A stretch of 64,000 nt of DNA from a virus. The position numbers were made by a program, and so were the translations under genes. Shown here one piece after another: positions 1-64,000 of the stretch. The notes under the pieces were generated by a model. That model did no database searches, was not told the DNA's origin, and worked only from the letters and a program-made list of their open reading frames with translations. The stretch's first letter is position 1. Every line of letters begins with the position of its first letter. The stretch lies in the IMG/VR virus record IMGVR_UViG_3300034378_000186, positions 1 to 64,000 of that record. The stretch is one strand, 5' to 3'.

Positions 1-788
1 AAGACATATAAATTTCGTCTTTACCCAACAAAAGAGCAAGAAGTGCTTTTAAATAAGCATTTTGGACATTCTCGTTGGGTGTATAATCATTTCTTAAATG
101 AACGCAAAGAACAATATCAGGCGGATAAAAAATCTGACAATTATTACAAACAAGCTGCCACACTGACAAAACTTAAAAAAGAAGAGGATACGAAATGGTT
201 AAAAGAAGTTAATTCTCAAACGTTGCAATTTGCTTTACGTTCTTTAGATACAGCTTTTCTAAACTTTTTTAGAGGTAATGCACAATTCCCAAAGTTTAAA
301 TCTCGGAAACATAAAAATACTTTTACTGTTCCCCAATTTGGAACTTTAGTTGACAATAAAATATCAATACCTAAATTCAAAGAAGGTATTAAAGTGAAAT
401 TGCATAGAGAGGTTAAGGGTAAAATTGGTAAAATGAGTATAATCAAAACACCTACTGGAAAATATTTTGTTTCAATTTTAACCGAAGAGCAATATCAGCT
501 TAAAGAAAAGACTGGTGCTGTTTGTGGTGTGGATTTAGGATTGAAAGACTTTGCCATTACTTCTGATGGGATTAAATTCAAAAATAACCGATATACTAAG
601 AAATATGAAAGAGATTTAGCGAAAGCACAAAAACATCTTTCTCGTAAACAAAAAGGTGGCAGTTCGTTTGAAAGACAAAAACGAAAAGTTACCAACATAC
701 ACGAGAAAATATCTAACACAAGACAAGATGTATTGCATAAGGTATCACATCAGCTTGTATCTGACTATGACATAATTGCCTTAGAAGA
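1..788 (+). pseudogene. tnpB: TnpB 5' part (start upstream of window), broken just after RuvC-II Glu
   Basis: KTYKFRLYP, WLKEVNSQTLQ, FPKFKS, GVDLGLKDFAITSDG, ends DIIALE then unrelated sequence. Confidence 0.92.
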
Positions 789-815
789 AAAAGAATTTTC
801 TATATATTTATAGGT

Positions 816-1865
816 ATGAATATAGTTGATAAAAATATAGGCGGTTTGGTTGGCGGATTACTCATTGACAGCAGAGTTGATAATTATTCAATGGATAACC
901 GAAATTATAATTGTACTTGTGAGTGTGGAAACAAGATTGTAAAGTCATTTAACGCTTTAAATTTAGCTATTCGTAGGAAGAGTTATTCTACTTGTGGCTG
1001 TAAGAAGAGTGGTAAAAATATGGTTGATAAATACATTAGCAAACATATTTCCAATGTTAAAATATTAGGAAGAGTTGAAAACTATTCAATTGAAAATCAA
1101 AAGTATGATTGTTTGTGTGATTGTGGTAATAGAACAACAAAAGATTATGCTGTACTCTTTCATTCATTAAAATACGGACATAAAGTAAGTTGTGGTTGTA
1201 TTGTAACTGGTACTTGGAATAAGGGCAACTTTAATGATACATATGCAAAATCTAAAATAGGTGAAAAACACAATGAGTTATCTATAATTGGGATAGAGAA
1301 AAATAACCCACACGGGTATAAAATGATTTGCGATTGCGAGTGTGGAAATATGACGAAACAAATATATGCCGACCTTAAAAGAGGTAAAGTTAAGAGTTGT
1401 GGTTGTTATGGCAAAGAACAACAAAGTAAGTCGGGTTCTAAGTATGGGTTAAATAATGGCACTATAAATTGCTCAAAAAGAAAATGGGGTGTTGAAAAAG
1501 ATGGTAAGTTTATTAGAATGCGTTCTGGTTTTGAAGTTATGTACGCTATGATTCTTGAAAAGGAAAACATAAAATGGGAGTATGAACCCAAAAGATTTAA
1601 ACTTTCAGATGGTTTGAGATATACACCAGACTTTTATTTACCACATCAAGACCTTTGGATTGATGTTAAAGGTCATATAACAGAAAAACATAAAAAGAAA
1701 CATAGGTTATTTAGAGAACTTGGACAGAATCTTAATTTAGTTATGATTGATGAGCTACAAGAAAGATTAGGTATGAGTTACTATATGTTTAAAAAACAAT
1801 GGGATATTAAAGCCGAGTCAGACAATGTGGAAACACCTCGTATGGTAGCTGCGAGTACAGAATAG
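816..1865 (+). CDS. PD-(D/E)XK endonuclease with three CxCxCG...CGC zinc-binding repeats, inserted in tnpB
   Basis: Repeats CTCECGN/CLCDCGN/CDCECGN; C-terminal RSGFE..WEYEP..YTPDFYLP..WIDVKG. Confidence 0.8.
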   Translation: MNIVDKNIGGLVGGLLIDSRVDNYSMDNRNYNCTCECGNKIVKSFNALNLAIRRKSYSTCGCKKSGKNMVDKYISKHISNVKILGRVENYSIENQKYDCLCDCGNRTTKDYAVLFHSLKYGHKVSCGCIVTGTWNKGNFNDTYAKSKIGEKHNELSIIGIEKNNPHGYKMICDCECGNMTKQIYADLKRGKVKSCGCYGKEQQSKSGSKYGLNNGTINCSKRKWGVEKDGKFIRMRSGFEVMYAMILEKENIKWEYEPKRFKLSDGLRYTPDFYLPHQDLWIDVKGHITEKHKKKHRLFRELGQNLNLVMIDELQERLGMSYYMFKKQWDIKAESDNVETPRMVAASTE

Positions 1866-1937
1866 GCGTTCTAATCATTTTAAATGATACTACACAAACA
1901 ACAATTAAAAACAGGCTTTAAAATCTCATTAAATAAA

Positions 1938-2231
1938 AATGTAAAAGGGATGATGAGCAATAGAAAACTATCAAAGCATATTGCAGATGCAAGTTGGGGT
2001 ACATTTGTGAGGTTTTTAGAGTACAAAGCAGATTGGAATGACAAAAGAGTGGTTAAAATAAACCGCTTTTACCCCAGTTCAAAAACGTGTAACGTCTGTG
2101 GGTGGATAAATCAAGACTTAAATCTTTCAGTTCGTGAATGGACTTGCAAAAATGGACATCACTTAGATAGGGATGAAAATGCTGCAAAAAACATTCTAAA
2201 TGAAGGATTAAAGATAATATCGGCTGGAACT
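1938..2231 (+). pseudogene. tnpB: TnpB 3' part (zinc ribbon, RuvC-III)
   Basis: NVKGMM..IADASW..LEYKA..PSSKTCNVCG..WTC..DRDENAAKNI..ISAGT. Confidence 0.92.
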
Positions 2232-2265
2232 TTACAAACTAAATAATATTCCGTATATTTGAACT

Positions 2266-2850
2266 ATGAATACGAATACACAGAAATATAAAGTTTGTTA
2301 TAAATGTAGAAAGAAATTACCGCTTACAAGTGAGTATTTTTCAAAGCAGAAAAAATCCTCTGATGGTTTTGATGGTAGATGCAAGTCTTGTGTAAACTTA
2401 ATATCTAAGAAGTATCGTAAAGAAAAAGGTGAACAATATAGGATTGATAACATTACTAAGGCTAAGGAGCAACAACAAAAAAGAATAGCAAAAAGACAAT
2501 GTAGGCACTGCTCAACTAATAGACTATCAAATAGCGATACACTATGTGAAAAACATTGGTTTCAATACGCTTCTAAACGTCATCTTGGGACAATGAAAAG
2601 AGGGGGTGAACTGAAAGCATTATTGGAAAGGCAGAATTATAAATGTGCTTATACAGGATTGATTTTAACACCTGCATTAGATGCAGGCGTTGACCATATT
2701 ATTGCTCTTTCAAATGATGCGGGGCAACATAATAAAATAGAAAATCTTCAATGGGTACACTCTGAAATAAACAGAATGAAGAATAACCATACAGAAGAAG
2801 ATTTTTTGAAATACATTAAACTAATCTATGAAAATAGATTGAGTGGGTAG
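2266..2850 (+). CDS. HNH endonuclease with N-terminal CxxC zinc motifs
   Basis: CYKC..CKSC; QNYKCAYTG..VDHIIA..NLQWVHSEINRMKNN. Confidence 0.85.
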   Translation: MNTNTQKYKVCYKCRKKLPLTSEYFSKQKKSSDGFDGRCKSCVNLISKKYRKEKGEQYRIDNITKAKEQQQKRIAKRQCRHCSTNRLSNSDTLCEKHWFQYASKRHLGTMKRGGELKALLERQNYKCAYTGLILTPALDAGVDHIIALSNDAGQHNKIENLQWVHSEINRMKNNHTEEDFLKYIKLIYENRLSG

Positions 2851-2975
2851 GGACTATCCACTATACACGGGTGGAGCTATAAATAAGACTTCTTTCGAGA
2901 AGCATAAAGCTGTGAAACCCGAAGCCCGTTTGTCTTTAGTAAATGGGTAGTTCACCGAACTGAGATGAATTTAAT
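2842..2975 (+). ncRNA. omegaRNA (TnpB guide RNA) scaffold plus ~20-nt flank-derived guide
   Basis: 5' hairpin AGTGGGTAG-GGA-CTATCCACT, CGGGT/ACCCG pairing, TTCT-TTCG-AGAA hairpin, RE hairpin, TCAC at 2952-2955. Confidence 0.75.
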
Positions 2976-3057
2976 TAGTAGCATAAATAATAATTAACCA
3001 GCCAACACCGCAATGGATGCTACATGTTGTTAGGTGCTGGCGCAATACTTTAATAAA

Positions 3058-3342
3058 ATGGACGAAATGTCAAAAGCTTGTACAAAAGAAAGCCGCCCTG
3101 AGTTTGCGGAATTGTTAGAAGCATTCAAAGAGCAATTAAACTACATGGATGAAAACTCAAGTATTATTAACGAAAAGGTGAACACGATTAAAGATTTACA
3201 TTTTCCTGAAAAAGAACCAAGCCTGGAAGAAATTCAATCGAGTGGCGTATTAGGTGAACTGTGGGGATGCGTGGCAAAAATGCGCGAGTACAACAACACG
3301 CTTAATGAAAGCAAAAAAAGTTTGGTTAGGTTCATTGGTTAA
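3058..3342 (+). CDS. hypothetical helical protein flanked by inverted repeats
   Basis: ORF; ATG at 3058 preferred over GTG 3034. Confidence 0.7.
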   Translation: MDEMSKACTKESRPEFAELLEAFKEQLNYMDENSSIINEKVNTIKDLHFPEKEPSLEEIQSSGVLGELWGCVAKMREYNNTLNESKKSLVRFIG

Positions 3343-3460
3343 ATGGATAGCGTGCAGGCGTGGGTCGGCTGCGCTTGCACCTAATGAATGGTAATGATAA
3401 GAAACAGGAGAAGATCTTGTCAAAAATTATCACTTTAAAAAACACTAAAAGGAAATAATT

Positions 3461-3790
3461 ATGGATGAAAATAAAAAAATAAATCAGGTAAAAGCAGGAG
3501 ATGTAAATCTTGATGTTCAATTGGATGGTGATAAATTAGTTATCAAACCATTAGATCTTGTTTCAGGATTAAAAATGATTGGTATTATATTTAAAGAAGA
3601 AGAGGTAGAAGGAAAAGATGAATATTGGAGTGATGCCTATCAGGCTACATTTCAATTTAAGGATGGTGTATTCTCTGTAAAACCAACCAGGCCAATTAAA
3701 CTGCTTCAGGTAAGTGTTCATGTTCAAACTGATATTGTTATTAGTCCTGATGAAGAAGATAAGCCTTATAAAGAAGATTTAAATAAGTAA
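3461..3790 (+). CDS. hypothetical protein
   Basis: ORF with A-rich leader. Confidence 0.75.
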   Translation: MDENKKINQVKAGDVNLDVQLDGDKLVIKPLDLVSGLKMIGIIFKEEEVEGKDEYWSDAYQATFQFKDGVFSVKPTRPIKLLQVSVHVQTDIVISPDEEDKPYKEDLNK

Positions 3791-3854
3791 CGTAAAGATA
3801 ATAGATTAGTAGAGTTAAGAAATGAGGGGTTTAATGTATGGGGATGGATGCTAT

Positions 3855-3898
3855 ATATAAATGTTATATGTCAGATTGAAAAATTTTTATTATATTTA
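3855..3898 (+). promoter_or_regulatory. palindrome ATATAA-N3-TTATAT upstream of TATATTTA box
   Basis: ATATAAATGTTATAT 3855-3869; TATATTTA 3891-3898. Confidence 0.5.
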
Positions 3899-3924
3899 TT
3901 GAAAATGTTTATTAAAATGCTATT

Positions 3925-5001
3925 ATGGGTAAGAAAAATTCGGTGGTACAGATTCCAGATTTTGTAAAAGAAAAAGGAGAATCTGCACAAAAGTCTTATA
4001 TTCAATGGGTTAAGATTACGGATGAAATTCATAATCATCCTAAAAGGTATATGAGGGTGCCTTCAAAAGAAGATCCAGAGGAGTTTATTGAGGTAGATTG
4101 CATACAAGCAATCAATCATGTTCGTAAAAAGGTTATACATTGTACGAAAGATATCAGGGATTTAGTTGAGATTAATTGGAAAGAAATTCAAAAGCTTAAA
4201 ATCAAAAAAGGACAGATTAGAAGGGAATGGGATAACATTGTTTATTCTAAACCTGATGAGGGAGGGATATTTGATGTAAAGAGAACTGACATAATAGAAT
4301 TGTTTGGGCAGTATAAAACTGTGAATGAGGTTAAAAAGATAATTACAGAAGAATGGGGTTATCAGATTTCAACACACAAGGTTAAATCATTTTATCTGGC
4401 AAATAAGGAAAGGGTTACAGAACTAAGAAAGGAATGGGCTGATGATTATACAGATTTTGATGTGGCTCATAAAAGAGGTAGATTGGAGAAATTAGCTTAT
4501 CTGGCAACAACTCAGATGGATAAATACAGGGAGAAGCATTCAATACCTCACTCTAGGGAAGTTAGAGCTATATTGGAACAGATCAGACATGAAATAGAAG
4601 GGGAAGAAATCCGGGTAAATATTAAAGGTGAAATTGATATTCAACAAACCATATTAGTTAATCAATCTATTAATCAGGTCACCAGGAAAGTGAATTTGAA
4701 TTCATTTATAGTAGGATTGGTAGCTGCTCAAAGGGGATTGGATGTGGGTAAGTTTATGAATATATTACAGAATTCTTATTATGCTAAATATACTGGATTT
4801 GGAAGTAAGAAGGCTGTAAAAGGAGAAGAAATAAATTATCCAAGTAAAATTATATATAATTGGAATGAAATTGATGATATAAATAGTGAAGGGGTGGAAG
4901 ATATTTCACATACAGAAGAGGTTACATTTGAACCTGAAAATGATCTCAGGGCAAAATTAATAAATAGGGTTAAAGAGAAAAGTAAAAACGTAAAAACTTA
5001 A
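3925..5001 (+). CDS. hypothetical protein, possibly terminase small subunit-like (DUF2280-like)
   Basis: HTH-like region then VAHKRGRLEKL..ILEQIRHEIEG; weak resemblance only. Confidence 0.4.
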   Translation: MGKKNSVVQIPDFVKEKGESAQKSYIQWVKITDEIHNHPKRYMRVPSKEDPEEFIEVDCIQAINHVRKKVIHCTKDIRDLVEINWKEIQKLKIKKGQIRREWDNIVYSKPDEGGIFDVKRTDIIELFGQYKTVNEVKKIITEEWGYQISTHKVKSFYLANKERVTELRKEWADDYTDFDVAHKRGRLEKLAYLATTQMDKYREKHSIPHSREVRAILEQIRHEIEGEEIRVNIKGEIDIQQTILVNQSINQVTRKVNLNSFIVGLVAAQRGLDVGKFMNILQNSYYAKYTGFGSKKAVKGEEINYPSKIIYNWNEIDDINSEGVEDISHTEEVTFEPENDLRAKLINRVKEKSKNVKT

Positions 5002-5003
5002 TC

Positions 5004-5219
5004 ATGGACGAAAAACATAAGGAAATTATTCTTAAATTTATAGATCAATTAATTTTAGTATCTGAATTCAATGAAATAAGGATGAAGAAAGTTGAGGCAG
5101 TAGAAAGACAGGATTATGCATTAGCCTCAGAATTAAGAAAAAAGGAATTAGAGATTTCTAATAAAATACCAAATATTCAAGATCTAAAAAACATTAGGGA
5201 AGAAATTAAAAACATTTAA
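5004..5219 (+). CDS. small protein with UVR-like coiled coil
   Basis: KKVEAVERQDYALASELRKKE resembles UvrB/UvrC (UVR) motif. Confidence 0.55.
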   Translation: MDEKHKEIILKFIDQLILVSEFNEIRMKKVEAVERQDYALASELRKKELEISNKIPNIQDLKNIREEIKNI

Positions 5220-5220
5220 A

Positions 5221-5760
5221 ATGGATGCAAAAGAATTTTTAAAAAGTGAAGGATTAATCGCAAAAGGTAAATCCGATTTTATAATTAAATATCCGGATGG
5301 GAAAGAAGTTTCATTGGTGAATCTGATGAATATGTTTTTGAATGCTTCCCTTCCAAGTGTGGAAAAGATATTTAAACAATATCCTCCTATTATAGAAGTA
5401 GAAGTAACTCAAGATGCTGCCATGTATTTGGATGAATTTAGGGATGAATTGATGAGATATATGAAGCAAAAGGAATTATATAAAGATTGTCCAGTATTTG
5501 TATTATTGGGTGAACAATCTGAAATTAAGCTTCATTCAGTATTAAAAGAAGGGTTTAAAGAATTTCAGATTATCAAAAAGGATCTTGAAAAATTAATGGA
5601 AAAAGTAAAACAAAAAGAAGATGAAAAATCAAAAAAATCAGGAGAATTGGGTAAAGGAAACAAATCCAAGGGAGGAAGTAAAAATAGCTCAAAAGGTTCT
5701 GAAAAAGATAAAGGAAAACAGAAAAGGGAAAAAGTTCAAGATGATAAAAGTGATGGATAA
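5221..5760 (+). CDS. hypothetical protein, Lys-rich tail
   Basis: ORF in operon. Confidence 0.7.
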   Translation: MDAKEFLKSEGLIAKGKSDFIIKYPDGKEVSLVNLMNMFLNASLPSVEKIFKQYPPIIEVEVTQDAAMYLDEFRDELMRYMKQKELYKDCPVFVLLGEQSEIKLHSVLKEGFKEFQIIKKDLEKLMEKVKQKEDEKSKKSGELGKGNKSKGGSKNSSKGSEKDKGKQKREKVQDDKSDG

Positions 5761-5826
5761 GCCATTAACATATAAGGAAGTTGAGGTTTTGAATTAGTTT
5801 GTTGTTTCCATACTAATTTAAGGGTT

Positions 5827-5861
5827 GAGGGGTTCTAAGCGGTTGGAATCCCTCTTTTTTT
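5827..5861 (+). terminator. intrinsic terminator
   Basis: GAGGGGTTCTAA-GCGG-TTGGAATCCCTC followed by T-run. Confidence 0.8.
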
Positions 5862-5914
5862 AGCTTTAGTAGTAGTAGAAAGGTAAAAAAAATGATTTTT
5901 TTGTAAAAAAAACA

Positions 5915-5967
5915 ACATATAATTTTTATATATAAAGAAAAATTAGTATATTTGTAATGGATATTAA
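5915..5967 (+). promoter_or_regulatory. conserved promoter: palindrome plus Bacteroidota -7 box
   Basis: ATATAATTTTTATAT at 5917, TATATTTG at 5947; near-identical block at 15809. Confidence 0.75.
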
Positions 5968-5992
5968 TATTAACAATTTAAAACAATACAAA

Positions 5993-6589
5993 ATGGAAAC
6001 TTTAGTTGGTTTATGGTGTAATTTATTCAGAGCTATTGAAATAGCTAAAACAGGTGAATATTCGATTTCAATTTATTTTGACCAAGAATATAAAAAGGGG
6101 TTTGACGATTATAGGTCAATCAAGGCATTCTGTAAGGGTTGGTTTGATAAATTTGTTTCAGATGGTGATATAAAGATAGAGATTGTGAAGCCACAGTCTT
6201 ATGAACAAAAAAGTAAATATGAAACTTTAGAAGATATTTCACTAAGAGTAGAAAAATCTTTACAATTCCAAAAACCAGAATTAAACCTATGTAATGCTTC
6301 TGAATCTTTATTAGAAACAACTACTCAAAGATTAGATTTATCACTTTCACAAGTTGAAAAGATAAAACAAATAGCTGCTACCATTGCACAGATGGATTTT
6401 TCTGAAACTATACAAGCACAACACATAGCTGAATCAATTCAGTATTCATTTATGTATAACGATACGGGTTATAATGCAGAAGAGGAGTCTATAATGTTTG
6501 GGGACATGATTCAGATAAAATTAGGTAAAATAGACAGCGAAACGATTAAATCGGCTATTGATTATCTCAACGGGGTGCTGCTGTCTTAA
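5993..6589 (+). CDS. ComM/YifB (Mg-chelatase-related)-like protein lacking the ATPase core
   Basis: FRAIEIAKTG; DIKIEIVKP; RLDLS..KIKQIAATIA..SETIQAQHIAESIQY; no Walker A/B. Confidence 0.65.
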   Translation: METLVGLWCNLFRAIEIAKTGEYSISIYFDQEYKKGFDDYRSIKAFCKGWFDKFVSDGDIKIEIVKPQSYEQKSKYETLEDISLRVEKSLQFQKPELNLCNASESLLETTTQRLDLSLSQVEKIKQIAATIAQMDFSETIQAQHIAESIQYSFMYNDTGYNAEEESIMFGDMIQIKLGKIDSETIKSAIDYLNGVLLS

Positions 6590-6648
6590 ATGCCCCTTAA
6601 CTCCGATATAAACGCCATTTAAAATTTTATGTTTAAAGGTAAATAATC

Positions 6649-6948
6649 ATGAAAAAATCATTTATAATATTAATAGGTCTGCTCTTGGGGTTGGGATTAT
6701 CAGCTCAGGAACCACCTCAGATCATATCTGAGACTGACACAACACTTACCTATATAAATCAGGATGGTGATACATTAACTGTTCAAACTTGGAGTCAAAA
6801 GGATAATCCAGGAATTGATTATAAGGAGTTCTATTCAGGTACTCCTGTTGATACAGTTATATTATATCATAATATTACCCCTGTTAAATATATGGAAAGT
6901 TATAGAGAAAAAGAACAGGAGGAAGATCCTGGAAATTCCGATTATTAG
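6649..6948 (+). CDS. secreted hypothetical protein
   Basis: Signal peptide MKKSFIILIGLLLGLGLSA-Q. Confidence 0.7.
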   Translation: MKKSFIILIGLLLGLGLSAQEPPQIISETDTTLTYINQDGDTLTVQTWSQKDNPGIDYKEFYSGTPVDTVILYHNITPVKYMESYREKEQEEDPGNSDY

Positions 6949-6969
6949 AAACCAATAAAACATACAATA

Positions 6970-7341
6970 ATGGAAACAACAGAAATTATTCAAAGGAAAG
7001 AAAATTTTAAACAGGTTTGTGTATGGCCTGGAACTACAATGGGAGATTCAAAACCTGAAGAATTTGAAGAATTTTTTATGGAAAATTTTGAAACCAGAAC
7101 TCAATTTTTGGAAGAGGTTACTACACTTCCTGATAGAAATGAGATGGGGGATATAATCCCTGAAACAGGAGGAAGGATTGATATTTTATTTGCAGTCCAT
7201 GATGAAGACATTTCTAAATTTTCAGTCAGTAGGCTTTCAATGGGTATTAGATGGATTGAAGATGCTGTTTCAAACATTAATAATCCAAATGGGATTATAT
7301 ATGATGAAAGGATTCTTCAATATAAAGAATGGGAGGCTTAA
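6970..7341 (+). CDS. hypothetical phage protein
   Basis: ORF in operon. Confidence 0.75.
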   Translation: METTEIIQRKENFKQVCVWPGTTMGDSKPEEFEEFFMENFETRTQFLEEVTTLPDRNEMGDIIPETGGRIDILFAVHDEDISKFSVSRLSMGIRWIEDAVSNINNPNGIIYDERILQYKEWEA

Positions 7342-7343
7342 AA

Positions 7344-7535
7344 ATGAATATATATGATTACATAAAAGCCATGGAGGTAATTCTCCAGGATAACAGGCTG
7401 ACAGATGCTCAAAAGGTTGATAATGTGAAGGCCTTAATCAAAAGGGTACCTGCAGAAAATCATGAAAGAAAATGTGAAGAGGAAATCCCTACCCAAACAA
7501 AGGAAGGGTTTGATCTCAGGTTTTTAAAGAATTAA
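7344..7535 (+). CDS. hypothetical protein
   Basis: ORF in operon. Confidence 0.6.
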   Translation: MNIYDYIKAMEVILQDNRLTDAQKVDNVKALIKRVPAENHERKCEEEIPTQTKEGFDLRFLKN

Positions 7536-7548
7536 ATTTTTACTATTA

Positions 7549-7776
7549 ATGAAAAAGAAATTAGAACTATTAGGAAAGTTATCAAGGGAAACTCAATATG
7601 CGAGTTTCCAACTTTCTTGTTTAAAAAATGGTAAATGGAAGATATATTTTCCTAATATGGTTTATGGTAATAATTTAGAAGGGGATGATTCAGAAGAGGT
7701 AATTGATAGAGCTATTAATTTCCTTAAAAAGAAAAGACATAAAACAACTTCATTTGAAAAACAATATTCCCTATGA
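7549..7776 (+). CDS. hypothetical protein
   Basis: ORF in operon. Confidence 0.65.
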   Translation: MKKKLELLGKLSRETQYASFQLSCLKNGKWKIYFPNMVYGNNLEGDDSEEVIDRAINFLKKKRHKTTSFEKQYSL

Positions 7777-8006
7777 ATGTAAAATATAAATATGTTCGGT
7801 TAAAGAGTTTTGATTCTATTGTGATATTTCCTGAGGTAATATAGCATAAAAGAATGAAATATCTGGGAGAAATTATTTCTGCAGGATTTTGTTATATAGG
7901 AGAAAAGGGTGTAGAATGTTTTGGAGAAAGTGTTTCACTTGGGTTACCTTCAAATCCGGAAGAGGATAGCAAATTAGCAACAAGGCAATTTTTTAAACAT
8001 TATTAA
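7773..8006 (+). pseudogene. small phage gene with one in-frame TAG (7842-7844)
   Basis: ATGA overlap with upstream stop; IVIFPEVI*HK..ISAGFC..CFGESVSLGL reads as one frame filling the gap. Confidence 0.75.
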
Positions 8007-8009
8007 TAT

Positions 8010-8552
8010 ATGGAAACAATTAATTTAATTTCATGTCATCATTGTTCAACAGGAACACAATTTTCATTTAAAAATATTTTGAGTGCCCTGAATAATCCAA
8101 ATAAATCCTTTTCATATGAATTGGCTGGATTATCAGGTGAAAAGATGAATAGAAATATAATAGTGGATAGAGTTAATATTGGAGCTGTTATTCAAATTCA
8201 TGGAGAAAATCTTGAATTAGATAATACTATATTCAAAAAGAAAGATCCAGGATTAAGAGATGTATGGTTTTTGAATGAAAAATGTATTGTTCAGTTTATG
8301 AAGTATCCCCAGGGAAGAACTGCAATTTTACTCAGGGTGAAAGAAACAGGTGAACCAATGGCAAAAGCTACTATTAATATTCCTTATGAGAAACAGGAAG
8401 AGGGTGAAGTATTCATTAAGGATTATTCTGAGAATGAGGGAATGGTGAAAGCTTTATATGAGTCAGGGATTATTGATATACCTCATAGATATATAAATAA
8501 CGGAAGAACTGAAATCCCGGTTTGTAAATTAAAAGTAAAACCTCAAGTATAA
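8010..8552 (+). CDS. hypothetical phage protein (DUF4313-like C-terminus)
   Basis: ATINIP..GEVFIKDYSENEGMVKAL..GII. Confidence 0.55.
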   Translation: METINLISCHHCSTGTQFSFKNILSALNNPNKSFSYELAGLSGEKMNRNIIVDRVNIGAVIQIHGENLELDNTIFKKKDPGLRDVWFLNEKCIVQFMKYPQGRTAILLRVKETGEPMAKATINIPYEKQEEGEVFIKDYSENEGMVKALYESGIIDIPHRYINNGRTEIPVCKLKVKPQV

Positions 8553-8806
8553 TGGAAGGAAAGAATTTTAGAGATGGTGTAATACAGAGTTCGCCAATTG
8601 ATGGTTTTTACAAGTACAATAAGTTTAAAACTTCAAAAGAGGCTGCAAAGCATATTAAGAATTTTAGAACTAAAGAAATTGCTGCTATTGAAATGAAAAT
8701 TCAAAAGTTAAGAAAAAAGCAAGAATGGTTGGTTAAAACAAAGCCTGTATTAACTGATATTGTTGGTACGTATGAACAAATTGAAAAAGCAGGAAAGTCA
8801 TGGTAA
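8552..8806 (+). CDS. hypothetical protein
   Basis: ORF, coupled. Confidence 0.65.
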   Translation: MEGKNFRDGVIQSSPIDGFYKYNKFKTSKEAAKHIKNFRTKEIAAIEMKIQKLRKKQEWLVKTKPVLTDIVGTYEQIEKAGKSW

Positions 8807-9003
8807 TATTTTTGATTATATTTGGAGTAGTTTTATTGGTGGGATTAATTATAAGGGGTTTAAATAGGTTCAGAAAAGATAATCCTGGTTACTTCTGCCC
8901 ATTTTATAAAAATGATGGATGCTTACATGTTGATGGGTATTTATGTGATATAAATGATTGTTCAATTTTAAAAAAATACAGTGATGTTAAAAATTTATTA
9001 TGA
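8800..9003 (+). CDS. small membrane protein with Cys-rich tail
   Basis: N-terminal TM; CPF..C.HVDG..C...C. Confidence 0.6.
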   Translation: MVIFLIIFGVVLLVGLIIRGLNRFRKDNPGYFCPFYKNDGCLHVDGYLCDINDCSILKKYSDVKNLL

Positions 9004-9322
9004 ACGGAGCTATGTTAGAATATAAAGCAAAGTGGAACGGAGTTAATATTCTAAAGATCGGAAGGTTTGAACCCAGCTCGAAGCAATGTTCAAACTGTGG
9101 ATACCTCAATAAAAAATTAACACTAAAAGACCGTAAATGGACTTGTCCTGAATGCGGTTTTGTTCTTAATCGTGATGTTAATGCTTCCATAAATATTAAA
9201 AACTTTGCTTTAAACAACCATTTGTGTACGGAACATACACTTAAAAATCATGGTACGTTGTCTTCGTTGGAAGGAGCTTTGACCCATGAAGCCCACCGAT
9301 CTTTAGTCGGTGGGTAGTTCAC
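9002..9322 (+). mobile_element. tnpB: internally deleted IS200/IS605 element: LE stub, tnpB 3' fragment, omegaRNA, RE
   Basis: TTAT|GAACGGAGC joined to MLEYKA..PSSKQC..NRDVNAS; ends GGGTAGTTCAC. Confidence 0.85.
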
Positions 9323-9345
9323 GATATCAATGGTAAATTGGAATA

Positions 9346-9585
9346 ATGAAAGCGATTAAATTATTTTTTCAACTTTTAGTGATTGGAGTAATTACTACAT
9401 TATTCTTATCCTTTTTTGTGATTCACGGAGATGGTCCAAGAATCAAAATAGAAGTTAAAAGAGATACGTTGATTTTAGTTCCAATTGAAGCATTGATCTT
9501 AGGAGATCATTTAATGTTAACTTATGATGAAATTAATTGGCAGGAATTTGATACAATTTTAATAAAGAACGCATCGAAGGATTAA
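9346..9585 (+). CDS. small membrane protein
   Basis: N-terminal hydrophobic helix. Confidence 0.6.
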   Translation: MKAIKLFFQLLVIGVITTLFLSFFVIHGDGPRIKIEVKRDTLILVPIEALILGDHLMLTYDEINWQEFDTILIKNASKD

Positions 9586-9674
9586 AAATATAGGTAAATA
9601 TTTTTGTATGTAAAAAGGAATTGGTATATTTATGGATTATTATTCTATTTTCGGTATTATCAAATAGATTCCAA

Positions 9675-10382
9675 ATGAGACAAATTATTGAAACTAAAGA
9701 AATCGCAAGAGAAGATTTCGATAGAATGGTCAAATCTGAAGGCCTTGAAACTTTTAATCATCAACAATTTTCTTTATTTACCAGTCAGATAAACAACCTC
9801 ATCCAAAAATCTGAAAACTACGAACAATTATCTGAAGATGAAAAGTCAGAGTTTGAAAAAGCTCAGGAAGAAATTTTATCTTTAAATAAGCATGTGGTAT
9901 TAGATTGGGTAGGAGGAAAGATTGTTAAATCTGCAATGTATACCAGACCAGAACAAGTTGATTGGGAAAGGGATGAAAAGAATGTGGCAGAATTAAAGGA
10001 AGCCAGATCAAAGATTTCTAAAGCTGAAGAATTGGGGTTTAAGATAAATGAGAATAATGAAATTCTTGGTAGTCCTAAACAAATGGCTGATAAACTAAAT
10101 AATAACTTTAATAAAGGTTACATTGATGATAATATGATGGAGACTGCTTTTAGGGAATTGGATGGATTGATAAGTAAGGCAGGAGGACATAAGTACATTA
10201 GAAGGGAAGGAACACCCGGTAATTATCGTTATATTTATACTCTGGAAGACGCAAAAAAATCCCCTTCTACTTCAACCACTAATGATACTAAAGAAAAAAA
10301 ATCTGGAGAGAAACCTAAAGTTAATTTATCTTCTATTTCTTCTCATAAAGAAGGTGGTAGTGATAAAGAATATGGTGAATAA
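9675..10382 (+). CDS. putative internal head protein with KAGGHKYIRREG module
   Basis: Shares ~50 aa with 12647..13636; upstream of portal. Confidence 0.6.
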   Translation: MRQIIETKEIAREDFDRMVKSEGLETFNHQQFSLFTSQINNLIQKSENYEQLSEDEKSEFEKAQEEILSLNKHVVLDWVGGKIVKSAMYTRPEQVDWERDEKNVAELKEARSKISKAEELGFKINENNEILGSPKQMADKLNNNFNKGYIDDNMMETAFRELDGLISKAGGHKYIRREGTPGNYRYIYTLEDAKKSPSTSTTNDTKEKKSGEKPKVNLSSISSHKEGGSDKEYGE

Positions 10383-10428
10383 TAAAAATAATAATTATTA
10401 ACATACGAAATATAAATCTTTCAATAAT

Positions 10429-10932
10429 ATGAAAACAATCGTTTTAAGAAACACAGACAGTTCAGTAAGGGTAGAATACCTGACTGACTTAATTGGAAAG
10501 AATCAGGAATTAACTGTATATACTCAAAATGGAACTCCTAATGGATTATCTGAAACAGAAATAGCTTTAGGTTTAGATTTGGGTGTTGATGAGTATAATG
10601 TTAAGGATGTGGAAGCCTTATCTGAAGAAAAAGAATTGTTTATGGAGATTTATGAAAATGGACAAGATTCATTCTTATTTACTCCTCAAACTTTACCGGA
10701 TGGAAGTAACGGTGTAGGTTATGATAAAACAATCACTCCTTCAGGTGGTGTTGGTGATAAAGTGATGGAAGAACTTACTGGAACTGATTTAGTAGCAGGA
10801 TTATCATTTAATAATGCAACAGGTCAAGTATCTGGAACTCCATCAGCAACAGGAACATGTAAATTGATTGTTAAAGCTACAGATGAAAATGGAGTTTCAA
10901 TAATTTGCGCTTATAAATTTGAAATTGCTTAA
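10429..10932 (+). CDS. Ig-like domain virion protein
   Basis: LPDG..GVGY..SGG..GLSFNNATGQVSGTP..VKATD (He_PIG-like). Confidence 0.7.
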   Translation: MKTIVLRNTDSSVRVEYLTDLIGKNQELTVYTQNGTPNGLSETEIALGLDLGVDEYNVKDVEALSEEKELFMEIYENGQDSFLFTPQTLPDGSNGVGYDKTITPSGGVGDKVMEELTGTDLVAGLSFNNATGQVSGTPSATGTCKLIVKATDENGVSIICAYKFEIA

Positions 10933-10949
10933 ATTCTTTCCTTTTAAAT

Positions 10950-12644
10950 ATGCCTGATAATACCAAACCGGAAAAAAAAGAAAGGACTTTTCAAGAGATT
11001 GATGGAGAAATCGATCGATTGAAGACTGAAAAGTCTCTTCTTTTTAATGATTTTGTTAGTTCAAATGATATTGATAAAATCATCAAAGCTGAAAAGTATG
11101 TAAAAGATAAAACTGGTGTAGGAGGTGGAAACAAAACTCCTGGATTAATTAAGGGTTATCTATTTTCTCCGGAAAGGGAATTCTACACAGGCCTTGGTTA
11201 TAAATCCTCTCTAAAATCAATTACATATGATCTGCTCAGGAAAATGGGTCATGTACCTATTATCCATTCTGTAATATCAACCAGGATTGAACAGATTGAG
11301 AATTTCATGAATTTTAGTAATGATTTTGAAAGGGAAGGATGGACCATAAGGAAAAAGCTTTCAAGGTTTGATAGTTATAAAAAGGATTATAATCTCACAG
11401 ATGTTGATAAAAAGATAATCGAAAAGATTGCTAAATTTTTAGAGGATGGGGGGACTTATAATAAATGGGAGATGACTGATGATTTGGATATATTTATAAA
11501 GAAACTTGTTAAGGATTCTTTAGAATTAGATCAGGCATGTTTTGAAATTGAAAGAAATAGAAGAGGGGATTTACTTGGATTTACTTGTATGGATGGGGGG
11601 ACAATGAGATTATTAGAATCCATAGATGATAAATCAGTTGAAAGGTTAAAGTTTGATAAACAAAACGGATTCCCTCCTATTTATGCACAGGTTCATAACC
11701 AACAGATTTTAAAGAACCATATTACAAAAGAACCAGTAGTTTATTATCCTTGGGAATTATGTTTCATGACCAGAAATAAATCTACCTATATAAGAAGGAA
11801 TGGTTATGGAAAATCTGAATTGGAGATTTTAATGGAGATTATTACTTGGTTGTTATGGGGAATGCAATATAATGGTAATTTCTTTAAACAGGGAAGTAAT
11901 CCAAAGGGATTCTTTACAATTGATGGTGGAGTAGATCAGGATATGTTAAATGAATTTAGATCTGCCTGGAGACAGACAGTTTCAGGTGTTATGAATTCAC
12001 ATAAAATTCCAGTATTTGAAGGAGATAAGATTAATTGGGTAGATATGCAGCATTCTAATAAGGATATGGAATTTCAATTATGGAATGAATTTCTTACTTT
12101 GATTACTTGTTCAGTATTCAAAATAGATCCTTCAGAACTTGGATATAATTTCCGTCAGCAATCTCAATTATTTGGTCAACAAGGACAAAAGGAAAGATTA
12201 GAGCATTCCAAGAACAAAGGATTAAAACCAATTCTTAAATCAGTCCAAAAAGAGGTTAACAAATATATTGTTTCAGAAATGAATGATAGGTTTGAATTTA
12301 TTTGGACTGGTGTAAGCCTGGAAGATGAATCTGAGATGCTTGAAAACGATGTTAAGAAAGCTAATGCAGGTTTTGTTTCTCAGGAAGATATGTTTGAGAA
12401 ATATTCTCACAGAGAATTTGATTCTGAAAAAGATACAATTCTTAATACTGTATATCAACAAGCTCAACAAGCAAAAATGTTTGGAGGAGCAGAAAGTAAT
12501 GAGGCAGTAGATCAGATGACAGGAGAAGAAGGTGATTGGAATCCATTTGATGAATATGAGAAAGCAATGAAAGATAATCCAATTGCTGCTGCCTCCATAG
12601 ATTACATAAATAAATCAATGTTCGATCATTCTAATTCTAAATAA
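10950..12644 (+). CDS. portal protein
   Basis: ISTRIEQ, DSLELDQ, GYGKSELE, FFKQGSNPKG, KDMEF, IDPSELG, SKNKGLKP. Confidence 0.92.
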   Translation: MPDNTKPEKKERTFQEIDGEIDRLKTEKSLLFNDFVSSNDIDKIIKAEKYVKDKTGVGGGNKTPGLIKGYLFSPEREFYTGLGYKSSLKSITYDLLRKMGHVPIIHSVISTRIEQIENFMNFSNDFEREGWTIRKKLSRFDSYKKDYNLTDVDKKIIEKIAKFLEDGGTYNKWEMTDDLDIFIKKLVKDSLELDQACFEIERNRRGDLLGFTCMDGGTMRLLESIDDKSVERLKFDKQNGFPPIYAQVHNQQILKNHITKEPVVYYPWELCFMTRNKSTYIRRNGYGKSELEILMEIITWLLWGMQYNGNFFKQGSNPKGFFTIDGGVDQDMLNEFRSAWRQTVSGVMNSHKIPVFEGDKINWVDMQHSNKDMEFQLWNEFLTLITCSVFKIDPSELGYNFRQQSQLFGQQGQKERLEHSKNKGLKPILKSVQKEVNKYIVSEMNDRFEFIWTGVSLEDESEMLENDVKKANAGFVSQEDMFEKYSHREFDSEKDTILNTVYQQAQQAKMFGGAESNEAVDQMTGEEGDWNPFDEYEKAMKDNPIAAASIDYINKSMFDHSNSK

Positions 12645-13690
12645 AAATGGAAAATTCATTTGTTCAAGAGGTAATTGATAGAAATAATAAAATTGAGAAA
12701 GCTTGGAATGGTAAAGAATCACTTTCTAAAAAAGATCAATATGCCATTGCATATATGACCAATAAAGTGAATGAAAATTTTGAAAAGGGATTAATTGATG
12801 AAGGTATAGTAGAAAAGGCCTTTGAACAATTGGATGATATAATTGAGAAAGCTGGTGGTCATAAATATATCCGCAGAGAAGGAACTCCAGGGAAATATAA
12901 ATATGTGTATGCAGAACCTCATGGAAAATCTGGAGGGTACACTGAAGAATCAGAATTTAAAGAAGGTGATTTTGTTAAATATGGTGACAATGAAATGAAG
13001 GTTACTGAAGTTCAAAATAAAAAAGATGGGATTTATTTAGGGCTTGATCATAGTAAACATTTAATTAATTCAAAATATGTTGAGAAAATACCAAAATCTA
13101 AAGGTTATAAAGATGTTTCTCAATATTTTGATGAGCATATTAATAATCCGCAATCAAAATATTTTAGTAACATTGGGTTAAAAACTGAGGATGTATTTGA
13201 TATGATTGAATATCATGATGCGTATAGGGATTTATATCCAAACTATTCTGATGAAAACGAATATGAAGAAGATTATTATTTTCCAACAATACAAGATGCT
13301 TACAATGATGTTAATGAAACATTAGAGTTTTTTAATACATTACCAAATCCAATACCAATTTATCGCTCAATAAAAATTAAATCAATGGATGATATTAATT
13401 TTGATTATTTAGGTGATTCTTGGTCATTTGATAAACAATCTGCTATTAATTTCGCTAAAAACCAAGCAGGTGGTAATGTATTATTAATTGGTAAAACCAA
13501 ATTTGATAATGTGGATTGGAATAACACAGTAAAATTATGGTATCTATTTTCAAGAATTTATGATGGTTATGATGAAAATGAGATTAACATCATTGATTCT
13601 GATGAAATATTTGATATTAAAACGGAAAGAATATAAATTTGTGTGGTTGGAAAAATAAATCAATGTTCGATCATTCTAATTCTAAATAAA
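12608..13690. repeat. 38-bp perfect direct repeat (12608-12645 and 13653-13690)
   Basis: AAATAAATCAATGTTCGATCATTCTAATTCTAAATAAA twice; duplicates portal 3' end. Confidence 0.95.
12647..13636 (+). CDS. putative head-packaged protein with C-terminal ADP-ribosyltransferase-like domain
   Basis: KAGGHKYIRREG module; IYR...SWS...ENEI pattern (R-S-E ART). Confidence 0.55.
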   Translation: MENSFVQEVIDRNNKIEKAWNGKESLSKKDQYAIAYMTNKVNENFEKGLIDEGIVEKAFEQLDDIIEKAGGHKYIRREGTPGKYKYVYAEPHGKSGGYTEESEFKEGDFVKYGDNEMKVTEVQNKKDGIYLGLDHSKHLINSKYVEKIPKSKGYKDVSQYFDEHINNPQSKYFSNIGLKTEDVFDMIEYHDAYRDLYPNYSDENEYEEDYYFPTIQDAYNDVNETLEFFNTLPNPIPIYRSIKIKSMDDINFDYLGDSWSFDKQSAINFAKNQAGGNVLLIGKTKFDNVDWNNTVKLWYLFSRIYDGYDENEINIIDSDEIFDIKTERI

Positions 13691-13698
13691 TTGGTAAT

Positions 13699-13908
13699 GT
13701 GGGAACAGCAAATCAAATAAAGGCAGTTCAACATGTGATTAAAAATAGTAAACCTGATGCTAAAGATATTGCAAATAATTTGAATGAATCTGGACTTGGT
13801 TATAGAGATTGGAAAGGAGAAGAAACAAAAGATGGTTTTGTATTAAAAACAAAAGATCCTTGGGGTAATGCTAAATCTATAATCATAAGGAAAAAGGATG
13901 TAGAATAA
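13699..13908 (+). pseudogene. possible orphan 3' remnant of a displaced gene
   Basis: Coding-like frame starting just after the direct repeat, only a GTG start. Confidence 0.4.
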
Positions 13909-13919
13909 AAAATAACTTC

Positions 13920-14546
13920 ATGAAAAAATTATTAACATTCGGTTTATTTTTAGTCTTCCTGTCAGGATGTATGACTAAAAAGAATTTACCTGAGCATATG
14001 GTGAAGTACAGGGAACAGGCAGCAGAAACTTGTATGCAGATGTTCTCTCCTAATGATTCATCATCTACCATTATTAAGACTATAATTGAATACAGAGATA
14101 CCTCATCAAAGGTAGCTTTAAATGATTCAATGGATATTGATAGTGCAGAAGTTTTACCAGGAAATATGACTGAATTAACTAATCAATTAGGATTTAATCC
14201 ATGTGATAGTTGTTTCAGTGATACTATTAATGTAGAAACTGATGTTGCTAAAAGTAGTAGTTGGGTAGAGAGTGGAAAGGTATATAATAAGATTGAAAAT
14301 AAGGATAGTGTAGAAATCAAATATAAAGCCCTGGTAATTAAACATGAAAAGTTAGAAAAAACATACAGGGAATTTGAAAGGGATTGTATTGCTAAAGAGG
14401 AGAAGATTAAAAGGATTGAAAGAGAAAATATTGAATTAGATCTAAAAAATAAATCAAAACGTAAAACCATTTTTTGGTTAATTGGTGTAATTGCTGCTTT
14501 GGCAGGGTTAAATTATTTGCAATGGAAGTTAAAGCTCCAAAAGTAA
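13920..14546 (+). CDS. lipoprotein with C-terminal TM helix (unimolecular spanin-like)
   Basis: Lipobox LSGC; coiled coil; TIFWLIGVIAALAGL. Confidence 0.55.
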   Translation: MKKLLTFGLFLVFLSGCMTKKNLPEHMVKYREQAAETCMQMFSPNDSSSTIIKTIIEYRDTSSKVALNDSMDIDSAEVLPGNMTELTNQLGFNPCDSCFSDTINVETDVAKSSSWVESGKVYNKIENKDSVEIKYKALVIKHEKLEKTYREFERDCIAKEEKIKRIERENIELDLKNKSKRKTIFWLIGVIAALAGLNYLQWKLKLQK

Positions 14547-14722
14547 AAACGGTATTACAACCGAAGAACAAAGGCGGAGGTCAAAAGAATTATAAAGATC
14601 CTCCAAGATATCCAAATGTGATAAATGGATATGAGAACCAAGCAAAAAGAAATTATGCAAATACATTACAGAAAACCATTAACGATCTAACTAAAGAAAT
14701 GGTAAAGATGAAAAAGAATTAA
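14522..14722 (+). CDS. small basic hypothetical protein
   Basis: ATG at 14522 in listed ORF. Confidence 0.55.
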   Translation: MEVKAPKVKTVLQPKNKGGGQKNYKDPPRYPNVINGYENQAKRNYANTLQKTINDLTKEMVKMKKN

Positions 14723-14801
14723 AGAAGCTTCAGAGAAGCAATTTTTTCATGGTTTTTAGGGTTAATAATTAGATGTGATTTGTAAAGTTGGAATGTGAGG
14801 T

Positions 14802-14836
14802 GATAGGGTGATTCTGGTAAATCACCCTATCCTTTT
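14802..14836 (+). terminator. intrinsic terminator
   Basis: GATAGGGTGATT-CTGGTA-AATCACCCTATC then CTTTTT. Confidence 0.8.
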
Positions 14837-14851
14837 TAAAAAAGAAAATTT

Positions 14852-15763
14852 ATGATATTTACACCAAATCAGACACAAGATTTTTTAAAAATAATAGAAG
14901 CAAACCATATATTTTATGGGGCGATGAATATTGGGGATGATGTTTTGACAAGTATGGATAAGGATTTGTTAAGAGGATATGGTATAGATATTGATAAAGT
15001 TAAAACTGATTATTCACCATTTGAACAATCATTTTATTGGGGTAGATTATCTGGTGCCCTTTCTGATCTGCAAGCAAAGAAGGTAACATATTCAAATTTT
15101 CAGAATTACTTGAAATCTGGTCAATATATTCCATTGAATCAAAGGGAAAAGGATATGTTGGATGTGGCCAAAAATAAAACTTATATGAAAATTAAGGATC
15201 TGGGAAAGAATGTTGCTTCAGATTCAAACAATATTATTTTAGCAGAAGCCAGAAGAAAAGTGATAGCTGATAGTTTGGAACAGGGTATAAAAACCGGAGA
15301 CTCCCTAAAATCAATTGTGAGTGAAATTGGTCATAAAACTGGAGATTGGCAAAGGAATTTAGGAAGGATAGTAGATACAGAATATAACAATATATTTCAG
15401 GAGGGAAGGGCTCAACAACTTATTAGAGATTTTGGAGTAGAAGTAGAAGTTTATAAACAGGTTTATGATGGAGCATGTAGGCACTGTATTAGGTTGTATT
15501 TAACCTCAGGAGTAGGAAGTCAACCTATTATATTTAAATTGGAGGATCTGATTGCTAATGGAACTAATTATGGATTAAAAGTAGTAGATTGGAAAGCAGT
15601 AGTAGGAAGTACTCACCCTCATTGCAGGTGTAACTTGTATAGAAAACACCCTGATAAGGTTTGGGATGATAAAAAGAAAGAATTTGTGTTCCCTGAAGAA
15701 CATGAACCAATGGAAAGGAAAAAGAACAGATTAATGATTGGAGATCAGGAATTTTGGGTGTAA
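14852..15763 (+). CDS. head morphogenesis protein (SPP1 gp7/MuF-like)
   Basis: RIVDTE, ACRHC, HPHCRC. Confidence 0.8.
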   Translation: MIFTPNQTQDFLKIIEANHIFYGAMNIGDDVLTSMDKDLLRGYGIDIDKVKTDYSPFEQSFYWGRLSGALSDLQAKKVTYSNFQNYLKSGQYIPLNQREKDMLDVAKNKTYMKIKDLGKNVASDSNNIILAEARRKVIADSLEQGIKTGDSLKSIVSEIGHKTGDWQRNLGRIVDTEYNNIFQEGRAQQLIRDFGVEVEVYKQVYDGACRHCIRLYLTSGVGSQPIIFKLEDLIANGTNYGLKVVDWKAVVGSTHPHCRCNLYRKHPDKVWDDKKKEFVFPEEHEPMERKKNRLMIGDQEFWV

Positions 15764-15808
15764 ATTGGTTAAAATGCGAAAAAAAACACATTTTTTTTGA
15801 TTTTTTTT

Positions 15809-15861
15809 ACATATAATTTTTATATATAAGATATTTTCATTATATTTATAGTGGATATTAA
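15809..15861 (+). promoter_or_regulatory. conserved promoter: palindrome plus TATATTTA box
   Basis: ACATATAATTTTTATATATAA identical to 5915; TGGATATTAAT also shared. Confidence 0.75.
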
Positions 15862-15876
15862 TTAAAACACAAACCA

Positions 15877-16035
15877 ATGGAATCAATCATTATTTACCAG
15901 GCAAAACACTTCTTCAGGGGCACACACCTGACAAAGAAGGAATTCATCAAGGTCTTCAGGAAGGTATTTGGTAAAACTATCCTTAGAAAGGATGAGATAA
16001 TCAGTAAAGTTTATCAACCAATAATGGCTATATAA
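15877..16035 (+). CDS. small hypothetical protein (52 aa)
   Basis: ORF directly after promoter. Confidence 0.6.
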   Translation: MESIIIYQAKHFFRGTHLTKKEFIKVFRKVFGKTILRKDEIISKVYQPIMAI

Positions 16036-16037
16036 TC

Positions 16038-16370
16038 ATGGGAAAGATAACTAAACAAAAACAGAAGGAATTTCTTAGGACTAAGCTTGGTTCAAATCCA
16101 AAATGGGCTCTGAGGGGTTTAATGGTAATTTATAATTACCAGACTGAAGATGAGAAAGTATCTGAAACCATTCGTGAATATAATAATGTAGGTTTTACAG
16201 GGGTGGATAGAAATATTCTCACCAGTTTTGCAAACCAATATATGCGCAGGAGATTTCTGTCTGAGAAACAAATGGAACTTCTGTTTAAAAAAATGCCAAA
16301 ATACTGGAAGCAACTTTTGGCTGTATCAGATGAAAATATTCTTAATTCTCAAATCTTAAATACACAGTGA
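16038..16370 (+). CDS. hypothetical phage protein
   Basis: IYNYQTEDE..NNVGF..LSEKQ..KYWKQL. Confidence 0.75.
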   Translation: MGKITKQKQKEFLRTKLGSNPKWALRGLMVIYNYQTEDEKVSETIREYNNVGFTGVDRNILTSFANQYMRRRFLSEKQMELLFKKMPKYWKQLLAVSDENILNSQILNTQ

Positions 16371-16415
16371 ACTACCCACCCACATTCTGATGGGTGGGTT
16401 TTTACGCTCTATTTT
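16367..16415 (-). mobile_element. 49-bp minimal IS200/IS605 derivative (PATE-like)
   Basis: minus strand TTTAT|AAAATAGAGCGTAAAAACCCACCCATCAGAATGTGGGTGGGTAGTTCAC. Confidence 0.85.
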
Positions 16416-16562
16416 ATAAAACTACTACTCTGAGGGAAGGAAGATTCGTTGGAATGCTTTACAAACCCCATGTTTTTAATTAATATCCATTTTATGTGTT
16501 TTAGGCTTGGTCAATTTGATCGGGGTTTTTTTTTATATGTGGATAATTTTTATTACTTTTAT

Positions 16563-16775
16563 AAATTGAGTGTAAAACCAAATTATTTTTAGTGGTTTGG
16601 ATGTAAGCGACAAAAGTAGTATATTTGTATTGTCAGTATAAGACATTAAAACCTCGTAAGGGACTTGCGAGTATACGTATGGAGCGACAGTAAGACTTCT
16701 AACTCTTTGGAGCAGTAAGCAAGTTGCTGTGAAGTACGAAGCACATTCATCACGAAGTGTGGATGTGTAGTTCAC
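16563..16775 (+). mobile_element. 213-bp protein-free IS200/IS605 derivative: LE, promoter, omegaRNA, RE
   Basis: TTTAT|AAATTGAGTGTAAAACC..GGATGTAAGCGAC; TATATTTG 16620; ends TAGTTCAC. Confidence 0.85.
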
Positions 16776-16795
16776 AAAATATATATATTTGGTAA
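16653..16795 (+). ncRNA. stand-alone omegaRNA
   Basis: CTCGTAAG-GGA-CTTGCGAG hairpin; CGTAT/GTACG; AGCGAC/GTTGCT; TAAGAC and GCTGTGAA shared with 2842-2955. Confidence 0.75.
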
Positions 16796-16815
16796 TTAAT
16801 GGAATTTTTTCGCGA

Positions 16816-17313
16816 ATGAATTTTCAGGATGAAATCAGACAAAAAAATCTTGAAAGGGTTAATAGTATTTATTATCAGTTTATAGAAGATGATCTGAAAA
16901 AATCCTTGTCTACTTCTACTACTTTTGGAGAATCAAAAGATATTTTAGGGAAGGATATAATCAAATCTTTAAATTCTGAATTGGAAAATAAAGAAATTGA
17001 TTTGAATGTGGAAAAAAATAAGATCCAGAAATCCATAAATGGAATTGGAATTCTCCCTAATTGTTACCCTGAAAATTATATATCTGAAAACTGGAAGGGT
17101 CAAATTGATGTTCCCTTTAATATGTATTCATATAGTCAAATTTATTCAGAGGGGAATGATAAGGCCAATATGATGAAATCTTTTAATGATTCTTTGAAGA
17201 GTTTTATATCTGATACTATTAACAATAAAAAATTGGAGATTGTAATTAGTCATATCCCGGAGGATAAGAATTATAATTTACCAATGGGATTAGTTAAAAA
17301 ATTAAATCTGTAA
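16816..17313 (+). CDS. putative head-associated protein
   Basis: In head module; LKKS, IIKS, IQKS motifs. Confidence 0.55.
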   Translation: MNFQDEIRQKNLERVNSIYYQFIEDDLKKSLSTSTTFGESKDILGKDIIKSLNSELENKEIDLNVEKNKIQKSINGIGILPNCYPENYISENWKGQIDVPFNMYSYSQIYSEGNDKANMMKSFNDSLKSFISDTINNKKLEIVISHIPEDKNYNLPMGLVKKLNL

Positions 17314-17317
17314 TACC

Positions 17318-20191
17318 ATGATAGAATTAATAAAAAAAGCTATAGGTCCAATTTCTAAACAAGATAAGATTGATGAATATCTTAAATTGGAAAAGGAATT
17401 GGAATTAAATAAAGCTGAAATAGATCAATTGGCTGAAAGGTATAATAGATTTAATAAGGAATATCAGAATGGATTAGAACAAAATGGGGAAGATGAAATT
17501 ATTAAAAGTAAACTTCAAAAAAGACATGATACTTTTCTTTCTGAATATTTAATAGATCTGGGAAAGGTTAAAAAGAAAAAGGAAAAAATTGATAAAATGA
17601 TGGGACGCCTAATCAAAGGTGAATCTGATATTATTAGTGAAATTAAAGAAGAAAGAAGGGAACAGGCCTTTATGAATATTAAAGGAATGTATAAAGGCGG
17701 AAAAATCAGTGCAAGTAAATATAACCAAATATGTAAGGCAATGAATTCAGGGGTTACTATGTATAGTGATGTTCTGGTTTTTAATAATAAGGGTGAACTA
17801 CTGCTACTAAAAAGAAATGAGAATGCTTCTTATGAACCTGGAGTTTATTGTTTGCCTGGTGGTCATGTTGATCCAGGGGAATCACATGAACAGGCTGGTT
17901 ATAGAGAATTGATGGAAGAAACTTATTTAACTCCTGGAGATTTAGATCATATAGGGGAATTGAAAAATAAAGATGTTCATATTTGTTATTACAGATGTGA
18001 TTTATTTGATAATGTGTATGATGCTGGAGATCCAGTAATCACCCTACAACATGACGAACATACTGATTTTGAATGGGTGAATCCTTTTGAATTAAGGGAT
18101 TATAAAATGATCAAAGATTCTCAAAATGTTGTATTTGATATTTTATATCCTCATCATAAGGAGGTTGTTAAAATAACTAAATCTTTCCTTACAGGGGAAG
18201 TTAATGAAGATATTTATTTAAGGACTTTAGAAAAGGCAGGATATAAGGATAAGATTGAGGCAATCAAAAAAATGAAAGATCCTGATAATATTTCAGGAGG
18301 GGTGGCAGATGGTAAAACTATAAAAGATGTAATGGATAAATATAATCTTTCAGAAGATGATGTAAAAAAGATTTGTGAGGAAGGCACCAAACATGAAATG
18401 GAACATACTGATGATGAGAATATAGCAAGGGAGATTGCCAGGGATCATATTTGGGAAGATAAGGACTATTATAAAAAACTAAAAAAAATTGAAAAATCTG
18501 ACAATAATTCTAATCCAATAGAAAATACTGTAAAGGAAAGTTTAAAGGTTTTGGTTGTATGTCACAATCAAGGGGTGATACCTCAATCAGTTTTAGAAAA
18601 GGCAATTCAAAATGCTGATGAGATTTTAAAAAGTAATGATTGGACAATTGAAGAATTGGAAGATCAAATGGAAAAAGAGGGATTGTTTGAAAAAGCAATT
18701 ACTATTCAGGAAGATGACATCATTGAACAGGATTCAGTATATGATGAATTTGATTTATATAAAGCCCTTGATACTACTAAACTTGTTTCAAAAAAGGTTA
18801 ATATCCAAAGGAAAGATGGAACTTCCTATATGGCTATTCGTTGGGTGAATCCTGATACAGGGGAATCTTATAAATTTTATGGAACACCTCCAGATCAGGT
18901 AGAATCTGTGGAACAACTTCAACAATTGATAGATTCAGATATGCCTAATGTCAAGAAATATAAAATGATGATCGATGCAGGTATTTATAATAAACATATG
19001 CTGGCAAGGTTAATTAATACTACTCCTTCTAATGCATATCAATATCTCAAACAATCAGATTTTACAGGGGATCAAATTAAAAAATTTTCAGCAGAAAATA
19101 TGGGAAGTGGTATTGTTCCCCCTGCAGAAATAAATGAAGAAACTGGAGAGATTGAAACAGATCCAGATCTTGCCAGTCAAATTGAACAGGAAATCCAGGC
19201 TTTAATTGAGGCTGATGGTTTGAATTTTGATGATTCAGATCTACATAAAATAAATCCTCAAACAGGTAAAGATGTAGTTGATACTGTAATGGATAAGTTT
19301 GTGGATATGGTTGCTAAAAAAGAAGCAAAACTTGCAATGTTTTATGGTACTGGTGGAGTTGGTAAAACTTATGGGGTGAAACAGGTTCTTACTAATCCTG
19401 AAACAATCAATGGAGATACAGGTGAACCATTTGGTAACAAATTGGTAGAATATGAGGCAGAACTTCAACCAAATGAAGATCAATATGATTTCATTAAAAT
19501 TACCGGAAAAGTTTCTCCTTCTAAACTTTATAAAACATTATATGAACATAATGGGAAACTCCTTATGATTGATGATGCTGATGCAGTACTGGAGGATGGA
19601 ACAGCAATTGATATGTTAAAGGGTGCCACTGATACTACTTTGGAAGAAATTTCATGGGATGGTCAACCTATTAAATTAACTGATGGATCTGGTAATGTTC
19701 CTATTAGGTTTAAATTTACAGGGGGTGTGGTAATCATATCAAATCTTTCAGAAAAGAAATTAAGGGAATATGCTCAACCACTTTTGGAATCTAGGGTACT
19801 TTCCTTGGATGTTTCCAGGACGATGGAAGAAACCATTGATAAACTGGATAGGATTAAAGATAAAATGCCATTTGAGGATCGTGATGGTAATCCAATTGAG
19901 GTATCTCAAAAACATAAAGATGTTGCAATTGAATTCATTAAAAAATATAAGAACCATATGCCTGTTGTTCAGGTAAATGGTAGGACATTAGGAAAACTTG
20001 CTCTGATTCATAAAAGAGAATCAAGGAATTATAAAACTGATGTAGATTTTTATAAATCTTATGCTGCCAGATCTTTAATGAATGTTAAAGATCACCAAAT
20101 TAAGGCATTCCATAAAAACAGATTATTGGATGAGGTTAAACAAAGAAAGCAACAAAAATTATTGGTTGATTCTATAAATAATAAAATGTAA
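17318..20191 (+). CDS. multidomain protein: NUDIX hydrolase, HExEH (DUF5661-like) domain, P-loop AAA ATPase
   Basis: GGHVDPGESHEQAGYRELMEET; HEMEHT..AREIARDH..YYKKL; GTGGVGKT, LLMIDD. Confidence 0.85.
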   Translation: MIELIKKAIGPISKQDKIDEYLKLEKELELNKAEIDQLAERYNRFNKEYQNGLEQNGEDEIIKSKLQKRHDTFLSEYLIDLGKVKKKKEKIDKMMGRLIKGESDIISEIKEERREQAFMNIKGMYKGGKISASKYNQICKAMNSGVTMYSDVLVFNNKGELLLLKRNENASYEPGVYCLPGGHVDPGESHEQAGYRELMEETYLTPGDLDHIGELKNKDVHICYYRCDLFDNVYDAGDPVITLQHDEHTDFEWVNPFELRDYKMIKDSQNVVFDILYPHHKEVVKITKSFLTGEVNEDIYLRTLEKAGYKDKIEAIKKMKDPDNISGGVADGKTIKDVMDKYNLSEDDVKKICEEGTKHEMEHTDDENIAREIARDHIWEDKDYYKKLKKIEKSDNNSNPIENTVKESLKVLVVCHNQGVIPQSVLEKAIQNADEILKSNDWTIEELEDQMEKEGLFEKAITIQEDDIIEQDSVYDEFDLYKALDTTKLVSKKVNIQRKDGTSYMAIRWVNPDTGESYKFYGTPPDQVESVEQLQQLIDSDMPNVKKYKMMIDAGIYNKHMLARLINTTPSNAYQYLKQSDFTGDQIKKFSAENMGSGIVPPAEINEETGEIETDPDLASQIEQEIQALIEADGLNFDDSDLHKINPQTGKDVVDTVMDKFVDMVAKKEAKLAMFYGTGGVGKTYGVKQVLTNPETINGDTGEPFGNKLVEYEAELQPNEDQYDFIKITGKVSPSKLYKTLYEHNGKLLMIDDADAVLEDGTAIDMLKGATDTTLEEISWDGQPIKLTDGSGNVPIRFKFTGGVVIISNLSEKKLREYAQPLLESRVLSLDVSRTMEETIDKLDRIKDKMPFEDRDGNPIEVSQKHKDVAIEFIKKYKNHMPVVQVNGRTLGKLALIHKRESRNYKTDVDFYKSYAARSLMNVKDHQIKAFHKNRLLDEVKQRKQQKLLVDSINNKM

Positions 20192-20195
20192 AGTT

Positions 20196-20333
20196 ATGTA
20201 CGAACATGCATTTCAACACATGACAGATCAGGAGCTTAGAAATATATATTTCACTATGCTCAAGACTAACTCTGTTCATTCCTGGTCATTTAAAGAAATA
20301 ACCAAAGAGATGGAGAAAAGGGTACTTCAATAA
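20196..20333 (+). CDS. small hypothetical protein (45 aa)
   Basis: ORF filling gap. Confidence 0.5.
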   Translation: MYEHAFQHMTDQELRNIYFTMLKTNSVHSWSFKEITKEMEKRVLQ

Positions 20334-20377
20334 TTAAATCATTGGTGAATAAATTATTTAGAATAAGTAAATTTGAT

Positions 20378-21424
20378 ATGGAAAATACTAAAGATCAAGA
20401 ATTTGGTTTACCAGATACAGCAGTTGATATTCTGAATAAAGGATTACAAGACGGGGTTTTAAAAGAGGATATTATATTTAAAGGTAGGGTAGAAATAGGA
20501 AAAGTTAGGAATTGGGGTGGAAGGGAAATGAAAAAAGTTGCTGAAGGAAAATGGGTACCTGTTAAAGAAGGGAAGAAAGGAAAGAAAGAGGAAGATTCAA
20601 AGAAAACAGATCAACCTAAAAAAGAACTTCATGAACATGCTCAATCTGCATCTGAGGGAGCTTTACAATCTGCAGCAAAAAATGCAAAGGATTCTGAAGT
20701 GAGAACTGCTGCTAATACAGAACTGGATAGAAGGGATAAACAAGAAAAGGTTGAATTTGATGAATCTAAAAAAGATGAAGATTCTGTATTATCTACTAAA
20801 GTAAAAGAATACAGGAACAAAATAAAAGGATGGTCTGATAAACAGAAAAGTTTTTTTAAAGAGGGTCATCATAAACCAGGATCTGAGACAAGAAGAGGGT
20901 TAGCTAAATTATTAAAAGATAAGGGAGCAGGTATTGTTAAAGCTGTAAAACATGAAATTGATGATTTCAAAATGGCAGGGATAGCAATTGGTAAAATGTT
21001 CAGTGGTAAAAAACCGGATAAGAAAGAAATGAAAGCTTTAAAAACTGCTGGAAAACATTTGGCTTTGACAGTGGGTACTATTGCTTTGACTGGTGGAACT
21101 GGTCATTTAATCCATAAAGGAGCTGCTGGAGCTTTAAAAGGATTATTCACTCATTATATGGAACATGTGGGGGCTACTACTTTAGGAAGGGCTTTAATAT
21201 TTGCGAGTGATGATCAGGATTTTCCTGAAGAAGAATATAATGCTGAAGAAATGTTTACTCAATTATTAATGGGGTTTGCAGAATATTTAGAGAATTCAGA
21301 TATACCAATTGATGAATGGGTTAATATAATTGGACAAAATGAAGAGAGTGAAGATGAAGCTGCATTAATGGAAGCTTTGGAAGGGGAAGAGGAAGATACT
21401 ACATTAGAAAAAGAAAAATTATAA
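20378..21424 (+). CDS. putative internal head protein
   Basis: IFKG then GKVRNWGG..KKVAEGKWV; Gly/Ala-rich hydrophobic segment. Confidence 0.55.
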   Translation: MENTKDQEFGLPDTAVDILNKGLQDGVLKEDIIFKGRVEIGKVRNWGGREMKKVAEGKWVPVKEGKKGKKEEDSKKTDQPKKELHEHAQSASEGALQSAAKNAKDSEVRTAANTELDRRDKQEKVEFDESKKDEDSVLSTKVKEYRNKIKGWSDKQKSFFKEGHHKPGSETRRGLAKLLKDKGAGIVKAVKHEIDDFKMAGIAIGKMFSGKKPDKKEMKALKTAGKHLALTVGTIALTGGTGHLIHKGAAGALKGLFTHYMEHVGATTLGRALIFASDDQDFPEEEYNAEEMFTQLLMGFAEYLENSDIPIDEWVNIIGQNEESEDEAALMEALEGEEEDTTLEKEKL

Positions 21425-21426
21425 AT

Positions 21427-22284
21427 ATGAAAACAATAGGAAAAGACGATTTTAATTTCTTTATCCCTGTTGAATTTGAAAAAGCAGGTAAAACTGATAA
21501 AGATGGATTACCTGAAAAATTATTTATCAAAGGTGTTGCAAGTACCAGTGATGAAGATTCAGATAGAGAAACCCTTGAACCAAGTGGATATGATTTAAAT
21601 AGGTTCCTTAGGTATGGATTTTTAAATCTGGAACATAAGGCAAAGCAAGATCATAGTTTTATTGTGGGTGAACCAGTTGATGCTAAAGTTGTAAATAATG
21701 AACTTGTTTTAAAGGGATTATTATATAAATCTAATCCAAAGGCTGTTTCGATATGGAAAACTGCTGAAATGTTAAAATCTGAAGGATCAAAAAGGAAATT
21801 AGGGTTTTCAATTGAGGGGAAAGCAATAGAAAGAGATCCTTCTAATCCAAGAAGAATAACTAAAGCTGAAATTACCCATTGTGCCATTACTGCTTCTCCT
21901 AAAAATGTAAATACATTTCTGGATATTATGAAGGGGGAATATGAAGAAGCATTCATAAATCAGGAGTTTGATGATTCAGCAGATGGAGGGGCTGTTTATT
22001 TATTAGATCTAACAAAACCTGATGGTACCAGGATTATAGTTGATAAAGAATTCAATATTACTGTAAATAAGGCCATGAATGCAGGTCATCAAACTGGTAG
22101 AGAATTAACAGGTAAAAATACAAATGGGGCGGCTTTAAAGACTGAATCCCTGGATAAGAAGATGAGAAATCTTCAATATGAATTTAAAGAGGCAATTGTA
22201 AAAATTGCTGATCAACATAAGAAAAAACCATTTAATGATGAAATTTTGAAAAAAATTAAAAATAATATTAAAAAGTTTTTTTAA
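21427..22284 (+). CDS. prohead (maturation) protease
   Basis: IKGVAST..D.D.E, NLEH, LGFSIEG, CAITASPKN. Confidence 0.9.
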   Translation: MKTIGKDDFNFFIPVEFEKAGKTDKDGLPEKLFIKGVASTSDEDSDRETLEPSGYDLNRFLRYGFLNLEHKAKQDHSFIVGEPVDAKVVNNELVLKGLLYKSNPKAVSIWKTAEMLKSEGSKRKLGFSIEGKAIERDPSNPRRITKAEITHCAITASPKNVNTFLDIMKGEYEEAFINQEFDDSADGGAVYLLDLTKPDGTRIIVDKEFNITVNKAMNAGHQTGRELTGKNTNGAALKTESLDKKMRNLQYEFKEAIVKIADQHKKKPFNDEILKKIKNNIKKFF

Positions 22285-22355
22285 TTAAGTAAAAAATGTT
22301 TATTTTTATGGTTAAAGATATTTTTTAAGAATATTTGTAACTAAAATTTTAGAAA

Positions 22356-23075
22356 ATGAAAAACGATAATAATAAAATCGAGAATCCGGAACTCATAAAA
22401 GCTCTCCAAACTATATTTTCTGAAGATGAATTAAAAGAAATGGAAGCTGATCTTTCCAAGGCTGAAAAAGCTGAAGTAGAAGTAGAAATTAATTCAGAAG
22501 AAGAGGAAGATGATGATATGGAGAAGGCTTATAAAAAAGCTGAGGCAGAAGCTGAAGAGCTTGAAAAAGCTTTGAAAGCTAAATCTGATGAATTGGCTGG
22601 ATTAAAGGAAAAAATGAAAAAGGGTTGTGATGCGAAAATTGAAAAAGCTGAAAAAGAAGATATTTCTTTTGAAGTAAATGATGACTTGAAAAAGGCATTA
22701 GAAGAATCAACTGCAAGGAATGCTGAAATTCTTAAATCTGTTCAGGACCTCCGTGAGGAAAATCAACAGATGAAAGAAGAACTTCAAAAAATTGGTAATC
22801 AACCCCAGGGGAGAAAAGGTTATCAAAATTTGAATGTTATTGAAAAGGCTGATGGATCAATACAGGATGAAGATTCTGGTAAAACTATTCTTTCAGTTAA
22901 AAAGAACAAAGGTCAGGTTGAAAAACTAATGGACACTGTTATTAAAAAAGCTGAAGATCCTGAATTGAAAACAAAATGGGAAAATGAACTTATCGGTTTT
23001 AATGCCGGTTCAGCTCCTTTCTCAAAATCTCTGCAAAATGAGATTGAAAAAGAGGGTGTTATTTTAACTGCTTAA
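22356..23075 (+). CDS. scaffolding protein
   Basis: Acidic coiled coil between protease and capsid, many KA/KS/KG sites. Confidence 0.8.
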   Translation: MKNDNNKIENPELIKALQTIFSEDELKEMEADLSKAEKAEVEVEINSEEEEDDDMEKAYKKAEAEAEELEKALKAKSDELAGLKEKMKKGCDAKIEKAEKEDISFEVNDDLKKALEESTARNAEILKSVQDLREENQQMKEELQKIGNQPQGRKGYQNLNVIEKADGSIQDEDSGKTILSVKKNKGQVEKLMDTVIKKAEDPELKTKWENELIGFNAGSAPFSKSLQNEIEKEGVILTA

Positions 23076-23147
23076 TATATAAATATATATAAGTAGGAAC
23101 GATATACTAATTTTTATAAAATATTCGTAATTAAAATTTTTAACAAA

Positions 23148-24656
23148 ATGGAACCAAATTTAGATATTTATAATTTCAACAATGTTGAAACCGGTGCTTT
23201 CCAACAGGATAAAGTATTTGATCTCATGAAGGCTATGAATGCAGGAGATCAAACCGGTCGTGATCTTGATGGTGTTGACACTGCTGGTGCAGCACTGAAA
23301 ACTGAATCCCTTGATCCAACACTGAGGGTATTAACTAACCGTGATAAGCATATCGTTTTCTGGAAGTCAATTCCGAAACAAAAGGCTTACAATACCGTTG
23401 AAGAATACAACCAATTGGTTGATTATGGCCTGGAGACAGGAATCTTCAATGGTGAAGGTGAAACTCCTCAGTTTACAGATTCTATCTACCGTAGGGAATC
23501 TGTACTGATTAAGTATATGGGAATCTCTGGTGAGGTTACTCATCCATATACATTGGTCAACCTTGGTTCAGGTGTTGGGAATGCCCTAGCAAAAGAGGTT
23601 CAGAATAAGACACAATTCCTGCTTCGTGCCATAAATCAGTCACTTCCTACTGGAGACAGTGAAATGGTTGATAATGAATTTGACGGAGTTTTCAAACAAC
23701 ATTACGTTGGTGTAACCGGTGGTCTGGCTGTAAACTGGGATGGTTATTTTAATGACAGTACTGTAATCGATAACAGGGGTGAAGCTCTGAACGATGATCA
23801 GGTTGAGGATGGTACTCAGGCTGTTGTTAATGACAACTTTGGTATGGTCAGTAAAATTCTTGCGAATCCTATTGTTTTCAATGACTATGTGAAGAGATTC
23901 CACGAAAGCAAGCGTGTGAATGTTGGTCAGCCTGGAGCAGTTCAGGGAGCAACAATGGGTCAATCAGTCAACAAAATTACCACTCAGTTTGGTGATGTTG
24001 ATATTATGAATGACATTTTCTTTGATCGTGCAAGATTGATCGGTAAAGTATATAATGCCGGTGCAACTGGCGGAGGAAAAGCTCCTGCAGCTATTACTCC
24101 AGATGGATCTACTCCTGTAGCTGTTGTCACTGACGCTGCCACTAAATTTACTGATGGTGCAGGTGATTACTTCTATGCTGTTACATCCAAAAACAGATAT
24201 GGAGAATCTGCAATGACTATCCTGGACACTACAGCAATTTCTGTATCGGCTACTCAGTCTGTAAATTTGAAATTCACAATTACAAACAATTCTTTCCCTG
24301 CAGAAAGTTTTGTTATCTACAGAACTCAGAAAGATGCTGCTGATTATACAACTGCCCTATTCTATCCAATTCTCACAGTAAGTATTGCCCAACATACTTC
24401 AGGTTATGATGGTGGTGCTGCTGGACTGGTAAGGGACAGAAACAGATTTTTACCAAATACAACCAGTGCTTTGATCTTTGATCCAACTGAGGAAATCCTT
24501 TGTTTCAAGCAATTGGCCCCAATGATGAGAATGGATCTGGCTCGTACCAGTCCTTCCTTCAGGTTTATGGTCCTTTGCTATGGTACTCCATTACTTGGAA
24601 TACCTAAACGGGTTTCAAGGATCGTCAACATTGGTAGAACGATAACTACTTCTTAA
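23148..24656 (+). CDS. major capsid protein
   Basis: GAALKTESLD, AYNTVEEY, KQLAPMMRMDLA, LCYG; high-expression codon bias. Confidence 0.92.
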   Translation: MEPNLDIYNFNNVETGAFQQDKVFDLMKAMNAGDQTGRDLDGVDTAGAALKTESLDPTLRVLTNRDKHIVFWKSIPKQKAYNTVEEYNQLVDYGLETGIFNGEGETPQFTDSIYRRESVLIKYMGISGEVTHPYTLVNLGSGVGNALAKEVQNKTQFLLRAINQSLPTGDSEMVDNEFDGVFKQHYVGVTGGLAVNWDGYFNDSTVIDNRGEALNDDQVEDGTQAVVNDNFGMVSKILANPIVFNDYVKRFHESKRVNVGQPGAVQGATMGQSVNKITTQFGDVDIMNDIFFDRARLIGKVYNAGATGGGKAPAAITPDGSTPVAVVTDAATKFTDGAGDYFYAVTSKNRYGESAMTILDTTAISVSATQSVNLKFTITNNSFPAESFVIYRTQKDAADYTTALFYPILTVSIAQHTSGYDGGAAGLVRDRNRFLPNTTSALIFDPTEEILCFKQLAPMMRMDLARTSPSFRFMVLCYGTPLLGIPKRVSRIVNIGRTITTS

Positions 24657-24680
24657 TCTACTGAATTCTCCTGTAATCCC

Positions 24681-24711
24681 AAGGGCGGGCAATAACTGCT
24701 CGCCCTTTTTT
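24681..24711 (+). terminator. intrinsic terminator after capsid gene
   Basis: AAGGGCGGGCA-ATAAC-TGCTCGCCCTT then T-run. Confidence 0.9.
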
Positions 24712-24758
24712 ATGAATTGAAACATTTAAAATTAAATATTAATTAAAATTCGATAATT

Positions 24759-25274
24759 ATGAAAATTATCTCAACAAAAGAAAACCATAGGGGAAAAGAT
24801 ATTAGAATCCTCAATGAAAAGGTTAAATTTGATACTAAGTTAGAGGCTGATGTTAGTGATAAACTTGGTAAACAAATAATTAAAGAATTACCTGAAGTTT
24901 TCTACGAAAAGGGTAAAGCCCCTTCAAAAGTAGAAGCTAAAAATTCTGAAGAATTGGATAAGGCAAATAAAGAATTGGAAGTGGAAATGAAGAAAAAAGA
25001 TGAAAAGATTGCCGACCTGGAAGCTCAATTGGAAGAAAAAGAAAAAGGGAATGCCAATACAGAAATTGCTCCTGAAGATATGAATATCATTTATGATGTT
25101 TGTATGACAGAAGAGCAAAAACTGAAGGAAACCTGTGAAAGTTTAAAATTCCCTAATAAAGAATGGAAAAAACTTGACCACAAAAGATTAGCTTTCTATG
25201 TGATCAATAAAACCATGAATAAAGAAGAAAATCCAGGGGAAGAAGAAACAACAGAAGAACAACCTAAAGAATAA
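24759..25274 (+). CDS. hypothetical virion-module protein
   Basis: Position after capsid. Confidence 0.6.
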   Translation: MKIISTKENHRGKDIRILNEKVKFDTKLEADVSDKLGKQIIKELPEVFYEKGKAPSKVEAKNSEELDKANKELEVEMKKKDEKIADLEAQLEEKEKGNANTEIAPEDMNIIYDVCMTEEQKLKETCESLKFPNKEWKKLDHKRLAFYVINKTMNKEENPGEEETTEEQPKE

Positions 25275-25278
25275 GTGA

Positions 25279-26073
25279 ATGCCTTCGTTAACTCTGACAG
25301 CAGTATATGAGAAAAATAAGGGACTTATTTTCTCTCCTGAAGAATTGTTTAATATCTATTTTTATGGTATAAACATTCAAAGTAAAGATTGTACTGAATT
25401 GTCAGATGAAACGATTAAGTTTTACTTAAGGACTGCTCAAGGGGAAATTGAAAAATCTCTTGGAATAAGGCTGTTTACAGAACTGATTTCAGAAAATTAT
25501 GATTATTTTCGTGATGATTACGAAAACAATTTCCCTTTTATAAGAACCTCCCTTCCTGTTAGAGATACAAAAACTCTAATAGGAAGGTTAAATGGGGTTG
25601 AACAGATCAGGTACCCAGAACAATGGTTAGCTGAGAAATTTTATAGATCAGGATTACCCTATAGACAATTTGGGGTAGTTCCAAATGGATCTGTTATTAA
25701 TGCAGATGCAGATGTTATTTTAACAGGAGTCAGTAGTTATTATGGATTAAGATCTTATCCTCAGATACCTAATTATTGGTTTGTTCAGTTTATTACTGGA
25801 TTTGAACCAGGAAAAGTACCTGAGGAGTTAATGAATATTATAGGAATGTGGGCAGCAATACCAATACTTGCAATTGCAGGTGATTTAATATTAGGAGCTG
25901 GTATTGCAAGTCAAAGTTTAAGTATAGATGGGTTGAGTCAATCAATTAGTTCAACTTCATCTGCTACTAATGCTGGATATGGGGCAAGAATAGTGGAATA
26001 TAGGAAAACCGTAAAAGAATCCCTTTCCAGATGGAAAAGGGCCTACTCAGGAGTTAGATTTGCGTCACTTTAA
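25279..26073 (+). CDS. head-tail adaptor/neck protein
   Basis: IAGDLILGAGIASQSLSIDGLSQSISST..YGARI. Confidence 0.8.
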   Translation: MPSLTLTAVYEKNKGLIFSPEELFNIYFYGINIQSKDCTELSDETIKFYLRTAQGEIEKSLGIRLFTELISENYDYFRDDYENNFPFIRTSLPVRDTKTLIGRLNGVEQIRYPEQWLAEKFYRSGLPYRQFGVVPNGSVINADADVILTGVSSYYGLRSYPQIPNYWFVQFITGFEPGKVPEELMNIIGMWAAIPILAIAGDLILGAGIASQSLSIDGLSQSISSTSSATNAGYGARIVEYRKTVKESLSRWKRAYSGVRFASL

Positions 26074-26084
26074 AATTATATATT

Positions 26085-26531
26085 ATGAAAACTTTAGAAA
26101 TTTTTTTATTTAGTATCTTACAGGTAGATACTACAACTGCTTTGAAAGATATGTCTTTCAAAGAATTGTTTTTTGGAGATCAATTAAGTGGAACACTTAT
26201 TCTTTTTTCATATTTCTTGTTTTTCCTTGGGATTGTGTTAACAATGTTTTTGGATGTTAGATTGGCAGCAATCAATACTAAAAGGAAAAAGGGGGTTTGG
26301 AAATTTACCTGGAAATATTGGTGGAAGGATAATAGCACCCGGTTTATTTTTAATATATTGGTAGGGGTGATTGGTTTATATGTTCTTCTTAGATTTCCAA
26401 ATCAGTTTATGGAAAAGAGTTTTGAAATTTGGATGCCTTTAGTAGCAGGAGCAGGTTTAGATCTATTTATTATAGTTCTAAGAAGGTTCACCAATATAAA
26501 TATTTTCAATAATAAGCAAGTTTCAAAATAA
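26085..26531 (+). CDS. three-TM membrane protein, holin candidate
   Basis: Three hydrophobic segments. Confidence 0.5.
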   Translation: MKTLEIFLFSILQVDTTTALKDMSFKELFFGDQLSGTLILFSYFLFFLGIVLTMFLDVRLAAINTKRKKGVWKFTWKYWWKDNSTRFIFNILVGVIGLYVLLRFPNQFMEKSFEIWMPLVAGAGLDLFIIVLRRFTNINIFNNKQVSK

Positions 26532-27370
26532 TGTCAAAGGCTATTACAAAATCAGCTCCACCCAACTTAGTTGGGCAACCAAGTGTTAAGTTTGATCTTG
26601 ATACTTTTGAAGCTGCTTTGTGGAATAAAGGATATGATATTATTCTTGAAAAGGCTGTTAGATGTCCTTGTCAGGATAGGGATGCTGCGGCTAAATTAAC
26701 TTGTCATAATTGCCTGGGAACTGGATGGGTGTTTTTAAATGCTCTTCAAACTAAGGCAATTATAACAGGTATAAATAAAACAACTGCTTATAAAAATTGG
26801 TCACAGGAACTTTTAGGAACTGTTGCTGTTACAACAAGGGCTGTTGAAAAATTGGGTTTTATGGATAGGATCACTTTAATTAATGATACTAATACCTATA
26901 ATACTTCTATTTATTCTGAAATATTAAGGGTGAGAGATGTTGCAGGAACTCCTTTTGTATTTCTGAGTTATAAACCTTATGAACTGGAAAAAATGAAGGT
27001 TTATGCTTTCCAAGGGGATGAATTACCTCTTATAAAACTTCCTGTTTCAGGATATTCGATAAGTTCAAATAATCCTTATGTATTGGAATTTTCTTATGAT
27101 TTTTCAACTATAGGATCTTTTAATGGGATAATTAGTGTTACTTATGAGCATGAAATTCAATATCATATTTTGGATTTGCCTCATGATGTTAGAAATTCAA
27201 CAACAGTTAATGCTTGTGGGCAGGAAAGGCAAATTGAATACCCTATTAATGCGATAGCCAGGAAAGCCCATAATGTATTTGAAAAAGCTGATAGGGATGG
27301 AACAGGATTAATTAATAATTCAGATCCAAACTTTGAAGGACCTGAAATTGATGATAATTGTAAAACATAA
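26531..27370 (+). CDS. neck/head-closure protein
   Basis: EKAVRCPC..CHNCLGTGW..LGFMDRIT. Confidence 0.7.
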   Translation: MSKAITKSAPPNLVGQPSVKFDLDTFEAALWNKGYDIILEKAVRCPCQDRDAAAKLTCHNCLGTGWVFLNALQTKAIITGINKTTAYKNWSQELLGTVAVTTRAVEKLGFMDRITLINDTNTYNTSIYSEILRVRDVAGTPFVFLSYKPYELEKMKVYAFQGDELPLIKLPVSGYSISSNNPYVLEFSYDFSTIGSFNGIISVTYEHEIQYHILDLPHDVRNSTTVNACGQERQIEYPINAIARKAHNVFEKADRDGTGLINNSDPNFEGPEIDDNCKT

Positions 27371-27375
27371 AAAAA

Positions 27376-30300
27376 ATGAAAAGAATATTATTTGGTATAT
27401 TGTTGATTCTATTAGGGGTGTTAGTTAATGCCCAAGATCAACCAGTTTTGGCTTTACCAAACAGAGGTGCCCCTTCTAATTCTGATGTGTATTATTTAAG
27501 TAGTGCAGCAGGGACAGATTATAAGATTCAACATTCTGATATCTGGAATGATATTTATCAAAATTATGTTTTGAGATTAACAGATACAGGGGTAATTGAT
27601 ACTTCCTATTATATAATGATAAACAACGGAACTAAAACTTATAAGGTGAAATATAAGGTATTGGTTTCAGATCTTGATACAGTATTGTATGCTTATTTTG
27701 CTGGATATGCTTATTTTGCTGGATATGCTTATAATGTAGATACTGCTCAGGATAATATGTTTGTAAAAGATACAATGTTTATAAATTATGGTAGGTTACT
27801 TGATATTAAAGATTCAATAGATGTTGGATATTATATTGAAAGTGATTTTGTATTAAGTGATAACTTTTTCACAAATGGGGATTTTAAATTTAATGATTCT
27901 TCTTGGTGGAATGGAACAGGGAATCAGGTGTTTAAGATATATGATGAAAGGGCAAATTATTTTCAGGATGGTTCTCAAGGTTTTCAAACAAATCAATTTT
28001 CATTAGTAGATATTGATATAACAAAAGAACATTATTTTAGTTTTGAAATGGGTGGGGTTTCAAATGATCCTTTGACTTTACAATTTTTGGATAAAGATAA
28101 CAATGTTTTATTTACTAAAGTTATTCCTACTGCTTATACAGGGATTTTTGATACAATTTTGACTGTGACTGCAGATATTGAAGTAATGAATATTCAAGGG
28201 TTTTCAAGTCCTGGAGCAAGTTTTTGGTTTGATAATTTTTATTTAAGTGAAAGAAGTTATAAACCAATTCTGAAATATGATACAACGGTAGTTTTTGAAA
28301 ATATTCAATTTCAAAATTTACGATTGGATGAATTATTATCAAGTAGGGTTGGATATTTAGGTGATGCAATAGTAAGGGATACGATATTTTCAAAATTAGA
28401 TATTGGAGGATTTAAACCTATTATTCCTTTAAATGAATCAAATTTTGATTCAGTGGGATTGTGGGATGTGGCAGGAGGTATTATAAGTGGGGGTAAATTT
28501 CAGAATGTTGCAAATCCTCTTACTATTTATGCAAATTATCCTGTTGATTTACAAGCAGGAGATTCAGTATATGTTGAAATTTATTTTGATGTAAAAGATG
28601 GATTTGGAGGGGGAAGTATACAAGTAAGTTTTAATACAGATTCTTTAGATACTATTTTTATTCCAGATAATTGGCATACAAATTATAAATGGGTTACAAG
28701 ATTTCATACTTTAAATTCTCCTTCTACTCAATTTTCTTTTTCAGGAGTAAGGGAAGAATCATCTATTATGAATTTAGGTATTGATAGAATTATAGTTGGT
28801 AAATATGAACAGGGTGCTGTTAGAGATTTGGCTTTTGATAAACCAATTGGATTAAAAAATGTTATTGTTCATAGTGATCAAATTTCAAGTATTGAGGCGG
28901 AAAAGGTTGATGGTAAAGTAGATAGTTCTTATTATTCAGATATTGCAGGAGAATTATTAAATGGCCTTAAAGATGATACAGTTTTTACAAATTATATTTT
29001 CCCTTATCAATCTGGAACTTCTTTAGAAATTGGTCATGATACTACTGAAACTGAAGTTTTATTTTCTGATAAATTATTGTTAAAAGGAGATAGAACTTTA
29101 GGAGATACAACAATTCAATTTAAAGTTACTGAAATTGAAACTGATTATACTGGACTAGAGATGTATGGTTGGATCTATGAGAATTGGTCAGGGAATGATG
29201 ATCTTCATAAGTTTTTTGAGTGGGATGGTTATTATCATACTCTGATGATTGGTCACGAGGGGAATGATAGACAGTACTTAGATGTATCGGAGTTTGACTT
29301 ATTGATGGGTGGACAAGATAACTCAATAGATCTTGGTGGATATAGTATGAGCTTAGGTGGTAAATCTAATAATATAACTACTGGATATTATAGAATCTCT
29401 ATAGGTGGTAATAGTAATTCACTTTCAGGATCAACTACTTTTGATGCAGGGGCGATTATAATCGGAGGTTATGATAATGACTTGAATGGGAATTCTGAAT
29501 CTCCAATAATCATAGGTGGTAATACCAATACTTTAGGGAATGGTAATGATTACTCCATGATTTTGAATGGAAAAGATAATACAATCTCTGGAGATTTTAA
29601 TACTTATAATACTATCATATCAGGAGAAGGTAATATACTTAGTGGAACTTATAACATAGTAGGAGGTTATTATAATTCAATATCTGGTAATTATAATATT
29701 TCTACGGGTGGTGGTAATTCACTTGGTAGTAATTGCGACAATTCAATAGCAGTAGGGGAATATGTCAATATTGATAATTCGTATATTGGTAGTGCAGGAT
29801 TTGGAGAAGAGATATTTATAGACGGAGAAGGTAACCTTGTTTCAGGTTACTATAATAGTATTACCGCTGATTATTCAGCCATAGCAGGTGGTAGTGAATC
29901 GAGTATTAGTAGTTTTGGGTCTAATTGTTTTATTGGTGGAGGTTATGATGCCAGTATTCAAGGAGGGTCTAATTGTTTTATTGGTGGAGGTTATGATGCC
30001 AGTATTCAAGGAGGTTCTGGTAATTTTATAATAGGAGGAGAGGAGTTGCAAGTTCAAAATTCTAATAGTAACTATTCAGGAGTGATAGGAGGTTATCAAA
30101 ATGTTTTGGATGATTGTGAGAATTCAATAATACTTGGAGGACAGGGGAATAATATAGGTAATGGTACTTATGAAGCTTTTTTGGGAGGTGGTTATAATAA
30201 TGATATTGGGGGTAGTTCAGGATCTAATAGATCTGTAATACTTGGGGGAGATGAAAATCAATTAAATGGCGGGGGAAAATCTGCTATGATTGCTACCGAA

Positions 30301-31170
30301 TCAAGTATTTTCTCTAAAGGTAATTATTCTTTAATGGGGGCTACTTCTAATTCTGAAATGAGTTTTAATAATGGCGGCGGCGGTTGTATTATATTAGGAG
30401 GAGATTATAATTATATGGGGGCGTCAGGAACTTATGATATTTCAGGAGGGGTAATGTTAGGAGGAGATTCTAATTATTATGAGAACGGAAATTATGGGGC
30501 AATAATTGGAGGATTAAATCATGTTATTGATTCAGGGCAAAGTATAATTTTATTAGGGGGTACAGATTTAATAGGTCATTCTAATAATACAACAATTACT
30601 GGAAAATATAATAATCAAGGCCAATATTTAAGTGATAGTGTTTTGTTTGTGGTTGGTAATGGAACAGCTTTTGATATGAGATCAGATGTTTTTTGGGTAA
30701 ATGAAAATGGTCATGGTTATATTAATGGTAAATTGAATTTTGGAGCTAAAGATTCTGCTAATATATATTTTCGTGAGGTGGGAGATGGAACAGATACTTT
30801 ATATGTAAATTGTTATTCAGGGGTTGTAAAAATTGGGAATAATTCTTTGATTGTTGATCAATCAGGGAATGTTAATATATCTGGTAATTTAACTGTAAAT
30901 GGTACTACAATAGGTGTTGATACAAGTTCTTTTTCAGAAACGTTACCACAAATTAACGGATTAAGGTATAAACAGAAATCTTCAGGTATTACTACAACTT
31001 TATGGGCAAGTCCTCTTGAGGGTGATTTGATAGTAATTTTTAACAGGGGTGGAGGAAGTAATACTATTAACGGTAATGGAAATAATATAGAAGGCAGTGC
31101 TACTACCTCTTTAAATAATGGGGAAACTCTTCATTTAAGATTTATTGATGGTGAATGGTTAATCGAATAA
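27376..31170 (+). CDS. large fibre/adhesin-like protein with signal peptide and Gly-Asn beta-roll repeats
   Basis: MKRILFGILLILLGVLVNA-Q; many IGGxxN repeats; LFVVGNGT..RSDVF. Confidence 0.7.
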   Translation: MKRILFGILLILLGVLVNAQDQPVLALPNRGAPSNSDVYYLSSAAGTDYKIQHSDIWNDIYQNYVLRLTDTGVIDTSYYIMINNGTKTYKVKYKVLVSDLDTVLYAYFAGYAYFAGYAYNVDTAQDNMFVKDTMFINYGRLLDIKDSIDVGYYIESDFVLSDNFFTNGDFKFNDSSWWNGTGNQVFKIYDERANYFQDGSQGFQTNQFSLVDIDITKEHYFSFEMGGVSNDPLTLQFLDKDNNVLFTKVIPTAYTGIFDTILTVTADIEVMNIQGFSSPGASFWFDNFYLSERSYKPILKYDTTVVFENIQFQNLRLDELLSSRVGYLGDAIVRDTIFSKLDIGGFKPIIPLNESNFDSVGLWDVAGGIISGGKFQNVANPLTIYANYPVDLQAGDSVYVEIYFDVKDGFGGGSIQVSFNTDSLDTIFIPDNWHTNYKWVTRFHTLNSPSTQFSFSGVREESSIMNLGIDRIIVGKYEQGAVRDLAFDKPIGLKNVIVHSDQISSIEAEKVDGKVDSSYYSDIAGELLNGLKDDTVFTNYIFPYQSGTSLEIGHDTTETEVLFSDKLLLKGDRTLGDTTIQFKVTEIETDYTGLEMYGWIYENWSGNDDLHKFFEWDGYYHTLMIGHEGNDRQYLDVSEFDLLMGGQDNSIDLGGYSMSLGGKSNNITTGYYRISIGGNSNSLSGSTTFDAGAIIIGGYDNDLNGNSESPIIIGGNTNTLGNGNDYSMILNGKDNTISGDFNTYNTIISGEGNILSGTYNIVGGYYNSISGNYNISTGGGNSLGSNCDNSIAVGEYVNIDNSYIGSAGFGEEIFIDGEGNLVSGYYNSITADYSAIAGGSESSISSFGSNCFIGGGYDASIQGGSNCFIGGGYDASIQGGSGNFIIGGEELQVQNSNSNYSGVIGGYQNVLDDCENSIILGGQGNNIGNGTYEAFLGGGYNNDIGGSSGSNRSVILGGDENQLNGGGKSAMIATESSIFSKGNYSLMGATSNSEMSFNNGGGGCIILGGDYNYMGASGTYDISGGVMLGGDSNYYENGNYGAIIGGLNHVIDSGQSIILLGGTDLIGHSNNTTITGKYNNQGQYLSDSVLFVVGNGTAFDMRSDVFWVNENGHGYINGKLNFGAKDSANIYFREVGDGTDTLYVNCYSGVVKIGNNSLIVDQSGNVNISGNLTVNGTTIGVDTSSFSETLPQINGLRYKQKSSGITTTLWASPLEGDLIVIFNRGGGSNTINGNGNNIEGSATTSLNNGETLHLRFIDGEWLIE
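27688..27732 (+). repeat. 18-bp in-frame tandem repeat x2.5
   Basis: TATGCTTATTTTGCTGGA (YAYFAG). Confidence 0.9.
29917..30012 (+). repeat. 48-bp perfect in-frame tandem repeat x2
   Basis: GSNCFIGGGYDASIQG encoded twice identically. Confidence 0.9.
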
Positions 31171-31180
31171 ATTAGAAATT

Positions 31181-31564
31181 ATGTCTTTAATAAGTAGATC
31201 AATATCAGTTGGAGCAAGAGGTTGTAATTTTAAAACTTTAAAAGAAGTTTGTGATTCCATTACAGATAGTGGACCAACTAAGCCTTGTGAAATTATTGGA
31301 TATACAGAAGTATTTACTGAAGATCCTTTTACTATTCCTGCTCATACTGTTTTGAATTTAAGGAATTTTATTTTAACTCCAAATAACAATTCTGCAGATT
31401 TTATAACTATGAGTGATGCCTCTGTTATAAGATTTGCAAAAAGAATTGATGCTCCTACAACATCTGGAGCTGCTGTTCTTTTGAATGGATTTATAACAGG
31501 AAATGTTGCTATAATTAATCTTAAAGCAAGATATGCAAAATGGTGTGATGGAGGTTATATTTAA
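31181..31564 (+). CDS. short tailspike/pectin-lyase N-terminal-like protein, possibly truncated
   Basis: VGARGCNFKTLKEVCDSITDS resembles beta-helix cap. Confidence 0.4.
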   Translation: MSLISRSISVGARGCNFKTLKEVCDSITDSGPTKPCEIIGYTEVFTEDPFTIPAHTVLNLRNFILTPNNNSADFITMSDASVIRFAKRIDAPTTSGAAVLLNGFITGNVAIINLKARYAKWCDGGYI

Positions 31565-31585
31565 TAACTAAAAAATAAAAATATT

Positions 31586-31996
31586 ATGAAAAAATTTGTT
31601 ATATTGTTTATGTTTTCAATTATTTGTATGATTGGAAAAGCTCAAACTCCAATGATAATTGATGTTTCAAATTTATCTGGGGCTGATACAACAAAGAAGA
31701 TTACTTTTTCAACAAGCGGTCCTTTTACTATTCAGGTAGAAAGTCAGGGATTAACAGGAACATTAAATGGGGTTTTTACTATTTATCAAAGAGTGAAAGG
31801 GTCAAGAAGGTGGAATCCTATTAATGTTCCAGGAAATCCTAAAACAATAGATGCTGCTGATGATAGTTGGCAGTTTGAAGATAAAGTTGGAAATTCTACT
31901 TCTGAATATTTAATTAGATATGAAAAGAATGAAACAACTGGAGGGTATTTGATTGTAAATATTCAAGAATTATCAGTACGAACCTCAAATAGATAA
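31586..31996 (+). CDS. secreted beta-rich protein
   Basis: Signal peptide ..MIGKA-Q. Confidence 0.65.
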   Translation: MKKFVILFMFSIICMIGKAQTPMIIDVSNLSGADTTKKITFSTSGPFTIQVESQGLTGTLNGVFTIYQRVKGSRRWNPINVPGNPKTIDAADDSWQFEDKVGNSTSEYLIRYEKNETTGGYLIVNIQELSVRTSNR

Positions 31997-31999
31997 ATT

Positions 32000-33466
32000 A
32001 TGAAAAGAATATTGTTTTTGTTGATATTATATCTACCATTATTTTTATATGGTCAAGATTATAGCGATAATAAGGTTATTGATATTAATCCTGGAGGTGG
32101 AGGAGGTCCTGACAGCACGTGGGTAACCATAACTACTGACACATTAAAAGTTAATGAACACCTGGAAGTCAGTGGAACTGCCACAATAGCAGAAATGGAA
32201 GTGACCGGCGCATCGTCGGTCGACGCCAACTTCTCGATTACCGGGGAGAACTATATGAGCCTCGACTATTGGTTAGAGAGCGCATTGCCGAGTTCCTCCA
32301 GTGGACCGAAATCCTTTATCGCGTCCAAGACAGACGGGGGTGGCAACCCTTATCTGTGGCACGTACAAGACCTTGGCACGTATAAGATACTGGACGAGTA
32401 CTACTTAGAGGTGGAAGGTGCCGGTCTGGTGAAGTACTTCACACCAACAGGCACGAACGACCTGGCGGAGTTCGAGCTGTACTGCACGTACCAGATGGCC
32501 AAGGGACAGCCTGCGTACATATACGACCCTAGCGACAACGGACTGGACATACAGTACCCGTCGGCGACTGGCAAAAGTTACAACAGACTGCCGTGGATCG
32601 GCGTGTCAACGGACGGGGACGACGCTCCACGAATTAGGATAGATAGCGGAACGCTGTTCAGCCAGATGGGAATAAAGAACTTCAGCATAGACGTGTTCGG
32701 TGACATAACGATACACTCGTACGGCGCGGAGATGGACTTCGCCAACGTCTACATCAAGAAGAACGCCAAGATAACGATAAGTGGCTCGGGCAAGTTCAAG
32801 TTCTACCGGCTCAAGACCTATTCCTCGACCGGGATAAGCAGGATGAACATAAAAAACATGGCTAACATGTACATAACTTACTTCTTGACCGTCGGCCCCA
32901 GCGGCATAGACTTGCAGATAGAGGACGGCGGGGTGCTCGACATAGGCAAGGGCGACGACAAAGTGGAGATTCACGTGGGATACAACTTAGGAACGCCACA
33001 GAACGACGCGAGGCTCAGCGTCGCGGATTACAACAACATAGACTCGGTGGTCGTCCACGGGGACAGGTGCATAGTGGAATTAACGAACTGCGACGCACTG
33101 GACATCAGACCCACAGCGGACGCAACGACTGTGATAGGAAACGGCAACGTCGTGAACGACGGAGGAACTAACAGCGTAATCCTGGAGGACATCGCTGATG
33201 GCAAGATGCCGGCCGACACGTCTTCGCTGGGCGAGACCATACCCCGCATGAACGAGCTGGTGTACAAGCAGAAGGGCAACGGTATAACCACCACGCTCTG
33301 GGCGAGTCCCGAGGAGGGTGACAACCTTGTGATAATAAACAGGGGCGGTGGCAGCAACACGATTTCGGGAAACGGGAACAACATCGAGGGGTCGGCGACC
33401 ACGACGATTAACGACGACGAGAGCTTCAGCCTCGTGTACATTAACGGCGAGTGGCTGATATATTAA
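32000..33466 (+). CDS. fibre-like protein with signal peptide, high-GC body; C-terminus paralogous to 27376..31170
   Basis: ..LFLYG-Q; DTSS..YKQK..GITTTLWASP.EGD..NRGGGSNTI.GNGNNIEGSATT..GEWLI in both. Confidence 0.75.
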   Translation: MKRILFLLILYLPLFLYGQDYSDNKVIDINPGGGGGPDSTWVTITTDTLKVNEHLEVSGTATIAEMEVTGASSVDANFSITGENYMSLDYWLESALPSSSSGPKSFIASKTDGGGNPYLWHVQDLGTYKILDEYYLEVEGAGLVKYFTPTGTNDLAEFELYCTYQMAKGQPAYIYDPSDNGLDIQYPSATGKSYNRLPWIGVSTDGDDAPRIRIDSGTLFSQMGIKNFSIDVFGDITIHSYGAEMDFANVYIKKNAKITISGSGKFKFYRLKTYSSTGISRMNIKNMANMYITYFLTVGPSGIDLQIEDGGVLDIGKGDDKVEIHVGYNLGTPQNDARLSVADYNNIDSVVVHGDRCIVELTNCDALDIRPTADATTVIGNGNVVNDGGTNSVILEDIADGKMPADTSSLGETIPRMNELVYKQKGNGITTTLWASPEEGDNLVIINRGGGSNTISGNGNNIEGSATTTINDDESFSLVYINGEWLIY

Positions 33467-33514
33467 AAAACTTTATTAAAAATTAAATAATTACTAATTT
33501 AAACATAACAGAAA

Positions 33515-34081
33515 ATGAAATCAATTAAATTATTTATTATCGCATTAATTAGTTTGGTAACTTTTACAGTCGAAGCCCAAATGAGCGATAGTGCAATGGC
33601 TGTTTATGATTCTGCAGTTTGTCAGGATGCAATTAGTGATATTGGTAATCCTACATGTGCTAAATATGTAGATTATTTATATTATAATTGGAAAGGAGAT
33701 GTAAATGATTTTGATTCTCTTGAACAAATTAATTTTTGTACAGTAACAGGTACTTTAGTAACTGTTTATGGTGCTGATACTGTTGCATTAATTATTACAT
33801 GTCAAATAACTCAGGGTACTCCTGCAAGATTATTTAATATGAGTTTTAGTAAAAATAAAAGGAATGTTATGAATTTTGCAGAATTATTTACTTATTTTAT
33901 TGATTATTCACAAACAGGTTTAGATAAGGATTCTTTAATAGGAGAAAATGTTTATGGGTATGAGGTAGAGAATGGTAGAAAAAGAACAGGTACATTAGTA
34001 TATATAAATACTGAGGAAAAATATGGAGTAATTGAAAGAGGGAATAGAACCTACAAATGCAATTTATTTACTATCCACTAA
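33515..34081 (+). CDS. secreted hypothetical protein
   Basis: Signal peptide ..TVEA-Q. Confidence 0.65.
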   Translation: MKSIKLFIIALISLVTFTVEAQMSDSAMAVYDSAVCQDAISDIGNPTCAKYVDYLYYNWKGDVNDFDSLEQINFCTVTGTLVTVYGADTVALIITCQITQGTPARLFNMSFSKNKRNVMNFAELFTYFIDYSQTGLDKDSLIGENVYGYEVENGRKRTGTLVYINTEEKYGVIERGNRTYKCNLFTIH

Positions 34082-34287
34082 TGAGGTGGATAGTAATAAT
34101 ATTGGTTCTTTGTTTCTGTTCTTGTGTTAATCAATATCATGTTTTTCATGTGAATAGAAAATTCAGTGGTGAGGTTGAATATATTTTTATGAAAGGTAGG
34201 AAATCGATCACTGTAAAAACTGATACAATGCCTTATAAGAAAAATGAATTGATAACTTTAAGGCAAATCAAAAAGTTGGAAAAATGA
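34081..34287 (+). CDS. small lipoprotein
   Basis: MRWIVIILVLCFCSC. Confidence 0.55.
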   Translation: MRWIVIILVLCFCSCVNQYHVFHVNRKFSGEVEYIFMKGRKSITVKTDTMPYKKNELITLRQIKKLEK

Positions 34288-34487
34288 AACCTCCTAAAAA
34301 AGGAAAAATAGTAACAGGGGTAACGTTATTTAATATTTTACTTATTGCTGCTGTAACGGTGATAGGAGGTTTATTTATATGACGGAGCGTAAAACCAATT
34401 CATCGCTTTAGCGTGGATTGGATGTAAGCGACTTACTCTTCACTTACATTTTGTAATTTTGTAAAAGTTTAGACTATTTAATAATAT

Positions 34488-36395
34488 ATGCTTAAAGGAT
34501 TAAAATATCGCATTTACCCAACCAACTCACAAAAAGAGTTAATAGCCAAACATATTGGTAGTAGTCGTTTTGTGTATAACCTTGCATTAGAAACAAAAAA
34601 TACAGCATATTTAGGTTCTAAACATAACTTTTCTCCTTTTGATTTAATTAAGCAACTATCTGAACTTAAAAAAGAATATCCTTGGCTTAAAGAGGTTAAT
34701 AGCCAATCTTTACAGCAAGCTATCCAAAATATGGATATTGCTTTTAAGAAATTCTTTAAAGGGGCTGGTTTTCCTAAATTCAAGTCAAAGCATAGAGGAA
34801 AACAATCTTTTTCTATTCCACAAAATGTAATAGTAGAAAATGAAAAGTTAATTATTCCTAAATTCAAGGAAGGAATCGAAATTGTTTTGCACAGACCTAT
34901 TGAAGGAACAATCAAAAGTGCAACTATTAGTATTACTTCAACAGGGAAATACTTTGTTTCAATATTAGTTGAAACCAGTAAAGAGAAACCAAGTAAAGCA
35001 CCTATTAAAGAAAAAACAACTATTGGTATTAAGTTAGGCGTATTCCCAAATATGTTTTCTACAAATAATTTTTCCGTTAGCCCATTGGCTAATAGACGAT
35101 GCGGAACTTCCAGTTCCTCTACTGGCAGCAGTGCAACTCTCCCAAACAGCAATGATTTCTCCTGTTTCCTTGCTTCTTTGAATGACTTTCTTCTTGGAAG
35201 CCGCCCAAGCAGCTTGATGCAGTTTGGATATATGCTCGGCACTACGTTTTGCCCCCTTATTGGCTTTAGATATTTTTCTTCTTGTTTCAGCAGAGTGCGT
35301 TTTTCCAAAAAAGCCATTAAATTCTCCAACTCTGGTTTTAGCGCGGTTAGAAATAGCAGCACATTCGGATTGAGTTCTTTTTCTCCCCAAAGTGCTTCTA
35401 TGGGGTACGGTGCAAATATTATAGCCGAATTTCTTTTCGTTACTCCTAAAGAAGGAAATCCAAAAGCATTCTCTATCTTGAAGGCTTGCGTAATCCTCGA
35501 CAACTTCGATGATTTGGAAATCAAAAGCATCCCATCCGTACTTAGCAATAGCCTTGTAAAATGGAAAGTTGCTTTGCAAGTTCCTTTTTCTTCTGTGTTC
35601 AGCAAATCTAAGTTTGATATTGACGGATTGCCCAATGTAGCATTTACCGTTGATTGTGTTTCTGAAGATGTAAACTCCAGATACAGATGGGATGTCTTTG
35701 AACCTTGTTTGCATATTGCAAAGATACAAAAAGAAAACGATTTAAAACCTAATTGTTCAAAAAAAGACTTAGGAATAAAATCGTTTTTAGTTACTTCTGA
35801 TGGAGAAGAAATTGATAATCCCAAATACTTACGAAAAGCACAGAGTAGATTAAAATATGTACAACGTAAATATTCAAATAACAAAGGCAAGCGCACTAAG
35901 AAAAAACTTGCTAAGCTACACGAAAAAGTAGCTAACCAAAGAAAAGATTTTCTACATAAAACCTCAACTAAACTGATTCGTGAGAACCAAACGATAGCCA
36001 TTGAGGATTTAGCGGTTGCTAACATGGTCAAGAACCATAATCTTGCACAGGCAATTAGTGATGTTAGTTGGTCAACCTTTGTTTCAATGTTGGAATACAA
36101 AGCTGATTGGTATGGTAAAAATATCTTACAAATAGGACGTTTTGCACCATCATCAAAGACTTGTTCTTGCTGTGGGTATATCAATAAAGAACTAACACTA
36201 AAAGACCGTGAATGGACTTGTCCTAAGTGTAATTCTGTACTTGACCGTGATGTGAATGCTGCTGTTAACATTAAATCATTTGCATTAAAAAATATCTTAT
36301 CTGGAACGGATAGGAAAACTCGGAACGAACTGCCTCGGTTACGAGGAGTGTTGACTTCCGAAGCCCAACCCATCGGCTCTGCCGTGGGTGGGTAG
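34488..36395 (+). CDS. tnpB: TnpB with a 245-codon in-frame insertion directly before RuvC-I Asp (probably inactive)
   Basis: KTTIGI [735 nt] DLGIKSFLVTSDG; IAIEDL; DRDVNAA. Confidence 0.85.
   Translation: MLKGLKYRIYPTNSQKELIAKHIGSSRFVYNLALETKNTAYLGSKHNFSPFDLIKQLSELKKEYPWLKEVNSQSLQQAIQNMDIAFKKFFKGAGFPKFKSKHRGKQSFSIPQNVIVENEKLIIPKFKEGIEIVLHRPIEGTIKSATISITSTGKYFVSILVETSKEKPSKAPIKEKTTIGIKLGVFPNMFSTNNFSVSPLANRRCGTSSSSTGSSATLPNSNDFSCFLASLNDFLLGSRPSSLMQFGYMLGTTFCPLIGFRYFSSCFSRVRFSKKAIKFSNSGFSAVRNSSTFGLSSFSPQSASMGYGANIIAEFLFVTPKEGNPKAFSILKACVILDNFDDLEIKSIPSVLSNSLVKWKVALQVPFSSVFSKSKFDIDGLPNVAFTVDCVSEDVNSRYRWDVFEPCLHIAKIQKENDLKPNCSKKDLGIKSFLVTSDGEEIDNPKYLRKAQSRLKYVQRKYSNNKGKRTKKKLAKLHEKVANQRKDFLHKTSTKLIRENQTIAIEDLAVANMVKNHNLAQAISDVSWSTFVSMLEYKADWYGKNILQIGRFAPSSKTCSCCGYINKELTLKDREWTCPKCNSVLDRDVNAAVNIKSFALKNILSGTDRKTRNELPRLRGVLTSEAQPIGSAVGG
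35034..35714 (-). CDS. GIY-YIG homing-type endonuclease with NUMOD3/NUMOD1-like DNA-binding motifs
   Basis: SGVYIF.N.INGKCYIGQS.N...RF..H; GYN; FFGKTHSAETRRKIS. Confidence 0.92.
   Translation of the reverse strand: MQTRFKDIPSVSGVYIFRNTINGKCYIGQSVNIKLRFAEHRRKRNLQSNFPFYKAIAKYGWDAFDFQIIEVVEDYASLQDRECFWISFFRSNEKKFGYNICTVPHRSTLGRKRTQSECAAISNRAKTRVGEFNGFFGKTHSAETRRKISKANKGAKRSAEHISKLHQAAWAASKKKVIQRSKETGEIIAVWESCTAASRGTGSSASSISQWANGKIICRKHIWEYA
35719..35726 (-). promoter_or_regulatory. Bacteroidota -7 box for GIY-YIG gene
   Basis: TATCTTTG 4 nt before ATG. Confidence 0.7.
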
Positions 36396-36463
36396 TTCAC
36401 TGAACGTAGGGTTTCAGATGCAGTTTAGGATTAAAAAAAATAAATCTAATTCTTAATTAAAAG

Positions 36464-36862
36464 ATGATTGATATGACTCCAGAAGACAGACGATGGTTAG
36501 AAGAAATGGTAGGAAGAATTTCGGATAACATCGAAAACAATAAAGAAAATATTGATTTAAGAATCTTAGGGTTGTCTGGAGAGATGAAGAGTAATTTTAA
36601 CTTGACCAATTTTCAACTTGAGGAGATAAAGAAACAGGTTATATTGACAAACAGTAGGGTTAATAAATTGGAAGAAAAGGAGAAAGGATCTTATCCAAGA
36701 TTGGTTGCTGTTGAAAAAGAAATGAAAGGGATATTAAAAGAAACTGAAGAAGTTAGATTTTTTAATCGTCATCCGAGATTTTTAAAATTAATTCTTTGGT
36801 TGATAGGGTTAATATCTGCCGGATCTTTTGCTTTACAGATTATTCAGAAACTTATAAAATAA
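36464..36862 (+). CDS. coiled-coil protein with C-terminal TM (lysis-module, holin-like)
   Basis: Directly upstream of amidase. Confidence 0.5.
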   Translation: MIDMTPEDRRWLEEMVGRISDNIENNKENIDLRILGLSGEMKSNFNLTNFQLEEIKKQVILTNSRVNKLEEKEKGSYPRLVAVEKEMKGILKETEEVRFFNRHPRFLKLILWLIGLISAGSFALQIIQKLIK

Positions 36863-36868
36863 GTAATT

Positions 36869-37564
36869 ATGGATCTAACTAAATACAAAAATGTTCCAAG
36901 GGAATATCTAAAAGGAGATTCTAGGACTTGTCAGATCATAGATAATGGTCATGGAGGCATGAAAGATTATAAAAGATATGATTCTCCTTTAGCTTATTTA
37001 ACTCCTGAAATATATGGTAAAAAGGCAAATCATTATACCCATATATTTTTCGAGGGGACATGGAATAGGATTGTAGCTCTGGAAATTGCAAAAGTCTTAT
37101 ATGATATGAAATTGAATTATAAGATTATTGTTCCAGAGGAAGAAGATGTTTATTTATCAGAAAGATGCAGGAGGGCAAATGAATTTGCAAGTCAACATCT
37201 GAATCTTAAAACATTCTTTCATTCTATTCATGGTAATGCTTTTGGTTTAGAATCTGTAAAAGGTATTGAAGTTTACACTTCTATTGGTACCACAAAATCG
37301 GATGAAATTGCTACTATTTTCTATGAAAAATATAATGGTTATATTGGTTGGAATATGAGATCTGATTGGTCTGATGGTGATGCAGATAAGGAAGCAAAAT
37401 TTACTGTACTTACTCAAACCAATATGCCTGCTATTTTAAGTGAACTTGGTTTTTATACTAATCCTGATGAATGTTTGGAAATGTTACAAACCAAAAATAT
37501 TAAATTGATTGCAGAAACTATCGGTAAGGCACATAAGGAGCTTGAGGATAATAAAATATTGTGA
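36869..37564 (+). CDS. endolysin, N-acetylmuramoyl-L-alanine amidase (Amidase_3)
   Basis: IDNGHGG, FE, SIHGNA, PAILSELGFYTN. Confidence 0.92.
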   Translation: MDLTKYKNVPREYLKGDSRTCQIIDNGHGGMKDYKRYDSPLAYLTPEIYGKKANHYTHIFFEGTWNRIVALEIAKVLYDMKLNYKIIVPEEEDVYLSERCRRANEFASQHLNLKTFFHSIHGNAFGLESVKGIEVYTSIGTTKSDEIATIFYEKYNGYIGWNMRSDWSDGDADKEAKFTVLTQTNMPAILSELGFYTNPDECLEMLQTKNIKLIAETIGKAHKELEDNKIL

Positions 37565-37614
37565 AATTTTTCTTATATTTATAAATTAAAATCGGTTTTT
37601 AAAAAACTAAAATT

Positions 37615-37833
37615 ATGCAAGATTTTGAAAAAGAATTAAAACTGCGCAGAATTCAAGAAAGGGATCATATTGAAAAATCAACAGAAGAAAATCTGTATGA
37701 AAATCAAGCAAAAGCCCGTAAAATTCAAGATCAAAAAATTCATGCTTTGAATGTAATTCAAAAGGCTGTGAATGAGGGAGAACTTGAAAAGGATGTTTTT
37801 ATGAAGGCAGTTGGGAAAGTTGTTAATAATTAA
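37615..37833 (+). CDS. small putative head protein
   Basis: IEKS; IQKAVNEGELEKDVFMKA module. Confidence 0.55.
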   Translation: MQDFEKELKLRRIQERDHIEKSTEENLYENQAKARKIQDQKIHALNVIQKAVNEGELEKDVFMKAVGKVVNN

Positions 37834-38606
37834 TGGTACCAATTACTTTGGACATATCGGAAACGATCCAAGAGTTTTCCATGAATCAGGAACAAGCTCA
37901 AGGGTTAGCTTCTTTTTTGATTGAATCTATTGCAACTGAATATATGGATGCTTGGGAAAAGACGGTTGATAGTGAATTGACTCAAACTCAAGATGTTTAT
38001 AAATCTGCAATGAAGGTTGAATATCCAGATTATAAATCATGTGTATTTATATTGGAAGGGAAAGGAGATCGAAAGATGGCTTTAATGCTTGAAATGGGGG
38101 TAAGTCCTTTTGATATGAAGGATGGGTTTTCCAGAAGTTCAAAGAGAAAGAAAAGTAAAACAAGGCCCGGAGGTTGGTTTTTACATGTTCCATTTAGATT
38201 GGCAACGGCTCAGGCTTTAGCAACAAGTAATATTTTTTCAGGGCAAATGCCAAAACCAATTGAAAATCTTGCTAAGAATTTACCTGGAAAAAGTCAGTTA
38301 AAGATAGCTGATATTCCTGAAGAATTTCAAATAAAAGGTATGAGGAAAGAGATCGTAACTAAAGATACGATTTTTCCTGCTTATGTTCATAAATCAACCA
38401 TGTATGAAGGAATTCAACATTCACCTAAACAAAATCATGGTCAATATGTGAAATTTAGAACTGTAGCTAATACTGAAGGACAAGAAATGGCCTGGGTTCA
38501 TCCAGGATTTAAAGAATATAATTTAATGGGAAAGGCAATGGAAAAAATTAAATTGCCTATTTTATTTAGTCGTTCAATTGATCAATATTTACAGGGAACA
38601 CAATAA
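37833..38606 (+). CDS. neck/tail-completion protein
   Basis: EMGVSPFDMK..GGWFLHVPFR..YVKFRTV..WVHPG. Confidence 0.65.
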   Translation: MVPITLDISETIQEFSMNQEQAQGLASFLIESIATEYMDAWEKTVDSELTQTQDVYKSAMKVEYPDYKSCVFILEGKGDRKMALMLEMGVSPFDMKDGFSRSSKRKKSKTRPGGWFLHVPFRLATAQALATSNIFSGQMPKPIENLAKNLPGKSQLKIADIPEEFQIKGMRKEIVTKDTIFPAYVHKSTMYEGIQHSPKQNHGQYVKFRTVANTEGQEMAWVHPGFKEYNLMGKAMEKIKLPILFSRSIDQYLQGTQ

Positions 38607-39298
38607 TGATAATTGTACCTCAGATAAAAATAGAAAAAGTATTGGAAACATTAATCAAGTTTGTGGTTGATGATTACAATAATAAGATTTTTGCTACTCT
38701 TGAAACTGAGGCTTGGTTGTATAGGGTGTTTCATGGATTGAAGGTAAGAGAATTTGATTATTATATTCAGTCAATTGAAATGCTGGTAAATAGAGGTGAA
38801 AATAGTCCAAGGAGATTGGAAATAAGAAGAGATTTCGATCCTGAAAGGGCTACTCTTCCTACTATATTTATAAATACTCCAAGTGAAACACAACAGGGAG
38901 AAAATACTGTTGGGATGGGATTAGGTTCAACTACTGAGTTTTTTAATAATAATGATGGAACTCAAACAGAAACTTATTCAAGACATTTCAAAGGTATTTA
39001 TGAATTAATGATTACAAGTAATAATAAGGATGAGGCTGAATTATTATATAGATTTCTTCAGGCTGTTTTTATTGCTGCTGCAGATACTTTAAGTTTTACA
39101 TTTGCAGGAACATTTGAATGGTCAGGAAAACAATTAATGTCAAATCCGGAGTTGATAGAAACTCCATTATCGATTAGAGTTTTAACAATAACAATATATA
39201 ATGAAATTAGGGTACCAAGATTAATGACGAGTTCTTATGGGGATGATGTTGAATTCACTGGAACTCCTCTTGATCCTGATGCTATTCCTTCACCATAA
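38606..39298 (+). CDS. tail terminator-like protein
   Basis: Position before sheath. Confidence 0.5.
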   Translation: MIIVPQIKIEKVLETLIKFVVDDYNNKIFATLETEAWLYRVFHGLKVREFDYYIQSIEMLVNRGENSPRRLEIRRDFDPERATLPTIFINTPSETQQGENTVGMGLGSTTEFFNNNDGTQTETYSRHFKGIYELMITSNNKDEAELLYRFLQAVFIAAADTLSFTFAGTFEWSGKQLMSNPELIETPLSIRVLTITIYNEIRVPRLMTSSYGDDVEFTGTPLDPDAIPSP

Positions 39299-39310
39299 AA
39301 AATAAATATC

Positions 39311-39586
39311 ATGGCAGATCCAAAATCACCAAAAGAAAAAACTAAGGCAGAACAGGAAAAAATAATGAAAGAAAATAAGAGTTCTGATTCTGGGGAAGGT
39401 GTTAATATAACTCCTCCAAAACAAAAAACTCAATTTAGTGCTGATGAGATCGGTAATAAATTGCAATTAAATGTTTATCTTAGAGAATTTATAAAAAGAA
39501 AATATTCCAAAGGTCAACATAAAAATAAGTCTTACAAAATGGATGACTGGAAAAAAATGTTGAAAAAAGATGGTTTAGATTTATAA
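39311..39586 (+). CDS. hypothetical protein
   Basis: ORF. Confidence 0.65.
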   Translation: MADPKSPKEKTKAEQEKIMKENKSSDSGEGVNITPPKQKTQFSADEIGNKLQLNVYLREFIKRKYSKGQHKNKSYKMDDWKKMLKKDGLDL

Positions 39587-39650
39587 AAAGTGATATTTTT
39601 TTATTACTTTTATATATTATATTTTCGGTTTTTATTCAATTTTGAAAGAT

Positions 39651-41291
39651 ATGCCAACAATTCAATATTTTAACGGAAAAAGGGTTGTCCTTCCAGGTGT
39701 TTATTCAACAATTAAATCTGGTGTTCAAAACCCTCCTGAAGTTTCAGATTATAGCAAAATTCTTGTTATTGATACTGGTTCTCAAGCCGGTTATGGAGGT
39801 GGTTCAGGAATAAATGGAGCTATAAATAATGGATTGGATTCTGTTTATGAATTCCGTGATCTTGCAACATATAGAGAGTTTCTTAAAGGGGGAATCCTTT
39901 GGAAATGTGCAGAAGGATTGTTTAAACCTGACGGAGGAGATCCAGGAGCTTCAGTTGTTTATCATGTGAAAGCTGCAACTACCGAAAAATCTTCAATGGA
40001 CTTTTCTCCAACTGGAGGTGGTGACAATGGAGGTGTTTTCAATATTTCTCCAAAAGATGAGGGTGTTGGGGCTAATGGTGTTTTAGATGCTGGAAATAAT
40101 GACAACCTTTATAAAGGGTTTGCTTATTCAATTGAAGCAGGAATCAAAGATACGAATAAATGGATTTTCAAATTATGGAGAGGTTCCTATACAGGTCTTC
40201 ATACAGATAGTATTCCTTATGATGAGGTTGCTCAGGCTGATGCTTTTCCTATATTAATAACTCAATCTCCTGAATTTGATAATGTTCAGGAATTGATTGA
40301 TTGGGCAAATTCTGATGCTAATTTTGGAGATTATTTTATTTTAAATACTGGAACTGTTACTGGAACAGGTGCAGTAGTAGAAGGAGATATTCCTTCAGGT
40401 TATCAGGTTTCTGCTGGAGGTACTGAAACTTATGATGTTGCAGATTTAACTGCTGTTTTAGAAGCAATTAAAGATATTCAATATACTCATATTCTTTGTG
40501 ATAAGTGGGGTAAAGATGATTATGATGGGGCAACTGTAGGGGCAATTGTTTCTCATATTGAAACAGATGCTAAATTTAGCAAATATATGTTTTATGGTGG
40601 AGGTAAAGATAAAACTGAATTTACTCAGGCTGATGGTTCAATTGCTCAAGCTGCATTCTTTGATACTAAAAGAGTTTTGGTTGTTCATGGGGATGCTAAA
40701 AAAGCAAGTACTGCAGTTGCAGAAGGATTCAGAAGATGGCCTACAGTTTACAAATCTGCTGTTTGTGTGGGTAAAATTGCCGGTCTTGCTCCTCAGGTTC
40801 CAGGTACCTTTAAATCAATTGCAATTGATGGGGAATACCACAACCTTACTGATCTTGAGAAAGAAAGAGCATTGGAAGGTGGAGTTTTTGCAACATATTT
40901 TGATGCAGATTTTAATAACTTTGTTATGCTCCAGGCAATTAATTCGATTCAAAATAACATCAATTTAATTCTTCCTAATGGTGATTCATTTGAACATCAG
41001 ATTGAAAGGATTAAAACTCAATTGAATACTGATCTTAGTGTCAACGCTAAAAAACAGTTATTGGGTCAACCTAATGGTGTTAACAGAAATACTTTGAATG
41101 AAACCATTGTTAAAAACTGGACTGAAGGTTTCTTGGAAACTAAAAAAGCAACAGATAGTCAGGATAATTTGATTATCCGTTATCAATCTGTTACTGTTAC
41201 CAGGGATCAAGACACTTATAAAGTTACTTATGAGTTCGAACCTAATGGACCAATTAACAAGTTATTATTCACTGGATTTATAATTGATTAA
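39651..41291 (+). CDS. tail sheath protein
   Basis: FNGK...PGVYS; PGTFK; size and position. Confidence 0.9.
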   Translation: MPTIQYFNGKRVVLPGVYSTIKSGVQNPPEVSDYSKILVIDTGSQAGYGGGSGINGAINNGLDSVYEFRDLATYREFLKGGILWKCAEGLFKPDGGDPGASVVYHVKAATTEKSSMDFSPTGGGDNGGVFNISPKDEGVGANGVLDAGNNDNLYKGFAYSIEAGIKDTNKWIFKLWRGSYTGLHTDSIPYDEVAQADAFPILITQSPEFDNVQELIDWANSDANFGDYFILNTGTVTGTGAVVEGDIPSGYQVSAGGTETYDVADLTAVLEAIKDIQYTHILCDKWGKDDYDGATVGAIVSHIETDAKFSKYMFYGGGKDKTEFTQADGSIAQAAFFDTKRVLVVHGDAKKASTAVAEGFRRWPTVYKSAVCVGKIAGLAPQVPGTFKSIAIDGEYHNLTDLEKERALEGGVFATYFDADFNNFVMLQAINSIQNNINLILPNGDSFEHQIERIKTQLNTDLSVNAKKQLLGQPNGVNRNTLNETIVKNWTEGFLETKKATDSQDNLIIRYQSVTVTRDQDTYKVTYEFEPNGPINKLLFTGFIID

Positions 41292-41318
41292 AACATTCGA
41301 TAATATAATTTAGAAAAA

Positions 41319-41810
41319 ATGGCTCAAGATACAGATACTAGAACGTTAACTGCTCCTTTGGCAATTATCAAAATAAACAGAGAATCCAGTGGATTCATGA
41401 GAAATGTCCGTGTTACTGAAACTATACAGCGTGCAGATGTAAAAGGTATCAGTAATCTTTTGACACGGGAAGTTCCTGCTGTTGGTATTACTTGTTCGCT
41501 TTCCTGTGATTTCTTCTTTATTAGTCTGAAGAGACCTGAAATGAGGAAGTTCTTAATGAGAGATCAGGGGAAAGATATTCTTGTGAATACTTTGATATTA
41601 GGAGAAGTTCCGACGGAAATTCAGATCTTAAGAAAGGTTGGTGTTTTTGATCAATCAGGAGAATTAGTGATAGATCTGGACACTCCAAAAACAATTGCTT
41701 CAATTAATGATTTCTACGCTGAAACTCAGAATTTCGATATTACTGAAAATCAGGTTTCTGGCGCAAATATATCAGGAAGATATTTAACTCCAGTTTTCTT
41801 TAACGAGTAA
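41319..41810 (+). CDS. tail tube protein
   Basis: Follows sheath; ends GRYLTP. Confidence 0.8.
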   Translation: MAQDTDTRTLTAPLAIIKINRESSGFMRNVRVTETIQRADVKGISNLLTREVPAVGITCSLSCDFFFISLKRPEMRKFLMRDQGKDILVNTLILGEVPTEIQILRKVGVFDQSGELVIDLDTPKTIASINDFYAETQNFDITENQVSGANISGRYLTPVFFNE

Positions 41811-41835
41811 AAAATAAAATAAACAATATTAGGTT

Positions 41836-42216
41836 ATGAATAAAAAAGTAGAACTTTCGATTAAAAACAACAGTTATGTTGTTGATTTCCCTAATGCAGG
41901 TCAATTAGTTGATATTGAATTTTTAAAATCCACTCTAAGTAAAGGTATGTATGGAAGTATGATGGCAAGTAGAACTGTGGACAGTAATTTTGCTTTAGAT
42001 GTTATCGATACTGATGCTTATATGAGGATTCTGGTTCCAAGTTTAATAAAAGATTTAAAAATTGATTCAATTAAAGAATTATCTATTGAGGATATGATGG
42101 AATTGATTAAAGCTTTTAAAAATGATTTGGTACCTTTTATCAAGCAATGGAGAGACCTAATAAGGGAACATTATGAAGAATTGGTAAAAGAAACAAATCC
42201 AGAACCAGAAGGTTAA
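41836..42216 (+). CDS. tail assembly chaperone
   Basis: Position after tube. Confidence 0.65.
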   Translation: MNKKVELSIKNNSYVVDFPNAGQLVDIEFLKSTLSKGMYGSMMASRTVDSNFALDVIDTDAYMRILVPSLIKDLKIDSIKELSIEDMMELIKAFKNDLVPFIKQWRDLIREHYEELVKETNPEPEG

Positions 42217-42237
42217 TATTCAGTAAAATGAATCAGG

Positions 42238-42624
42238 ATGTGTTTTTTAAGAATATTCGGTAAAAAAAAGAAGAGCCAGGAGTATGAAATAAAAGGTATT
42301 TTAGATAAAAATCAGTTTATAAATTTCATATATAAATGGAATGTTGATAATCCTATAGACAGGTGGTGGAGAGAAAAACACGGAATTGCTTTCAATTCAC
42401 CTGAACATAGGATTTCTTGTTTTATAGATCAATTTATGGAATATCAGGAAGATAAGATCTATGATCAGATATTTGATAAAATTAAGGATGGTCGATATGA
42501 TCCTAAGAAAAGTAATTACTTAAAAGAACAAAAGGAGAAAGCTCAAGAATTAACTAATGAGGATTATATTAACGCATTTTTAAAAGCAGAGGATAAAAAA
42601 ATAAATAAAAATAAAGATGGCTGA
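42238..42624 (+). CDS. tail assembly chaperone-associated protein
   Basis: WN..NPIDRWWR.KH.IAFNS.EHR; precedes tape measure. Confidence 0.5.
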   Translation: MCFLRIFGKKKKSQEYEIKGILDKNQFINFIYKWNVDNPIDRWWREKHGIAFNSPEHRISCFIDQFMEYQEDKIYDQIFDKIKDGRYDPKKSNYLKEQKEKAQELTNEDYINAFLKAEDKKINKNKDG

Positions 42625-44467
42625 TGATAAGCAAATAAGGGTTGGTATTGATGATAGTGGAGTAAAATCCTATATTAGCAATATAAGACAACAAAACGAA
42701 TCTCTTGCTAGACAGGTTGAAGAAACCTCCAGGAAGATGATTCGTGATGCAAGGGCTTATACAACATCTGCCGCTGAAGTAAATAGATTTTTAAAAGAAA
42801 GAATTTCTCTACTTGAAAAAGAGGGTAGATTAAGAGAACAATATAATAGGGAAGAACTTAAGGGGGCACTTTCCGGTGGTCAAATTTCTCAACCAACTTA
42901 TGAAAGAAGAATGAGTGAAATGTCCTTTGAAAGGGGACAAGAAAAATTATTGGTTCAGGAATTAAAGGCTATTAGAGAAGCAATTCTTAAAACATCTAAG
43001 GATGAAATTATTTCAGATCGTGTTAATGTTGAGAAACAAGTAGCACAATCTGGATCTGTTGGAATGTTAAGACCTGGTGGAGATGAATATCAAATATTAA
43101 AGGAAACTTATCAACAGGCAGAATTAGAAAAATTAAAAGATTCAGAAGTAGTTCAACAAGGTGGTAGAAGGGCAATGTACGGAGGAGGGCAACAAGTTCC
43201 TGCATGGATGAATAATTTGGAACAATATTCTACTTTTGCTGGACTTACAACAGGAATTGTTTCTGGAGCTTCAAGGTGGGCACAAAGAGAAAGGGTTGGA
43301 ACATCTCAAAGTGTATTTGAAAAAAAAGCAGAAGATTTTCAAGATGTTATAAAAGATGTTGAAGTTGAGGCTACTGCTGCAGGATTCGGGGGAAGTCTTC
43401 CTATTGGGGTTCCTTTAGCTTTAATTGCTGCAGGTCTTGCAGTTGGATTTTCTACTACTCATGCTGCTGAACAGAATATGAGGGAAGCTGCAAGGGGTGG
43501 ATTTGGAAGAGGGAAATCTTTTATAGGGGCTGGATTAACTTCTTCTGAATGGGGTAGGGAAGCTTCACTTTTGGCAACTGCTGGAGGTGTTGGTTCTGGA
43601 TCTTTTCAAGCTGGAGAATTGGGTCAATTATATGCAATAACAAGAGGTAGTCCTGTTGGAGCAGGTCAACTTGGTCAATTAATGAGATTTAAGGAATTTT
43701 CAAGGGCATATGGAAAAGATTTTTCTACTATAGCAGCTTATAGTCAACTTGAAGCTGATTTGGTTGGGGATACTTGGTGGTATATATCAGGAAAGAAAAA
43801 GGGGCAAATAGGAAAGTTTGTTCCTTCTGAGTTTGGTATTGATGTAAATGCAATGCCTGAATATTTAGGTATGTTGTCAAATCTTATGATGGAGGATTAT
43901 ACTCAAACTGGAAATATAAGGGCTGGATCTGCTCAATCTTTGATGATGAATATGATGAGAACTGGGGCAAGAGGGGGGTTCCTTCAACATTTAATGCAAA
44001 GTTTTCAAGCTGGTAATATGAGGTCTCAGAATCCTCTAATTCAATCTATTCAATTTGAAGCTGCCAGAGCTGTTGCCGGAGAAGATGCAAGTTATTGGGA
44101 TGTTCAAAAAATAATGGCAGATCCTTTGAATACAGATTATCAAAGGGAATTGTTAAAAAGATACAGAGAAGTTTCCGGTGGAGGAGAAATGTATGAAAAG
44201 GTTTTGGCTGATGTATATGGAATTAATCCAAATGCTGCAGAAGAATTATCAAAACTTAAAATAAAAACTAAATATTCTGATGAATGGTTTCAAAAACAAC
44301 AAGAAATATTAGGAACTATTGCAGGATCAAGAATGTATACAGGATCTTTAACAGAATTGGAAGCAAGATTTAGAGAAGGGAAAGAAGATCTTTTTGTTGG
44401 GGCTATTCAAAAATTATCAGATCAAATAAATAATTTGGCTAAAAAAATTGAAAGGATGGGTTTATAA
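42617..44467 (+). CDS. tape measure protein
   Basis: Helical, Gly/Ala-rich, position. Confidence 0.7.
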   Translation: MADDKQIRVGIDDSGVKSYISNIRQQNESLARQVEETSRKMIRDARAYTTSAAEVNRFLKERISLLEKEGRLREQYNREELKGALSGGQISQPTYERRMSEMSFERGQEKLLVQELKAIREAILKTSKDEIISDRVNVEKQVAQSGSVGMLRPGGDEYQILKETYQQAELEKLKDSEVVQQGGRRAMYGGGQQVPAWMNNLEQYSTFAGLTTGIVSGASRWAQRERVGTSQSVFEKKAEDFQDVIKDVEVEATAAGFGGSLPIGVPLALIAAGLAVGFSTTHAAEQNMREAARGGFGRGKSFIGAGLTSSEWGREASLLATAGGVGSGSFQAGELGQLYAITRGSPVGAGQLGQLMRFKEFSRAYGKDFSTIAAYSQLEADLVGDTWWYISGKKKGQIGKFVPSEFGIDVNAMPEYLGMLSNLMMEDYTQTGNIRAGSAQSLMMNMMRTGARGGFLQHLMQSFQAGNMRSQNPLIQSIQFEAARAVAGEDASYWDVQKIMADPLNTDYQRELLKRYREVSGGGEMYEKVLADVYGINPNAAEELSKLKIKTKYSDEWFQKQQEILGTIAGSRMYTGSLTELEARFREGKEDLFVGAIQKLSDQINNLAKKIERMGL

Positions 44468-47283
44468 TGGCTGATAAATTATTAACTCCAAGATATTATA
44501 AATATTATAGGTATATCATTAAAGAACAGATTACTGTTCAAGAATTAGTTGATAGACCTAATGGAGTTTTTGAATCTTTTAAGAATGATATAAAGGCTCT
44601 TTTGGATTATTTTGTAGAATTAGATTATGGGAAAGAGGGTATAATAAAAGAAAGTAATTCTGATCGAATAAAATCTATGTATAATGAAAATCAAAAAAGA
44701 TGGTTTGATCAGGAATATAGAGCAGGAAGGTATGGAAATATAATTGTATTACCAAACTCCTTTTTATGGGTTTCTCATTCCAGGGTAACAAGTTCCTTGG
44801 CTGTTCAATATGGAGAAAATCTTTTTATTGAAACTACAGATCTTAATTATTTTTGGGCAGAAACTCAAAAATTAATAAATGATAACGTAGATTATTTTCC
44901 TATTCAAGGGGTTGGAGGTAGTAGATTATTTAATACTGAAAAATTTAATGTTATTCAAACAGAAGAAGAAGTTTCTGTTAAATGGTTTACTCCTTCTGAT
45001 ATAGGTTATTTTCCAAGAGAATTGAATGGAGTTATTCAAAGTTTATCTACTAATTCAATTATGGGAGGAGGGGGTAATTTTCAAATGAAATTATCAGAGG
45101 TGGAAAAAATTTTTGGTATTTTTCTGGGCTCATCTGTAACTACAAAAAATCTTGAATATGATGCAAGAAATGAACCTATTTATAATAAATTTATTCCTTT
45201 TTCTTATGCTAATGATATAGATTCTTTAGATACAAAAAGATCAGCTTCCATTTCTACAGGGGATAAAGGATTTTTAGAATTTCCTTCCGGAGATACAATA
45301 GTTAAAAATAATTTGGGTTTTATAGAAGGATCGATGGGGAAGGGTGATATTGTATTTATAAAATTTGAAAAACTTGTTTTAGAAGATGGGGAAGATGATT
45401 TAGTTTGTTCAAAAGAAGGATCTATAAAGATATGGGATATGATTGGTGTTATAGATACTGTTTCTGTTAATTATAATGCTGAATCTAATAACTATGAAAT
45501 AACTGTATCAGGTAGAGATGTAATGGGAATATTAGAAGATGATGCAAGTTATTTTTATCCATTGGCTTTTGCAAAAACAGATAAGACAGAATTGAATCTT
45601 CAAGATAGTTCAAATATATTTAAAAGAGCAGTAATAGGGGAAAATCAAGATGGAGGGTATGATGAATTTTTTACTAAAGAAAGAAGGTCTATTAGAGATT
45701 CTATCGGATTTGTAATAAATACTTTATCTAATCTTAGAATTGGAAATTGGTGTCAAATTGGGTATTATTATGATAAAGATAATAATACTATAAATACAGT
45801 AGATAGTAGGATAGGGAAAAGAAGAACCAAAAAATTAGCAATAACTGGTACAAGTAATAATGTTGCTTATAATGATATTAATAGAGAAGATCCTGTTGAA
45901 GATTCTTTTACTGCAGGAGTTGCAAATATAGATTATGTTGAGCTTCAGGGAATATGGGGGATTGTTGATTTTGTTATTGATCCTAAACTTGAAAATAGAA
46001 GGATAGTTAACAATATGTTGGTAAAATCAGAAGGAACTTTAATAAGTCATATGAATGAGATTTGCCAAAAACCTTTTGTTGAATTTTTCGGAGATACGTA
46101 TGGAGATAAATTTGTTTTTACAGCTCGTCAACCTCCTTTTAATAAACAAGGGGTTAGATCTTTTTTAAATCAACAATCTTATATTACTATTCCACCTGAA
46201 AAAGTTTATGGTTTTAATATCGAATGGGAGACAGAATTTTATAGCTGGTATGAAATTCAATATAATGATAATTTCCTGGGATATGATAAAGCTACTGTTT
46301 TAGGATATATTCCTATTGCATATTTTTCTGAATTTGCAGAAGATTATGGTAATAGTAGATATTTGATTTCAGATTCTTATGTTAGTAAGAAAGCTTTATC
46401 TCAAAAAGATAAAGATGTAATTGTAGATCCTCAAAGAGAAGCTATTTTAAATGATTTATTTTATGTTATTGAAAGCACCCTTTATCTTCCATTTACCAGG
46501 AGAGGAACAATTACAATAGTTGGGGATAGGAGAATTAAAAAAGGAACATTTATAAAATATGAATATACTAATGAAGTTTTTTATGTAGAGGGTGTTTCTC
46601 ATTCTTATACAGTTAATATGAATGCTATAGAGAGGGTTACAACTTTACAGGTTTCAAGAGGTATGTTTTGGGAGAATATATTTGATGAGAGATATAATTA
46701 TTTTAATATTGCAAATATAGATGCTTTAAAAAATGATTACAAAAAATTGTTTGATTATAAGGAAAAGAAACCTAATAAAAAAGTAACTATTGGAGATTCT
46801 AAATTTGCATTTGATAAATATATTTTAACTGATAATGATAAGCAAAAATTAAATAAACAGGTTATTCCAAGATTAAAGGAAGATCCTGAGCTTAAAATAA
46901 GTATTGAGGGTCATACTGATTGGGTTGGATCTGACGAATATAATATTGAGTTAGGATTAAATAGGGCAAAGGCTGTTTATAATTATTTTGTTGAACAGGG
47001 AATTGATAAGGGTAGAATGAGAATAAAAACATTTGGAGAAAGTAAACCTATTGCTTCAAATGAAACTGATGCAGGAAGAGCTCAAAATAGAAGAACTGAA
47101 GTAATTTTTATTGAACCTAAAAATTCTTCTCCAAGTGATGATAAATATTCAAAATCAGGAAAGAAAACTGAATCTTCTCAACCTATTTTAAATTATGATG
47201 TTTATATATATTTTAGAAAAAGAGCTGAAACTTATGTTGCATATACTAAGGGTGCTATAAAACAAAAAGGAAGGGTTTTATAA
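44467..47283 (+). CDS. baseplate hub-like protein with OmpA-like peptidoglycan-binding domain
   Basis: SGRD, PFVEFFGD, GTITIVGD..FYVEGVSH..RG; IEGHTDWVG..YN..L...RA..GESKP..NRR. Confidence 0.8.
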   Translation: MADKLLTPRYYKYYRYIIKEQITVQELVDRPNGVFESFKNDIKALLDYFVELDYGKEGIIKESNSDRIKSMYNENQKRWFDQEYRAGRYGNIIVLPNSFLWVSHSRVTSSLAVQYGENLFIETTDLNYFWAETQKLINDNVDYFPIQGVGGSRLFNTEKFNVIQTEEEVSVKWFTPSDIGYFPRELNGVIQSLSTNSIMGGGGNFQMKLSEVEKIFGIFLGSSVTTKNLEYDARNEPIYNKFIPFSYANDIDSLDTKRSASISTGDKGFLEFPSGDTIVKNNLGFIEGSMGKGDIVFIKFEKLVLEDGEDDLVCSKEGSIKIWDMIGVIDTVSVNYNAESNNYEITVSGRDVMGILEDDASYFYPLAFAKTDKTELNLQDSSNIFKRAVIGENQDGGYDEFFTKERRSIRDSIGFVINTLSNLRIGNWCQIGYYYDKDNNTINTVDSRIGKRRTKKLAITGTSNNVAYNDINREDPVEDSFTAGVANIDYVELQGIWGIVDFVIDPKLENRRIVNNMLVKSEGTLISHMNEICQKPFVEFFGDTYGDKFVFTARQPPFNKQGVRSFLNQQSYITIPPEKVYGFNIEWETEFYSWYEIQYNDNFLGYDKATVLGYIPIAYFSEFAEDYGNSRYLISDSYVSKKALSQKDKDVIVDPQREAILNDLFYVIESTLYLPFTRRGTITIVGDRRIKKGTFIKYEYTNEVFYVEGVSHSYTVNMNAIERVTTLQVSRGMFWENIFDERYNYFNIANIDALKNDYKKLFDYKEKKPNKKVTIGDSKFAFDKYILTDNDKQKLNKQVIPRLKEDPELKISIEGHTDWVGSDEYNIELGLNRAKAVYNYFVEQGIDKGRMRIKTFGESKPIASNETDAGRAQNRRTEVIFIEPKNSSPSDDKYSKSGKKTESSQPILNYDVYIYFRKRAETYVAYTKGAIKQKGRVL

Positions 47284-48179
47284 TGATTAATCATTGGAAA
47301 TCTGGTAAAAAAAATAGGGGTAAGGCTTTTATAGGTATTGCTCATATAATTATTCCTAAAGGAATATCCGGAGAAAATAGAGCTAAATTTATTGAAGATT
47401 CTTTAAGGGAAAATAAAGTATCTATTTTGGTTGAGAATGGAGGGGGTATTGCTCATGATTGTCCTATTACTTCAGAATGTTTAAATAATATCGATTTCCC
47501 TCTTGGTTATGGTCAATTAGGATCTCCTGTTTTATTTTATTTACATCCATTAAGCAATATGCCTATTGTTTTTGGAACACTTACTCAGGATCAAGATCTT
47601 AATTTTATTACAGAGGGTGATAGAACTTTAAGAGGGGATTTTTTACCATATAATTCATTTGCTGAAGTTATTGCTAAAGGGAAGGATGGAAAAGTACAAA
47701 TTAATGTTTATTCAGATCATGATACAGGAGGGGAGATTTTTATTAATGCTTCAACAAAAAATCAAAAAGGGAAATTAAAGATAAATATAATTGGTGAGTC
47801 AGATATATTTACAAAGGATAAATGTAGTATTACAAGTAAACAAGAAATATTTGTAAAGGTAACAGATCCGGAAGAAGGGGAAGATTTTGATGATAACGTT
47901 GATGATCCGGAGAAATTTAGCTCCATGAAAATAACCCCTGAAAAGATAGTTTTTAATGATGCTGCTAAAGAAAGTTATATACCTGACATAAATAAGTTGG
48001 TTGACAAAATAAATGCCTTAGAGGAAGATTTAAATGCCTTAAAACAGGCCTTTAATACTTGGGTACCTGTTGTCATGGATGGTGGAGCTGTTTTAAAGGC
48101 AGCAACTGCAACATGGGCAGCAGAATCATTTTTACCAACTGAGGTTGATGATATTAAAGATGAGAAACTTGAAAATTAG
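47283..48179 (+). CDS. baseplate spike-like protein
   Basis: Follows hub; OB-like N-terminus, beta-rich middle. Confidence 0.55.
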   Translation: MINHWKSGKKNRGKAFIGIAHIIIPKGISGENRAKFIEDSLRENKVSILVENGGGIAHDCPITSECLNNIDFPLGYGQLGSPVLFYLHPLSNMPIVFGTLTQDQDLNFITEGDRTLRGDFLPYNSFAEVIAKGKDGKVQINVYSDHDTGGEIFINASTKNQKGKLKINIIGESDIFTKDKCSITSKQEIFVKVTDPEEGEDFDDNVDDPEKFSSMKITPEKIVFNDAAKESYIPDINKLVDKINALEEDLNALKQAFNTWVPVVMDGGAVLKAATATWAAESFLPTEVDDIKDEKLEN

Positions 48180-48184
48180 ATATT

Positions 48185-48409
48185 ATGGCACTGGATAAAT
48201 CAAGATTAGCAGATAATATTGAGGATGCAATTACAGATATTGATCCTGCAGAACCTGATTTTCATAGACAAATTGCAGAGGCAATTGCTGATACAGTTAT
48301 TGATGAATTTAAAGATCATGGTGATGTAACTGTTGCTTCAGGAATACCTGTTCAAGTTGGAGCAGCGACAGGAGCAACAACTGCTCCAGGAACAGGAGGT
48401 ATAAGTTGA
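48185..48409 (+). CDS. small baseplate-associated protein
   Basis: MALDK..IAEAIA..GATTAPGTGGIS. Confidence 0.55.
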   Translation: MALDKSRLADNIEDAITDIDPAEPDFHRQIAEAIADTVIDEFKDHGDVTVASGIPVQVGAATGATTAPGTGGIS

Positions 48410-48450
48410 TTTTTATATGTCGTGAATTTTTATTATTTTTATAGATTGTA

Positions 48451-49284
48451 ATGGCTGATATTGAAAACATAATAAGTAGGTATAATCAAGAGATTTCTAA
48501 TATAGGAAGAGCTGGTTTACATGCTTTATTCCCAAGAGATATAGAATTTTATTCTATGGCTTTGGAATTGGTTGATATTGCAGGGAATTCTATTGATTAT
48601 TTTGTTTTTCCTATTATGCCATCTCAAATTAGAAAAAGTGAAGCTAACAGGAATACAGTTAAAAAAACGGCAAAGGCTACTGTTATTTTAGGATCTAAAT
48701 ATTTTACTCCTTCTCAAATTACAATGACTGGTAATTTTGGAAGAACTTTTAAGATATTAATTGGTAAACAACCTATTGTATTTAAAGGGTTAAGATTTAG
48801 TAGAAAATCAGGAGTTAATAAAGCTAGTGATTTAGAAACTTCAGGATTGGCAAAAATAAAGGCAGTTATTCCAGAATTTAATGTCAATATAAAAACTGGA
48901 TATGGGTGTATAAAGATTCTTCAATCTATGATTGATAAAGCTAGAGGGACAGATGCAGATGGAAATCCATTTAAACTTTATTTATATAATCAAGCATTAG
49001 GAGAATCATATTGGGTAGTTCCAAATAAACAACCATTAATATTATCTCAGGATGAAAATCAACAGAATATGATTTGGAATTATTCTTTAGATATGATAAT
49101 AGTTTCTGAGGATATTAGTGGGGAAATAGGGGAAAGTTCGTTATTAAATTTGTTAGGTCGTCCTGTTATCCAGAGAATTGTTAATCAAGTAGGAAGGGAT
49201 GTTTTTAATTTTGTTTCAAAGAAAAATATTTCAGATGTGATTCCTAAGAAATTATCTACAGCTATAAAATCTTCTAAAAAATAA
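48451..49284 (+). CDS. baseplate/tube-initiator-like protein
   Basis: FVFPIMPSQI..ITMTGNFG. Confidence 0.55.
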   Translation: MADIENIISRYNQEISNIGRAGLHALFPRDIEFYSMALELVDIAGNSIDYFVFPIMPSQIRKSEANRNTVKKTAKATVILGSKYFTPSQITMTGNFGRTFKILIGKQPIVFKGLRFSRKSGVNKASDLETSGLAKIKAVIPEFNVNIKTGYGCIKILQSMIDKARGTDADGNPFKLYLYNQALGESYWVVPNKQPLILSQDENQQNMIWNYSLDMIIVSEDISGEIGESSLLNLLGRPVIQRIVNQVGRDVFNFVSKKNISDVIPKKLSTAIKSSKK

Positions 49285-50210
49285 TGGAGACAATATTTGA
49301 AAAATATCGTAATATAACAGGAATAGATATTTCTGCTTATTTATTGACTTTTACTTTCTTTATTCAAGAAAGGTACCCAAATATTGTTAGTTATTATACT
49401 AAAGATACTCAATTAAAATCAAAGGATGTTGAACAATTAGAAGATCTCTATAAAGATTCAGGGATTATTTTAAAATCATTTGAAACTTACAAAACTAAAT
49501 TAAGTGAATTATTTGAATTTTGGGATTTACTTGATAGATGTGAAACAATAAATAATACCTTGGAGACAATTATAAATAGTCAAAGGTGGTTTAGAAGCAA
49601 TAAATCTTTAACTTTTGATGGAAAATTCCAAAGGGATTATGTTTTAAAACAGGGTCAAACTTTAAGTAATTTAGCTGGTAATTTAGGATATACTCAGGAG
49701 AATAATGATTGGGTTGATATTGCTCTTAGAAATAATTTACCTGAAGAGGAATATAATGTAGAAGGTGGAGCAATATTAAAAATTACTTTTCAAAATAATA
49801 TCTCTGTTACTATTAATAGTGTTATTGATGCTGTTACAGGAGAAAGTATATATGGTAAGGATGTTGATAGATCTTTTGTAATGGAGCAAGATGAAAACGG
49901 GGATTGGGATTTGAAAGTATTAAATTACAAAGATACAATTTATCAAACATACAATATTCTTTTAAAAACATTTAGAGGTAGTGTTCCAGAATTTCCTAAC
50001 GATGGGATTGAAAAAGATATTCTTGGGGGTAATGTTAATTCTGTTCAATACCCTGTTTTAGCAAGACAATTATCTGATTTGTTTTCAAAAGATGATTCTT
50101 TTAGGAATTTTAAAATTTTAAAGATTGACCCTAAACAGGATCATATAGAAATTGATGTTGAAGTTGAAACATATTTGGGATTAGTTCTTAATCAAACATT
50201 AGTGGTATGA
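49284..50210 (+). CDS. baseplate wedge protein (LysM-like plus gp25-like)
   Basis: LKQGQTLSNLA..W.DIA..N; GSVPEFP..G. Confidence 0.6.
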   Translation: METIFEKYRNITGIDISAYLLTFTFFIQERYPNIVSYYTKDTQLKSKDVEQLEDLYKDSGIILKSFETYKTKLSELFEFWDLLDRCETINNTLETIINSQRWFRSNKSLTFDGKFQRDYVLKQGQTLSNLAGNLGYTQENNDWVDIALRNNLPEEEYNVEGGAILKITFQNNISVTINSVIDAVTGESIYGKDVDRSFVMEQDENGDWDLKVLNYKDTIYQTYNILLKTFRGSVPEFPNDGIEKDILGGNVNSVQYPVLARQLSDLFSKDDSFRNFKILKIDPKQDHIEIDVEVETYLGLVLNQTLVV

Positions 50211-51388
50211 AAACAACTGTTTTAACAAATAATGAATTGAAACAGATTATTACTGAAATCTTTTTCAATAAACAAACAAAGGCTACAAAGATAACAGATG
50301 AATCTGTAAATAATGCAATATTTTTTGCTTCAGGTAGAGTGGGACAAAAAGCAATGAAGGATATTGCAGTTATTGAATCTATGATATTTCCTGTTTCAGC
50401 TCAAGGAAGTTATTTAGATCAATCTGCAGCTTTATTCGGAGGTATTGAAAGATATGGAGCCTCAGGAAGTAGTACTTATATTTTAGTTATTGCTGATAAT
50501 GGAACTTTATATCCACAAGCTTCAACTCAATTTAAAGCTACAAATGGACAAACATTTGAATTAGTGGAAGATTTAATTGTTGAAGAAAATGGTTTTGCTT
50601 ATGGGAAAATAAGAAGTACTGGGATTGGTAAATTAACAAATTCAGAAGCAAATACGATTACGAAAGTAGATCCTGCTCCTGCCGGTCATATTGCTCTTAC
50701 AAATGAATTTACAGCAACAGGGGGTAGAGATATTGAAACAGATGAAGATTTAAGAAATAGAATATTTTCTCACAACAATAAGATTTCACAAAAAACATTA
50801 CAATATTTATCTGAGATATTTAGGCAGACAAATGAGGATGTTTTATTTATTCAGAATTTGGGGTTTGATGAGCAGGGGTTGTTAAATATTTCAGTTGTAT
50901 TACAAAATGGTGCAGATCTTACAGAAAATGAAAGAAATAGTCTTTTAGATGCTTCCCAGGGGTATTTTGCATTAACTGATATAAATGTATTTGGGGATGA
51001 TCTTGGAATCAAATTAGTAAATCCAACTTGGTATGAAGTTGGGGGTAATACTGGAATTGATTTTAGGGTTGAGATTTATTCTAATTTTGACATTGATCAA
51101 GTAAGAAAAAATATTCAAATAGCAATGTCCAGATATTTTGATATAAGATATTGGACTGAAGATAGAAAGGTTGAATGGGATGATTTACTTCAGATTGTAA
51201 AACAAACTGAGGGGGTGAAATATGTTCCAGATGATTTCTTTAAACCTTCTGTTGATGAAATAGTTCCTTTAAACGAACTTCCTAGAATTAAGAAATTTGT
51301 GATGAGGGATATTGATGGTAATTTGATAAGTGACAATCAGGGAGTATTAACTCCAATTTTTTATCCATTAGAACAATTAGAATCATAA
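50207..51388 (+). CDS. baseplate J-like wedge protein
   Basis: AQGSYLD..A; GGRDIETDEDLRNRI. Confidence 0.85.
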   Translation: MKTTVLTNNELKQIITEIFFNKQTKATKITDESVNNAIFFASGRVGQKAMKDIAVIESMIFPVSAQGSYLDQSAALFGGIERYGASGSSTYILVIADNGTLYPQASTQFKATNGQTFELVEDLIVEENGFAYGKIRSTGIGKLTNSEANTITKVDPAPAGHIALTNEFTATGGRDIETDEDLRNRIFSHNNKISQKTLQYLSEIFRQTNEDVLFIQNLGFDEQGLLNISVVLQNGADLTENERNSLLDASQGYFALTDINVFGDDLGIKLVNPTWYEVGGNTGIDFRVEIYSNFDIDQVRKNIQIAMSRYFDIRYWTEDRKVEWDDLLQIVKQTEGVKYVPDDFFKPSVDEIVPLNELPRIKKFVMRDIDGNLISDNQGVLTPIFYPLEQLES

Positions 51389-53424
51389 TGGCAATTGTAA
51401 CGAAAACAGACATACCAGATGGAGCGATTTTAGAAATAAATTCTGTATTTAATCAAATTACAGTACAAAGTTTATTTGGTTTTTTAAATGACAATGCTTC
51501 AACCTATTATAATCAAGAATTCTGTTATTCTGTGGATGGTGGAACTTCATTTACATCTTATGTTGCTTTAACTGAATCAAATATAAGAAATGTTAATGCA
51601 AATCCTGCAAGTGATCTGGTTGTAAGATATAAGTATGTTCAAATTGCCAGTCCTGTGATAAATCAGGATATTGTTATAAAAGGTATTTATAGTGATTTAG
51701 TATATCCTTATTTTGAGAATTCTCTGTTTAAAGAATTCTTTGATTTTAATGATCATAATGTTTTGAATTGGGCTTTAAATGTTCTTGAGAAATTATATGA
51801 TCGTGGAATTACTCCTTTTTATGTTGATAGAAATAAAGGAGAGAATATATTTCAAGATGAAGATTATATAAGTATCTGGGTGACAATTTGTCATTTTTAT
51901 GCGATCTTAGTAATATACGGAAGGCAGTATTTAAATATAAGGGATAATGTAATTCTTTTAAGATTTTTCTTTGATTTCATTGGATTGTTTTATAATGCAA
52001 ATAATACATTGGAAGAACTTCAATATTTATTTGATAATTATATCCAGGAATTTAAAGATCGTGGAACAAATAAAATTCATGTTTTTAGGGATTCAGATAC
52101 AGAACCAAGTGGAGAATTATTAAGGTTGATAGATTATTTATATCCTGATGAATTTATATTTGCTCACTGTAAACCTGAAGCTGTAGGATGGAATATTGGG
52201 AATTCTTCTCCTTGTTATAGGGGTACTGAAAGTATAATCAATGCAATTAAGGGGTATGAATTTACTGATTTTGTGGAAGATCCTTCTAAATATCCTTTAG
52301 AAAATGATCAATATATTACCACTAATCATATTACAAATGGGGTTGATTTTGTAGATTCAAATATGGATGGATTAGCAGATGATTGGGTTGGTTCCGGATC
52401 TGGAAATACATATTCAATTGTTTCAGGTAATGGTTTTTCTGTAAAAGCTCAAAGGGTAGATTATCCTGGATTTTTACCTTCGTTTTTTGGAGTAATTCAA
52501 AATAATGTAGTTAATGCAGGATTTAAAGCAAAATTGAAATTTAAATATCGTTCTGATTCTCTTGTTCAGATAAAATTTGGATCTGTAACTGTGGCAAGTT
52601 ATCCAGTTAATGAAGGGGAAGCTAAAAGTGTTGAATTTGAATTTGTTCCCACAATGACAGGATCTATTTCTTTGGGAGCATTAAATGATATTGGTTATGC
52701 TGAATTTGGAGATATTTCACTTAATTGTGGATTGTTTATACAAGATATTCCGGATGGGGATTTCTCTGGAGTTTCAGAGGTAGAAGATGATACTAAGAAA
52801 ATAATTGTGTCACCTGAATTAAATTATGAGGTGAGTTTTAGAATAAAGAAAAATGATTCATTTGATAATGTTTCATTTGGAGTTCAGGCTTATGATGCTC
52901 AGGAAAATGCAATAAATTTGGTTTCAGTTATTGATGGATCTTCTTCTAATGATTTTTTTGTATCTAAAAATGTTACAAAAGTTACATCAGAAGAATATTG
53001 GGTAAGAGGGGTTATTTATAATAAAGATCAACCTGATGTTTCAGCAAATGATGCTTTATTAAATGTGGGATATGGAAAGAATTTAAGAATGGGTGAAAAA
53101 GTTGCTTTTATTATACCAAGAATAAGAATTAATGGTGATTTAGGTCCAAATCTTGCTTGCATTAGAGATATAAAAATAAGACCTGCAAATTTACCATTTT
53201 CTTTAGGATATTTAGGAGCTAAAAATTTTATTATAAATTGGGTTTTAAATAGAAGTGGGATTCCAAATGATAAGGTATCTCAGATAGTGAAACAATATTT
53301 AATACCATATAATAGCGTATATTTTCCAATTTATTTAACTGTAGAAAATTTAGGAACACAATTCTTAAAGTTGAATTCTGGAGGATATTTATTATTAAAT
53401 ACTGGTGGTCGAATAATACTTTAA
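51388..53424 (+). CDS. baseplate/tail protein
   Basis: Position; carbohydrate-binding-like insert. Confidence 0.6.
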   Translation: MAIVTKTDIPDGAILEINSVFNQITVQSLFGFLNDNASTYYNQEFCYSVDGGTSFTSYVALTESNIRNVNANPASDLVVRYKYVQIASPVINQDIVIKGIYSDLVYPYFENSLFKEFFDFNDHNVLNWALNVLEKLYDRGITPFYVDRNKGENIFQDEDYISIWVTICHFYAILVIYGRQYLNIRDNVILLRFFFDFIGLFYNANNTLEELQYLFDNYIQEFKDRGTNKIHVFRDSDTEPSGELLRLIDYLYPDEFIFAHCKPEAVGWNIGNSSPCYRGTESIINAIKGYEFTDFVEDPSKYPLENDQYITTNHITNGVDFVDSNMDGLADDWVGSGSGNTYSIVSGNGFSVKAQRVDYPGFLPSFFGVIQNNVVNAGFKAKLKFKYRSDSLVQIKFGSVTVASYPVNEGEAKSVEFEFVPTMTGSISLGALNDIGYAEFGDISLNCGLFIQDIPDGDFSGVSEVEDDTKKIIVSPELNYEVSFRIKKNDSFDNVSFGVQAYDAQENAINLVSVIDGSSSNDFFVSKNVTKVTSEEYWVRGVIYNKDQPDVSANDALLNVGYGKNLRMGEKVAFIIPRIRINGDLGPNLACIRDIKIRPANLPFSLGYLGAKNFIINWVLNRSGIPNDKVSQIVKQYLIPYNSVYFPIYLTVENLGTQFLKLNSGGYLLLNTGGRIIL

Positions 53425-53435
53425 AAATAGAAATT

Positions 53436-55628
53436 ATGTCAGGAAAAACAGGACAAGTTAATATTCAGAGAAATCTTTTTTTAGAAAAAGAAGAAGTTTC
53501 TGCGATGCAAGATTTTATGATTAGAAATATTCCATTGTTTTTGTTTGAAAACAGTACTCAGTCTTATGGTATTGTGGAAAATCAGGCTATTAGTGGAAAT
53601 GATTTTTTGATTGAAGTTGGAACTAATGCCGGAACAATAAAATGTCAATATGATAGTTATGCAATTGACAATGATATGTTCTTGATGTTTCTGCAGCAAT
53701 TCGATAATTTCCCTATTCCTGCACAAGATCTTTATTATTGGATAAGGGTAAGTCATGAAGATTATAGAGCTGAACCTGGAGAAGTATCTGTAACTATTGA
53801 TGGTCAAGTTACTGGGGTTGGAACAACGTTTACAGAATTATTAAGAGGTCAAAATGCTAAGGCCCCTACAAGGATAAGATTTTATAAAGAAGATGATGAG
53901 GGTAATGAAATTTCTGTTTCAAATCAGGCTACTTATGAAGTTATTTCTATAAACAGCGATACAAGTATGATTATATCAGGAGAATTTATTCCTGAGTCTG
54001 GAGTGAAATTTGTAGTAGTAGGAGCTTATACGCTTGGAACAATTTTATCTTCTGAACAAAAAGAGGGTTTATATAAATATGATTGGTGTAAGGTTGAAGC
54101 TATTCAGGAAGTTGATTTGAATACTCCTCCTACAGATCCTGGGAATGGATATGTTGAAAATAAGACATTTTATATTGCAAGGGTAAGATGGAGTAGTGAA
54201 ACTGGAGTAACAATTAAAGATAAAAGGGAAGATTATTGGAGGTTGAATTTTGGAGAAATTATTGTTGATACTAAGGCGGAAAGGGATGCAAGTAATTTAA
54301 CCAATCTCAATATATATGATTGGATGAATAAACTTGAAACATATAATATGTTAAATCAAGCTTTAAAATTATATGAAGAATCTGATAATTCTATTATTTC
54401 AGGATGTATTGAAAATGGAGGTACTATATCTGAAGGTTTGGTAGTTCTTGATGGGGAATTATTAAAGGTAGATTCTCATACAAAATCAGGTACCTATTTT
54501 GAGAAAGTAACTGTTTCAGATCTTCCAAGGGCAACAGTAACAGCAGCAAGTGGAAATTTAAAATTTGATGATAATTCATTTAAAACTGGAGTAAGAAGGG
54601 TTGAATTAACTCAAGTGGTTAGAAAGGGGGTTTTCGATGTTTCATCTATTATTACTCCTCCAGATGAAGAATGGAGAAGACTTTGTTCTTTCCCCGAAGA
54701 TTATATTGGGATGTTTGGACTTAGATTTGAAAGACTTCTTCCTATAATAGGGACTATTTCAACAGATGTTTTAATTACTGTTCAACAAATATCTGGATCT
54801 CCTTCTGTTGTAATTACAGCAACAGGATTATTAGGGGTTGGAGCTTTTAAAGTGGTTCAAGAAAGTGGAGAACTTCATATTGAACTTTTATTTTCTTTTG
54901 TAGAATCTAATTCTAAATTAGAATTATATCCAATATTTAGTTCAATAAATGATATTACTTTATATGAGGGGGAATTACCTGTAGGAAATCAACCAGGAGA
55001 AATAGTTATATATATATCTGATAATGAAGATTCTTTTGTTCATTCAGGAGATATTTCAGGGAGAAACATTAATGCAAATTTAAATGTAACTGGAGAAAAA
55101 TTTGTTGCAAATGATCCTGAAGGAGTTAATTGGGGGGATGGTTATGATTTAAGACAAGATTTATCGGGTCCTTGGATTGATCAACCTATCACTTTAGCAG
55201 GTTCAGATACGGGTGGAACTTATTTATTTGATCTTTCTGCTGATTCGGTAAACTTTCATTGGAAAAGGGTTGGGGGGAATATGGTGTTTATTCAATGTAA
55301 AATATCAAATGTTGAATTCCCAGCTACACCAGATGCAGGAGGATTAAAAATAAAAGATTTACCTTTCACTGCTGCATTTGGATGTTATGGAACTTTCACT
55401 CATCGATGTTTAAATTTTGATGAGCATCCTATTGTTCCTGGTAGAGTTAGAATGGAGGCAGGATGGGATTATATAGTTTTATTAAAACAGGCTTTACATA
55501 GTAGTAATTTAAGTTGGAATGATGGTTATAGATTTGATTCCTTACCAAGTATAACGGTTGCAACTCATACTAATTATCCTACAAGATTTGATATTCAGTT
55601 TGGATTTTTTGTAGCAATTAATAGTTAG
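53436..55628 (+). CDS. tail fibre/baseplate protein
   Basis: VTGVGTTFT; KAERDASNL; position. Confidence 0.6.
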   Translation: MSGKTGQVNIQRNLFLEKEEVSAMQDFMIRNIPLFLFENSTQSYGIVENQAISGNDFLIEVGTNAGTIKCQYDSYAIDNDMFLMFLQQFDNFPIPAQDLYYWIRVSHEDYRAEPGEVSVTIDGQVTGVGTTFTELLRGQNAKAPTRIRFYKEDDEGNEISVSNQATYEVISINSDTSMIISGEFIPESGVKFVVVGAYTLGTILSSEQKEGLYKYDWCKVEAIQEVDLNTPPTDPGNGYVENKTFYIARVRWSSETGVTIKDKREDYWRLNFGEIIVDTKAERDASNLTNLNIYDWMNKLETYNMLNQALKLYEESDNSIISGCIENGGTISEGLVVLDGELLKVDSHTKSGTYFEKVTVSDLPRATVTAASGNLKFDDNSFKTGVRRVELTQVVRKGVFDVSSIITPPDEEWRRLCSFPEDYIGMFGLRFERLLPIIGTISTDVLITVQQISGSPSVVITATGLLGVGAFKVVQESGELHIELLFSFVESNSKLELYPIFSSINDITLYEGELPVGNQPGEIVIYISDNEDSFVHSGDISGRNINANLNVTGEKFVANDPEGVNWGDGYDLRQDLSGPWIDQPITLAGSDTGGTYLFDLSADSVNFHWKRVGGNMVFIQCKISNVEFPATPDAGGLKIKDLPFTAAFGCYGTFTHRCLNFDEHPIVPGRVRMEAGWDYIVLLKQALHSSNLSWNDGYRFDSLPSITVATHTNYPTRFDIQFGFFVAINS

Positions 55629-55646
55629 TTATAAAAATAAATAAAG

Positions 55647-56228
55647 ATGAAAATATATTATACAACATCAGTTGGAACAGATGAAGAACAGAAGAATGCA
55701 AAACTTTCTTTAGGAGGTTTTAGATCTTCTTCAGTGGTTCCTAATTTAAGAATAGGAAATCTTTTTGGGGATATATCTGAGTATACAATTCAGATAGATC
55801 GTGATCAATATATTGCCCTGATGATAAGAAATGAAACAGAGGCGGATATAACAAATCTAAAGCTACATTTTGAATATCCAATAGACGATGAAGATAATAA
55901 TATTTCTGATACTTTATTTAAAATTGGAGCTGTTGAGCCTGGTGATGTTGATGGAGAAGAATATATTGAAAGATTACAAGATTTTTATTCAGCTCCTTAT
56001 TCAGTAGATTTTCATGAGGCAGATGGAATTGCAAATCAGGTCCTTTTAGGGGATCTTGCAAATAATACTTCCTTTGGATTATTTTTTTGTAGATCTTTAA
56101 AAAAAGATAAAATTTTGGAGGATTATCAAAATATGATTGAGAAGGATGAACCTGATAATTCTAATATTTATAGACAAAATGAACTACCTACAAAAGATGA
56201 AATCAAAATTGTTTTAAACTGGGATTAA
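55647..56228 (+). CDS. tail-associated protein
   Basis: SLGG..S....NLFGDIS. Confidence 0.55.
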   Translation: MKIYYTTSVGTDEEQKNAKLSLGGFRSSSVVPNLRIGNLFGDISEYTIQIDRDQYIALMIRNETEADITNLKLHFEYPIDDEDNNISDTLFKIGAVEPGDVDGEEYIERLQDFYSAPYSVDFHEADGIANQVLLGDLANNTSFGLFFCRSLKKDKILEDYQNMIEKDEPDNSNIYRQNELPTKDEIKIVLNWD

Positions 56229-56238
56229 AAAAGGTAGT

Positions 56239-56276
56239 ATATAATTTTTATATGTGGGTTTTTTTATGTATATTTG
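56239..56276 (+). promoter_or_regulatory. palindrome plus TATATTTG promoter
   Basis: ATATAATTTTTATAT at 56239, TATATTTG at 56269. Confidence 0.7.
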
Positions 56277-56288
56277 CTGTTATAATCA

Positions 56289-56825
56289 GTGGGTTATAAT
56301 AGTTTTTTTGTGATTGATGAATTTTTAAAATATTACGAGGGGATTTACAGGAATGCTACAAACATGAATATTGATGTTTTTAGGAATCCCAAAAATAGGA
56401 AACTTGTTAGTAATCTTCTGGAAAGATTAAATAATTTATACCCAAGCATAGATGGTAAATTTCTTTTTGATTTTATAATACTTCAATTTAATCATTATGA
56501 AAATTTTATATTGGCAAGAGGTAAAAATCGTTTACAGCTTTCATGGTTGGTTGGGGATAAAGCAATAGAAAGGTGGAAAAATAAAAGTGAGAATTGGAAT
56601 TATTTTAATAGGGAGTTTTGCAAAAAATATAGGATTAAGGCTCCTGAAAAAAAATATCAGGTAAATGAAGAAGGTAGAAAAGAATTTAGAAGCAGAGAAA
56701 GGAAAAGATTTTATAACACTGAAAGGGGATTAATTCATTGTATGGAATTAGAATTATTTGAAAGTCTGAATAGTCAGTGTTTAGAATGTAATTATAAGAA
56801 TATTTGCAATGGAAAAAGTAATTGA
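56289..56825 (+). CDS. hypothetical protein with C-terminal Cys cluster
   Basis: ORF; start uncertain. Confidence 0.65.
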   Translation: MGYNSFFVIDEFLKYYEGIYRNATNMNIDVFRNPKNRKLVSNLLERLNNLYPSIDGKFLFDFIILQFNHYENFILARGKNRLQLSWLVGDKAIERWKNKSENWNYFNREFCKKYRIKAPEKKYQVNEEGRKEFRSRERKRFYNTERGLIHCMELELFESLNSQCLECNYKNICNGKSN

Positions 56826-57225
56826 TAAATGTTCTAAATGTGGAAATAAAAGGGTAATTGTTAATAAGAAATATTATTTGTGTGATGAATGTAATTACTT
56901 TAGACTCCATGGGGAAACGAAATATGATTCATTTCGTAGAAAACAGAGGGAACAGAATAAGAAGAGGAAGCATAAGAAAACCGGGGAATGGGAATTGTTC
57001 ATGGAAATATGGGCAGAAAGAGAACATAAATGCCATAATTGTGGGATAAGAATTTTTGTACCAAAACCAATAAATTTTATGCATAAGAAAAGTAAAGGGG
57101 CTTCTCCAAGTTTAAGACTGAAAAAAAGTAATATAGAAATTGTTTGTAGGGATTGTCATTATGCGTATGATTTTCAGGGGATGGATAAGTATAACGAAAG
57201 AAAAGATTTATATGACGGAGCGTAA
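56809..57225 (+). CDS. HNH-like zinc-binding nuclease
   Basis: CHNCG..FMH..SKG....LRL...NI...CRDCH. Confidence 0.7.
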   Translation: MEKVIDKCSKCGNKRVIVNKKYYLCDECNYFRLHGETKYDSFRRKQREQNKKRKHKKTGEWELFMEIWAEREHKCHNCGIRIFVPKPINFMHKKSKGASPSLRLKKSNIEIVCRDCHYAYDFQGMDKYNERKDLYDGA

Positions 57226-57262
57226 AACCAATTCATCGCTTTAGCGTGGGTGGGTAATTCAC
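57214..57262 (+). mobile_element. 49-bp minimal derivative of the 34381-36400 element
   Basis: First 36 nt identical to that LE, fused to GTGGGTAATTCAC. Confidence 0.9.
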
Positions 57263-57269
57263 ATAGATA

Positions 57270-57821
57270 ATGGATAGAAAAAAGATAAAAAAGGTCACTG
57301 ATCAATATGATGCTTTAATAGGAGAAGGATTTCCTATTTCTCCTGTTGCAAAATCAGAAGTGGAAATAATTAAAGAATTAAGGGAAATATTTAAGAAAGT
57401 AAATTTTCATAATATAGTTTCAATCCTTGATGGATATAAAGATAAAGCTGATGAGGAAATCTCAAATGATTTATTGGAATTTAATACTAATTTTGAAAGT
57501 AATGTAAATGAAAATGAGGAAGAACCTCAGGAAGGTAGGGGTACTTCTGGTGGAAATATATTCACCAGGGTATTTATTAGAATTTTAGGAGGCCTGTATG
57601 AATTATCCTATATTTATAGTGTGGATAGGGAAAATAAATATGAAAATGAAGATAATTGTTATGTTTATTATATTATTCTGAATGAAATAGAAGATACAGG
57701 TAACAGATCTCTTTTTTATGCAAATAAGAGATTTAAGTTTTATAATGAGGAAGAAAGGGATGATGTTTATAATAGGATAGATAGAAATATCTCTTCAGAA
57801 AGAAACATCAAAATAATTTAA
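57270..57821 (+). CDS. hypothetical protein
   Basis: ORF. Confidence 0.7.
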   Translation: MDRKKIKKVTDQYDALIGEGFPISPVAKSEVEIIKELREIFKKVNFHNIVSILDGYKDKADEEISNDLLEFNTNFESNVNENEEEPQEGRGTSGGNIFTRVFIRILGGLYELSYIYSVDRENKYENEDNCYVYYIILNEIEDTGNRSLFYANKRFKFYNEEERDDVYNRIDRNISSERNIKII

Positions 57822-57832
57822 AATCGATAGTT

Positions 57833-58051
57833 ATGGGAAATATTATAAAAGAAAATTTGAATCTAACAGGGATGGTAAAATTTCTGAATGAAAAATTTGG
57901 GAATAAAAAAACAGGAAAGAAATTTACTACTCAGGATGTTCAGCAATATATTGAATTAGGATCTCTTCCTAAATATCTTGGATTGTATGATATTGAAAGG
58001 GTAAAAGGGATTCATTCAGTAAAATTATATAATATTATTAAAAGAAATTAA
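57833..58051 (+). CDS. small putative DNA-binding protein
   Basis: FTTQDVQQYIELGSLP; wHTH-like guess. Confidence 0.45.
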   Translation: MGNIIKENLNLTGMVKFLNEKFGNKKTGKKFTTQDVQQYIELGSLPKYLGLYDIERVKGIHSVKLYNIIKRN

Positions 58052-58052
58052 T

Positions 58053-59296
58053 ATAAACTACCCATCGGCTAAAGACCGAATGGGTTTTAGACAATAACTA
58101 AGAATGCAAAGAGCAATACATAATCTGTCTTTCAGGCGTGTTTATAGCCGCCCCAAGCAAAGAGATAACCTTAGAAGCATTAAAATCTGCATCAATGGTA
58201 TCTACTTCACAATTTGTGTTGGTGCATTTAAACACCTTGTTGGTTCGTTTTCCAATATGTTTACAAGAGCTGCACGTCTGCGAAGTATAGGCAGGTGGTA
58301 CAACGATGCATTTCACACCATTAAGCAAAGCTTTGTATTCAATATACTGTCTAAGCATAGAGAAATTCCATTTACCAAGTTTAGTCCGAAACTTCTTGTT
58401 TCTTTTTTTACTTGTAAATCGGATTCCAGTAAGGTCTTCAATAGCGATTCCCTTGCCTTGCTCCTTAGCAGATTGAACAATAGATTTTGCGATAGTGTGA
58501 TTAACAATTTGGGCGTGCGTTTTCTCCCTTCCCGAAAGCCTTTTCAAAAGTCGTTTAGAACTTCTTGTGCATTTGGACTGGATAGAACTCCGAACCTTTT
58601 GACGTTTTTCCTTATACCTATTAAGGGAGTTGTTGGTGTGTTTCTCACCATCACTTGTTTCAACAATAGATGTGATGCCGAAATCCACTCCCGTAAATTC
58701 GGAAACATCTTTAATATCTACATCTGGAATATCAACACATTGAAACAAGAAAAATTTCCCTTTCCTGTAGATAAGGTCGGCCTCCCCTTTTATGTATGGA
58801 AGATACTTTTTGTTGAAACATTTAAAAGGTATTTTTTGTCTGCCACCAATACACCATATAGAAACAATGTCTTTTTTGTAGGTAAGAATCCTACTGTCAT
58901 AAGTAATTGCTCCAAAAGGCTTGAAAACACGTTTTTTCTTCCTATCAAGTTTATAAGCATCGTTCACTTTTGCGATGGCACGAACAATTACTTGTGCAGA
59001 AAGATTAGAGTTTTCCTTGATTTGATGGTAAACAAGTTTATGTATTTTGAACTGATTAAAAACTTTGTTTTCCCAAGCTATATTAGAAATAGCGTTGCAA
59101 CTTTTATTCACCGATTTAATGGTGTTAAGGAGCATCTGTTTATGTTCTTCCGTGGGTTCAAGTTTTATTTTAAGAGTCAAAACCATAAGGCAAATATACA
59201 AAATATTTCTATATTTGAAAATTATTATTTAACCAAAGGGAGAGCCACTTTCCTCCCATCGACACTTTGTGACCAATGGGTTTCCGTGGCAGTTTT
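58053..59296 (-). mobile_element. IS200/IS605 tnpB-only element
   Basis: minus strand TTCAT|AAAACTGCCACGGAAACCCAT hairpin; RE CCCATTCGGTCTTTAGCCGATGGGTAGTTTAT. Confidence 0.88.
58098..59186 (-). CDS. tnpB: intact TnpB RNA-guided endonuclease
   Basis: GVDFG, IAIEDL, YTSQTCSSC, DADFNAS; TATATTTG 4 nt before ATG. Confidence 0.92.
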   Translation of the reverse strand: MVLTLKIKLEPTEEHKQMLLNTIKSVNKSCNAISNIAWENKVFNQFKIHKLVYHQIKENSNLSAQVIVRAIAKVNDAYKLDRKKKRVFKPFGAITYDSRILTYKKDIVSIWCIGGRQKIPFKCFNKKYLPYIKGEADLIYRKGKFFLFQCVDIPDVDIKDVSEFTGVDFGITSIVETSDGEKHTNNSLNRYKEKRQKVRSSIQSKCTRSSKRLLKRLSGREKTHAQIVNHTIAKSIVQSAKEQGKGIAIEDLTGIRFTSKKRNKKFRTKLGKWNFSMLRQYIEYKALLNGVKCIVVPPAYTSQTCSSCKHIGKRTNKVFKCTNTNCEVDTIDADFNASKVISLLGAAINTPERQIMYCSLHS

Positions 59297-59914
59297 ATGA
59301 AATTTGAGGCTAATTTTTTAACATTTGACCTGGAAACAGGGGGTTTAAAATCTGAAGAAAACCCTGTTTTGGAAGTTGCATTTTTTGCAATGGATAAAGA
59401 TCTTAATGAGATCGATAGTTATAATAGTTTGATAAAACCTTATGGTAAACTAAAAATCACAGATGGTGCTTTAAAGGCCAATGGATTAAATTTAGAAACA
59501 TTGGAAGAGAAAGGGAAAGAATGTAAAGAAGTAGCAGAAGATTTAGTTCAATTTTTTATAAAACATAAAAAAAGGAAAACATTACCTATTTTATGTGGGC
59601 ATAACATTGAACATTTTGATATTCCTTTTTTGGACCAATTTATGAATTTTTGTGGTAAAGATATTTCAAAGTTGGTTAATAATGATTTTATAATTGACAC
59701 ATTATGGTGGAGTAGAATAAGATGGGTTGAATCCATTAATTATAAATTGGTAACCTGTTGTGATAATGCAGGGATAGAATTAATAAATGCTCATAGGGCT
59801 GTTGCTGATACTAAAGCAAATCAAGAATTAGTTAGGTATTTTCTGAATAGTTTAAGATCTGGTCAATCATCAACAGTAATAGAAAAAAGATTTAGGGAAG
59901 AATTTGAATTTTAA
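59297..59914 (+). CDS. DEDDh 3'-5' exonuclease (DnaQ-like)
   Basis: FDLETGG, GHNIEHFD, IDT, AHRAVADT. Confidence 0.92.
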   Translation: MKFEANFLTFDLETGGLKSEENPVLEVAFFAMDKDLNEIDSYNSLIKPYGKLKITDGALKANGLNLETLEEKGKECKEVAEDLVQFFIKHKKRKTLPILCGHNIEHFDIPFLDQFMNFCGKDISKLVNNDFIIDTLWWSRIRWVESINYKLVTCCDNAGIELINAHRAVADTKANQELVRYFLNSLRSGQSSTVIEKRFREEFEF

Positions 59915-59917
59915 TAT

Positions 59918-59968
59918 ATAAACTACCCATCGGCTAAAGACCGAATGGGTTTCCTTGCCGAAAATACT
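59918..59968 (-). mobile_element. 51-bp minimal element sharing the RE hairpin of 58053
   Basis: ATAAACTACCCATCGGCTAAAGACCGAATGGGTTT identical to 58053; abuts ATGAA. Confidence 0.88.
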
Positions 59969-61636
59969 ATGAATCAGGACGAATCAACTATAGCATTAAC
60001 AAGAAAAGAATTGAGTAATATCCTGGAATATACTTATAATTTAATTGATTTTTTACCTGATGAAGCTTTAAGTGAATTATTAGAAGGGGATGATAAGAAT
60101 GTTGATAATTTGGTAGATGATATAATGAAAGCAATTCATGAGGTATTCCATTATAATAATCATACTATCAGGAATTTTGGAGGGTTGGAACATTTTGAAA
60201 AAAGTTTTGATGATGGATTAAAAATACTTTCTTATAATTATTTTAAAACTACAATGCTACCTAATTTTGAGCAGGGATGGAGAAATCTTGAATGGGGGAA
60301 TTTAATTCAATTATTCCCTTGGGCTGCATTTTTAGCTGCTCGTGGTCATGGTAAATCATTTGAGTTTTGTTTTGCAGCTCCATTATGGAGAATGTGGAGA
60401 TATAGAAGGCCTGGATTTTTACAGAAGGATACGATTGATAATAAGAATTCAAAAGAAACTGTAATAATTACAAATGAATCAAAACTGGCAAGAAAACACA
60501 TGGAAAAAGTTAATGAGGAAATCAGAATGAATGATTTGCTTTCCAGCGTTATGATACCAGATAAAATGACAGATCTTGGAAAAGATAAGATAATAAGTAG
60601 ATCTGGATCATCTTTAGAATTCAGAACGTATCAGGGATTTATAAGGGGTCTTCATGTTGGTTGTGTATTTGTGGATGACTTTTTAGATGAAAGCTGTTTA
60701 TATTCTGAAGATCAGAGATTAAAATTTCATGAGATATTTTATGGGGCAATAAAATCAATTGTGGAACCATACGGATATTTGATTGTTTCTGGAACACCAT
60801 TTCATGAAGAAGATTTATATGCAAAACTGAAAACAGATCCAATATTTAAGGTTTTTGAATATCCTGCTATTATGCCTGATGGAACTTTATTGGCTCCGGA
60901 TAGATTCAATTACAAATTATTAATGGATCTGAAAAAATCTTTAGGTTCAATTGTATTTACAAGGGAATATTTGGTTAAGCCTGTTAGTGATAGTTCTTCA
61001 TTGTTTCCATGGGAATTTCTTAATAAATCTTTTATTGGAATGGAAAATATCTCCCTGGTAGATAATATCGAATCTTTTCCTATTAAAATGAAAAGGGTGG
61101 TGATGGGGTGTGACTTTGCCATTTCTGGTAAAATAGGGGCTGATTACTCAGTTTTTTCAGTGTGGGGTATAGATAATGATAATAATTACTATTTATTGCA
61201 CGTATGGAGAAAACAGGGGGCTTCACATAGGGAACAGGTTGATGTTATAGTAAGATTAAATCAAATGTTTAAATGCAATAAGATTAAAGCTGAAAATAAT
61301 GGATTTCAAAGGATTATTGCAGAACTGGTAAAAGAGAGAGGGGTTAGAAATATTGAACCTTTTGAAACTACAGCAAAAGTAAAGAAAAATTCATACGAGG
61401 GATTACCTTCTTTGTCAGCCATGTTTGAAAGAGGAGAAATAAAGATACCATATAAAGACGGAAAAACCAGGGAGACAGCTTTATGGTTATGTGGGGAATT
61501 TAATTCGATAACGTTTTTAGAAGATACAGGTAAATTAGAAAGTGCAGGAGGGACAGATGATGGAGCAATGTCTACCTTTTTTGCAATAACAGAACTAAGG
61601 GAGAAAAAGTCCGGTTTTCGGGTTCATCATATTTAA
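59969..61636 (+). CDS. terL: terminase large subunit
   Basis: AARGHGKS, VFVDD, SGTPFH, GCDFA, DDGAM. Confidence 0.92.
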   Translation: MNQDESTIALTRKELSNILEYTYNLIDFLPDEALSELLEGDDKNVDNLVDDIMKAIHEVFHYNNHTIRNFGGLEHFEKSFDDGLKILSYNYFKTTMLPNFEQGWRNLEWGNLIQLFPWAAFLAARGHGKSFEFCFAAPLWRMWRYRRPGFLQKDTIDNKNSKETVIITNESKLARKHMEKVNEEIRMNDLLSSVMIPDKMTDLGKDKIISRSGSSLEFRTYQGFIRGLHVGCVFVDDFLDESCLYSEDQRLKFHEIFYGAIKSIVEPYGYLIVSGTPFHEEDLYAKLKTDPIFKVFEYPAIMPDGTLLAPDRFNYKLLMDLKKSLGSIVFTREYLVKPVSDSSSLFPWEFLNKSFIGMENISLVDNIESFPIKMKRVVMGCDFAISGKIGADYSVFSVWGIDNDNNYYLLHVWRKQGASHREQVDVIVRLNQMFKCNKIKAENNGFQRIIAELVKERGVRNIEPFETTAKVKKNSYEGLPSLSAMFERGEIKIPYKDGKTRETALWLCGEFNSITFLEDTGKLESAGGTDDGAMSTFFAITELREKKSGFRVHHI

Positions 61637-61683
61637 TTTTTTGGTATATTTAATTGGTTACAGGTAATAATAATATTTGAAAA

Positions 61684-63093
61684 ATGGGAGAATTTTTGAC
61701 TTCAGATTTCCTTTCGGAATTTTTAAAATTATGTTTTTTAAAGAGTTCAGTAATTGAAATAGCAAAAAGGTTTTTAAAATATCAATATATCCCTTCTGAA
61801 TTGGAAGAGGTAAAATTGATATATAAATCCATAACCACTTATTATGACGTGAATAATAAGTTACCTTCCTATGGTTATGTAAGTCAACAGTATTCAAATA
61901 ATATAAAAGTACAGGAATATCTTCAAAAAATAAAGGCCACAAAAACTCCAAATATAGATCAGGTATTATTGCAATTGGAAGATTATATTAAAAAGGTAAG
62001 ATTTCAGTTATTATATGAGGAAGTAAAAGAATTATACAATAAAGATAAACAGGATGATGCAATTGAATTAAGTGCTAAAGAAAGTGAGGAGATTGTTAGA
62101 TTTAATCTGAAGATGGAGAGTGGTAGGTTTATGAAAGTTTTTGAGGATTTTGAAGAAACTTTGAAGGATAAACAGATGAAAAGTCAGAGTGGAGATTTTG
62201 ATCATGATAAAGTCCCTACTGGAATAACTTTATTAGATGAAGAAATTCATGGAGGTATTGATGTAACTGACACCATGTGTTTTTTAGGTAGAAGTGGGGA
62301 AGGGAAATCTACTTTATTAAAATATATAGGGGTTTATGCTTGTAGATTGGGGTATGATGTTTTACATATTCAAGCTGAGGGAAGCAAAGATGAGGCTTTT
62401 GATAAATATACTCAGGCTTGGTCTGCTTTAAATTATACCACTATTAAATATGGTAATTTGAATTCTGAAATGCTTAATAGGGTTAATAAGGTTGTTCAGG
62501 GGATGAAAGCCAGGGAAAAAGATATATATATTTATGCTTTTGAGATGTTTGATGAGGCAACCTGTGTTGATGTAAGGAATCTTATTTTGGAATATGAAAA
62601 GATAAAAGGAAAATTTCCAGATCTTATAATTCTTGATTCTTTAGATTTGATTCATCCTGGTGATGGATTAAAATATGGGGTTGATACTAATTCAATAAAA
62701 TATAAAAAAGAAAATACCAGTAAAAAGATTAAGAATATGGCTACTGAATTTAGGACCAGATTTGTAACTGCAGATCAGGCTGATAATGTTCCAAAAGATC
62801 AATGGAATGATCCTGAATTTATAATGACCAGAAATAATATTAGTGGGGCGAAAAATTTGGCAAATGCCTTTAGTTATTTTATTACAATAAATAGAACTGA
62901 ATCTGAGGCAGAATCAGAAGTATTAAGATTGTATTTTGATAAATTGAGAAATTATTTTCCTCAAAATAGAATTTTAAGGGTTGCAACTAATTTTGCCCAT
63001 GGCAGGTTTTATGATCCTCAGGAAACAAAGAAAATGAATATGGGTAGAGTTTCACCTAATGGTCCAAGGGTAAAAAGTTTAAGAGATGATTAA
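61684..63093 (+). CDS. DnaB-like replicative helicase
   Basis: PTGITLLD..GG, GRSGEGKS, LIILDSLD, TADQ. Confidence 0.88.
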   Translation: MGEFLTSDFLSEFLKLCFLKSSVIEIAKRFLKYQYIPSELEEVKLIYKSITTYYDVNNKLPSYGYVSQQYSNNIKVQEYLQKIKATKTPNIDQVLLQLEDYIKKVRFQLLYEEVKELYNKDKQDDAIELSAKESEEIVRFNLKMESGRFMKVFEDFEETLKDKQMKSQSGDFDHDKVPTGITLLDEEIHGGIDVTDTMCFLGRSGEGKSTLLKYIGVYACRLGYDVLHIQAEGSKDEAFDKYTQAWSALNYTTIKYGNLNSEMLNRVNKVVQGMKAREKDIYIYAFEMFDEATCVDVRNLILEYEKIKGKFPDLIILDSLDLIHPGDGLKYGVDTNSIKYKKENTSKKIKNMATEFRTRFVTADQADNVPKDQWNDPEFIMTRNNISGAKNLANAFSYFITINRTESEAESEVLRLYFDKLRNYFPQNRILRVATNFAHGRFYDPQETKKMNMGRVSPNGPRVKSLRDD

Positions 63094-64000
63094 TCCAGAT
63101 AAAATAAAAGAAGAATTAAATTTGAAACCTTTTGGAGCAAAAGGATGGTGGGGTAATAAGAATTTAAAATGTCTTAAATGTGGAAGAGGTGATAAACTTG
63201 GAATTAAGTTTACAGATAAAGGAGGGGTAGTTCATTGTTTTTATGAAATAGGAGAAGGGGTTTCTATTTACAAATATTTGAGGGAAATTGGAAGGGATGA
63301 TTTAATATTAACTGAACCTAAAATAAGAAAGGCTGAATTTAAAATTGAAGATCTAAAAAAAGAAAAAGAATTAGATCTGGAATTACCAGAGAAAAAATTA
63401 CCAAGGGGATTTAAAAGGATTTATTTTGATGGATATTTAGATGATAGGGGATTTGAACCTCATCAATATAATCAGTTTAATATTGGGATTAGTACAGATT
63501 ATTTGTTAAAAGGATATTTAGTGTTTTTATTAAAACAGGAAGATAAAGTTGTAGGATGGGTTGCCAGAAGTAAAATGGAAAAGGAATGGCATGAGGAAAA
63601 TTTAAAAAAATTTAAAGAGGGGGAAGAAGGTTTAGTATTAAGATATAGAAATAGTAAGAATACAGATTTTAATAAAATATTAGGAGGGTTTGATGAAATA
63701 ACGGAAAACACAGAAGAAATTTGGATCGTAGAAGGAATATTTGATAAATCAAATTTGGATAATATTTATGGGTTGAATTCCCAGGAAAAAATAAAGTGTT
63801 GTTTTACATTTGGAAATAGGGTTACAGATCATCACCTGAGATTATTAAAGAAAAAAACCAATGTTAAGAAAATTATAATGTTGTATGATTTTGGAACCAC
63901 AAAACAAACAAAGAAACATAGCCTTCAGTTATCAAAGAATTTTGAGGTGATGATTGGTGAGTTTAAAGATGAAAATGTTGATGCAGGGAATGCTGATCGT
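63086..64000 (+). CDS. DNA primase (runs off window end)
   Basis: CLKC..HCF zinc finger; YLDDRG; TOPRIM IVEGIFD, MLYD. Confidence 0.85.
   Translation, partial: MINPDKIKEELNLKPFGAKGWWGNKNLKCLKCGRGDKLGIKFTDKGGVVHCFYEIGEGVSIYKYLREIGRDDLILTEPKIRKAEFKIEDLKKEKELDLELPEKKLPRGFKRIYFDGYLDDRGFEPHQYNQFNIGISTDYLLKGYLVFLLKQEDKVVGWVARSKMEKEWHEENLKKFKEGEEGLVLRYRNSKNTDFNKILGGFDEITENTEEIWIVEGIFDKSNLDNIYGLNSQEKIKCCFTFGNRVTDHHLRLLKKKTNVKKIIMLYDFGTTKQTKKHSLQLSKNFEVMIGEFKDENVDAGNADR

Follow-up and report, generated by a model that had tools for sequence, protein, structure and literature searches.

Here, we found that two copies of tnpB in a phage genome are interrupted by three unrelated nuclease genes, two in the first copy (tnpB-1) and one in the second (tnpB-2). 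We put at roughly three in four the probability that these are free-standing homing-endonuclease genes, which would have invaded two tnpB-only IS200/IS605-type elements by intron-less homing; this reading draws on sequence comparison. TnpB, from which Cas12 descends, serves its own transposon as an RNA-guided homing nuclease. A preliminary description of this DNA had placed a PD-(D/E)XK gene behind the RuvC-II Glu, an HNH gene at the C-terminal ISAGT and an antisense GIY-YIG gene ahead of the RuvC-I Asp, and all three positions were confirmed by blastn against empty sites, by Pfam and by alignment to a solved TnpB (8BF8).

The window, i.e. the whole stretch of 64,000 nucleotides analysed here, belongs to a phage whose terminase is nearest to those of Bacteroides phages. 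Its first position is also the start of the contig, which begins within tnpB-1 and truncates the N-terminal piece of this gene (1-788, plus strand). This piece contains the HTH, the RuvC-I Asp and the RuvC-II Glu and is 78% identical at the DNA level to an uninterrupted relative (L059:4025-4788). The middle piece (1938-2231, plus strand), with the zinc finger and RuvC-III and the end ...ISAGT, is 93% identical to L059:4793-5086 with a dN/dS of 0.015, and the tail codons (2864-2955, plus strand), which are at the same time the remaining omegaRNA scaffold up to the right-end motif GTAGTTCAC, are 97% identical to L059:5093-5184. The second element starts with a left end and the N-terminal piece of tnpB-2 (34370-35030, plus strand; ATG at 34488), which ends in ...TTIGI; the C-terminal piece resumes at the RuvC-I Asp codon and is followed by the omegaRNA and the right end (35766-36400, plus strand). 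The tnpB pieces match the Pfam families HTH_OrfB_IS605, OrfB_IS605 and Cas12f1-like_TNB, their RuvC D/E/D residues align to those of the solved TnpB, and both copies carry the RD.NAA motif. In the alignment of a relative to ISDra2 TnpB (8BF8), the Asp of the IGI-D junction corresponds to D191 and the Glu of LE-D to E278. A further element without tnpB (16563-16775, plus strand) has, between its left and right ends, a promoter box and an omegaRNA. The omegaRNA itself was recognized as a conserved structured RNA that overlaps the 3' end of tnpB and extends to the right end: the consensus fold of 11 sequences comprises 27 pairs, 12 of them changed on both sides, and Rfam contained no matching family.

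The boundaries of the inserts were defined by blastn against uninterrupted relatives. Empty sites exist and they are exact: tnpB of both families is found uninterrupted on about 110 viral contigs, where the flanks are contiguous, so that each of the three inserts is present or absent among close relatives. Every insert also has the announced TAnnTTTR box followed, after 4-5 nt, by the ATG (at 803, at 2254 and, on the minus strand, at 35726). Among the 63 plus-strand ORFs of at least 80 aa in the window, only the two nuclease genes show this arrangement of box, spacer and ATG, and the box of the PD-(D/E)XK gene is also found in the loci L135 and L136. Judged by sequence, the boxes are predicted Bacteroidota-type promoters, one belonging to each gene. 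In agreement with the preliminary description, no terminal inverted repeats were found on any insert; the junctions do bear short imperfect target repeats, which classical homing does not create. Clustering of the inserts at conserved positions, as put forward in the preliminary description, was weak at the DNA level, where the sites are not conservation peaks among the relatives; they fall on catalytic motifs, at the 5' border of conserved blocks.

Insert 1, the PD-(D/E)XK cassette (789-1937, 1149 nt, plus strand), replaces the CCTT between GAAGA and AATGTAAAAGG, with its junction 2 nt past the RuvC-II Glu codon of tnpB-1. It consists of the TATATTTA box (803-810), an ORF (816-1865) and a non-coding remainder of 27+72 nt, with small conserved hairpins around the nuclease stop. 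The frame of the N-terminal tnpB-1 piece stops inside the insert at 811-813, and an in-frame ATG at 1884 reopens it. The ORF approaches the Pfam family Phage_endo_I (28.3 bits, cut-off 29.1), its profile matches T7 endonuclease I with E=3e-7, and the PD...(D/E)xK motif is invariant in its relatives. A homing enzyme of the PD-(D/E)XK class is known, namely I-Ssp6803I. The C-terminal 100 residues of the ORF align with T7 endonuclease I (PDB 1M0D, 1FZR, 2PFJ), the motif included; unlike that enzyme, the ORF has a Cys-rich N-terminus of two or three repeats (CxCxCGN...SCGC), which presumably serve DNA binding, and in the genome it behaves like a homing gene rather than a junction resolvase.

Is the occupation of this site a recurrent event? 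All PD-(D/E)XK relatives of at least 47% identity that have tnpB in their downstream flank resume it at the same junction, and eight loci share the resumption codon (the window, L131/132, L133, L134, L135, L136, L137 and L270). In L135 and L136 the upstream piece is retained too, up to the Glu codon; at occupied loci this piece is often lost. The occupied copies belong to at least three separate tnpB lineages: a tree of 104 tnpB C-terminal parts requires 5 label changes for them, at least 3 of which are forced by well-supported branches. The copy in the window nests among empty copies, to which it is 98% identical. The nuclease evolves under purifying selection (dN/dS 0.15-0.44). On these comparisons the lineage is, by all appearances, a tnpB specialist, with tnpB truncated or degraded at most of the other occupied loci; such tnpB was seen in L131-134 and L270 and, beyond this lineage, in L123 and L125.

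Insert 2, the HNH cassette (2232-2863, 632 nt, plus strand), replaces GGCGAT in the loop of the first omegaRNA hairpin. Its TATATTTG box (2254-2261) precedes an ORF (2266-2850), leaving about 34+13 nt of non-coding sequence. The Pfam match to HNH is weak (18.1 bits, cut-off 21.4), and the motif DH...N...N..H is conserved across 16 sequences. The AlphaFold model (pLDDT 81) has HNH nucleases as its top Foldseek matches, albeit weak ones with E about 0.2, namely 4H9D (probability 0.84), the Cas9 HNH domain and McrA. The 194-aa protein combines zinc-ribbon-like CxxC pairs with an HNH core and is under purifying selection (dN/dS 0.07-0.11).

The last codons and the stop of this gene lie within a complete copy of omegaRNA hairpin 1 (about 2843-2861). 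This hairpin has 8 pairs, of which 4 are changed on both sides and only one cell is broken; because the stop codon sits in this covarying replacement hairpin, the omegaRNA stays whole. The HNH clade always lies upstream of an omegaRNA: the genes in the window, L124, L125 and L126 (the same contig region as L123) all run into the omegaRNA tail, and the proteins P0223 and P0226 extend into the tail codons. These four loci represent three kinds of element, tnpB-1-type, tnpB-2-type and tnpB-less. L124 is 89% identical to the tnpB-less element of the window up to the hairpin loop, where the HNH gene starts, so that the element at 16563-16775 is an unoccupied version, within the same genome, of the site that an HNH relative fills in L124. 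Both keep the ends, promoter and omegaRNA of tnpB-less IS200/IS605 derivatives (PATE/MITE-like), from which L124 differs by the HNH gene in the loop of hairpin 1. There, tnpB was never present and the HNH copy lies between intact IS ends, which bears out the suggestion that such cassettes ride between them. From these alignments we conclude that the predicted target of the HNH lineage is the DNA of the first omegaRNA hairpin, whether tnpB is present or not. The earlier proposal that the inserts disable TnpB is only partly right: the PD-(D/E)XK cassette splits the gene, but the HNH cassette keeps the guide RNA and costs tnpB only C-terminal tail codons.

Insert 3, the GIY-YIG cassette (35031-35765, 735 nt, minus strand), lies directly 5' of the RuvC-I Asp codon of tnpB-2. 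The gene runs antisense (ATG, 35714-35034, minus strand) behind a TATCTTTG box (35726-35719), and about 54 nt of the insert fall outside it; the open frame 35034-35729 on the minus strand matches the Pfam families GIY-YIG (41.3 bits, cut-off 22.6) and NUMOD3. The ends carry an 8-nt fuzzy repeat (AAGTTAGG / GACTTAGG) with TTAGG repeated. The insert is exactly 245 codons long, and the tnpB frame on the plus strand is free of stops throughout. Indeed, the GIY-YIG gene contains no TTA, CTA or TCA codons, which is true of none of 52 homologous ORFs. Only two real minus-strand genes occur in the 64 kb, this one and tnpB-3, which likewise avoids every codon that reads as a plus-strand stop in the codon-aligned frame. 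We infer from this pattern that the open tnpB frame may let ribosomes pass through the GIY-YIG gene on the strand transcribed by the phage. One closer relative of the protein was seen (P0001, 65%). The predicted recurrence at the same position in independent lineages was found for PD-(D/E)XK and HNH; for GIY-YIG none was seen, its 58 relatives at no more than 46% identity lying outside tnpB.

An alternative is that the inserts arose by illegitimate insertion, long ago or just once, and have since been passed on vertically, the nucleases being inactive or otherwise employed. The singleton state of the GIY-YIG insert speaks for it. The right junction of insert 3 adds to this, where a 24-nt imperfect palindrome (35734-35757 / 35764-35787) and the TTAGG end repeats look like break-repair capture. 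So does the state of possible targets in the same genome, since the omegaRNA hairpins at 16655 and 36295, the tnpB-2 Glu motif and the tnpB-1 Asp motif are vacant, which implies either narrow specificity or low activity. Finally, the divergence of the nucleases roughly tracks that of the adjacent tnpB piece, so that some vertical descent or co-conversion is mixed in. We nevertheless consider this explanation unlikely, and mainly of relevance for the GIY-YIG gene: occupied copies are scattered over the tnpB tree, the exon in the window is nearly identical to empty copies, the HNH gene sits in all three kinds of element, and the nuclease genes are under purifying selection.

Another conceivable history is recruitment of the nucleases by the IS or the phage, where they could form an HNH and omegaRNA module that replaces TnpB, for instance, or be part of a working split TnpB. 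That the HNH gene always comes with a full covarying omegaRNA, also in the absence of tnpB, fits such a module, and the in-frame ATG found 2-18 codons upstream of the downstream tnpB piece at most PD-(D/E)XK loci fits a split protein; genes split by homing endonucleases can remain functional (PMC2988022). We regard recruitment as improbable all the same, given that no RNA-binding feature was seen in the 194-aa HNH protein, that the upstream tnpB piece is so frequently lost, and that the downstream pieces of L135 and L136 have degraded catalytic or zinc-binding residues.

If the inserts were self-splicing introns (of group I or with a small ribozyme of a new kind) or inteins, tnpB would be restored in RNA or protein. 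Introns and inteins are the usual vehicles of homing endonucleases at catalytic motifs, and the small hairpins at the 3' end of the PD-(D/E)XK cassette do show compensatory changes. Yet no match to an intron or ribozyme came up in Rfam even at E<=10, and the non-coding part is only about 30-100 nt per insert and zero on the 3' side in L134, where the end of the nuclease ORF falls inside the junction. Stops in inserts 1 and 2 close the tnpB frame, with the nuclease ORFs in other frames, the GIY-YIG cassette is antisense, and most occupied loci have a truncated or degraded tnpB. Splicing is therefore very improbable, and the cassettes appear to be non-splicing, as previously suggested. A chimeric contig that joins nuclease genes to tnpB repeats has a negligible probability, for although the contig start inside tnpB-1 is a typical repeat break, the junctions are exact to the codon, independent samples show these architectures as well (L131/L132, L135, L136, L124, L125 and L126), and the 245-codon GIY-YIG insert has matching flanks.

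We therefore favour intron-less homing. Each nuclease would be expressed from its own promoter box and would cut a copy of tnpB or omegaRNA that is still uninterrupted and lies on another genome in the same cell, that of a co-infecting phage, of a prophage or of the host; repair of the break with the occupied copy as template would then copy the nuclease gene in. The proposed process resembles that of the likewise intron-less Seg and Mob genes of T4. Like the GIY-YIG and HNH genes of T-even phages (PMC2988022), the genes described here come without intron or intein, are present or absent among close relatives, are found within or next to conserved sequence and are able to break a host gene into two reading frames in a region critical for its function, as Aeh1 mobE does with nrdA and T4 mobA with gene 60/39. 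In contrast to the T-even cases, the host here is itself selfish, namely tnpB or the omegaRNA in an IS that a phage carries; one enzyme is a T7-endonuclease-I-like PD-(D/E)XK protein; one cassette overlaps and replaces an RNA hairpin and another lies antisense and in frame; and all three have a promoter box of their own, which seven T4 genes lack. IStrons, which combine a group I intron with an IS605/IS607 tnpB (10.1101/2023.11.20.567912), also nest a homing-type element with a tnpB/omegaRNA transposon and also face a conflict over the 3' end that holds the omegaRNA. The nesting is reversed, however: in IStrons tnpB lies in a self-splicing intron, whereas here protein-only nucleases, with no ribozyme, lie within tnpB. 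We found no paper that describes homing nucleases nested in phage tnpB.

More tentatively, and with doubts that outweigh our confidence, we speculate that two adaptations let these selfish genes live in another selfish element while the level above stays unharmed. The first might be termed 'home and rescue': the HNH cassette would cut the DNA of omegaRNA hairpin 1, the re-coded covarying copy of this hairpin in its last codons would let the guide RNA survive, and the resulting HNH-plus-omegaRNA unit could persist and move inside tnpB-less IS shells. The second would be antisense genes transparent to translation; the GIY-YIG gene and tnpB-3 would never halt ribosomes on the single transcribed strand of the phage and would so avoid polarity on downstream phage genes.

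In summary, protein-only homing nucleases probably use tnpB and its guide-RNA gene as landing pads, which would give three nested selfish levels, the nuclease gene, the IS and the phage. Since two of the nuclease lineages occupy the same spot of the tnpB/omegaRNA gene in other phages, they appear to be parasites specialised on a parasite, and such nested nucleases may help to account for the many tnpB copies in phages that are broken or survive only as shells. The HNH cassette offers a testable case in which an endonuclease would spare an RNA gene by supplying a compensated copy rather than by means of an intron, and the antisense frames free of stops point to a new constraint on genes whose orientation runs counter to phage transcription. 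As natural nucleases with predicted long recognition sites in RuvC motifs and an omegaRNA hairpin, these enzymes are also candidate anti-TnpB tools.

The window spans the opening 64 kb of a viral contig (IMG/VR, 80.8 kb), has a G+C content of 32% and carries nearly every gene on the plus strand. Its large terminase is closest to that of an uncultured faecal phage (50%), and the Bacteroides phages DAC and SJC follow at 38%. The tnpB copies are tnpB-1 (1 to ~2955, plus strand), whose 5' part is cut off by the contig start, the interrupted tnpB-2 (34488-36395, plus strand) and the intact tnpB-3 of another family (58098-59186, minus strand). A tnpB-less, IS-derived element (16563-16775, plus strand) has its left end, the promoter box TATATTTG, a whole omegaRNA with covarying stems and the right end GTAGTTCAC. 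We also noted a 488-aa gene (32000-33466) with 45% G+C inside this 32% G+C genome, whose predicted product is secreted, repeat-rich and fibre-like.

Relatives of tnpB-1 or tnpB-2 turned up at ~120 loci in two scans of viral contigs. With few exceptions the pieces split in the window are contiguous there, and close relatives, with protein identity up to 98%, form a single piece. TnpB domains on the interrupted pieces (Pfam) and DNA alignment to uninterrupted relatives confirmed what the preliminary description had claimed, i.e. that three nuclease cassettes lie inside tnpB copies. In tnpB-1, a PD-(D/E)XK cassette (insert 1, 789-1937, 1149 nt) stands in place of 4 nt and an HNH cassette (insert 2, 2232-2863, 632 nt) in place of 6 nt; tnpB-2 holds an antisense GIY-YIG cassette (insert 3, 35031-35765, 735 nt). 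Candidate target sites elsewhere in the same genome are empty. At the junctions of insert 1, imperfect repeats of the target agree at only ~8/15 nt, which we considered too weak for a call.

Are these insertion sites conserved positions? An alignment of one uninterrupted relative to ISDra2 TnpB (8BF8) placed insert 3 immediately 5' of the codon for D191 in RuvC-I and insert 1 2 nt past the codon for E278 in RuvC-II, while insert 2 follows ...ISAGT, where the coding region is also the omegaRNA start. The proposed conserved position of the sites holds at the level of motifs, but not at the DNA level: by information content of 24-nt windows across 63 unique tnpB genes, the three sites fall at percentiles 34, 15 and 48, which rules out insertion at DNA-conservation peaks. 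The sites mark the 5' edge of conserved blocks, site 2 being family-specific.

A search of the inserts against Rfam returned zero matches at gathering thresholds and none relevant at E<=10, and the non-coding remainder per insert amounts to tens of nucleotides. In L134, a locus on another viral contig, the nuclease ORF even terminates within the junction itself. The tnpB frame is halted by stops in inserts 1 and 2, the nuclease of insert 3 is antisense, and no terminal inverted repeats were found at the inserts. By these features, and in agreement with the preliminary description, the inserts appear not to be introns, inteins or transposons. At a further locus (L040, 2701-3977), an IS3-type transposase (high-G+C prophage) lies within tnpB near the RuvC-I region; this case represents ordinary nested transposition rather than a homing nuclease.

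Each of the three nuclease ATGs is preceded at 4-5 nt by a TAnnTTTR box, the -7 promoter consensus of Bacteroidota. Of 63 ORFs on the plus strand with at least 80 aa, the two nuclease genes alone have this box-then-ATG arrangement; on the minus strand it occurs at the GIY-YIG gene and at tnpB-3. The same box lies upstream of the nuclease gene in the PD-(D/E)XK loci L135 and L136.

The ORF of insert 1 (816-1865) has a Phage_endo_I-like C-terminus (Pfam). Its product combines two or three Cys-rich repeats with a C-terminal domain, alignable with T7 endonuclease I at E=3e-7, in which the PD...(D/E)xK motif is invariant. The window protein measures 349 aa versus ~283 aa in most relatives; in its gene the N-terminal Cys-rich module is repeated once more in tandem (813-1129), which adds 198 nt (66 aa). 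Relatives with at least 47% identity and tnpB downstream define eight loci (the window, L131/132, L133, L134, L135, L136, L137 and L270), and in 8/8 tnpB resumes immediately downstream at the same codon. In L269, which has a ninth relative, the gene is at the edge of the contig and no tnpB is visible; relatives at <=40% identity are located elsewhere. The upstream tnpB piece is retained in L135 and L136, where it terminates at the Glu codon, and is missing or truncated in L131-134 and L270. A tnpA remnant persists in L132 and L134, and zinc-finger or RuvC-III residues of tnpB are degraded in L135 and L136. Such loss or degradation at occupied loci fits a non-spliced, gene-breaking insert. In most of the loci the downstream piece is reopened by an in-frame ATG.

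The tnpB hosts of this gene come from different families. In a tree of 104 C-terminal parts of tnpB, built with a quick method, the occupied copies require five label changes, and well-supported branches force at least three of these; the window copy is nested within empty copies to which it is 98% identical. We conclude from these comparisons that the PD-(D/E)XK lineage is in all appearance a tnpB specialist. Nuclease divergence roughly tracks that of the adjoining tnpB piece, so co-conversion or vertical descent contributes as well. The dN/dS among the PD-(D/E)XK genes is 0.15-0.44. At the end of the cassette (1838-1900 in the window, and L131, L135, L136 and L137), two or three small hairpins show compensatory changes and extend over the last codons, the stop and the 3' UTR; the C-terminal peptide ...VETPR..ASTE is conserved to an unusual degree. 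As a separate observation, tnpB-1 is a mosaic relative to L059, with 78% DNA identity in the N-terminal piece, 93% in the middle and 97% in the tail, which suggests recombination among tnpB copies near the nuclease inserts.

The ORF of insert 2 (2266-2850) shows a weak HNH match (Pfam) and shares a DH...N...N..H motif with its homologues (16 sequences, 48-88% identity). Its AlphaFold model has a pLDDT of 81, with HNH nucleases as best Foldseek matches at weak E-values, and the dN/dS of the HNH genes is 0.07-0.11. The ORF leads straight into the omegaRNA and right end in the window and in L124, L125 and L126, the last being the same contig region as L123; two database HNH proteins are fused to tnpB tail codons. 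In relatives that lack the HNH gene, the scaffold opens with a stem of 7-8 bp that carries a GGRAC loop. At HNH loci the upstream junction falls within or just past this loop (after GGAACT, GGAA or GGGA), and the final HNH codons together with the stop form a complete hairpin whose stem letters differ from those of the HNH-less relatives. A consensus fold of 11 sequences gave 8 pairs for hairpin 1 and a single broken cell; in 4 of the pairs both sides have changed in 4-5 sequences. Given this complete, covarying replacement hairpin, the guide-RNA scaffold would be whole behind the HNH gene, and tnpB-1 loses only ~33 tail codons to insert 2.

The tnpB-less element of the window keeps its hairpin 1 without an HNH gene, though such a gene is present in the same genome. 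L124 is 89% identical to this element until the hairpin loop, where its HNH gene starts; since this gene sits in a tnpB-less element, the target would be the hairpin DNA, and tnpB would not be required. At other loci tnpB is lost in part: in L125, the left end is followed by 11 tnpB codons, ...ISSG and then the HNH gene, and in L123 a tnpB N-terminus is joined to half of an HNH gene. On this evidence, the HNH lineage appears to target the omegaRNA hairpin and to replace it.

The ORF of insert 3 (35034-35729, minus strand) contains GIY-YIG and NUMOD3 domains (Pfam). Its single close relative, the database protein P0001 (65%), lies on a 974-nt contig, and 0/58 distant relatives, including those from a metagenome scan with a GIY-YIG alignment, lie within tnpB. 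The insert thus appears as a singleton at its tnpB site, with a putative homing specificity. In L090 (4260-5201, minus strand) and in L104, a different gene with GIY-YIG and NUMOD shares one reading frame (313-aa ORF) with the zinc-finger/RuvC-III end of tnpB, beside a tnpB with an internal deletion; these fusions involve other tnpB parts than insert 3. Across the right junction of insert 3 runs a 24-nt imperfect palindrome (79%; 35734-35787), the insert end repeating in inverted form the first tnpB codons beyond it (DLGIKSF).

Insert 3 has a length of exactly 245 codons; throughout it the tnpB frame stays open, giving a 635-aa ORF. This open frame is the codon-aligned antisense frame of the GIY-YIG gene, which therefore lacks TTA, CTA and TCA codons. 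This absence has a probability of ~4e-6 under the codon usage of the phage, and 0/52 homologous GIY-YIG ORFs show it, even at 43-60% G+C. Besides the GIY-YIG gene, tnpB-3 is the sole real minus-strand gene of the window, and its 24 Leu and 28 Ser codons likewise include zero TTA, CTA or TCA (P ~3e-12 with the phage's codon usage). A plus-strand ORF of 398 codons (58104-59300) overlays tnpB-3 fully and reaches into the start of the phage gene that follows. In tnpB-1, successive plus-strand ORFs are separated by gaps of 2, 18 and 19 nt. We hypothesize that selection may favour unbroken translation on the phage's transcribed strand, avoiding polarity. A functional 635-aa TnpB is not inferred from the read-through frame; with this ORF as query against 1.84 billion representative proteins, no second in-frame insert was found in the best 150 matches, all of 248-442 aa.

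The tnpB-2 family itself (34514-36400, minus strand, in the window, and L005-L026) has a long antisense open frame, in which sense codon positions read 3,1,2. Its longest open stretch has a median of 0.89 of gene length in 19 tnpB-2 relatives versus 0.2 in 62 tnpB-1 relatives, and antisense stops number 2 where synonymous shuffles would give 8.3. In the window this frame stays open across the GIY-YIG insert, as in 1.2% of shuffles. Antisense orientation to neighbouring genes occurs in 9/15 tnpB-2 family members versus 13/54 of the tnpB-1 family; we rejected this orientation as an explanation of the openness, as it does not track the number of antisense stops.

Among known systems, the free-standing endonucleases Seg and Mob from T-even phages, which include the gene-splitting mobE and mobA, come closest to the cassettes (PMC2988022). 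IStrons represent the inverse nest (10.1101/2023.11.20.567912). In the open-access TnpB reviews and primary papers searched, we found no description of classical homing endonucleases inside tnpB. Overall, the preliminary description of self-promoted nucleases that parasitise tnpB was largely right. Of the recurrence sought in phage and metagenome tnpB loci, the PD-(D/E)XK and HNH genes do recur at the same site, but no recurrence of the GIY-YIG gene was found. The suggested disabling of TnpB would apply to the PD-(D/E)XK loci, where tnpB is broken, whereas the HNH cassette would spare the guide RNA.

Follow-up and report, generated by a model that had tools for sequence, protein, structure and literature searches.

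The question raised by this locus is why a gene for an HNH nuclease ends inside the guide RNA of a TnpB element. In the window, i.e. the whole stretch of 64,000 nucleotides of viral DNA that was analysed, the HNH gene occupies positions 2266-2850 of the plus strand and codes for a protein of 194 amino acids. Its stop codon TAG (2848-2850) lies within the P1 hairpin of an omegaRNA (2842-2862, plus strand). P1 has 9 base pairs; the 5' arm AGTGGGTAG (2842-2850) is made up of the final codons of HNH together with the TAG, GGA (2851-2853) forms the loop, and the 3' arm CTATCCACT (2854-2862) is non-coding and followed by ATACACGGGTGGAG. A sequence-only reading of this DNA had pointed out the overlap and had claimed that the hairpin runs on into an intact scaffold and right end. 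Both observations were borne out. The covariance model R1, built from 22 omegaRNAs that were all HNH-less, matched positions 2843-2955 of the plus strand over its full length (1-110 of 110) with 104.7 bits and an E-value of 3e-21. The scaffold ends with GTAGTTCAC (2947-2955), and the DNA flanking the right end, CGAACTGAGATG..., is the predicted guide (2956-2975, plus strand), which sits directly after TTCAC like those of all family members. Within the window the guide had no second match. In viral contigs the 20-mer matched once, in a CRISPR array across 5 nt of repeat and about 16 nt of spacer, which was judged to be chance. Rfam contained nothing relevant to the omegaRNA, either at gathering thresholds for the whole window or at E-values up to 10 for positions 1-3400.

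A close HNH homolog was present at eight distinct DNA loci, i.e. the window, L005, L006, L007, L012, L013, L014 and L148. These were found with an alignment as the query, while the single HNH protein as a query gave nothing in viral contigs. The junction of HNH, P1 and full omegaRNA was located directly downstream in 8/8 loci at HNH identities of 56-88%, and R1 matched end to end in all remaining HNH loci as well. HNH homologs of 45% identity or less were without P1 and omegaRNA downstream. A scan of viral contigs with the DNA motif of the HNH 3'-end yielded only three known loci and chance AT-rich matches. The consensus fold of the omegaRNA displayed compensatory changes in 18 of 28 pairs. 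For P1, 93.7% of the cells were paired across seven HNH loci, with both-sided changes in 6 of 9 pairs. None of 500 shuffles reached the observed level of covariation and in slid registers pairing dropped to 24-46%. The alignment indicates that P1 is maintained by compensatory changes. Because R1 matched at full length and P1 covaries, the P1 and omegaRNA at the HNH end are not a product of chance.

The sequence-only reading had considered an RNA-associated HNH nuclease in the slot of TnpB. The linkage to a full-length omegaRNA in all eight loci, including the tnpB-less L005, L006 and L007, would fit such an enzyme, as would the selection on a P1 that overlaps the HNH 3'-end. In addition, HNH continues in frame into the scaffold-encoded TnpB tail in the homologs L013, L014, P0009 and P0012. 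Yet other homologs end at a TAG before this tail, and the protein itself argues against the idea. At its N-terminus is a CxxC...CxxC zinc ribbon, then comes a long helix, and the C-terminal end holds an HNH motif of generic fold (D143-H144...N160...N169...H175), the residues of which were unchanged in an alignment of 16 homologs. The protein matched phrog_1035 (endonuclease VII/HNH) with an E-value of 1e-24 as well as several further HNH PHROGs, and PF01844 with an E-value of 0.0029 and 18.1 bits, which is under the cut-off of 21.4. PADLOC gave a weak PtuB HNH-motif match only, NCBIfam no match, and a sequence search of the PDB with the HNH profile no meaningful one. An AlphaFold model (pLDDT 81) had only weak matches in the PDB by Foldseek. 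The best was a small phage-type HNH nickase, Gme HNH nickase 4h9d (E 0.2); GVE2 phage HNH, McrA and Cas9 HNH ranked lower.

In domain, PHROG, NCBIfam and PADLOC searches the 194 amino acids revealed no RuvC, bridge helix, REC-like or RNA-binding part. Like IscB and Cas9, which are RuvC nucleases with an inserted HNH and an omegaRNA or crRNA, the element unites an HNH with an IS200/IS605-type guide RNA. However, the HNH here is a separate protein and not a domain within a RuvC protein, it has no RNA-binding parts and the search for fusions was negative; the likeness does not go beyond co-location. Fused or longer homologs were sought at 341-2000 amino acids and not found, which is weak evidence. 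Near-identical HNH genes are combined with scaffolds sharing only about 65-75% identity, which speaks against HNH recognising a particular scaffold. Furthermore, an intact TnpB core lies directly upstream of HNH in L012 (368 amino acids) and L013. Hence HNH is not in the slot of TnpB but nested after the TnpB core, and of the expectation that homologs lie upstream of omegaRNAs without tnpB only the position upstream of the omegaRNA held. We regard it as very improbable that HNH is an omegaRNA-associated nuclease, RNA-guided or RNA-tethered, which functionally replaced TnpB. Any joint action with the omegaRNA, be it as an RNA-tethered or RNA-guided nuclease or as a partner of TnpB-omegaRNA recruited via P1 or the scaffold-encoded tail, would come as a considerable surprise. 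If it were true, the tnpB-less units of L005, L006 and L007 would represent a minimal system of protein plus guide instead of leftovers.

The remains of tnpB in the window corroborate the nested position. The 5' part (1-796, plus strand) is cut by the contig start and carries the domains HTH_OrfB_IS605 (PF12323) and OrfB_IS605 (PF01385, RuvC). Because the contig begins inside tnpB, the left end of the element is absent. The 5' part is collinear with TnpB in L012 and L013, where the gene is uninterrupted, and stops right behind the RuvC-II codons for ...IALE. There an insertion of another kind breaks tnpB (797-1927 with approximate ends, plus strand), which hits the gene at the RuvC-II glutamate. 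It carries an ORF (816-1865) for Cys-rich repeats and a PD-(D/E)XK / phage endonuclease I-like nuclease domain, with matches to PF05367 (E 1.6e-6), PF06356, PHROG nuclease families and PADLOC HEAT_CxxC_PDDEXK. This insertion is not in L012 or L013, where the two tnpB parts abut, and the scan of viral contigs produced no relative of its protein. The 3' part of tnpB (1928-2246, plus strand) contains the Cas12f1-like TNB domain (PF07282, E 4e-24). It ends with ...GLKIISAGT followed by LQTK and a stop codon (2244-2246), and LQTK-stop is new sequence that comes from the cassette. Further downstream, the omegaRNA at 2843-2955 also contains a frame-shifted remnant of the coding sequence for the TnpB tail. 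Thus the window copy is decaying as a TnpB element, with tnpB broken and the tail frame-shifted, while HNH and omegaRNA are intact.

Like IS200/IS605 elements (ISDra2, the IS1341-type with tnpB only, OMEGA), the element has a TnpB with HTH, OrfB_IS605 and TNB domains, and a structured omegaRNA which overlaps the 3'-end of the gene, ends at the right end and is followed by the guide. It differs by the HNH cassette of about 650 bp between TnpB core and omegaRNA, by the second nuclease gene that breaks tnpB and by the absence of tnpA in the window; one tnpA adjoins the related L148 element. A TnpB tail which overlaps the functional RNA is a further common trait; in ISDra2 the C-terminal domain of TnpB, which overlaps the functional omegaRNA, lacks an ordered structure and is not needed for cleavage (PMC10097598).

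What the HNH gene interrupts became evident from HNH-less relatives. About 70 omegaRNAs of the family follow the TNB domain at a distance of 74-165 nt, and their tnpB ORF crosses the scaffold and stops at the TAG of GTAGTTCAC. At HNH loci this distance is 721-736 nt. The comparison identifies the roughly 70 HNH-less tnpB-omegaRNA alleles as empty sites. Since the tnpB ORF of intact relatives extends through the scaffold, HNH splits off only the dispensable tail. Where these relatives have a complete hairpin (ATATCGGCAGGAACTGTCGAT...), the tnpB end in the window keeps only ATATCGGCTGGAACT, an orphan half of P1 consisting of 5' arm and loop (2217-2231, plus strand). The half hairpin noted earlier at the tnpB end is therefore real, and comparison with the HNH-less L045, L068 and L097 and the boundary of identity between L148 and L012 mark it as the left junction of the cassette. 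An orphan arm of the tnpB type, ATATCG[G/T]C[A/T]GG[G/A]AC, is present in the window, L012, L013, L014, L148 and L006. The 3' part of the TnpB core was also present in the window, in L014, where the contig end cuts it, and in L148 with the last ~50 amino acids only. In L006 and L007 tnpB is deleted and the HNH cassette persists.

L005 carries HNH in a guide cassette without a protein gene. Its orphan arm reads CCTCGTAAGGGA and the 111 nt upstream are 91% identical to positions 16553-16663 of the window, which belong to a protein-less cassette. The stand-alone omegaRNA of this cassette (16653-16775, plus strand) is of the same family and possesses a complete, HNH-free P1 with left-end-like sequence upstream. 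The likeness of the HNH-linked omegaRNA to this copy, as put forward in the sequence-only reading, extends along the whole length of that copy, and such a protein-less cassette is the type of site which HNH occupies in L005.

The unit that presumably moves was delimited by comparing L148 with L012. A block of about 670 bp, from the loop through HNH and P1 to GGTGGAG, is ~99.5% identical (HNH 99.5%, P1 100%). Outside the block identity amounts to ~70-78% for the 3'-end of tnpB and ~65% for the scaffold. The exact ends of the block at loop and GGTGGAG are, judged by this alignment, the footprint of a discrete inserted unit. In line with this, the closest scaffolds of HNH loci are HNH-less, i.e. 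L007 and L097 are identical (100%), L014 resembles L045 (97.5%), L013 resembles L065 (96.4%) and the window resembles L068 (90.5%), while scaffolds of HNH-linked loci share 86% at most. The HNH gene thus shows presence or absence at a fixed site, with ~70 empty and 8 filled alleles, and mosaic flanks with short co-conversion tracts. Other homing-type nuclease genes occupy conserved tnpB motifs in the genome of the window and in L148. With a dN/dS of 0.06-0.16 at a dS of at least 0.7, the substitution pattern indicates that the HNH gene is under strong purifying selection. Taken together the data suggest that HNH is probably the nuclease of a mobile, free-standing homing-endonuclease cassette of ~650-670 bp which resides in IS200/IS605-type TnpB/omegaRNA elements of Bacteroidota phages.

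On the other hand, HNH may be accessory cargo of the TnpB element and not the agent of its own spread, with the mosaic arising from ordinary recombination in the family. It could then serve as a second nuclease in phage-phage competition or process breaks made by TnpB, and its promoter could keep the omegaRNA transcribed for a TnpB in cis or trans. Purifying selection on HNH is compatible with cargo as well, and tnpB, HNH and omegaRNA co-diverged over long times in the window and L012 and in L013 and L014. Scaffold modules also recombine among HNH-less elements; the HNH-less L065 and L112 have the middle part in common and a different terminal hairpin. Because the omegaRNA family recombines much even without HNH, part of the mosaic could be due to ordinary recombination.

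A promoter-like TTTACA-17-TATATT (2231-2259, plus strand), which overlaps TATATTTG, is located just 5' of the HNH ATG, and no terminator-like site was detected between it and the guide. The sigma-70-like sequence is conserved in L013 and L014 (TTGACA in L014), while the region shows no enrichment of matches of this kind and the site does not stand out statistically from chance. TATATTTG itself (2254-2261), a Bacteroidota-type -7 motif, was uninformative as evidence for a promoter with 97 copies in the window versus 98 expected. Of the formerly proposed unit of promoter, HNH and omegaRNA, the overlap of HNH and omegaRNA thus stands with 8/8 loci and a covarying P1, while the promoter motifs occur at chance frequency. 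That the cassette as cargo keeps a guide expressed for a TnpB in trans, as was also proposed, is compatible with the data as a possible side effect. The exact ends of the L148/L012 block are difficult to reconcile with mere cargo. Furthermore, the cassette in the protein-less L005 and its persistence after deletion of tnpB in L006 and L007 indicate that it can do without a TnpB in cis, and the nearest families of HNH are phage homing-type HNH/endonuclease VII proteins. We therefore consider the cargo explanation rather unlikely.

In phages, homing nuclease genes are often found within group I introns, and IStrons connect introns with tnpB, so the HNH ORF might be part of a self-splicing intron or a similar sequence that is removed from the tnpB/omegaRNA transcript. 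No intron family of Rfam was detected in the window at gathering thresholds or at positions 1-3400 with E-values up to 10. Non-coding sequence around the ORF is limited to 34 nt on the 5' side and 0 nt between ORF and P1, and the hairpin downstream of HNH belongs to the omegaRNA according to the covariance model. A group I intron-encoded homing endonuclease was rejected on these grounds, and excision as any kind of intron is extremely unlikely. IStrons are chimeras of a group I intron and IS605/IS607 elements (PMC10690162). The locus is similar to them in that two selfish systems overlap in RNA and DNA at the omegaRNA end, each preserving the structure of the other. Yet the second parasite here is a protein-only nuclease gene and not an intron, and the two overlap in the 5' hairpin of the omegaRNA, not at a 3' splice site.

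The locus can also be compared with the free-standing homing endonuclease genes of phages, which practise intronless homing, such as SegF, SegB and Mob of T4, with HNH and GIY-YIG types (PMC13565253). In both cases a small nuclease gene of the protein-only type is inserted at a constant position in conserved sequence, is present in some and absent from other, otherwise homologous alleles, and evolves under purifying selection in the genomes of phages; the block shared by L148 and L012, nearly identical, sharply bounded and flanked by short tracts of co-conversion, is a further feature in common. In contrast to those genes, the host is not a phage housekeeping gene but a selfish RNA-guided homing element, the insertion is in the loop of a guide-RNA hairpin and the cassette restores the RNA helix with a replacement arm encoded by its own final codons; cleavage of the empty site by HNH is a prediction here. 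The literature search found no paper on a homing nuclease nested between tnpB and omegaRNA.

For the homing cassette we propose the following mechanism. HNH would cut the HNH-less P1 sites of related elements, which in the L068/L045 type read ...ATATCGTCAGGGACTGGCGATTACACGGGTGGAG..., either when elements meet in a co-infection or among the copies of a single genome. The cassette may then be copied in by repair via short conserved blocks, the loop on the left and TACA[C/A]nGGTGGAG on the right. We infer that HNH in this way is the driver of cassette transfers. The insertion point is fixed directly behind the P1 loop (GGAAC/GGGAC), at the seam where, in this family, the functional TnpB core gives way to the functional guide RNA. 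Within the window the cassette spans about 2226-2876 and brings along the stretch with the promoter-like site, the ORF of HNH and a P1 that replaces the original one. Upon insertion the 5' arm of the recipient would be left upstream as the orphan and its 3' arm lost. The frame of the TnpB core would be preserved up to ...SAGT, at the expense of the scaffold-encoded tail only. The host element survives the invasion because the TnpB core stays in frame and the omegaRNA at full length.

Some observations do not fit smoothly. Relative to the junction type of the window, ~26 nt are missing from the 5' junction of L005; simple homologous repair therefore does not account for every junction. The HNH-free P1 at 16653 belongs to the same subfamily and is still uninvaded, which counts against homing. 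Among all elements guides and flanks differ, and a filled and an empty allele at one orthologous genomic site were not found. Nevertheless, on the sequence comparisons, the cassette most likely behaves as a parasite on another parasite, moving between elements while leaving the guide RNA unbroken.

TnpB/omegaRNA elements are the ancestors of Cas12. Being RNA-guided homing elements themselves, they would have been colonised in turn by classical protein-only homing nucleases. The insertion point would mark the boundary between functional protein and functional RNA, in agreement with the structure work on ISDra2. The cassette would "pay" by rebuilding the RNA helix from its own coding sequence, a clear natural case of C-terminal codons and a stop codon co-evolving with an RNA stem. 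The loci would furthermore be a natural experiment on how far the TnpB tail and the sequence of P1 tolerate change, and they provide a candidate HNH nuclease whose target is long and can be defined, as well as a tractable system in phages for studying how two kinds of homing elements fight and cooperate. Finally, recurring loci in which an HNH seems to have replaced TnpB with the omegaRNA retained would have an ordinary explanation, i.e. nesting followed by decay or deletion of tnpB, and would not require a new RNA-guided effector.

The IMG/VR phage contig measures 80.8 kb, the window being its first 64 kb, and contains four tnpB-like genes and several omegaRNA-like right ends terminating in GTAGTTCAC. 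An intact TnpB of this family was not seen in the contig. Since a Parabacteroides phage carries a related tnpB and one related locus stems from a Flavobacteriales MAG, these sequence relationships suggest that the host is probably a member of the Bacteroidota. At the HNH locus the 5' part of tnpB, whose start is at base 1 or barely upstream of it, extends to ~796 with HTH_OrfB_IS605 and OrfB_IS605 domains. Directly after the RuvC-II ...IALE codons it is interrupted by a ~1.1 kb insertion (797-1927), which holds an ORF (816-1865) coding for three Cys-rich repeats and a PD-(D/E)XK / phage endonuclease I-like domain. Excision of ~797-1927 would give back an in-frame ...ALEDKNVKGMM; an intron signature was not found in the insertion, nor a close relative of its nuclease gene in viral contigs. 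The tnpB gene resumes at ~1928 with the Cas12f1-like TNB domain (PF07282, E 4e-24) and runs up to ...GLKIISAGT, to which four foreign codons and a stop (2244-2246) are appended. The HNH ORF (2266-2850, 194 aa) begins 19 nt past this stop. The 5' arm of P1, the first omegaRNA hairpin (AGTGGGTAG-GGA-CTATCCACT, 2842-2862), is made up of the terminal HNH codons AGT GGG TAG, and the scaffold extends from P1 to GTAGTTCAC (2955), beyond which lies the presumed guide CGAACTGAGATG. In this copy tnpB is disrupted by the insertion and, judged from the window reading frames with the HNH homolog P0012 as comparison, its tail frame is shifted, while HNH and omegaRNA are intact.

The sequence-only reading had proposed that a complete hairpin over the HNH stop codon leads into an intact omegaRNA resembling a stand-alone copy. 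The hairpin was confirmed by covariance model, covariation and alignment, and the copy at 16653-16775 was alignable along its whole length. The consensus fold of 30 family omegaRNAs comprised 28 pairs with compensatory changes in 18 of them. A covariance model trained on 22 omegaRNAs, all from HNH-less members, matched 2843-2955 along its full length (positions 1-110 of 110; 104.7 bits), as it did on all other HNH-linked copies. In seven HNH-linked copies 93.7% of the P1 cells were paired, with both-sided changes in 6 of 9 pairs; none of 500 shuffles equalled this covariation, and slid registers were only 24-46% paired. Because of the model match and the pairing and covariation of P1, the comparative data indicate that the sequence around the HNH stop does belong to an RNA helix under selection.

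The proposal that the HNH gene occupies the TnpB slot was not borne out. In intact family members the tnpB ORF reads through the scaffold without a stop before the omegaRNA and terminates at the TAG inside GTAGTTCAC, as many viral loci and two window copies (ends at 9317 and 36395) show. In such empty alleles the P1 5' arm and loop code for the final core residues (...IISxGT), and the P1 3' arm and a conserved TACACGGGTGGAG block for the residues that come next. The window tnpB retains the 5' arm and loop (ATATCGGCTGGAACT) and diverges directly thereafter. Because the empty alleles continue past the loop at this very point, the HNH gene lies outside the slot, inserted after the P1 loop between TnpB core and RNA. 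Among ~140 family right ends gathered from viral contigs, ~70 had this read-through arrangement, with the TNB domain located 74-165 nt upstream; in the HNH loci the distance was 721-736 nt. In ISDra2 cleavage does not require the TnpB C-terminal domain that overlaps the functional omegaRNA; this domain is disordered, and functional protein and RNA parts hardly overlap (PMC10097598). Because of this dispensable tail and the insertion between core and RNA, we infer that the HNH cassette would sit in the one permissive seam, provided that ISDra2 can be transferred to this family.

A large protein collection contained 17 HNH homologs. Two of them (P0009 and P0012) pass in frame from ...IYENRF into WxGTxQYTxGD...EAxxSxAxG, the scaffold-encoded TnpB tail, and P0014 fuses the tnpB N-terminus to the C-terminal two thirds of HNH. 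DNA context was compared for eight distinct loci, the window included. HNH was indeed consistently upstream of an omegaRNA, and the HNH-P1-scaffold junction was identical in kind in 8/8; a consistent absence of tnpB did not hold, as an intact TnpB core precedes HNH and omegaRNA in L012 (368 aa) and L013. L014 has the same arrangement, truncated by the contig end. In L006 only the first tnpB codons are joined to the orphan P1 arm ATCGTCAGGAA ahead of HNH and omegaRNA; in L007 a deletion has fused tnpB to HNH, with the omegaRNA behind. The 111 nt 5' of HNH in L005 share 91% identity with the left-end/promoter region of the protein-less cassette in the window and terminate in that cassette's own half hairpin CCTCGTAAGGGA. 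L148 shows tnpA, a GIY-YIG ORF, the last ~50 tnpB codons, HNH and omegaRNA. HNH homologs of 45% identity or less had no omegaRNA.

L148 (1-2254, a Flavobacteriales MAG contig) is a pile-up of selfish genes: tnpA comes first, on the minus strand, the GIY-YIG ORF (551-1264) stands in for most of tnpB, and the guide flank is TNB coding sequence of another tnpB, in which the element therefore sits. L005 (1-405) holds a different Cys-rich ORF (...CSVDGCNKKHSGNGYCRNHYY...), the last ~18 tnpB core codons, the tail and a full omegaRNA; it looks like another nuclease-like gene replacing most of a tnpB with the guide RNA kept.

L148 and L012 were ~99.5% identical from the orphan-arm P1 loop through HNH to GGTGGAG after the new P1 (~670 nt, 3-4 differences), whereas outside this block the tnpB 3' ends were ~70-78% and the scaffolds ~65% identical. 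The scaffold nearest to each HNH-linked one was HNH-less (identity 100% for L007, 97.5% for L014, 96.4% for L013 and 90.5% for the window), while HNH-linked scaffolds shared 86% at most. Close HNH genes (dN 0.065) are joined to different scaffold middles in L013 and L014. Purifying selection acts on HNH (dN/dS 0.06-0.16 at dS of at least 0.7), its catalytic residues do not vary, and it was assigned to phage endonuclease VII/HNH families (phrog_1035, E 1e-24). Site specificity is argued by the same insertion point in tnpB-type and protein-less recipients. Because identity block, scaffold mosaic, insertion point, selection and family together fit a free-standing homing endonuclease, we favor the view that a homing-type HNH cassette is nested at the TnpB/omegaRNA seam and rebuilds the first hairpin of the guide RNA. 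The mobile unit would comprise promoter-like region, HNH and replacement P1, and HNH itself would make the break for transfer; ordinary recombination, frequent in this omegaRNA family, could contribute to the pattern. The literature searched contained no description of a homing nuclease placed between a tnpB and its omegaRNA.

That HNH is itself an RNA-guided nuclease, as the sequence-only reading had considered, appears very improbable. We leave it a small residual chance because the linkage to omegaRNA is strict and tnpB-less HNH units retain an intact omegaRNA. However, the protein is small; in its model (pLDDT 81) a zinc ribbon and a long helix accompany an HNH fold of generic type. Its structural matches, to small HNH nickases and to further HNH domains, were all weak. 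Neither a RuvC or RNA-binding domain nor longer fused relatives were found. Moreover, two lineages have an intact TnpB core in cis, HNH genes that are nearly identical are paired with differing scaffolds, and fusion to the scaffold-encoded tail is inconsistent across homologs.

Elsewhere in the window, the tnpB-family copy at 34488-36395 carries at its GIDLG motif a homing endonuclease gene on the minus strand (35034-35729, phrog_314); over 34488-36400 the plus frame is still open (635 aa), as is an antisense frame of 628 aa. The nuclease genes in the tnpB genes of this phage thus lie at the RuvC-I Asp, the RuvC-II Glu and the P1 seam, where the DNA is conserved most strongly; homing nucleases would be expected at such places. 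At 9000-9317 only the C-terminal end of a tnpB is left, with the last 105 codons; an unrelated small ORF directly precedes it, and 9000-9322 has a full omegaRNA-like right end with a guide-like flank GATATCAATGG. On the minus strand, the terminator-like hairpin at 16367-16400 after ORF 16038-16370 corresponds to the terminal omegaRNA hairpin plus GTAGTTCAC; it is what remains of a right end and points towards the stand-alone omegaRNA (16653). Protein-less cassettes (window 16553-16775; locus L083, 3830-4062) consist of left-end-like sequence, a short spacer and full omegaRNA with right end. Because the L083 P1 (CTGGGCAG-GGA-CTGTCCAG) is similar to the P1 linked to HNH in L013, this cassette may descend from an HNH-bearing element. 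A weak full-length covariance-model match (minus strand, 58053-58161, 23.6 bits, E 0.003) just downstream of an unrelated minus-strand tnpB (58098-59201) is presumably the distant omegaRNA of that element. In the viral contig IMGVR_UViG_2718218041_000009 (L147, 1640-2300) a CRISPR array has a 28-nt repeat TTTCTAAATCATCTGGGCGATGACGAAC; repeat end and spacer coincide with 20 nt of the window guide flank (2956-2975), the match ending after 16 spacer bases, probably by chance.

At the extreme start of the cassette a sigma-70-like TTTACA-17-TATATT (2231-2259) overlaps TATATTTG; such promoter motifs were no more numerous than by chance. The site is conserved in L013 and L014 (TTGACA in L014), with other upstream sequence in L012, L148 and L006. 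As no terminator-like site occurs between it and the guide, co-transcription of HNH and omegaRNA is plausible. TnpB generates omegaRNA through 5' processing of its own mRNA (PMC10278001). If this holds here, the HNH message would be severed at its stop codon by processing at P1, which might, speculatively, be a point of conflict.

Follow-up and report, generated by a model that had tools for sequence, protein, structure and literature searches.

The stretch of DNA analysed here (64,000 nucleotides, hereafter the window) is a tailed-phage genome segment and part of an 80.8-kb IMG/VR record, estimated to be 73% complete, with about 31% G+C. Genes for a portal (10950), a major head protein (23148), a baseplate wedge (50207), a large terminase (59945) and a DnaB-like helicase (61684) were located in the window, in which neither tRNAs nor Rfam families were found. 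The structural genes were myovirus-like and no integrase was seen in the phage, which on these grounds looks virulent.

An open reading frame on the plus strand, from position 5957 to 6589, contains the coding sequence of a 198 aa protein that we refer to as mini-ComM. In 44 close homologues (40-100% identity), nearly all of them 198 aa long, the first methionine corresponded to the codon at 5993. In addition, the 3' end of a TATATTTG box lies at 5955, 2 bases ahead of the upstream ATG of the open reading frame, so that transcription most likely starts downstream of that ATG. Based on the position of the box and the homologue starts, we took 5993-6589 as the likely coding sequence, in agreement with the coordinates given by a sequence-only reading of this DNA, which had described a miniaturized ComM/YifB-like protein at this locus. 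The features of the locus are as follows (window coordinates).

5827-5854, with a T-run to 5864, plus strand: terminator-like hairpin (12-bp stem with 5 GC pairs, followed by TTTTTTT), closing the upstream transcription unit
5915-5955, plus strand: repeated promoter-like motif ACATATAATTTTTATATAT..TATATTTG, ending in TATATTTG; identified by its recurrence in the window
5993-6589, plus strand: mini-ComM gene, 198 aa plus stop codon; identified by the homologue start methionine and a dN/dS of 0.06-0.2
6005-6091, plus strand: residues 5-33, ComM pre-Walker helix alpha0 (RAIEIAKTG) and strand beta1; identified by hhalign, with a predicted helix at 9-21 and a predicted strand at 25-30
6092-6166, plus strand: residues 34-58, a 25-residue bridge (loop, helix 36-47, loop); delimited by alignment boundaries and predicted structure
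6167-6451, plus strand: residues 59-153, strand beta5 (DIKIEI) and the four-helix ComM lid (Mg_chelatase_C); identified by PF13335, PDB profile and hhalign
6461-6586, plus strand: residues 157-198, an extra small domain predicted to comprise three short strands and a helix (model pLDDT 60-80), absent from ComM

The promoter-like motif consists of ACATATAATTTTTATATAT, a spacer and TATATTTG (about 40 nt in all), and four copies were found ahead of plus-strand genes, at 3867, 5915, 15809 and 56237. With the hairpin and then the motif upstream of it, mini-ComM is indeed, as had been proposed from the letters, the first gene after a conserved promoter. It is also the first of a run of small same-strand open reading frames (6649-9003) forming a promoter-driven operon, and no terminator was found 3' of the gene. 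The product of the next gene (6649-6948) has 99 residues, carries at its N-terminus a signal-peptide-like segment that ends in SAQ, and may be a secreted protein or lipoprotein of the operon. From general promoter knowledge, we take TATATTTG to be a Bacteroidota-type -7 box (TAnnTTTG), and this box indicates that the host is probably a member of the Bacteroidota, an assignment that applies to the window phage only. A box of this type was present ahead of 3 of 14 family genes, as compared with about 1.4 expected, and the transposase of the window reached a best identity of only 57-60% when compared with 401 Bacteroidota genomes.

Elements of ComM kept and lost

Mini-ComM matched the Pfam family PF13335 (Mg_chelatase_C, the ComM/YifB lid) with an E value of 5.6e-9 and 36.9 bits (cut-off, 26), and 9 of the 10 other family members scanned also scored above the cut-off. 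It remained below the cut-offs of TIGR00368 (26.8 vs 362.4 bits) and NF007365 (20.8 vs 530 bits), and the NCBIfam YifB models matched it through their last ~80 positions only. When a profile of 24 family sequences was compared with the PDB, the best match was Legionella ComM (8RXD, E 6e-4). We also performed hhalign against 13 bacterial ComM sequences, drawn from the species-genome scan described below and numbered according to the Polaribacter protein, which aligned residues 59-153 with ComM 386-503 at 99.1% probability (E 1.9e-18, 39% identity). The N-terminus alone aligned from residue 10 to 26 with ComM 202-218 (E 3e-4), while a profile of 51 sequences placed residues 5-33 on ComM 197-225 (83% probability, E 9e-6) in a collinear arrangement. 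These residues correspond to VKGQ..KRALEIAAAGGHN..GPPGS of ComM, that is, to helix alpha0, strand beta1 and the start of the P-loop. Thus, the ComM-like segments that had been picked out from the letters, and in order, are real and collinear, as judged from PF13335, the PDB profile match and the hhalign alignments of both lid and N-terminus.

Between these two segments, the bridge of residues 34-58 stands for about 160 residues of ComM (226-385), comprising the Walker A Lys/Thr, the helix-2 insert, Walker B, the pre-sensor-1 hairpin, the Cys-rich zinc insert and sensor 1. The loop after beta1 carries no glycine-rich motif where the P-loop is expected, and the Walker A motif [AG]x4GK[ST] was found in none of 190 family proteins, which confirms that the ATPase core had correctly been called absent. 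Since the protein starts where the AAA+ module of ComM starts (ComM residue ~193), the ~190-residue Lon-like domain is gone as well, and no Pfam match to it (Lon-protease-like ChlI, PF13541) was obtained in mini-ComM. We then considered the residues to which a role has been assigned in the structure of Legionella pneumophila ComM (PMC11612176). The position of the adenine-contacting K195 is occupied by G6 and that of the trans-acting R463 (LSAR) by S119 (LSLS), which is variable within the family, while R316 and E302 fall in the deleted part. The deletion, together with G6 and S119, means that the ATP site is lost on both sides and that neither DNA-binding loop is left, and the remaining parts are the adjacent edge strands beta1 and beta5, two helices and the four-helix lid. 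At the C-terminus, a tail of about 40 residues is present in approximately two-thirds of the members, and the short forms without it (~150-170 aa) end near residue 155.

As compared with ComM/YifB (TIGR00368; L. pneumophila 8RXD/8RXT; V. cholerae ComM), mini-ComM retains alpha0, beta1, beta5 and the whole lid, the latter 39% identical to the ComM profile and equally placed with respect to the sheet. In contrast, it lacks the P-loop and the other elements replaced by the bridge, the Lon-like N-domain and the trans-acting Arg, has 198 residues instead of ~510 and carries an additional 40-residue C-terminal domain. Since mini-ComM has none of the defining features of ComM except the lid, it is not a ComM/YifB; it belongs to a separate, new family of ComM-derived pseudo-ATPases.

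The AlphaFold2 model of the 198-aa protein (pLDDT 88, pTM 0.80) had ComM as its best Foldseek match. When aligned with ComM 8RXT_A using VIA-align, it gave a Z score of 11.5 and an rmsd of 2.5 Å over 148 residues, model residues 1-156 spanning ComM 191-500, while MCM, BchI and RavA gave Z scores of 9-10. A second model was built for a member of an independent short-form subfamily (154 aa, ~30% identical), which is predicted to fold alone with a pLDDT of 94.4. Compared with all 48,161 PDB representatives without a Foldseek prefilter, this model also had ComM as its first match (Z 10.4, rmsd 2.6, 149 of 154 residues), followed by BchI (9.8), MCM (~9) and RavA (8.7), with BchI, MCMs and RavA ranging from 8.4 to 9.8. 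Full-length alignment was confined to relatives with a ComM/MCM/BchI-type lid placement, while other AAA+ clades aligned through the lid only (55-60 residues), indicating that, in both the lid itself and its placement on the remnant sheet, the protein follows the ComM/MCM/BchI clade. In the predicted models, as in the profile comparisons, ComM was clearly matched; the lack of such a match would have refuted the sequence-only reading. The remnant alpha/beta elements and the lid superpose in the arrangement of the ComM/MCM/BchI/RavA clade.

Selection, family size and genomic surroundings

To evaluate selection on the gene, we calculated dN/dS by the pairwise Nei-Gojobori method for 21 pairs with 68-89% amino-acid identity and obtained values of 0.06-0.2. 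When 1.84 billion cluster representatives were searched exhaustively with the family profile, 91 clusters (50% identity) matched at E<=1e-30 and 316 at E<=1e-10; the best 150 were all 75-278 aa long. The large internal and N-terminal deletions with respect to ComM might be expected of a decaying, functionless remnant of a captured comM gene, and in a related 23-kb viral contig (L004, 5956-6135) the gene is reduced to 59 codons of its N-terminal part, with 81% identity over 36 residues. Nevertheless, the strong purifying selection and the hundreds of intact clusters of uniform length exclude neutral decay, the outcome that would have overturned the sequence-only reading, and the AlphaFold models are confident and compact; the probability that we leave to such a remnant is close to nil. 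The fragment in L004 represents a loss of the mini-ComM gene in one lineage. As judged from sequence comparisons and predicted structures, mini-ComM is a functional, ATPase-dead protein derived from ComM.

Conservation was evaluated in 51 diverse members (28-53% identity), in which R13, E16 and A18 of alpha0 and A110, I131, A132, H144, A146, E147 and Y151 of the lid were near-invariant. D39, which lies in the bridge and thus in the former P-loop region, is family-specific and nearly invariant, and Y33 and Y40 in the same region are conserved. In AAA+ sites, alpha0, beta1 and the lid surround the adenine base. That these adenine-pocket elements are kept, and that D39, Y33 and Y40 sit where the P-loop used to be, would suit a small-molecule binder or sponge, in which alpha0, beta1 and the lid hold a nucleotide-like ligand without hydrolysing it. 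However, there is no phosphate-binding loop and the adenine-contacting Lys of ComM is not kept, and we consider this function very unlikely.

The family was then sought in other collections. When 185,579 bacterial species genomes were scanned with a pattern, full-length ComM genes, matched over residues ~57-151, were the only hits and no short form was obtained, nor was any short form present in the cultured-phage collection INPHARED. Two weak INPHARED matches were rejected, since they proved to be ordinary full-length ComM on an unverified 'phage' scaffold. PHROGs gave no match below E 0.03, the ESM Atlas no usable match to mini-ComM, and BFVD a single weak match, to a full-length phage ComM-like protein. 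Longer homologues were absent at E<=1e-5 in a search weakened by crowding from chance word matches. Mini-ComM therefore represents a large, undescribed family that is found only in viral and metagenomic DNA.

Neighbouring genes were not conserved across 18 viral and metagenomic loci. We also compared the 81-kb window phage with two complete related viral records, one of 75 kb and one of a 324-kb jumbo phage. Mini-ComM (46-70% identity) was the sole well-conserved protein common to these three otherwise unrelated genomes, the rest of their common content being transposon-type genes and weak matches only. In all three, the gene is oriented inward at a distance of 1-6 kb from one of the contig ends, a placement that is suggestive of an early region.

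Where large neighbours were present they were often replication genes, none of them constant across loci. PolA and a VapE-like primase-helicase lie upstream of mini-ComM at L087, topoisomerase II lies upstream at L094, an upstream SNF2 helicase and a downstream DnaG-like gene flank it at L097, and an SNF2 helicase is a neighbour at L003. In the SNF2-type helicase gene just upstream at L097 (282-3017), the SNF2 domain encloses a LAGLIDADG domain, which probably represents an intein or the insertion of a homing endonuclease. AAA+ lids are docking platforms, and the structural matches of the second model include lid-chaperone complexes of proteasomal ATPases. Together with the adjacent replication genes, this raises the alternative of an exapted scaffold, in which the stable fold would serve as an adaptor for a replication protein of the phage or the host (helicase, primase or polymerase) and have no connection to the function of ComM. 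On the other hand, no replication gene co-occurs consistently with the family, and the three large genomes have no replication protein in common, the SNF2 helicase being present in two of them. Moreover, the window gene is located among small open reading frames ahead of the structural module, with ~55 kb between it and the DnaB-like helicase, and a strikingly ComM-specific lid signature (HIAEAIQY, LLKTA..RL.LS) is kept at 39% identity. We regard the scaffold as rather unlikely, although it is the main rival to the explanation given below, the ligand binder and a defence decoy being lesser ones.

Possible function of mini-ComM

Since mini-ComM has no ATP hydrolysis, no arginine finger and no DNA-binding loops, it must work by binding, possibly to host ComM or its partners. 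A role in DNA binding was judged improbable, given the loss of the pore loops and the acidity of the protein (pI 4.65 and net charge -11 for the window protein; family median pI 5.5). No phage partner is conserved, the family is restricted to viruses and the gene has spread laterally among unrelated phages, making a host target the more economical assumption. In agreement with this, the virus-only distribution, the spread among unrelated phages and the position in an early operon fit a host-directed factor.

Within the ComM ring, R463 is provided to the ATP of one subunit by the lid of the next (PMC11612176), and the winged helix of DprA docks on the Mg-chelatase domain of ComM, recruiting it (PMC12012524). 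The parts kept by mini-ComM are those known to make protein contacts in ComM. We propose that mini-ComM would act early in infection as a stoichiometric binding module, offering the contacts normally made by the ComM lid and the alpha0 face. Its partner would be the neighbouring ComM protomer across the nucleotide site, or DprA, and it is the identity of this partner that we infer. The resulting complex could neither hydrolyse ATP nor grip DNA, and the ComM-dependent branch migration of the host would be blocked or diverted. To this reading, a subunit mimic that occupies ComM/DprA contacts and gives a dead complex, we assign a probability of about 0.38; the dominant-negative subunit mimic suggested by the sequence-only reading is thus supported in part. 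Its more general form, that phages of many lineages carry a minimal ComM-subunit mimic capping or poisoning the host ComM ring or titrating DprA, we hold to be doubtful.

Several observations argue against a subunit mimic. The Lon-like domain, which is part of the ComM ring interface (PMC11612176), is missing, and the residues in common with ComM may simply hold the fold together. The replication-gene neighbours fit a role in the DNA metabolism of the phage itself equally well. In addition, since the phage looks virulent, the usual rationale for attacking comM, escape from curing by transformation, applies poorly to it. When the complex of mini-ComM with the C-terminal winged-helix part of a stand-in Flavobacterium DprA (residues 296-366) was predicted, the score was 0.07 (mark, 0.32), a result that counts neither for nor against the mimic. 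Neither the window phage nor any of three related viral records contained a DprA gene (PF02481).

The sequence-only reading had also offered an anti-defence decoy. Such a decoy would be directed not at ComM itself but at a host defence or stress protein with a ComM-like AAA+ module, such as a BREX BrxL-type or another MCM-clade ATPase. A small, acidic, horizontally mobile and virus-only protein encoded in an early operon is typical of counter-defence genes, and BrxL was among the structural matches of the second model, albeit low in the list (Z 5.4). This proposal was not supported, as PADLOC gave no match to mini-ComM, ComM resembles BrxL through the Lon-like domain only, which is absent here, and the sequence signature is specifically that of ComM/YifB. 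We consider the decoy improbable.

A precedent for the subunit mimic is found in magnesium chelatase-type proteins of the same AAA+ clade. The N-terminal AAA+-like module of BchD/ChlD is an ATPase-inactive paralogue that works by binding the active BchI/ChlI ring, and it illustrates how a dead relative can act by association. However, the AAA+ fold of BchD is still of full size and BchD is a cellular subunit of the very enzyme to which it binds, whereas mini-ComM is drastically reduced and phage-borne.

ComM/YifB is nearly universal in bacteria, and because comM is disabled so often, ComM has been proposed to help bacteria to shed mobile elements. Mobile elements disable comM repeatedly, either by insertion, as in the case of AbaR islands and prophages, or through the plasmid sRNA RocRp (PMC12378983, PMC11441513). 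If the mimic reading holds, mini-ComM would affect the same pathway, ComM-dependent recombination. The known cases act on the gene or the mRNA, whereas a protein inhibitor of ComM, such as a mimic of its subunit, is absent from the mechanisms listed in a review of conflicts between mobile elements and competence (PMC12378983), so the mimic, if true, would be a new mode of attack. It would then also be the first case of a protein that inhibits the branch-migration step in bacterial recombination or transformation, and ComM would matter during phage infection. In this large, strongly constrained and virus-only family, ComM has been cut to its protein-contact parts and catalysis has been discarded, which makes it a probe for the role of ComM beyond transformation. 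The partner of mini-ComM would reveal either a new way in which phages shut down a host recombination motor or a new role of AAA+ lids, as portable modules for binding. The protein also shows, in a natural case, how strongly an AAA+ domain can be shortened without losing its predicted ability to fold.

Transposon-type genes of the window phage

At the start of the window, a TnpB-type gene is apparently split into an OrfB_IS605 N-terminal part (43-813) and a Cas12f1-like TNB zinc-ribbon part (1884-2246). The two halves are separated by a 349-aa open reading frame (816-1865), the C-terminus of which resembles phage endonuclease I/DUF1064, and a nuclease gene may have been inserted into TnpB at 43-2246. 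A 635-aa open reading frame (34488-36395) matched Bacteroidota TnpB-like transposases of ~380-400 aa through residues 2-185 and 427-602 alone, and this split match points to an in-frame insert of ~240 residues; a 628-aa antisense open reading frame (34514-36400) overlies the same stretch. Finally, a 105-aa open reading frame (9000-9317) corresponds to a stand-alone C-terminal fragment of TnpB with a CxxC...CxxC zinc ribbon, and it is 56% identical to part of the TnpB encoded by the 324-kb phage.

Follow-up and report, generated by a model that had tools for sequence, protein, structure and literature searches.

Proteins encoded among the head genes of a large uncultured phage carry a short lysine signal that, judging by sequence comparison, the capsid-maturation protease probably cuts. 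In two of them, the signal lies between a predicted leader and a basic hairpin tag, and this combination appears to be a conserved, undescribed element that recurs at the module joints of multi-enzyme candidate cargo in many uncultured phages. The window, i.e., the whole 64,000-nucleotide stretch analyzed, covers positions 1 to 64,000 of the 80.8-kb IMG/VR record IMGVR_UViG_3300034378_000186. An earlier note had proposed that seven segments of its proteins are copies of one SHOCT-like helical module, which loads cargo into the prohead and is followed by a protease site; that observation was partly confirmed and the interpretation partly supported.

Head block and lysine sites

The window comes from a phage with head genes of the SPO1/Twort type, the hosts of its nearest named relatives being Bacteroides and Chryseobacterium. 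The features discussed below are as follows, with a slash marking a predicted cleavage point.

9675..10382, plus strand: g9675, 235 aa; conserved N-terminal domain, class-1 leader and hairpin, short S/T/K-rich tail
10083..10241, plus strand: class-1 module of g9675, aa 137-189; helix-turn-helix, L-I-S-K168/A169
10188-10238, plus strand: hairpin HKYIRREGTPGNYRYIY of g9675
10950..12644, plus strand: portal protein (PF04860, E=1e-20)
12647..13636, plus strand: g12647, 329 aa, family D11; N-terminal class-1 leader and hairpin, then a putative cargo domain of ~240 aa
12755..12913, plus strand: class-1 module of g12647, aa 37-89; I-I-E-K68/A69
12860-12910, plus strand: hairpin HKYIRREGTPGKYKYVY of g12647
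14852..15763, plus strand: MuF-like minor head protein (PF04233, E=3.9e-5, below the Pfam cut-off; PHROG head morphogenesis)
16789..17313, plus strand: g16789, 174 aa, no assigned function; 4 K-S sites against 0.8 expected
17318..20191, plus strand: g17318, 957 aa, polyvalent-type protein; 13 K-[ASG] sites against 4.0 expected
20378..21424, plus strand: g20378, 348 aa; short leader, I-I-F-K35/G, class-2 tag, C-terminal part
20486-20572, plus strand: class-2 tag of g20378 (IGxVRxW..GKWVPV), RVEIGKVRNWGGREMKKVAEGKWVPV
21427..22284, plus strand: head maturation protease (phrog_1028, E=4e-49); 6 sites against 1.4 expected
22356..23075, plus strand: acidic scaffold-like protein between the protease and capsid genes; 10 [LIVM]xK[ASG] sites against 1.46 expected
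23148..24656, plus strand: major capsid protein, SPO1/Twort type (PF17236)
23229-23231, plus strand: K of the predicted capsid maturation site D-L-M-K28/A29, in the N-arm
37615..37833, plus strand: g37615, 72 aa; leader ending V-F-M-K64/A, nothing after

The capsid protein is 33-37% identical to those of Bacillus CP-51/SP8 and Bacteroides DAC phages and homologous to that of Herelleviridae (Kayvirus PDB 5lii and 9row; SPO1 Gp6.1, 9vel). As in the latter, the genes run protease, acidic scaffold-like protein, capsid, with scaffold and protease rich in the same tetrapeptide; portal and protease genes are adjacent there, however, without the cargo block found between them here (L046 and L047 stretches, about 8 kb each). 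In the window, this block includes g17318, which comprises a coiled-coil N-terminal part, NUDIX (aa 152-266), DUF5661 (aa 353-393), and a P-loop ATPase-like C-terminal part (aa 464-956). The C-terminal domain of g12647 had no match in Pfam or PHROG; its gene is flanked on both sides by a perfect 38-nt repeat (12608-12645 and 13653-13690). The gene g37615 lies in the lysis/neck region, outside the head block.

The tetrapeptide [LIVM]-x-K-[A/S/G] occurs 51 times in the head set against 13.8 expected (3.7-fold, P<0.001), in head-internal proteins only, bearing out the K-A/K-G sites and the KA/KS/KG-rich scaffold remarked on in the earlier note. Control tetrapeptides in the same set reached 0.6-1.4 times expectation, except h-x-D-[ASG] (1.85) and h-x-x-K-[ASG] (1.66), and none of the other window genes was enriched at P<0.01, 26531-27370 and g37615 being nominal (P about 0.03). 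Six relatives and two cultured Herelleviridae show this enrichment too, in scaffold, protease, and several of the cargo proteins. It is seen in a polyprotein of the close relative L005 (21 sites against 8.4 expected), whose locus also has a scaffold homologue and, directly upstream of the polyprotein, a homologue of g16789; two other giant cargo proteins are not enriched (L006, 2,912 aa, 11 against 10.6; L015, 1,895 aa, 6 against 7.2).

The capsid L-M-K28-A29, also noted earlier, is present, and this N-arm K-A is invariant in 15 relatives. The aligned Kayvirus site is V-V-K24/S25, and the chains of PDB 9row comprise residues 25-463, starting right after Lys24. The protease has a copy of the capsid N-arm in its C-tail (about 22060-22164), with V-N-K215/A-M-N-A-G and GAALKTESLD among the copied parts (repeat family D15). 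These comparisons support a lysine-site specificity of the protease, and the K-A/K-S/K-G signal probably matches that of SPO1/Twort-type head proteases, as had been suggested.

The leader-hairpin module and other tags

Within the window, a homologous module is common to g9675 and g12647 only (33 of 53 residues identical, BLASTP E=2e-21), so a real shared element does tie cargo-like head-block proteins together, as the earlier note held, for this pair. Nucleotide identity is just 64%, and 18 of the 33 identical residues use different codons; therefore, selection on the protein, rather than recent duplication, maintains the likeness. The module consists of an acidic helix-turn-helix ending in I-x-K-A, followed three residues later by a basic hairpin rich in Tyr, HKYIRREGTPGxYxYxY; KAGGHKYIRREGTPG does follow two of the seven quoted segments identically. 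Profile scores for the g9675 module range from 2e-12 to 3.5e-27, and a hairpin HMM found two copies in the window and the same two in the whole record. In an AlphaFold2 model of g12647 (block-mean pLDDT 77-94 over residues 31-90), helices 28-46 and 52-69 end at K68-A69, ahead of an exposed loop and strands 74-78 and 85-88. The protein g9675, identical to cluster representative P0003, has 5 [LIVM]xK[ASG] sites against 1.07 expected (P=0.0025). A conserved domain stands upstream of its module site, and "leader" and "cargo" are not cleanly assignable in it.

The class-1 profile matches 270 cluster representatives at E<=1e-3, and the module is also found on 43 viral contigs, in loci arranged as portal-MuF-cargo-protease-capsid blocks. 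In 35 of the 43, a homologue of the window-type portal, MuF, protease, and/or capsid lies beside the module gene, which in some is fused to MuF or to portal. The window's MuF-like protein, for example, matches residues 1-291 of relative P0148 (E=5e-29), in which this domain runs straight into L-K-K-A-V-G-H-KYIRREG and then cargo of about 1,080 aa. Among 176 class-1 instances, K stands exactly 4 residues before KY in 125, the site is K-A in 112, K-S in 33, and K-G in 25, I or L occupies -7 in 118, and H occupies -1 in 144. Leaders have a mean net charge of -2.0 and site-plus-hairpin stretches of +3.6, 99% of the latter being positive. The module falls within the first 120 residues in 115 instances; others separate the Pfam domains in polyvalent proteins (MuF, MuF_C, ddrB-ParB, PBECR2, ART-PolyVal, and RelA_SpoT), where internal copies retain an N-terminus-like form, e.g., MKYVIIEKARPH-KY. 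In L005, the N-terminal part of g17318, three class-1 units, and g20378 make up one 1,887-aa protein before the protease. The hairpin had no match in the GenBank phage set, i.e., no cultured phage there carries it. The conserved core is I-x-K-A plus the downstream hairpin, which the earlier note treated as incidental, and not its 19-aa helical unit.

Two unrelated tags follow the same kind of site. The class-2 tag of g20378 (HMM E=1.7e-22 in the window) was found by jackhmmer in 40 domains of the proteins and loci fetched, and in most rows whose upstream residues align, h-x-K-[GAS] stands before it; the C-terminal part of g20378 is the C terminus of a polyprotein in relatives, fused in L005 and P0069. 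An ortholog of g37615 in relative G001 continues for ~95 aa after K-A, beginning with a class-3 tag, GVYKDTPYNRKHGRVG. All three classes start 2-5 residues after a lysine site.

A structural role, as helix cap plus strand, could also explain why I-x-K-A is conserved at a constant spacing from the hairpin. On this explanation, which we consider unlikely, class 1 is a small domain in its own right, made of a helical hairpin and a basic Tyr-rich beta-hairpin; it stays uncut and attaches to DNA, to portal or MuF, or to the capsid wall, and site enrichment reflects only scaffold and protease turnover. The model is indeed a compact helix-turn-helix with K-A as its last helical residues, the hairpin is strongly basic and aromatic, and a minority of hairpins lack the lysine (e.g., G-E-R-P-G-H-KY). 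Several members of the family, 98-123 aa long, contain hardly anything besides the module, so it may serve some function by itself. However, the same site grammar precedes the two unrelated tags and equals the capsid maturation site, and cargo itself is enriched, as in g17318 and the L005 polyprotein, not scaffold alone. Moreover, multi-enzyme polyproteins of 1,900 aa need some means of separation, and their domain searches revealed no peptidase.

The weaker segments

All seven quoted segments are present in the genes named, although of unequal weight: g9675 (10092-10148), g12647 (12764-12820), g20378 (20429-20485), g37615 (37753-37809), and three in g17318:

17675..17740, plus strand: segment a, ending I-C-K140/A-M-N-S-G just ahead of the first NUDIX strand
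18170..18238, plus strand: segment b, ending T-L-E-K306/A before DUF5661
18548..18604, plus strand: segment c, V-L-E-K428/A

As a single module, the seven do not hold together. Leave-one-out HMMs of the 19-23-aa segments never retrieved the left-out member. In the genome scan that the earlier note had called for, HMMs of the helical part, trained on 76 external copies, retrieved g12647 (E=2e-17) and g9675 (E=2e-12), but gave the weaker segments nonsignificant E values of 0.13 to 3.8 (segment b, 0.13; segment c, 1.7 to 3.8), with segment a and g37615 not retrieved. There is, we judge, an even chance that everything beyond the pair is a by-eye pattern in Lys/Glu/Ala-rich helices, the five having no kinship with one another or with the module. 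The unit pattern as first drawn precedes just 3 of 176 true hairpins, and segment c is poorly modeled (pLDDT <50 at 395-420, block means 36-59 at 401-430), its K-A lying inside a helix. Against this, the weak segments top the sub-threshold lists of independent profiles, and segment b is predicted as helix 280-291, turn, and helix 297-306 ending at K (block-mean pLDDT 83-87), like the true module; segment a, less surely, is helix, Gly loop, helix (low confidence). Their L005 counterparts end in I-V-K-A and likewise I-C-K-A, respectively, and true hairpins in L005 are immediately preceded by similarly shaped short units. Gly-turns with a K-[ASG] site 8-14 residues downstream number 7, where 2.6 would be expected (P about 0.009, the pattern having been set after seeing examples). 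A by-eye origin would also leave site enrichment and the class-1 and class-2 tags untouched. The five are best read as putative helical linkers ending in protease sites, not as module homologues.

The SHOCT label fared worse. That the helical unit is a diverged SHOCT domain oligomerizing these proteins is highly improbable: its one attraction is a loose resemblance of K-G-[LI]-I-x-E-E to the SHOCT consensus, whereas Pfam SHOCT matched none of the segments at E<=10 and, at E<=1, not one of the 45 family members; in addition, the element lies at the N terminus or internally rather than at the C terminus, and no PDB fold match was found.

A candidate cassette and known systems

We lean slightly toward the reading that proteins encoded from the portal to the capsid gene are head-internal cargo cassettes, cut at lysine sites. 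The order would be a leader (usually acidic and helical), hydrophobic-x-Lys followed by Ala, Ser, or Gly, a basic tag 2-5 residues on, and an enzyme domain; g9675 and g12647 would be full class-1 cassettes and g20378 class-2, with g17318 having bare sites at domain borders. The leader, or a MuF or portal link, would bring the protein into the prohead, and the address may reside in the leader, hairpin, or MuF link. The prohead protease would then cut after lysine, as it probably does in its own tail and in the scaffold and capsid proteins; that it cuts the cargo proteins too is what we infer. Acidic leaders would depart with scaffold fragments and, more speculatively, the basic tag, as new N terminus, might keep the enzyme attached to DNA or to the wall of the capsid up to ejection. 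Loading followed by cutting is consistent with the anatomy.

Prohead proteases of giant phages (phiKZ type) cut after Glu. In such phages, many proteins inside the head are processed by this protease at a short motif and then enter the host by ejection (SPN3US gp245, phiKZ type; PMC10052503, PMC7411985), unlike the present case in that no shared tag is reported there and the capsid lineage differs.

By analogy, leader-site-tag cassettes would be a lysine-type counterpart of the T4 capsid-targeting sequence (CTS). Unlike in T4, the head type here is SPO1/Twort, the site is followed by a conserved basic tag, and cassettes are often strung into polyproteins; no tag of this kind is known after the T4 cut site. 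The T4 signal is Leu/Ile-x-Glu rather than hydrophobic-x-Lys before Ala/Ser/Gly. In T4, gp21, the prohead protease, removes the CTS of IPI-III and Alt (Mullaney and Black 1996, cited in PMC12991175). Both systems have a short N-terminal leader that ends in the capsid protein's own cleavage signal for the head protease, and unrelated cargo, including enzymes, packed in the head and delivered with DNA, here as predicted from sequence.

For polyvalent proteins, Iyer, Burroughs, Anand, de Souza, and Aravind 2017 (PMC5512222) propose that an embedded metallopeptidase domain does the processing; no such domain was found in g17318 or the seven relatives scanned. Searches of PMC5512222 with terms other than the motif itself did not meet the junction motif I-x-K-A plus HKY..YxYxY, nor was it met in Jamet 2017. 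The proteins described in PMC5512222 are, like those here, multi-enzyme, encoded among late or head genes, and MuF- or portal-linked; g17318, with NUDIX, DUF5661, and ATPase, fits this description, as do the relatives' MuF, ddrB-ParB, PBECR2, ART-PolyVal, and RelA_SpoT proteins.

A shared leader and hairpin in two head-region genes

Every gene between 8 and 64 kb of the window lies on the + strand, and the source record IMGVR_UViG_3300034378_000186 is an 80.8-kb contig that is approximately 73% complete. The head genes, with genes called by their start coordinate in the window, are as follows.

Head-gene block
23148-24656, + strand: capsid protein of the SPO1/Twort type, by sequence comparison
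5' of the capsid gene: portal (PF04860), MuF-like protein, g17318, head maturation protease (phrog_1028) and an acidic scaffold-like protein
g17318: 957 aa, with NUDIX (3.7e-18), DUF5661 (3.2e-9) and an ATPase-like C-part (phrog_1250, 2.4e-23), by Pfam and PHROG comparison

The capsid protein is 33-37% identical to its counterparts in Bacillus phages CP-51 and SP8, Bacteroides phages DAC19-23 and a Chryseobacterium phage, with the Kayvirus capsid protein as a more distant relative. Rfam models gave zero matches in the window. A He_PIG Ig-like domain (5.6e-8) was found in a small protein (10429-10932) between g9675 and the portal gene.

It had been proposed in an earlier note that seven segments, one each in g9675, g12647, g20378 and g37615 and three in g17318 (a, b and c), represent one SHOCT-like address module accompanied by K-A/K-G sites for the head protease. 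All quoted segments are present in the window, and the shared module is real for g9675 and g12647, in which 33 of 53 residues are identical (E=2e-21). The two copies share 64% nucleotide identity and use different codons at 18 of the 33 identical residues; within an identical stretch of 15 aa, 13 of 45 nucleotides differ, every change being synonymous, so neither a recent duplication nor gene conversion accounts for this stretch. Codon divergence despite residue identity indicates that the protein sequence of the module is under selection.

This module, termed class 1, comprises a helix-turn-helix leader ending in I-x-K-A and a basic, Tyr-rich KY-hairpin. The hairpin profile HKY[IF][KR]REGxPGNY[KR]YxY matched g9675 (4e-17) and g12647 (6e-16) and no further ORF in the window or the whole 80.8-kb record. 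Four residues ahead of KY, both proteins carry the pattern hydrophobic-x-K-[A/S/G], i.e., L-I-S-K↓A-G-G-H-KY in g9675 and I-I-E-K↓A-G-G-H-KY in g12647 (arrow, putative cut). When g12647 was modeled with AlphaFold2, residues 28-69 formed two helices with K68-A69 at the very end, followed by a loop and a beta-hairpin at residues 74-88, all with good confidence. The module model matched no PDB fold below E=4, the C-domain of g12647 matched no named family in Pfam, PHROGs or ESM Atlas, and tblastn against GenBank phages matched neither g12647 nor the hairpin. Two perfect 38-nt direct copies of the portal-gene 3' end flank g12647 (12608-12645 and 13653-13690), and, given this bracketing, g12647 looks like an inserted or exchangeable cargo cassette.

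The class-1 family and polyvalent proteins

A profile search of 1.84 billion representative proteins gave 270 class-1 matches at E<=1e-3. The leader consensus is an acidic helix-turn-helix, LNxNFxKGLIxEE..AFxQLDxLIEKA, with HKY[IF][KR]REGxPGNY[KR]YxY three residues on. Among 176 instances, K-[A/S/G] stands exactly four residues ahead of KY in 125, with I or L typical at -7 and H at -1, and 65% of the instances fall within the first 120 residues; some proteins begin MxYxIIEKA-RPH-KY. Leaders are acidic on average (mean net charge, -2.0), while site-plus-hairpin stretches are basic (+3.6). Long proteins contain two or three class-1 copies separating Pfam domains characteristic of polyvalent phage proteins, with MuF, MuF_C, ddrB-ParB, PBECR2, ART-PolyVal and RelA_SpoT flanking the internal copies. 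Since even internal copies retain the former start Met, the data suggest that cassettes have been fused and split. One representative, P0080, has the N-terminus M-A-R-T-K-KYIRREG and so starts exactly at the residue expected after the cut; minus its Met, this protein would mimic the predicted mature end.

Genomic context was taken from 43 hairpin-bearing IMG/VR loci, 35 of which show a homologue of the window portal, MuF, protease and/or capsid protein; in most of the 43 the hairpin gene adjoins such genes, often beginning immediately 3' of MuF, and in three loci (L032, L038 and L040) the portal protein itself contains the hairpin. In L005, a close relative, a single protein of 1,887 aa ahead of the protease unites the N-part of g17318, three class-1 units, a stretch resembling GNAT and the C-part of g20378. 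P0069 likewise fuses g17318 and g20378 homologues, with true hairpins at the joints, while P0148 joins a window-type MuF to L-K-K-A-V-G-H-KYIRREG and then approximately 1,080 aa; a canonical leader precedes the g17318 ATPase part in P0037, P0082 and an L003 protein. Because these polyproteins contain parts that are separate in the window, the window holds a split version. Among species-representative genomes the motif was found in four loci, all MAGs, indicating that it is not a common prophage feature.

With two or more effector-type domains on one polypeptide, g17318 fits the definition of a polyvalent protein, and its gene, between portal/MuF and protease, shows the virion/packaging location and the MuF/portal link of such proteins, the latter evident from relatives in which these parts are joined to MuF (P0148) or to the portal protein (L032, L038 and L040). 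No peptidase family was detected in g17318 or seven scanned relatives at the thresholds used; an embedded peptidase (MPTase) for self-processing is frequent, not universal, in phage-type polyvalent proteins (Iyer et al. 2017). Earlier papers describe polyvalent proteins (PMC5512222) and MuF toxins (PMC5576092); term searches of both texts, with the junction motif itself not among the terms, did not find that motif. In the L005 polyprotein (6953-12616), a Cys-rich stretch, PCWEGYEQYGTKKKDGKEVPNCV, directly follows the K-A of segment b at approximately aa 308-335 and seems to be a further short element conserved in such proteins.

The proposal that all seven segments are one module was not supported by sequence. 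Leave-one-out profiles failed to retrieve the other five, which scored E=0.13 to 3.8 against profiles from 76 independent external copies, where the true pair reached 2e-17 and 2e-12; these five rank at the top of the sub-threshold list, and none meets the class-1 hairpin profile. A regex that fits the quoted examples matches just 3 of 176 true leaders and, devised after seeing those examples, carries little weight. When residues 1-470 of g17318 were modeled, segment b came out with good confidence as a helix (280-291), a turn and a helix (297-306) ending at K306, the predicted shape being that of a true leader. Segment a was modeled with low confidence as a helix, Gly loop and helix, K140 lying near the first NUDIX strand, and segment c, poorly modeled, has its K-A within a helix. 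The L005 counterparts of segments a and b likewise end in K-A. We read the weak segments as linkers at domain borders that end in putative protease sites, rather than as homologues of the module. The SHOCT identity was not borne out either: Pfam model PF09851 matched none of the seven segments (E<=10) and none of 45 module-bearing proteins (E<=1); it also fails on position, as the segments are N-terminal or internal, whereas SHOCT is a C-terminal short domain.

Lysine-type sites and capsid maturation

In the head set (g9675, portal, g12647, g16789, g17318, g20378, protease and scaffold), [LIVM]xK[ASG] was observed 51 times against 13.8 expected. Twelve control tetrapeptides, with P1 changed, P1' changed or the pattern reversed or shifted, were near 1x, except for h-x-D-[ASG] (1.85x) and h-x-x-K-[ASG] (1.66x). 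No remaining window gene was enriched at P<0.01, with nominal enrichment (P ~0.03) in two, 26531-27370 and g37615. In six relatives' loci (L001, L002, L005, L006, L015 and L026), scaffold-position and protease genes and several cargo proteins were enriched too, although one scaffold-position gene and one protease reached only P=0.03-0.04; the cultured Herelleviridae phiIPLA-RODI and SP8 showed likewise enrichment.

The capsid protein of Listeria phage A511 loses 23 residues. In the window capsid protein and 14 relatives, L-x-K-A-[LM]-x-A-G is invariant in the N-arm, and its K-A aligns with K24-S25 of the Kayvirus capsid protein (residues 21-25, D-V-V-K-S). Because the chains of PDB 9row comprise residues 25-463 of the latter and thus begin right after K24, cutting after this Lys is documented for Kayvirus, and we infer that the window capsid protein would be cut at K28↓A29. 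At the level of sequence, the same type of site occurs in the capsid protein (D-L-M-K↓A), protease (V-N-K↓A), g12647 (I-I-E-K↓A) and g9675 (L-I-S-K↓A).

These observations are consistent with cassettes that are loaded and then cut, as with the T4 capsid targeting sequence (CTS). The likeness to the T4-type capsid targeting leader, here one of sequence, is that the leader ends in the predicted capsid maturation site of the same phage; the window differs from T4 in its Lys-type site and extra basic tag. The main rival explanation is that the class-1 module is an uncut binding domain.

The C-tail of the head protease (22060-22164) copies the capsid N-arm (23220-23330), with V-N-K↓A-M-N-A-G-H-Q-T-G-R..GAALKTESLD in the former and L-M-K↓A-M-N-A-G-D-Q-T-G-R..GAALKTESLD in the latter. 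This mimicry, cut site included, is repeated in L005, L007, L015, L017 and L026, is weaker in L004 and L010, and extends to Kayvirus and SP8, which are cultured; such mimicry may serve to build the protease into the prohead and to release it afterwards.

Further tags and a candidate cargo code

The N-terminus of g20378 reads I-I-F-K↓G and then RVEIGKVRNWGG..GKWVPV, a second widespread tag (class 2), of which the retrieved proteins and loci contain 40 domains; hydrophobic-x-K-[G/A/S] precedes it in most rows with aligned upstream residues. A third tag (class 3), Y.D...NRKxGRVG, follows V-L-N-K↓A in the g37615 ortholog of the L005 genome (G001) and is likewise preceded by sites of this type in seven further proteins, including one from the cultured Bacteroides phage DAC19. 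That protein, DAC19_202, is encoded beside the MuF gene and has V-N-K-A at its start, with Y.D...NRKLGRVG behind it. Since DAC19 is cultured and carries such a tag, the load-and-cut grammar is directly testable. Literature searches on the motif strings, and on cleavage at Lys in Twort-like phages, gave nothing relevant, and no paper describing class-1, class-2 or class-3 tags was found in the literature searched; the tag families, conserved and widespread, are undescribed as far as these searches went.

We tentatively propose, as a possibility somewhat short of an even chance, that SPO1/Twort-type heads, and probably those of other phages with a Lys-cutting protease, use a general cargo cassette code composed of a leader, hydrophobic-x-K↓A/S/G and an interchangeable short basic tag (KY-hairpin, IGEIRxW..GKWVPV or Y.D...NRKLGRVG). 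Polyproteins would be cut by the head protease into individual injected enzymes, each with an N-terminal anchor, and the genes would be shuffled, fused and split as cassettes. If this grammar holds, the injected protein set and its mature ends would be readable from sequence across a large group of uncultured phages, the dismantling of polyvalent proteins without their own peptidase domain would be explained, and a portable tag would be at hand to load foreign proteins into capsids.

The window gene g37615 (37615-37833) is a leader without anything behind, ending right after K-A, approximately 90 codons short of its ortholog (L050, G001 74714-75200), which has about 160 aa with the class-3 tag and a further C-part. 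A TnpB gene (34488-36395) encodes an HTH (aa 1-41) apart from OrfB_IS605/TNB (aa 427-595), the gap of at most residues 42-426 being without a Pfam match and open in frame throughout; the opposite strand of this gene holds an open frame of 628 aa, and GC is raised (0.39) in the 4-kb bin 32001-36000. A separate TnpB C-terminal fragment of 105 aa (9000-9317) lies just ahead of g9675.
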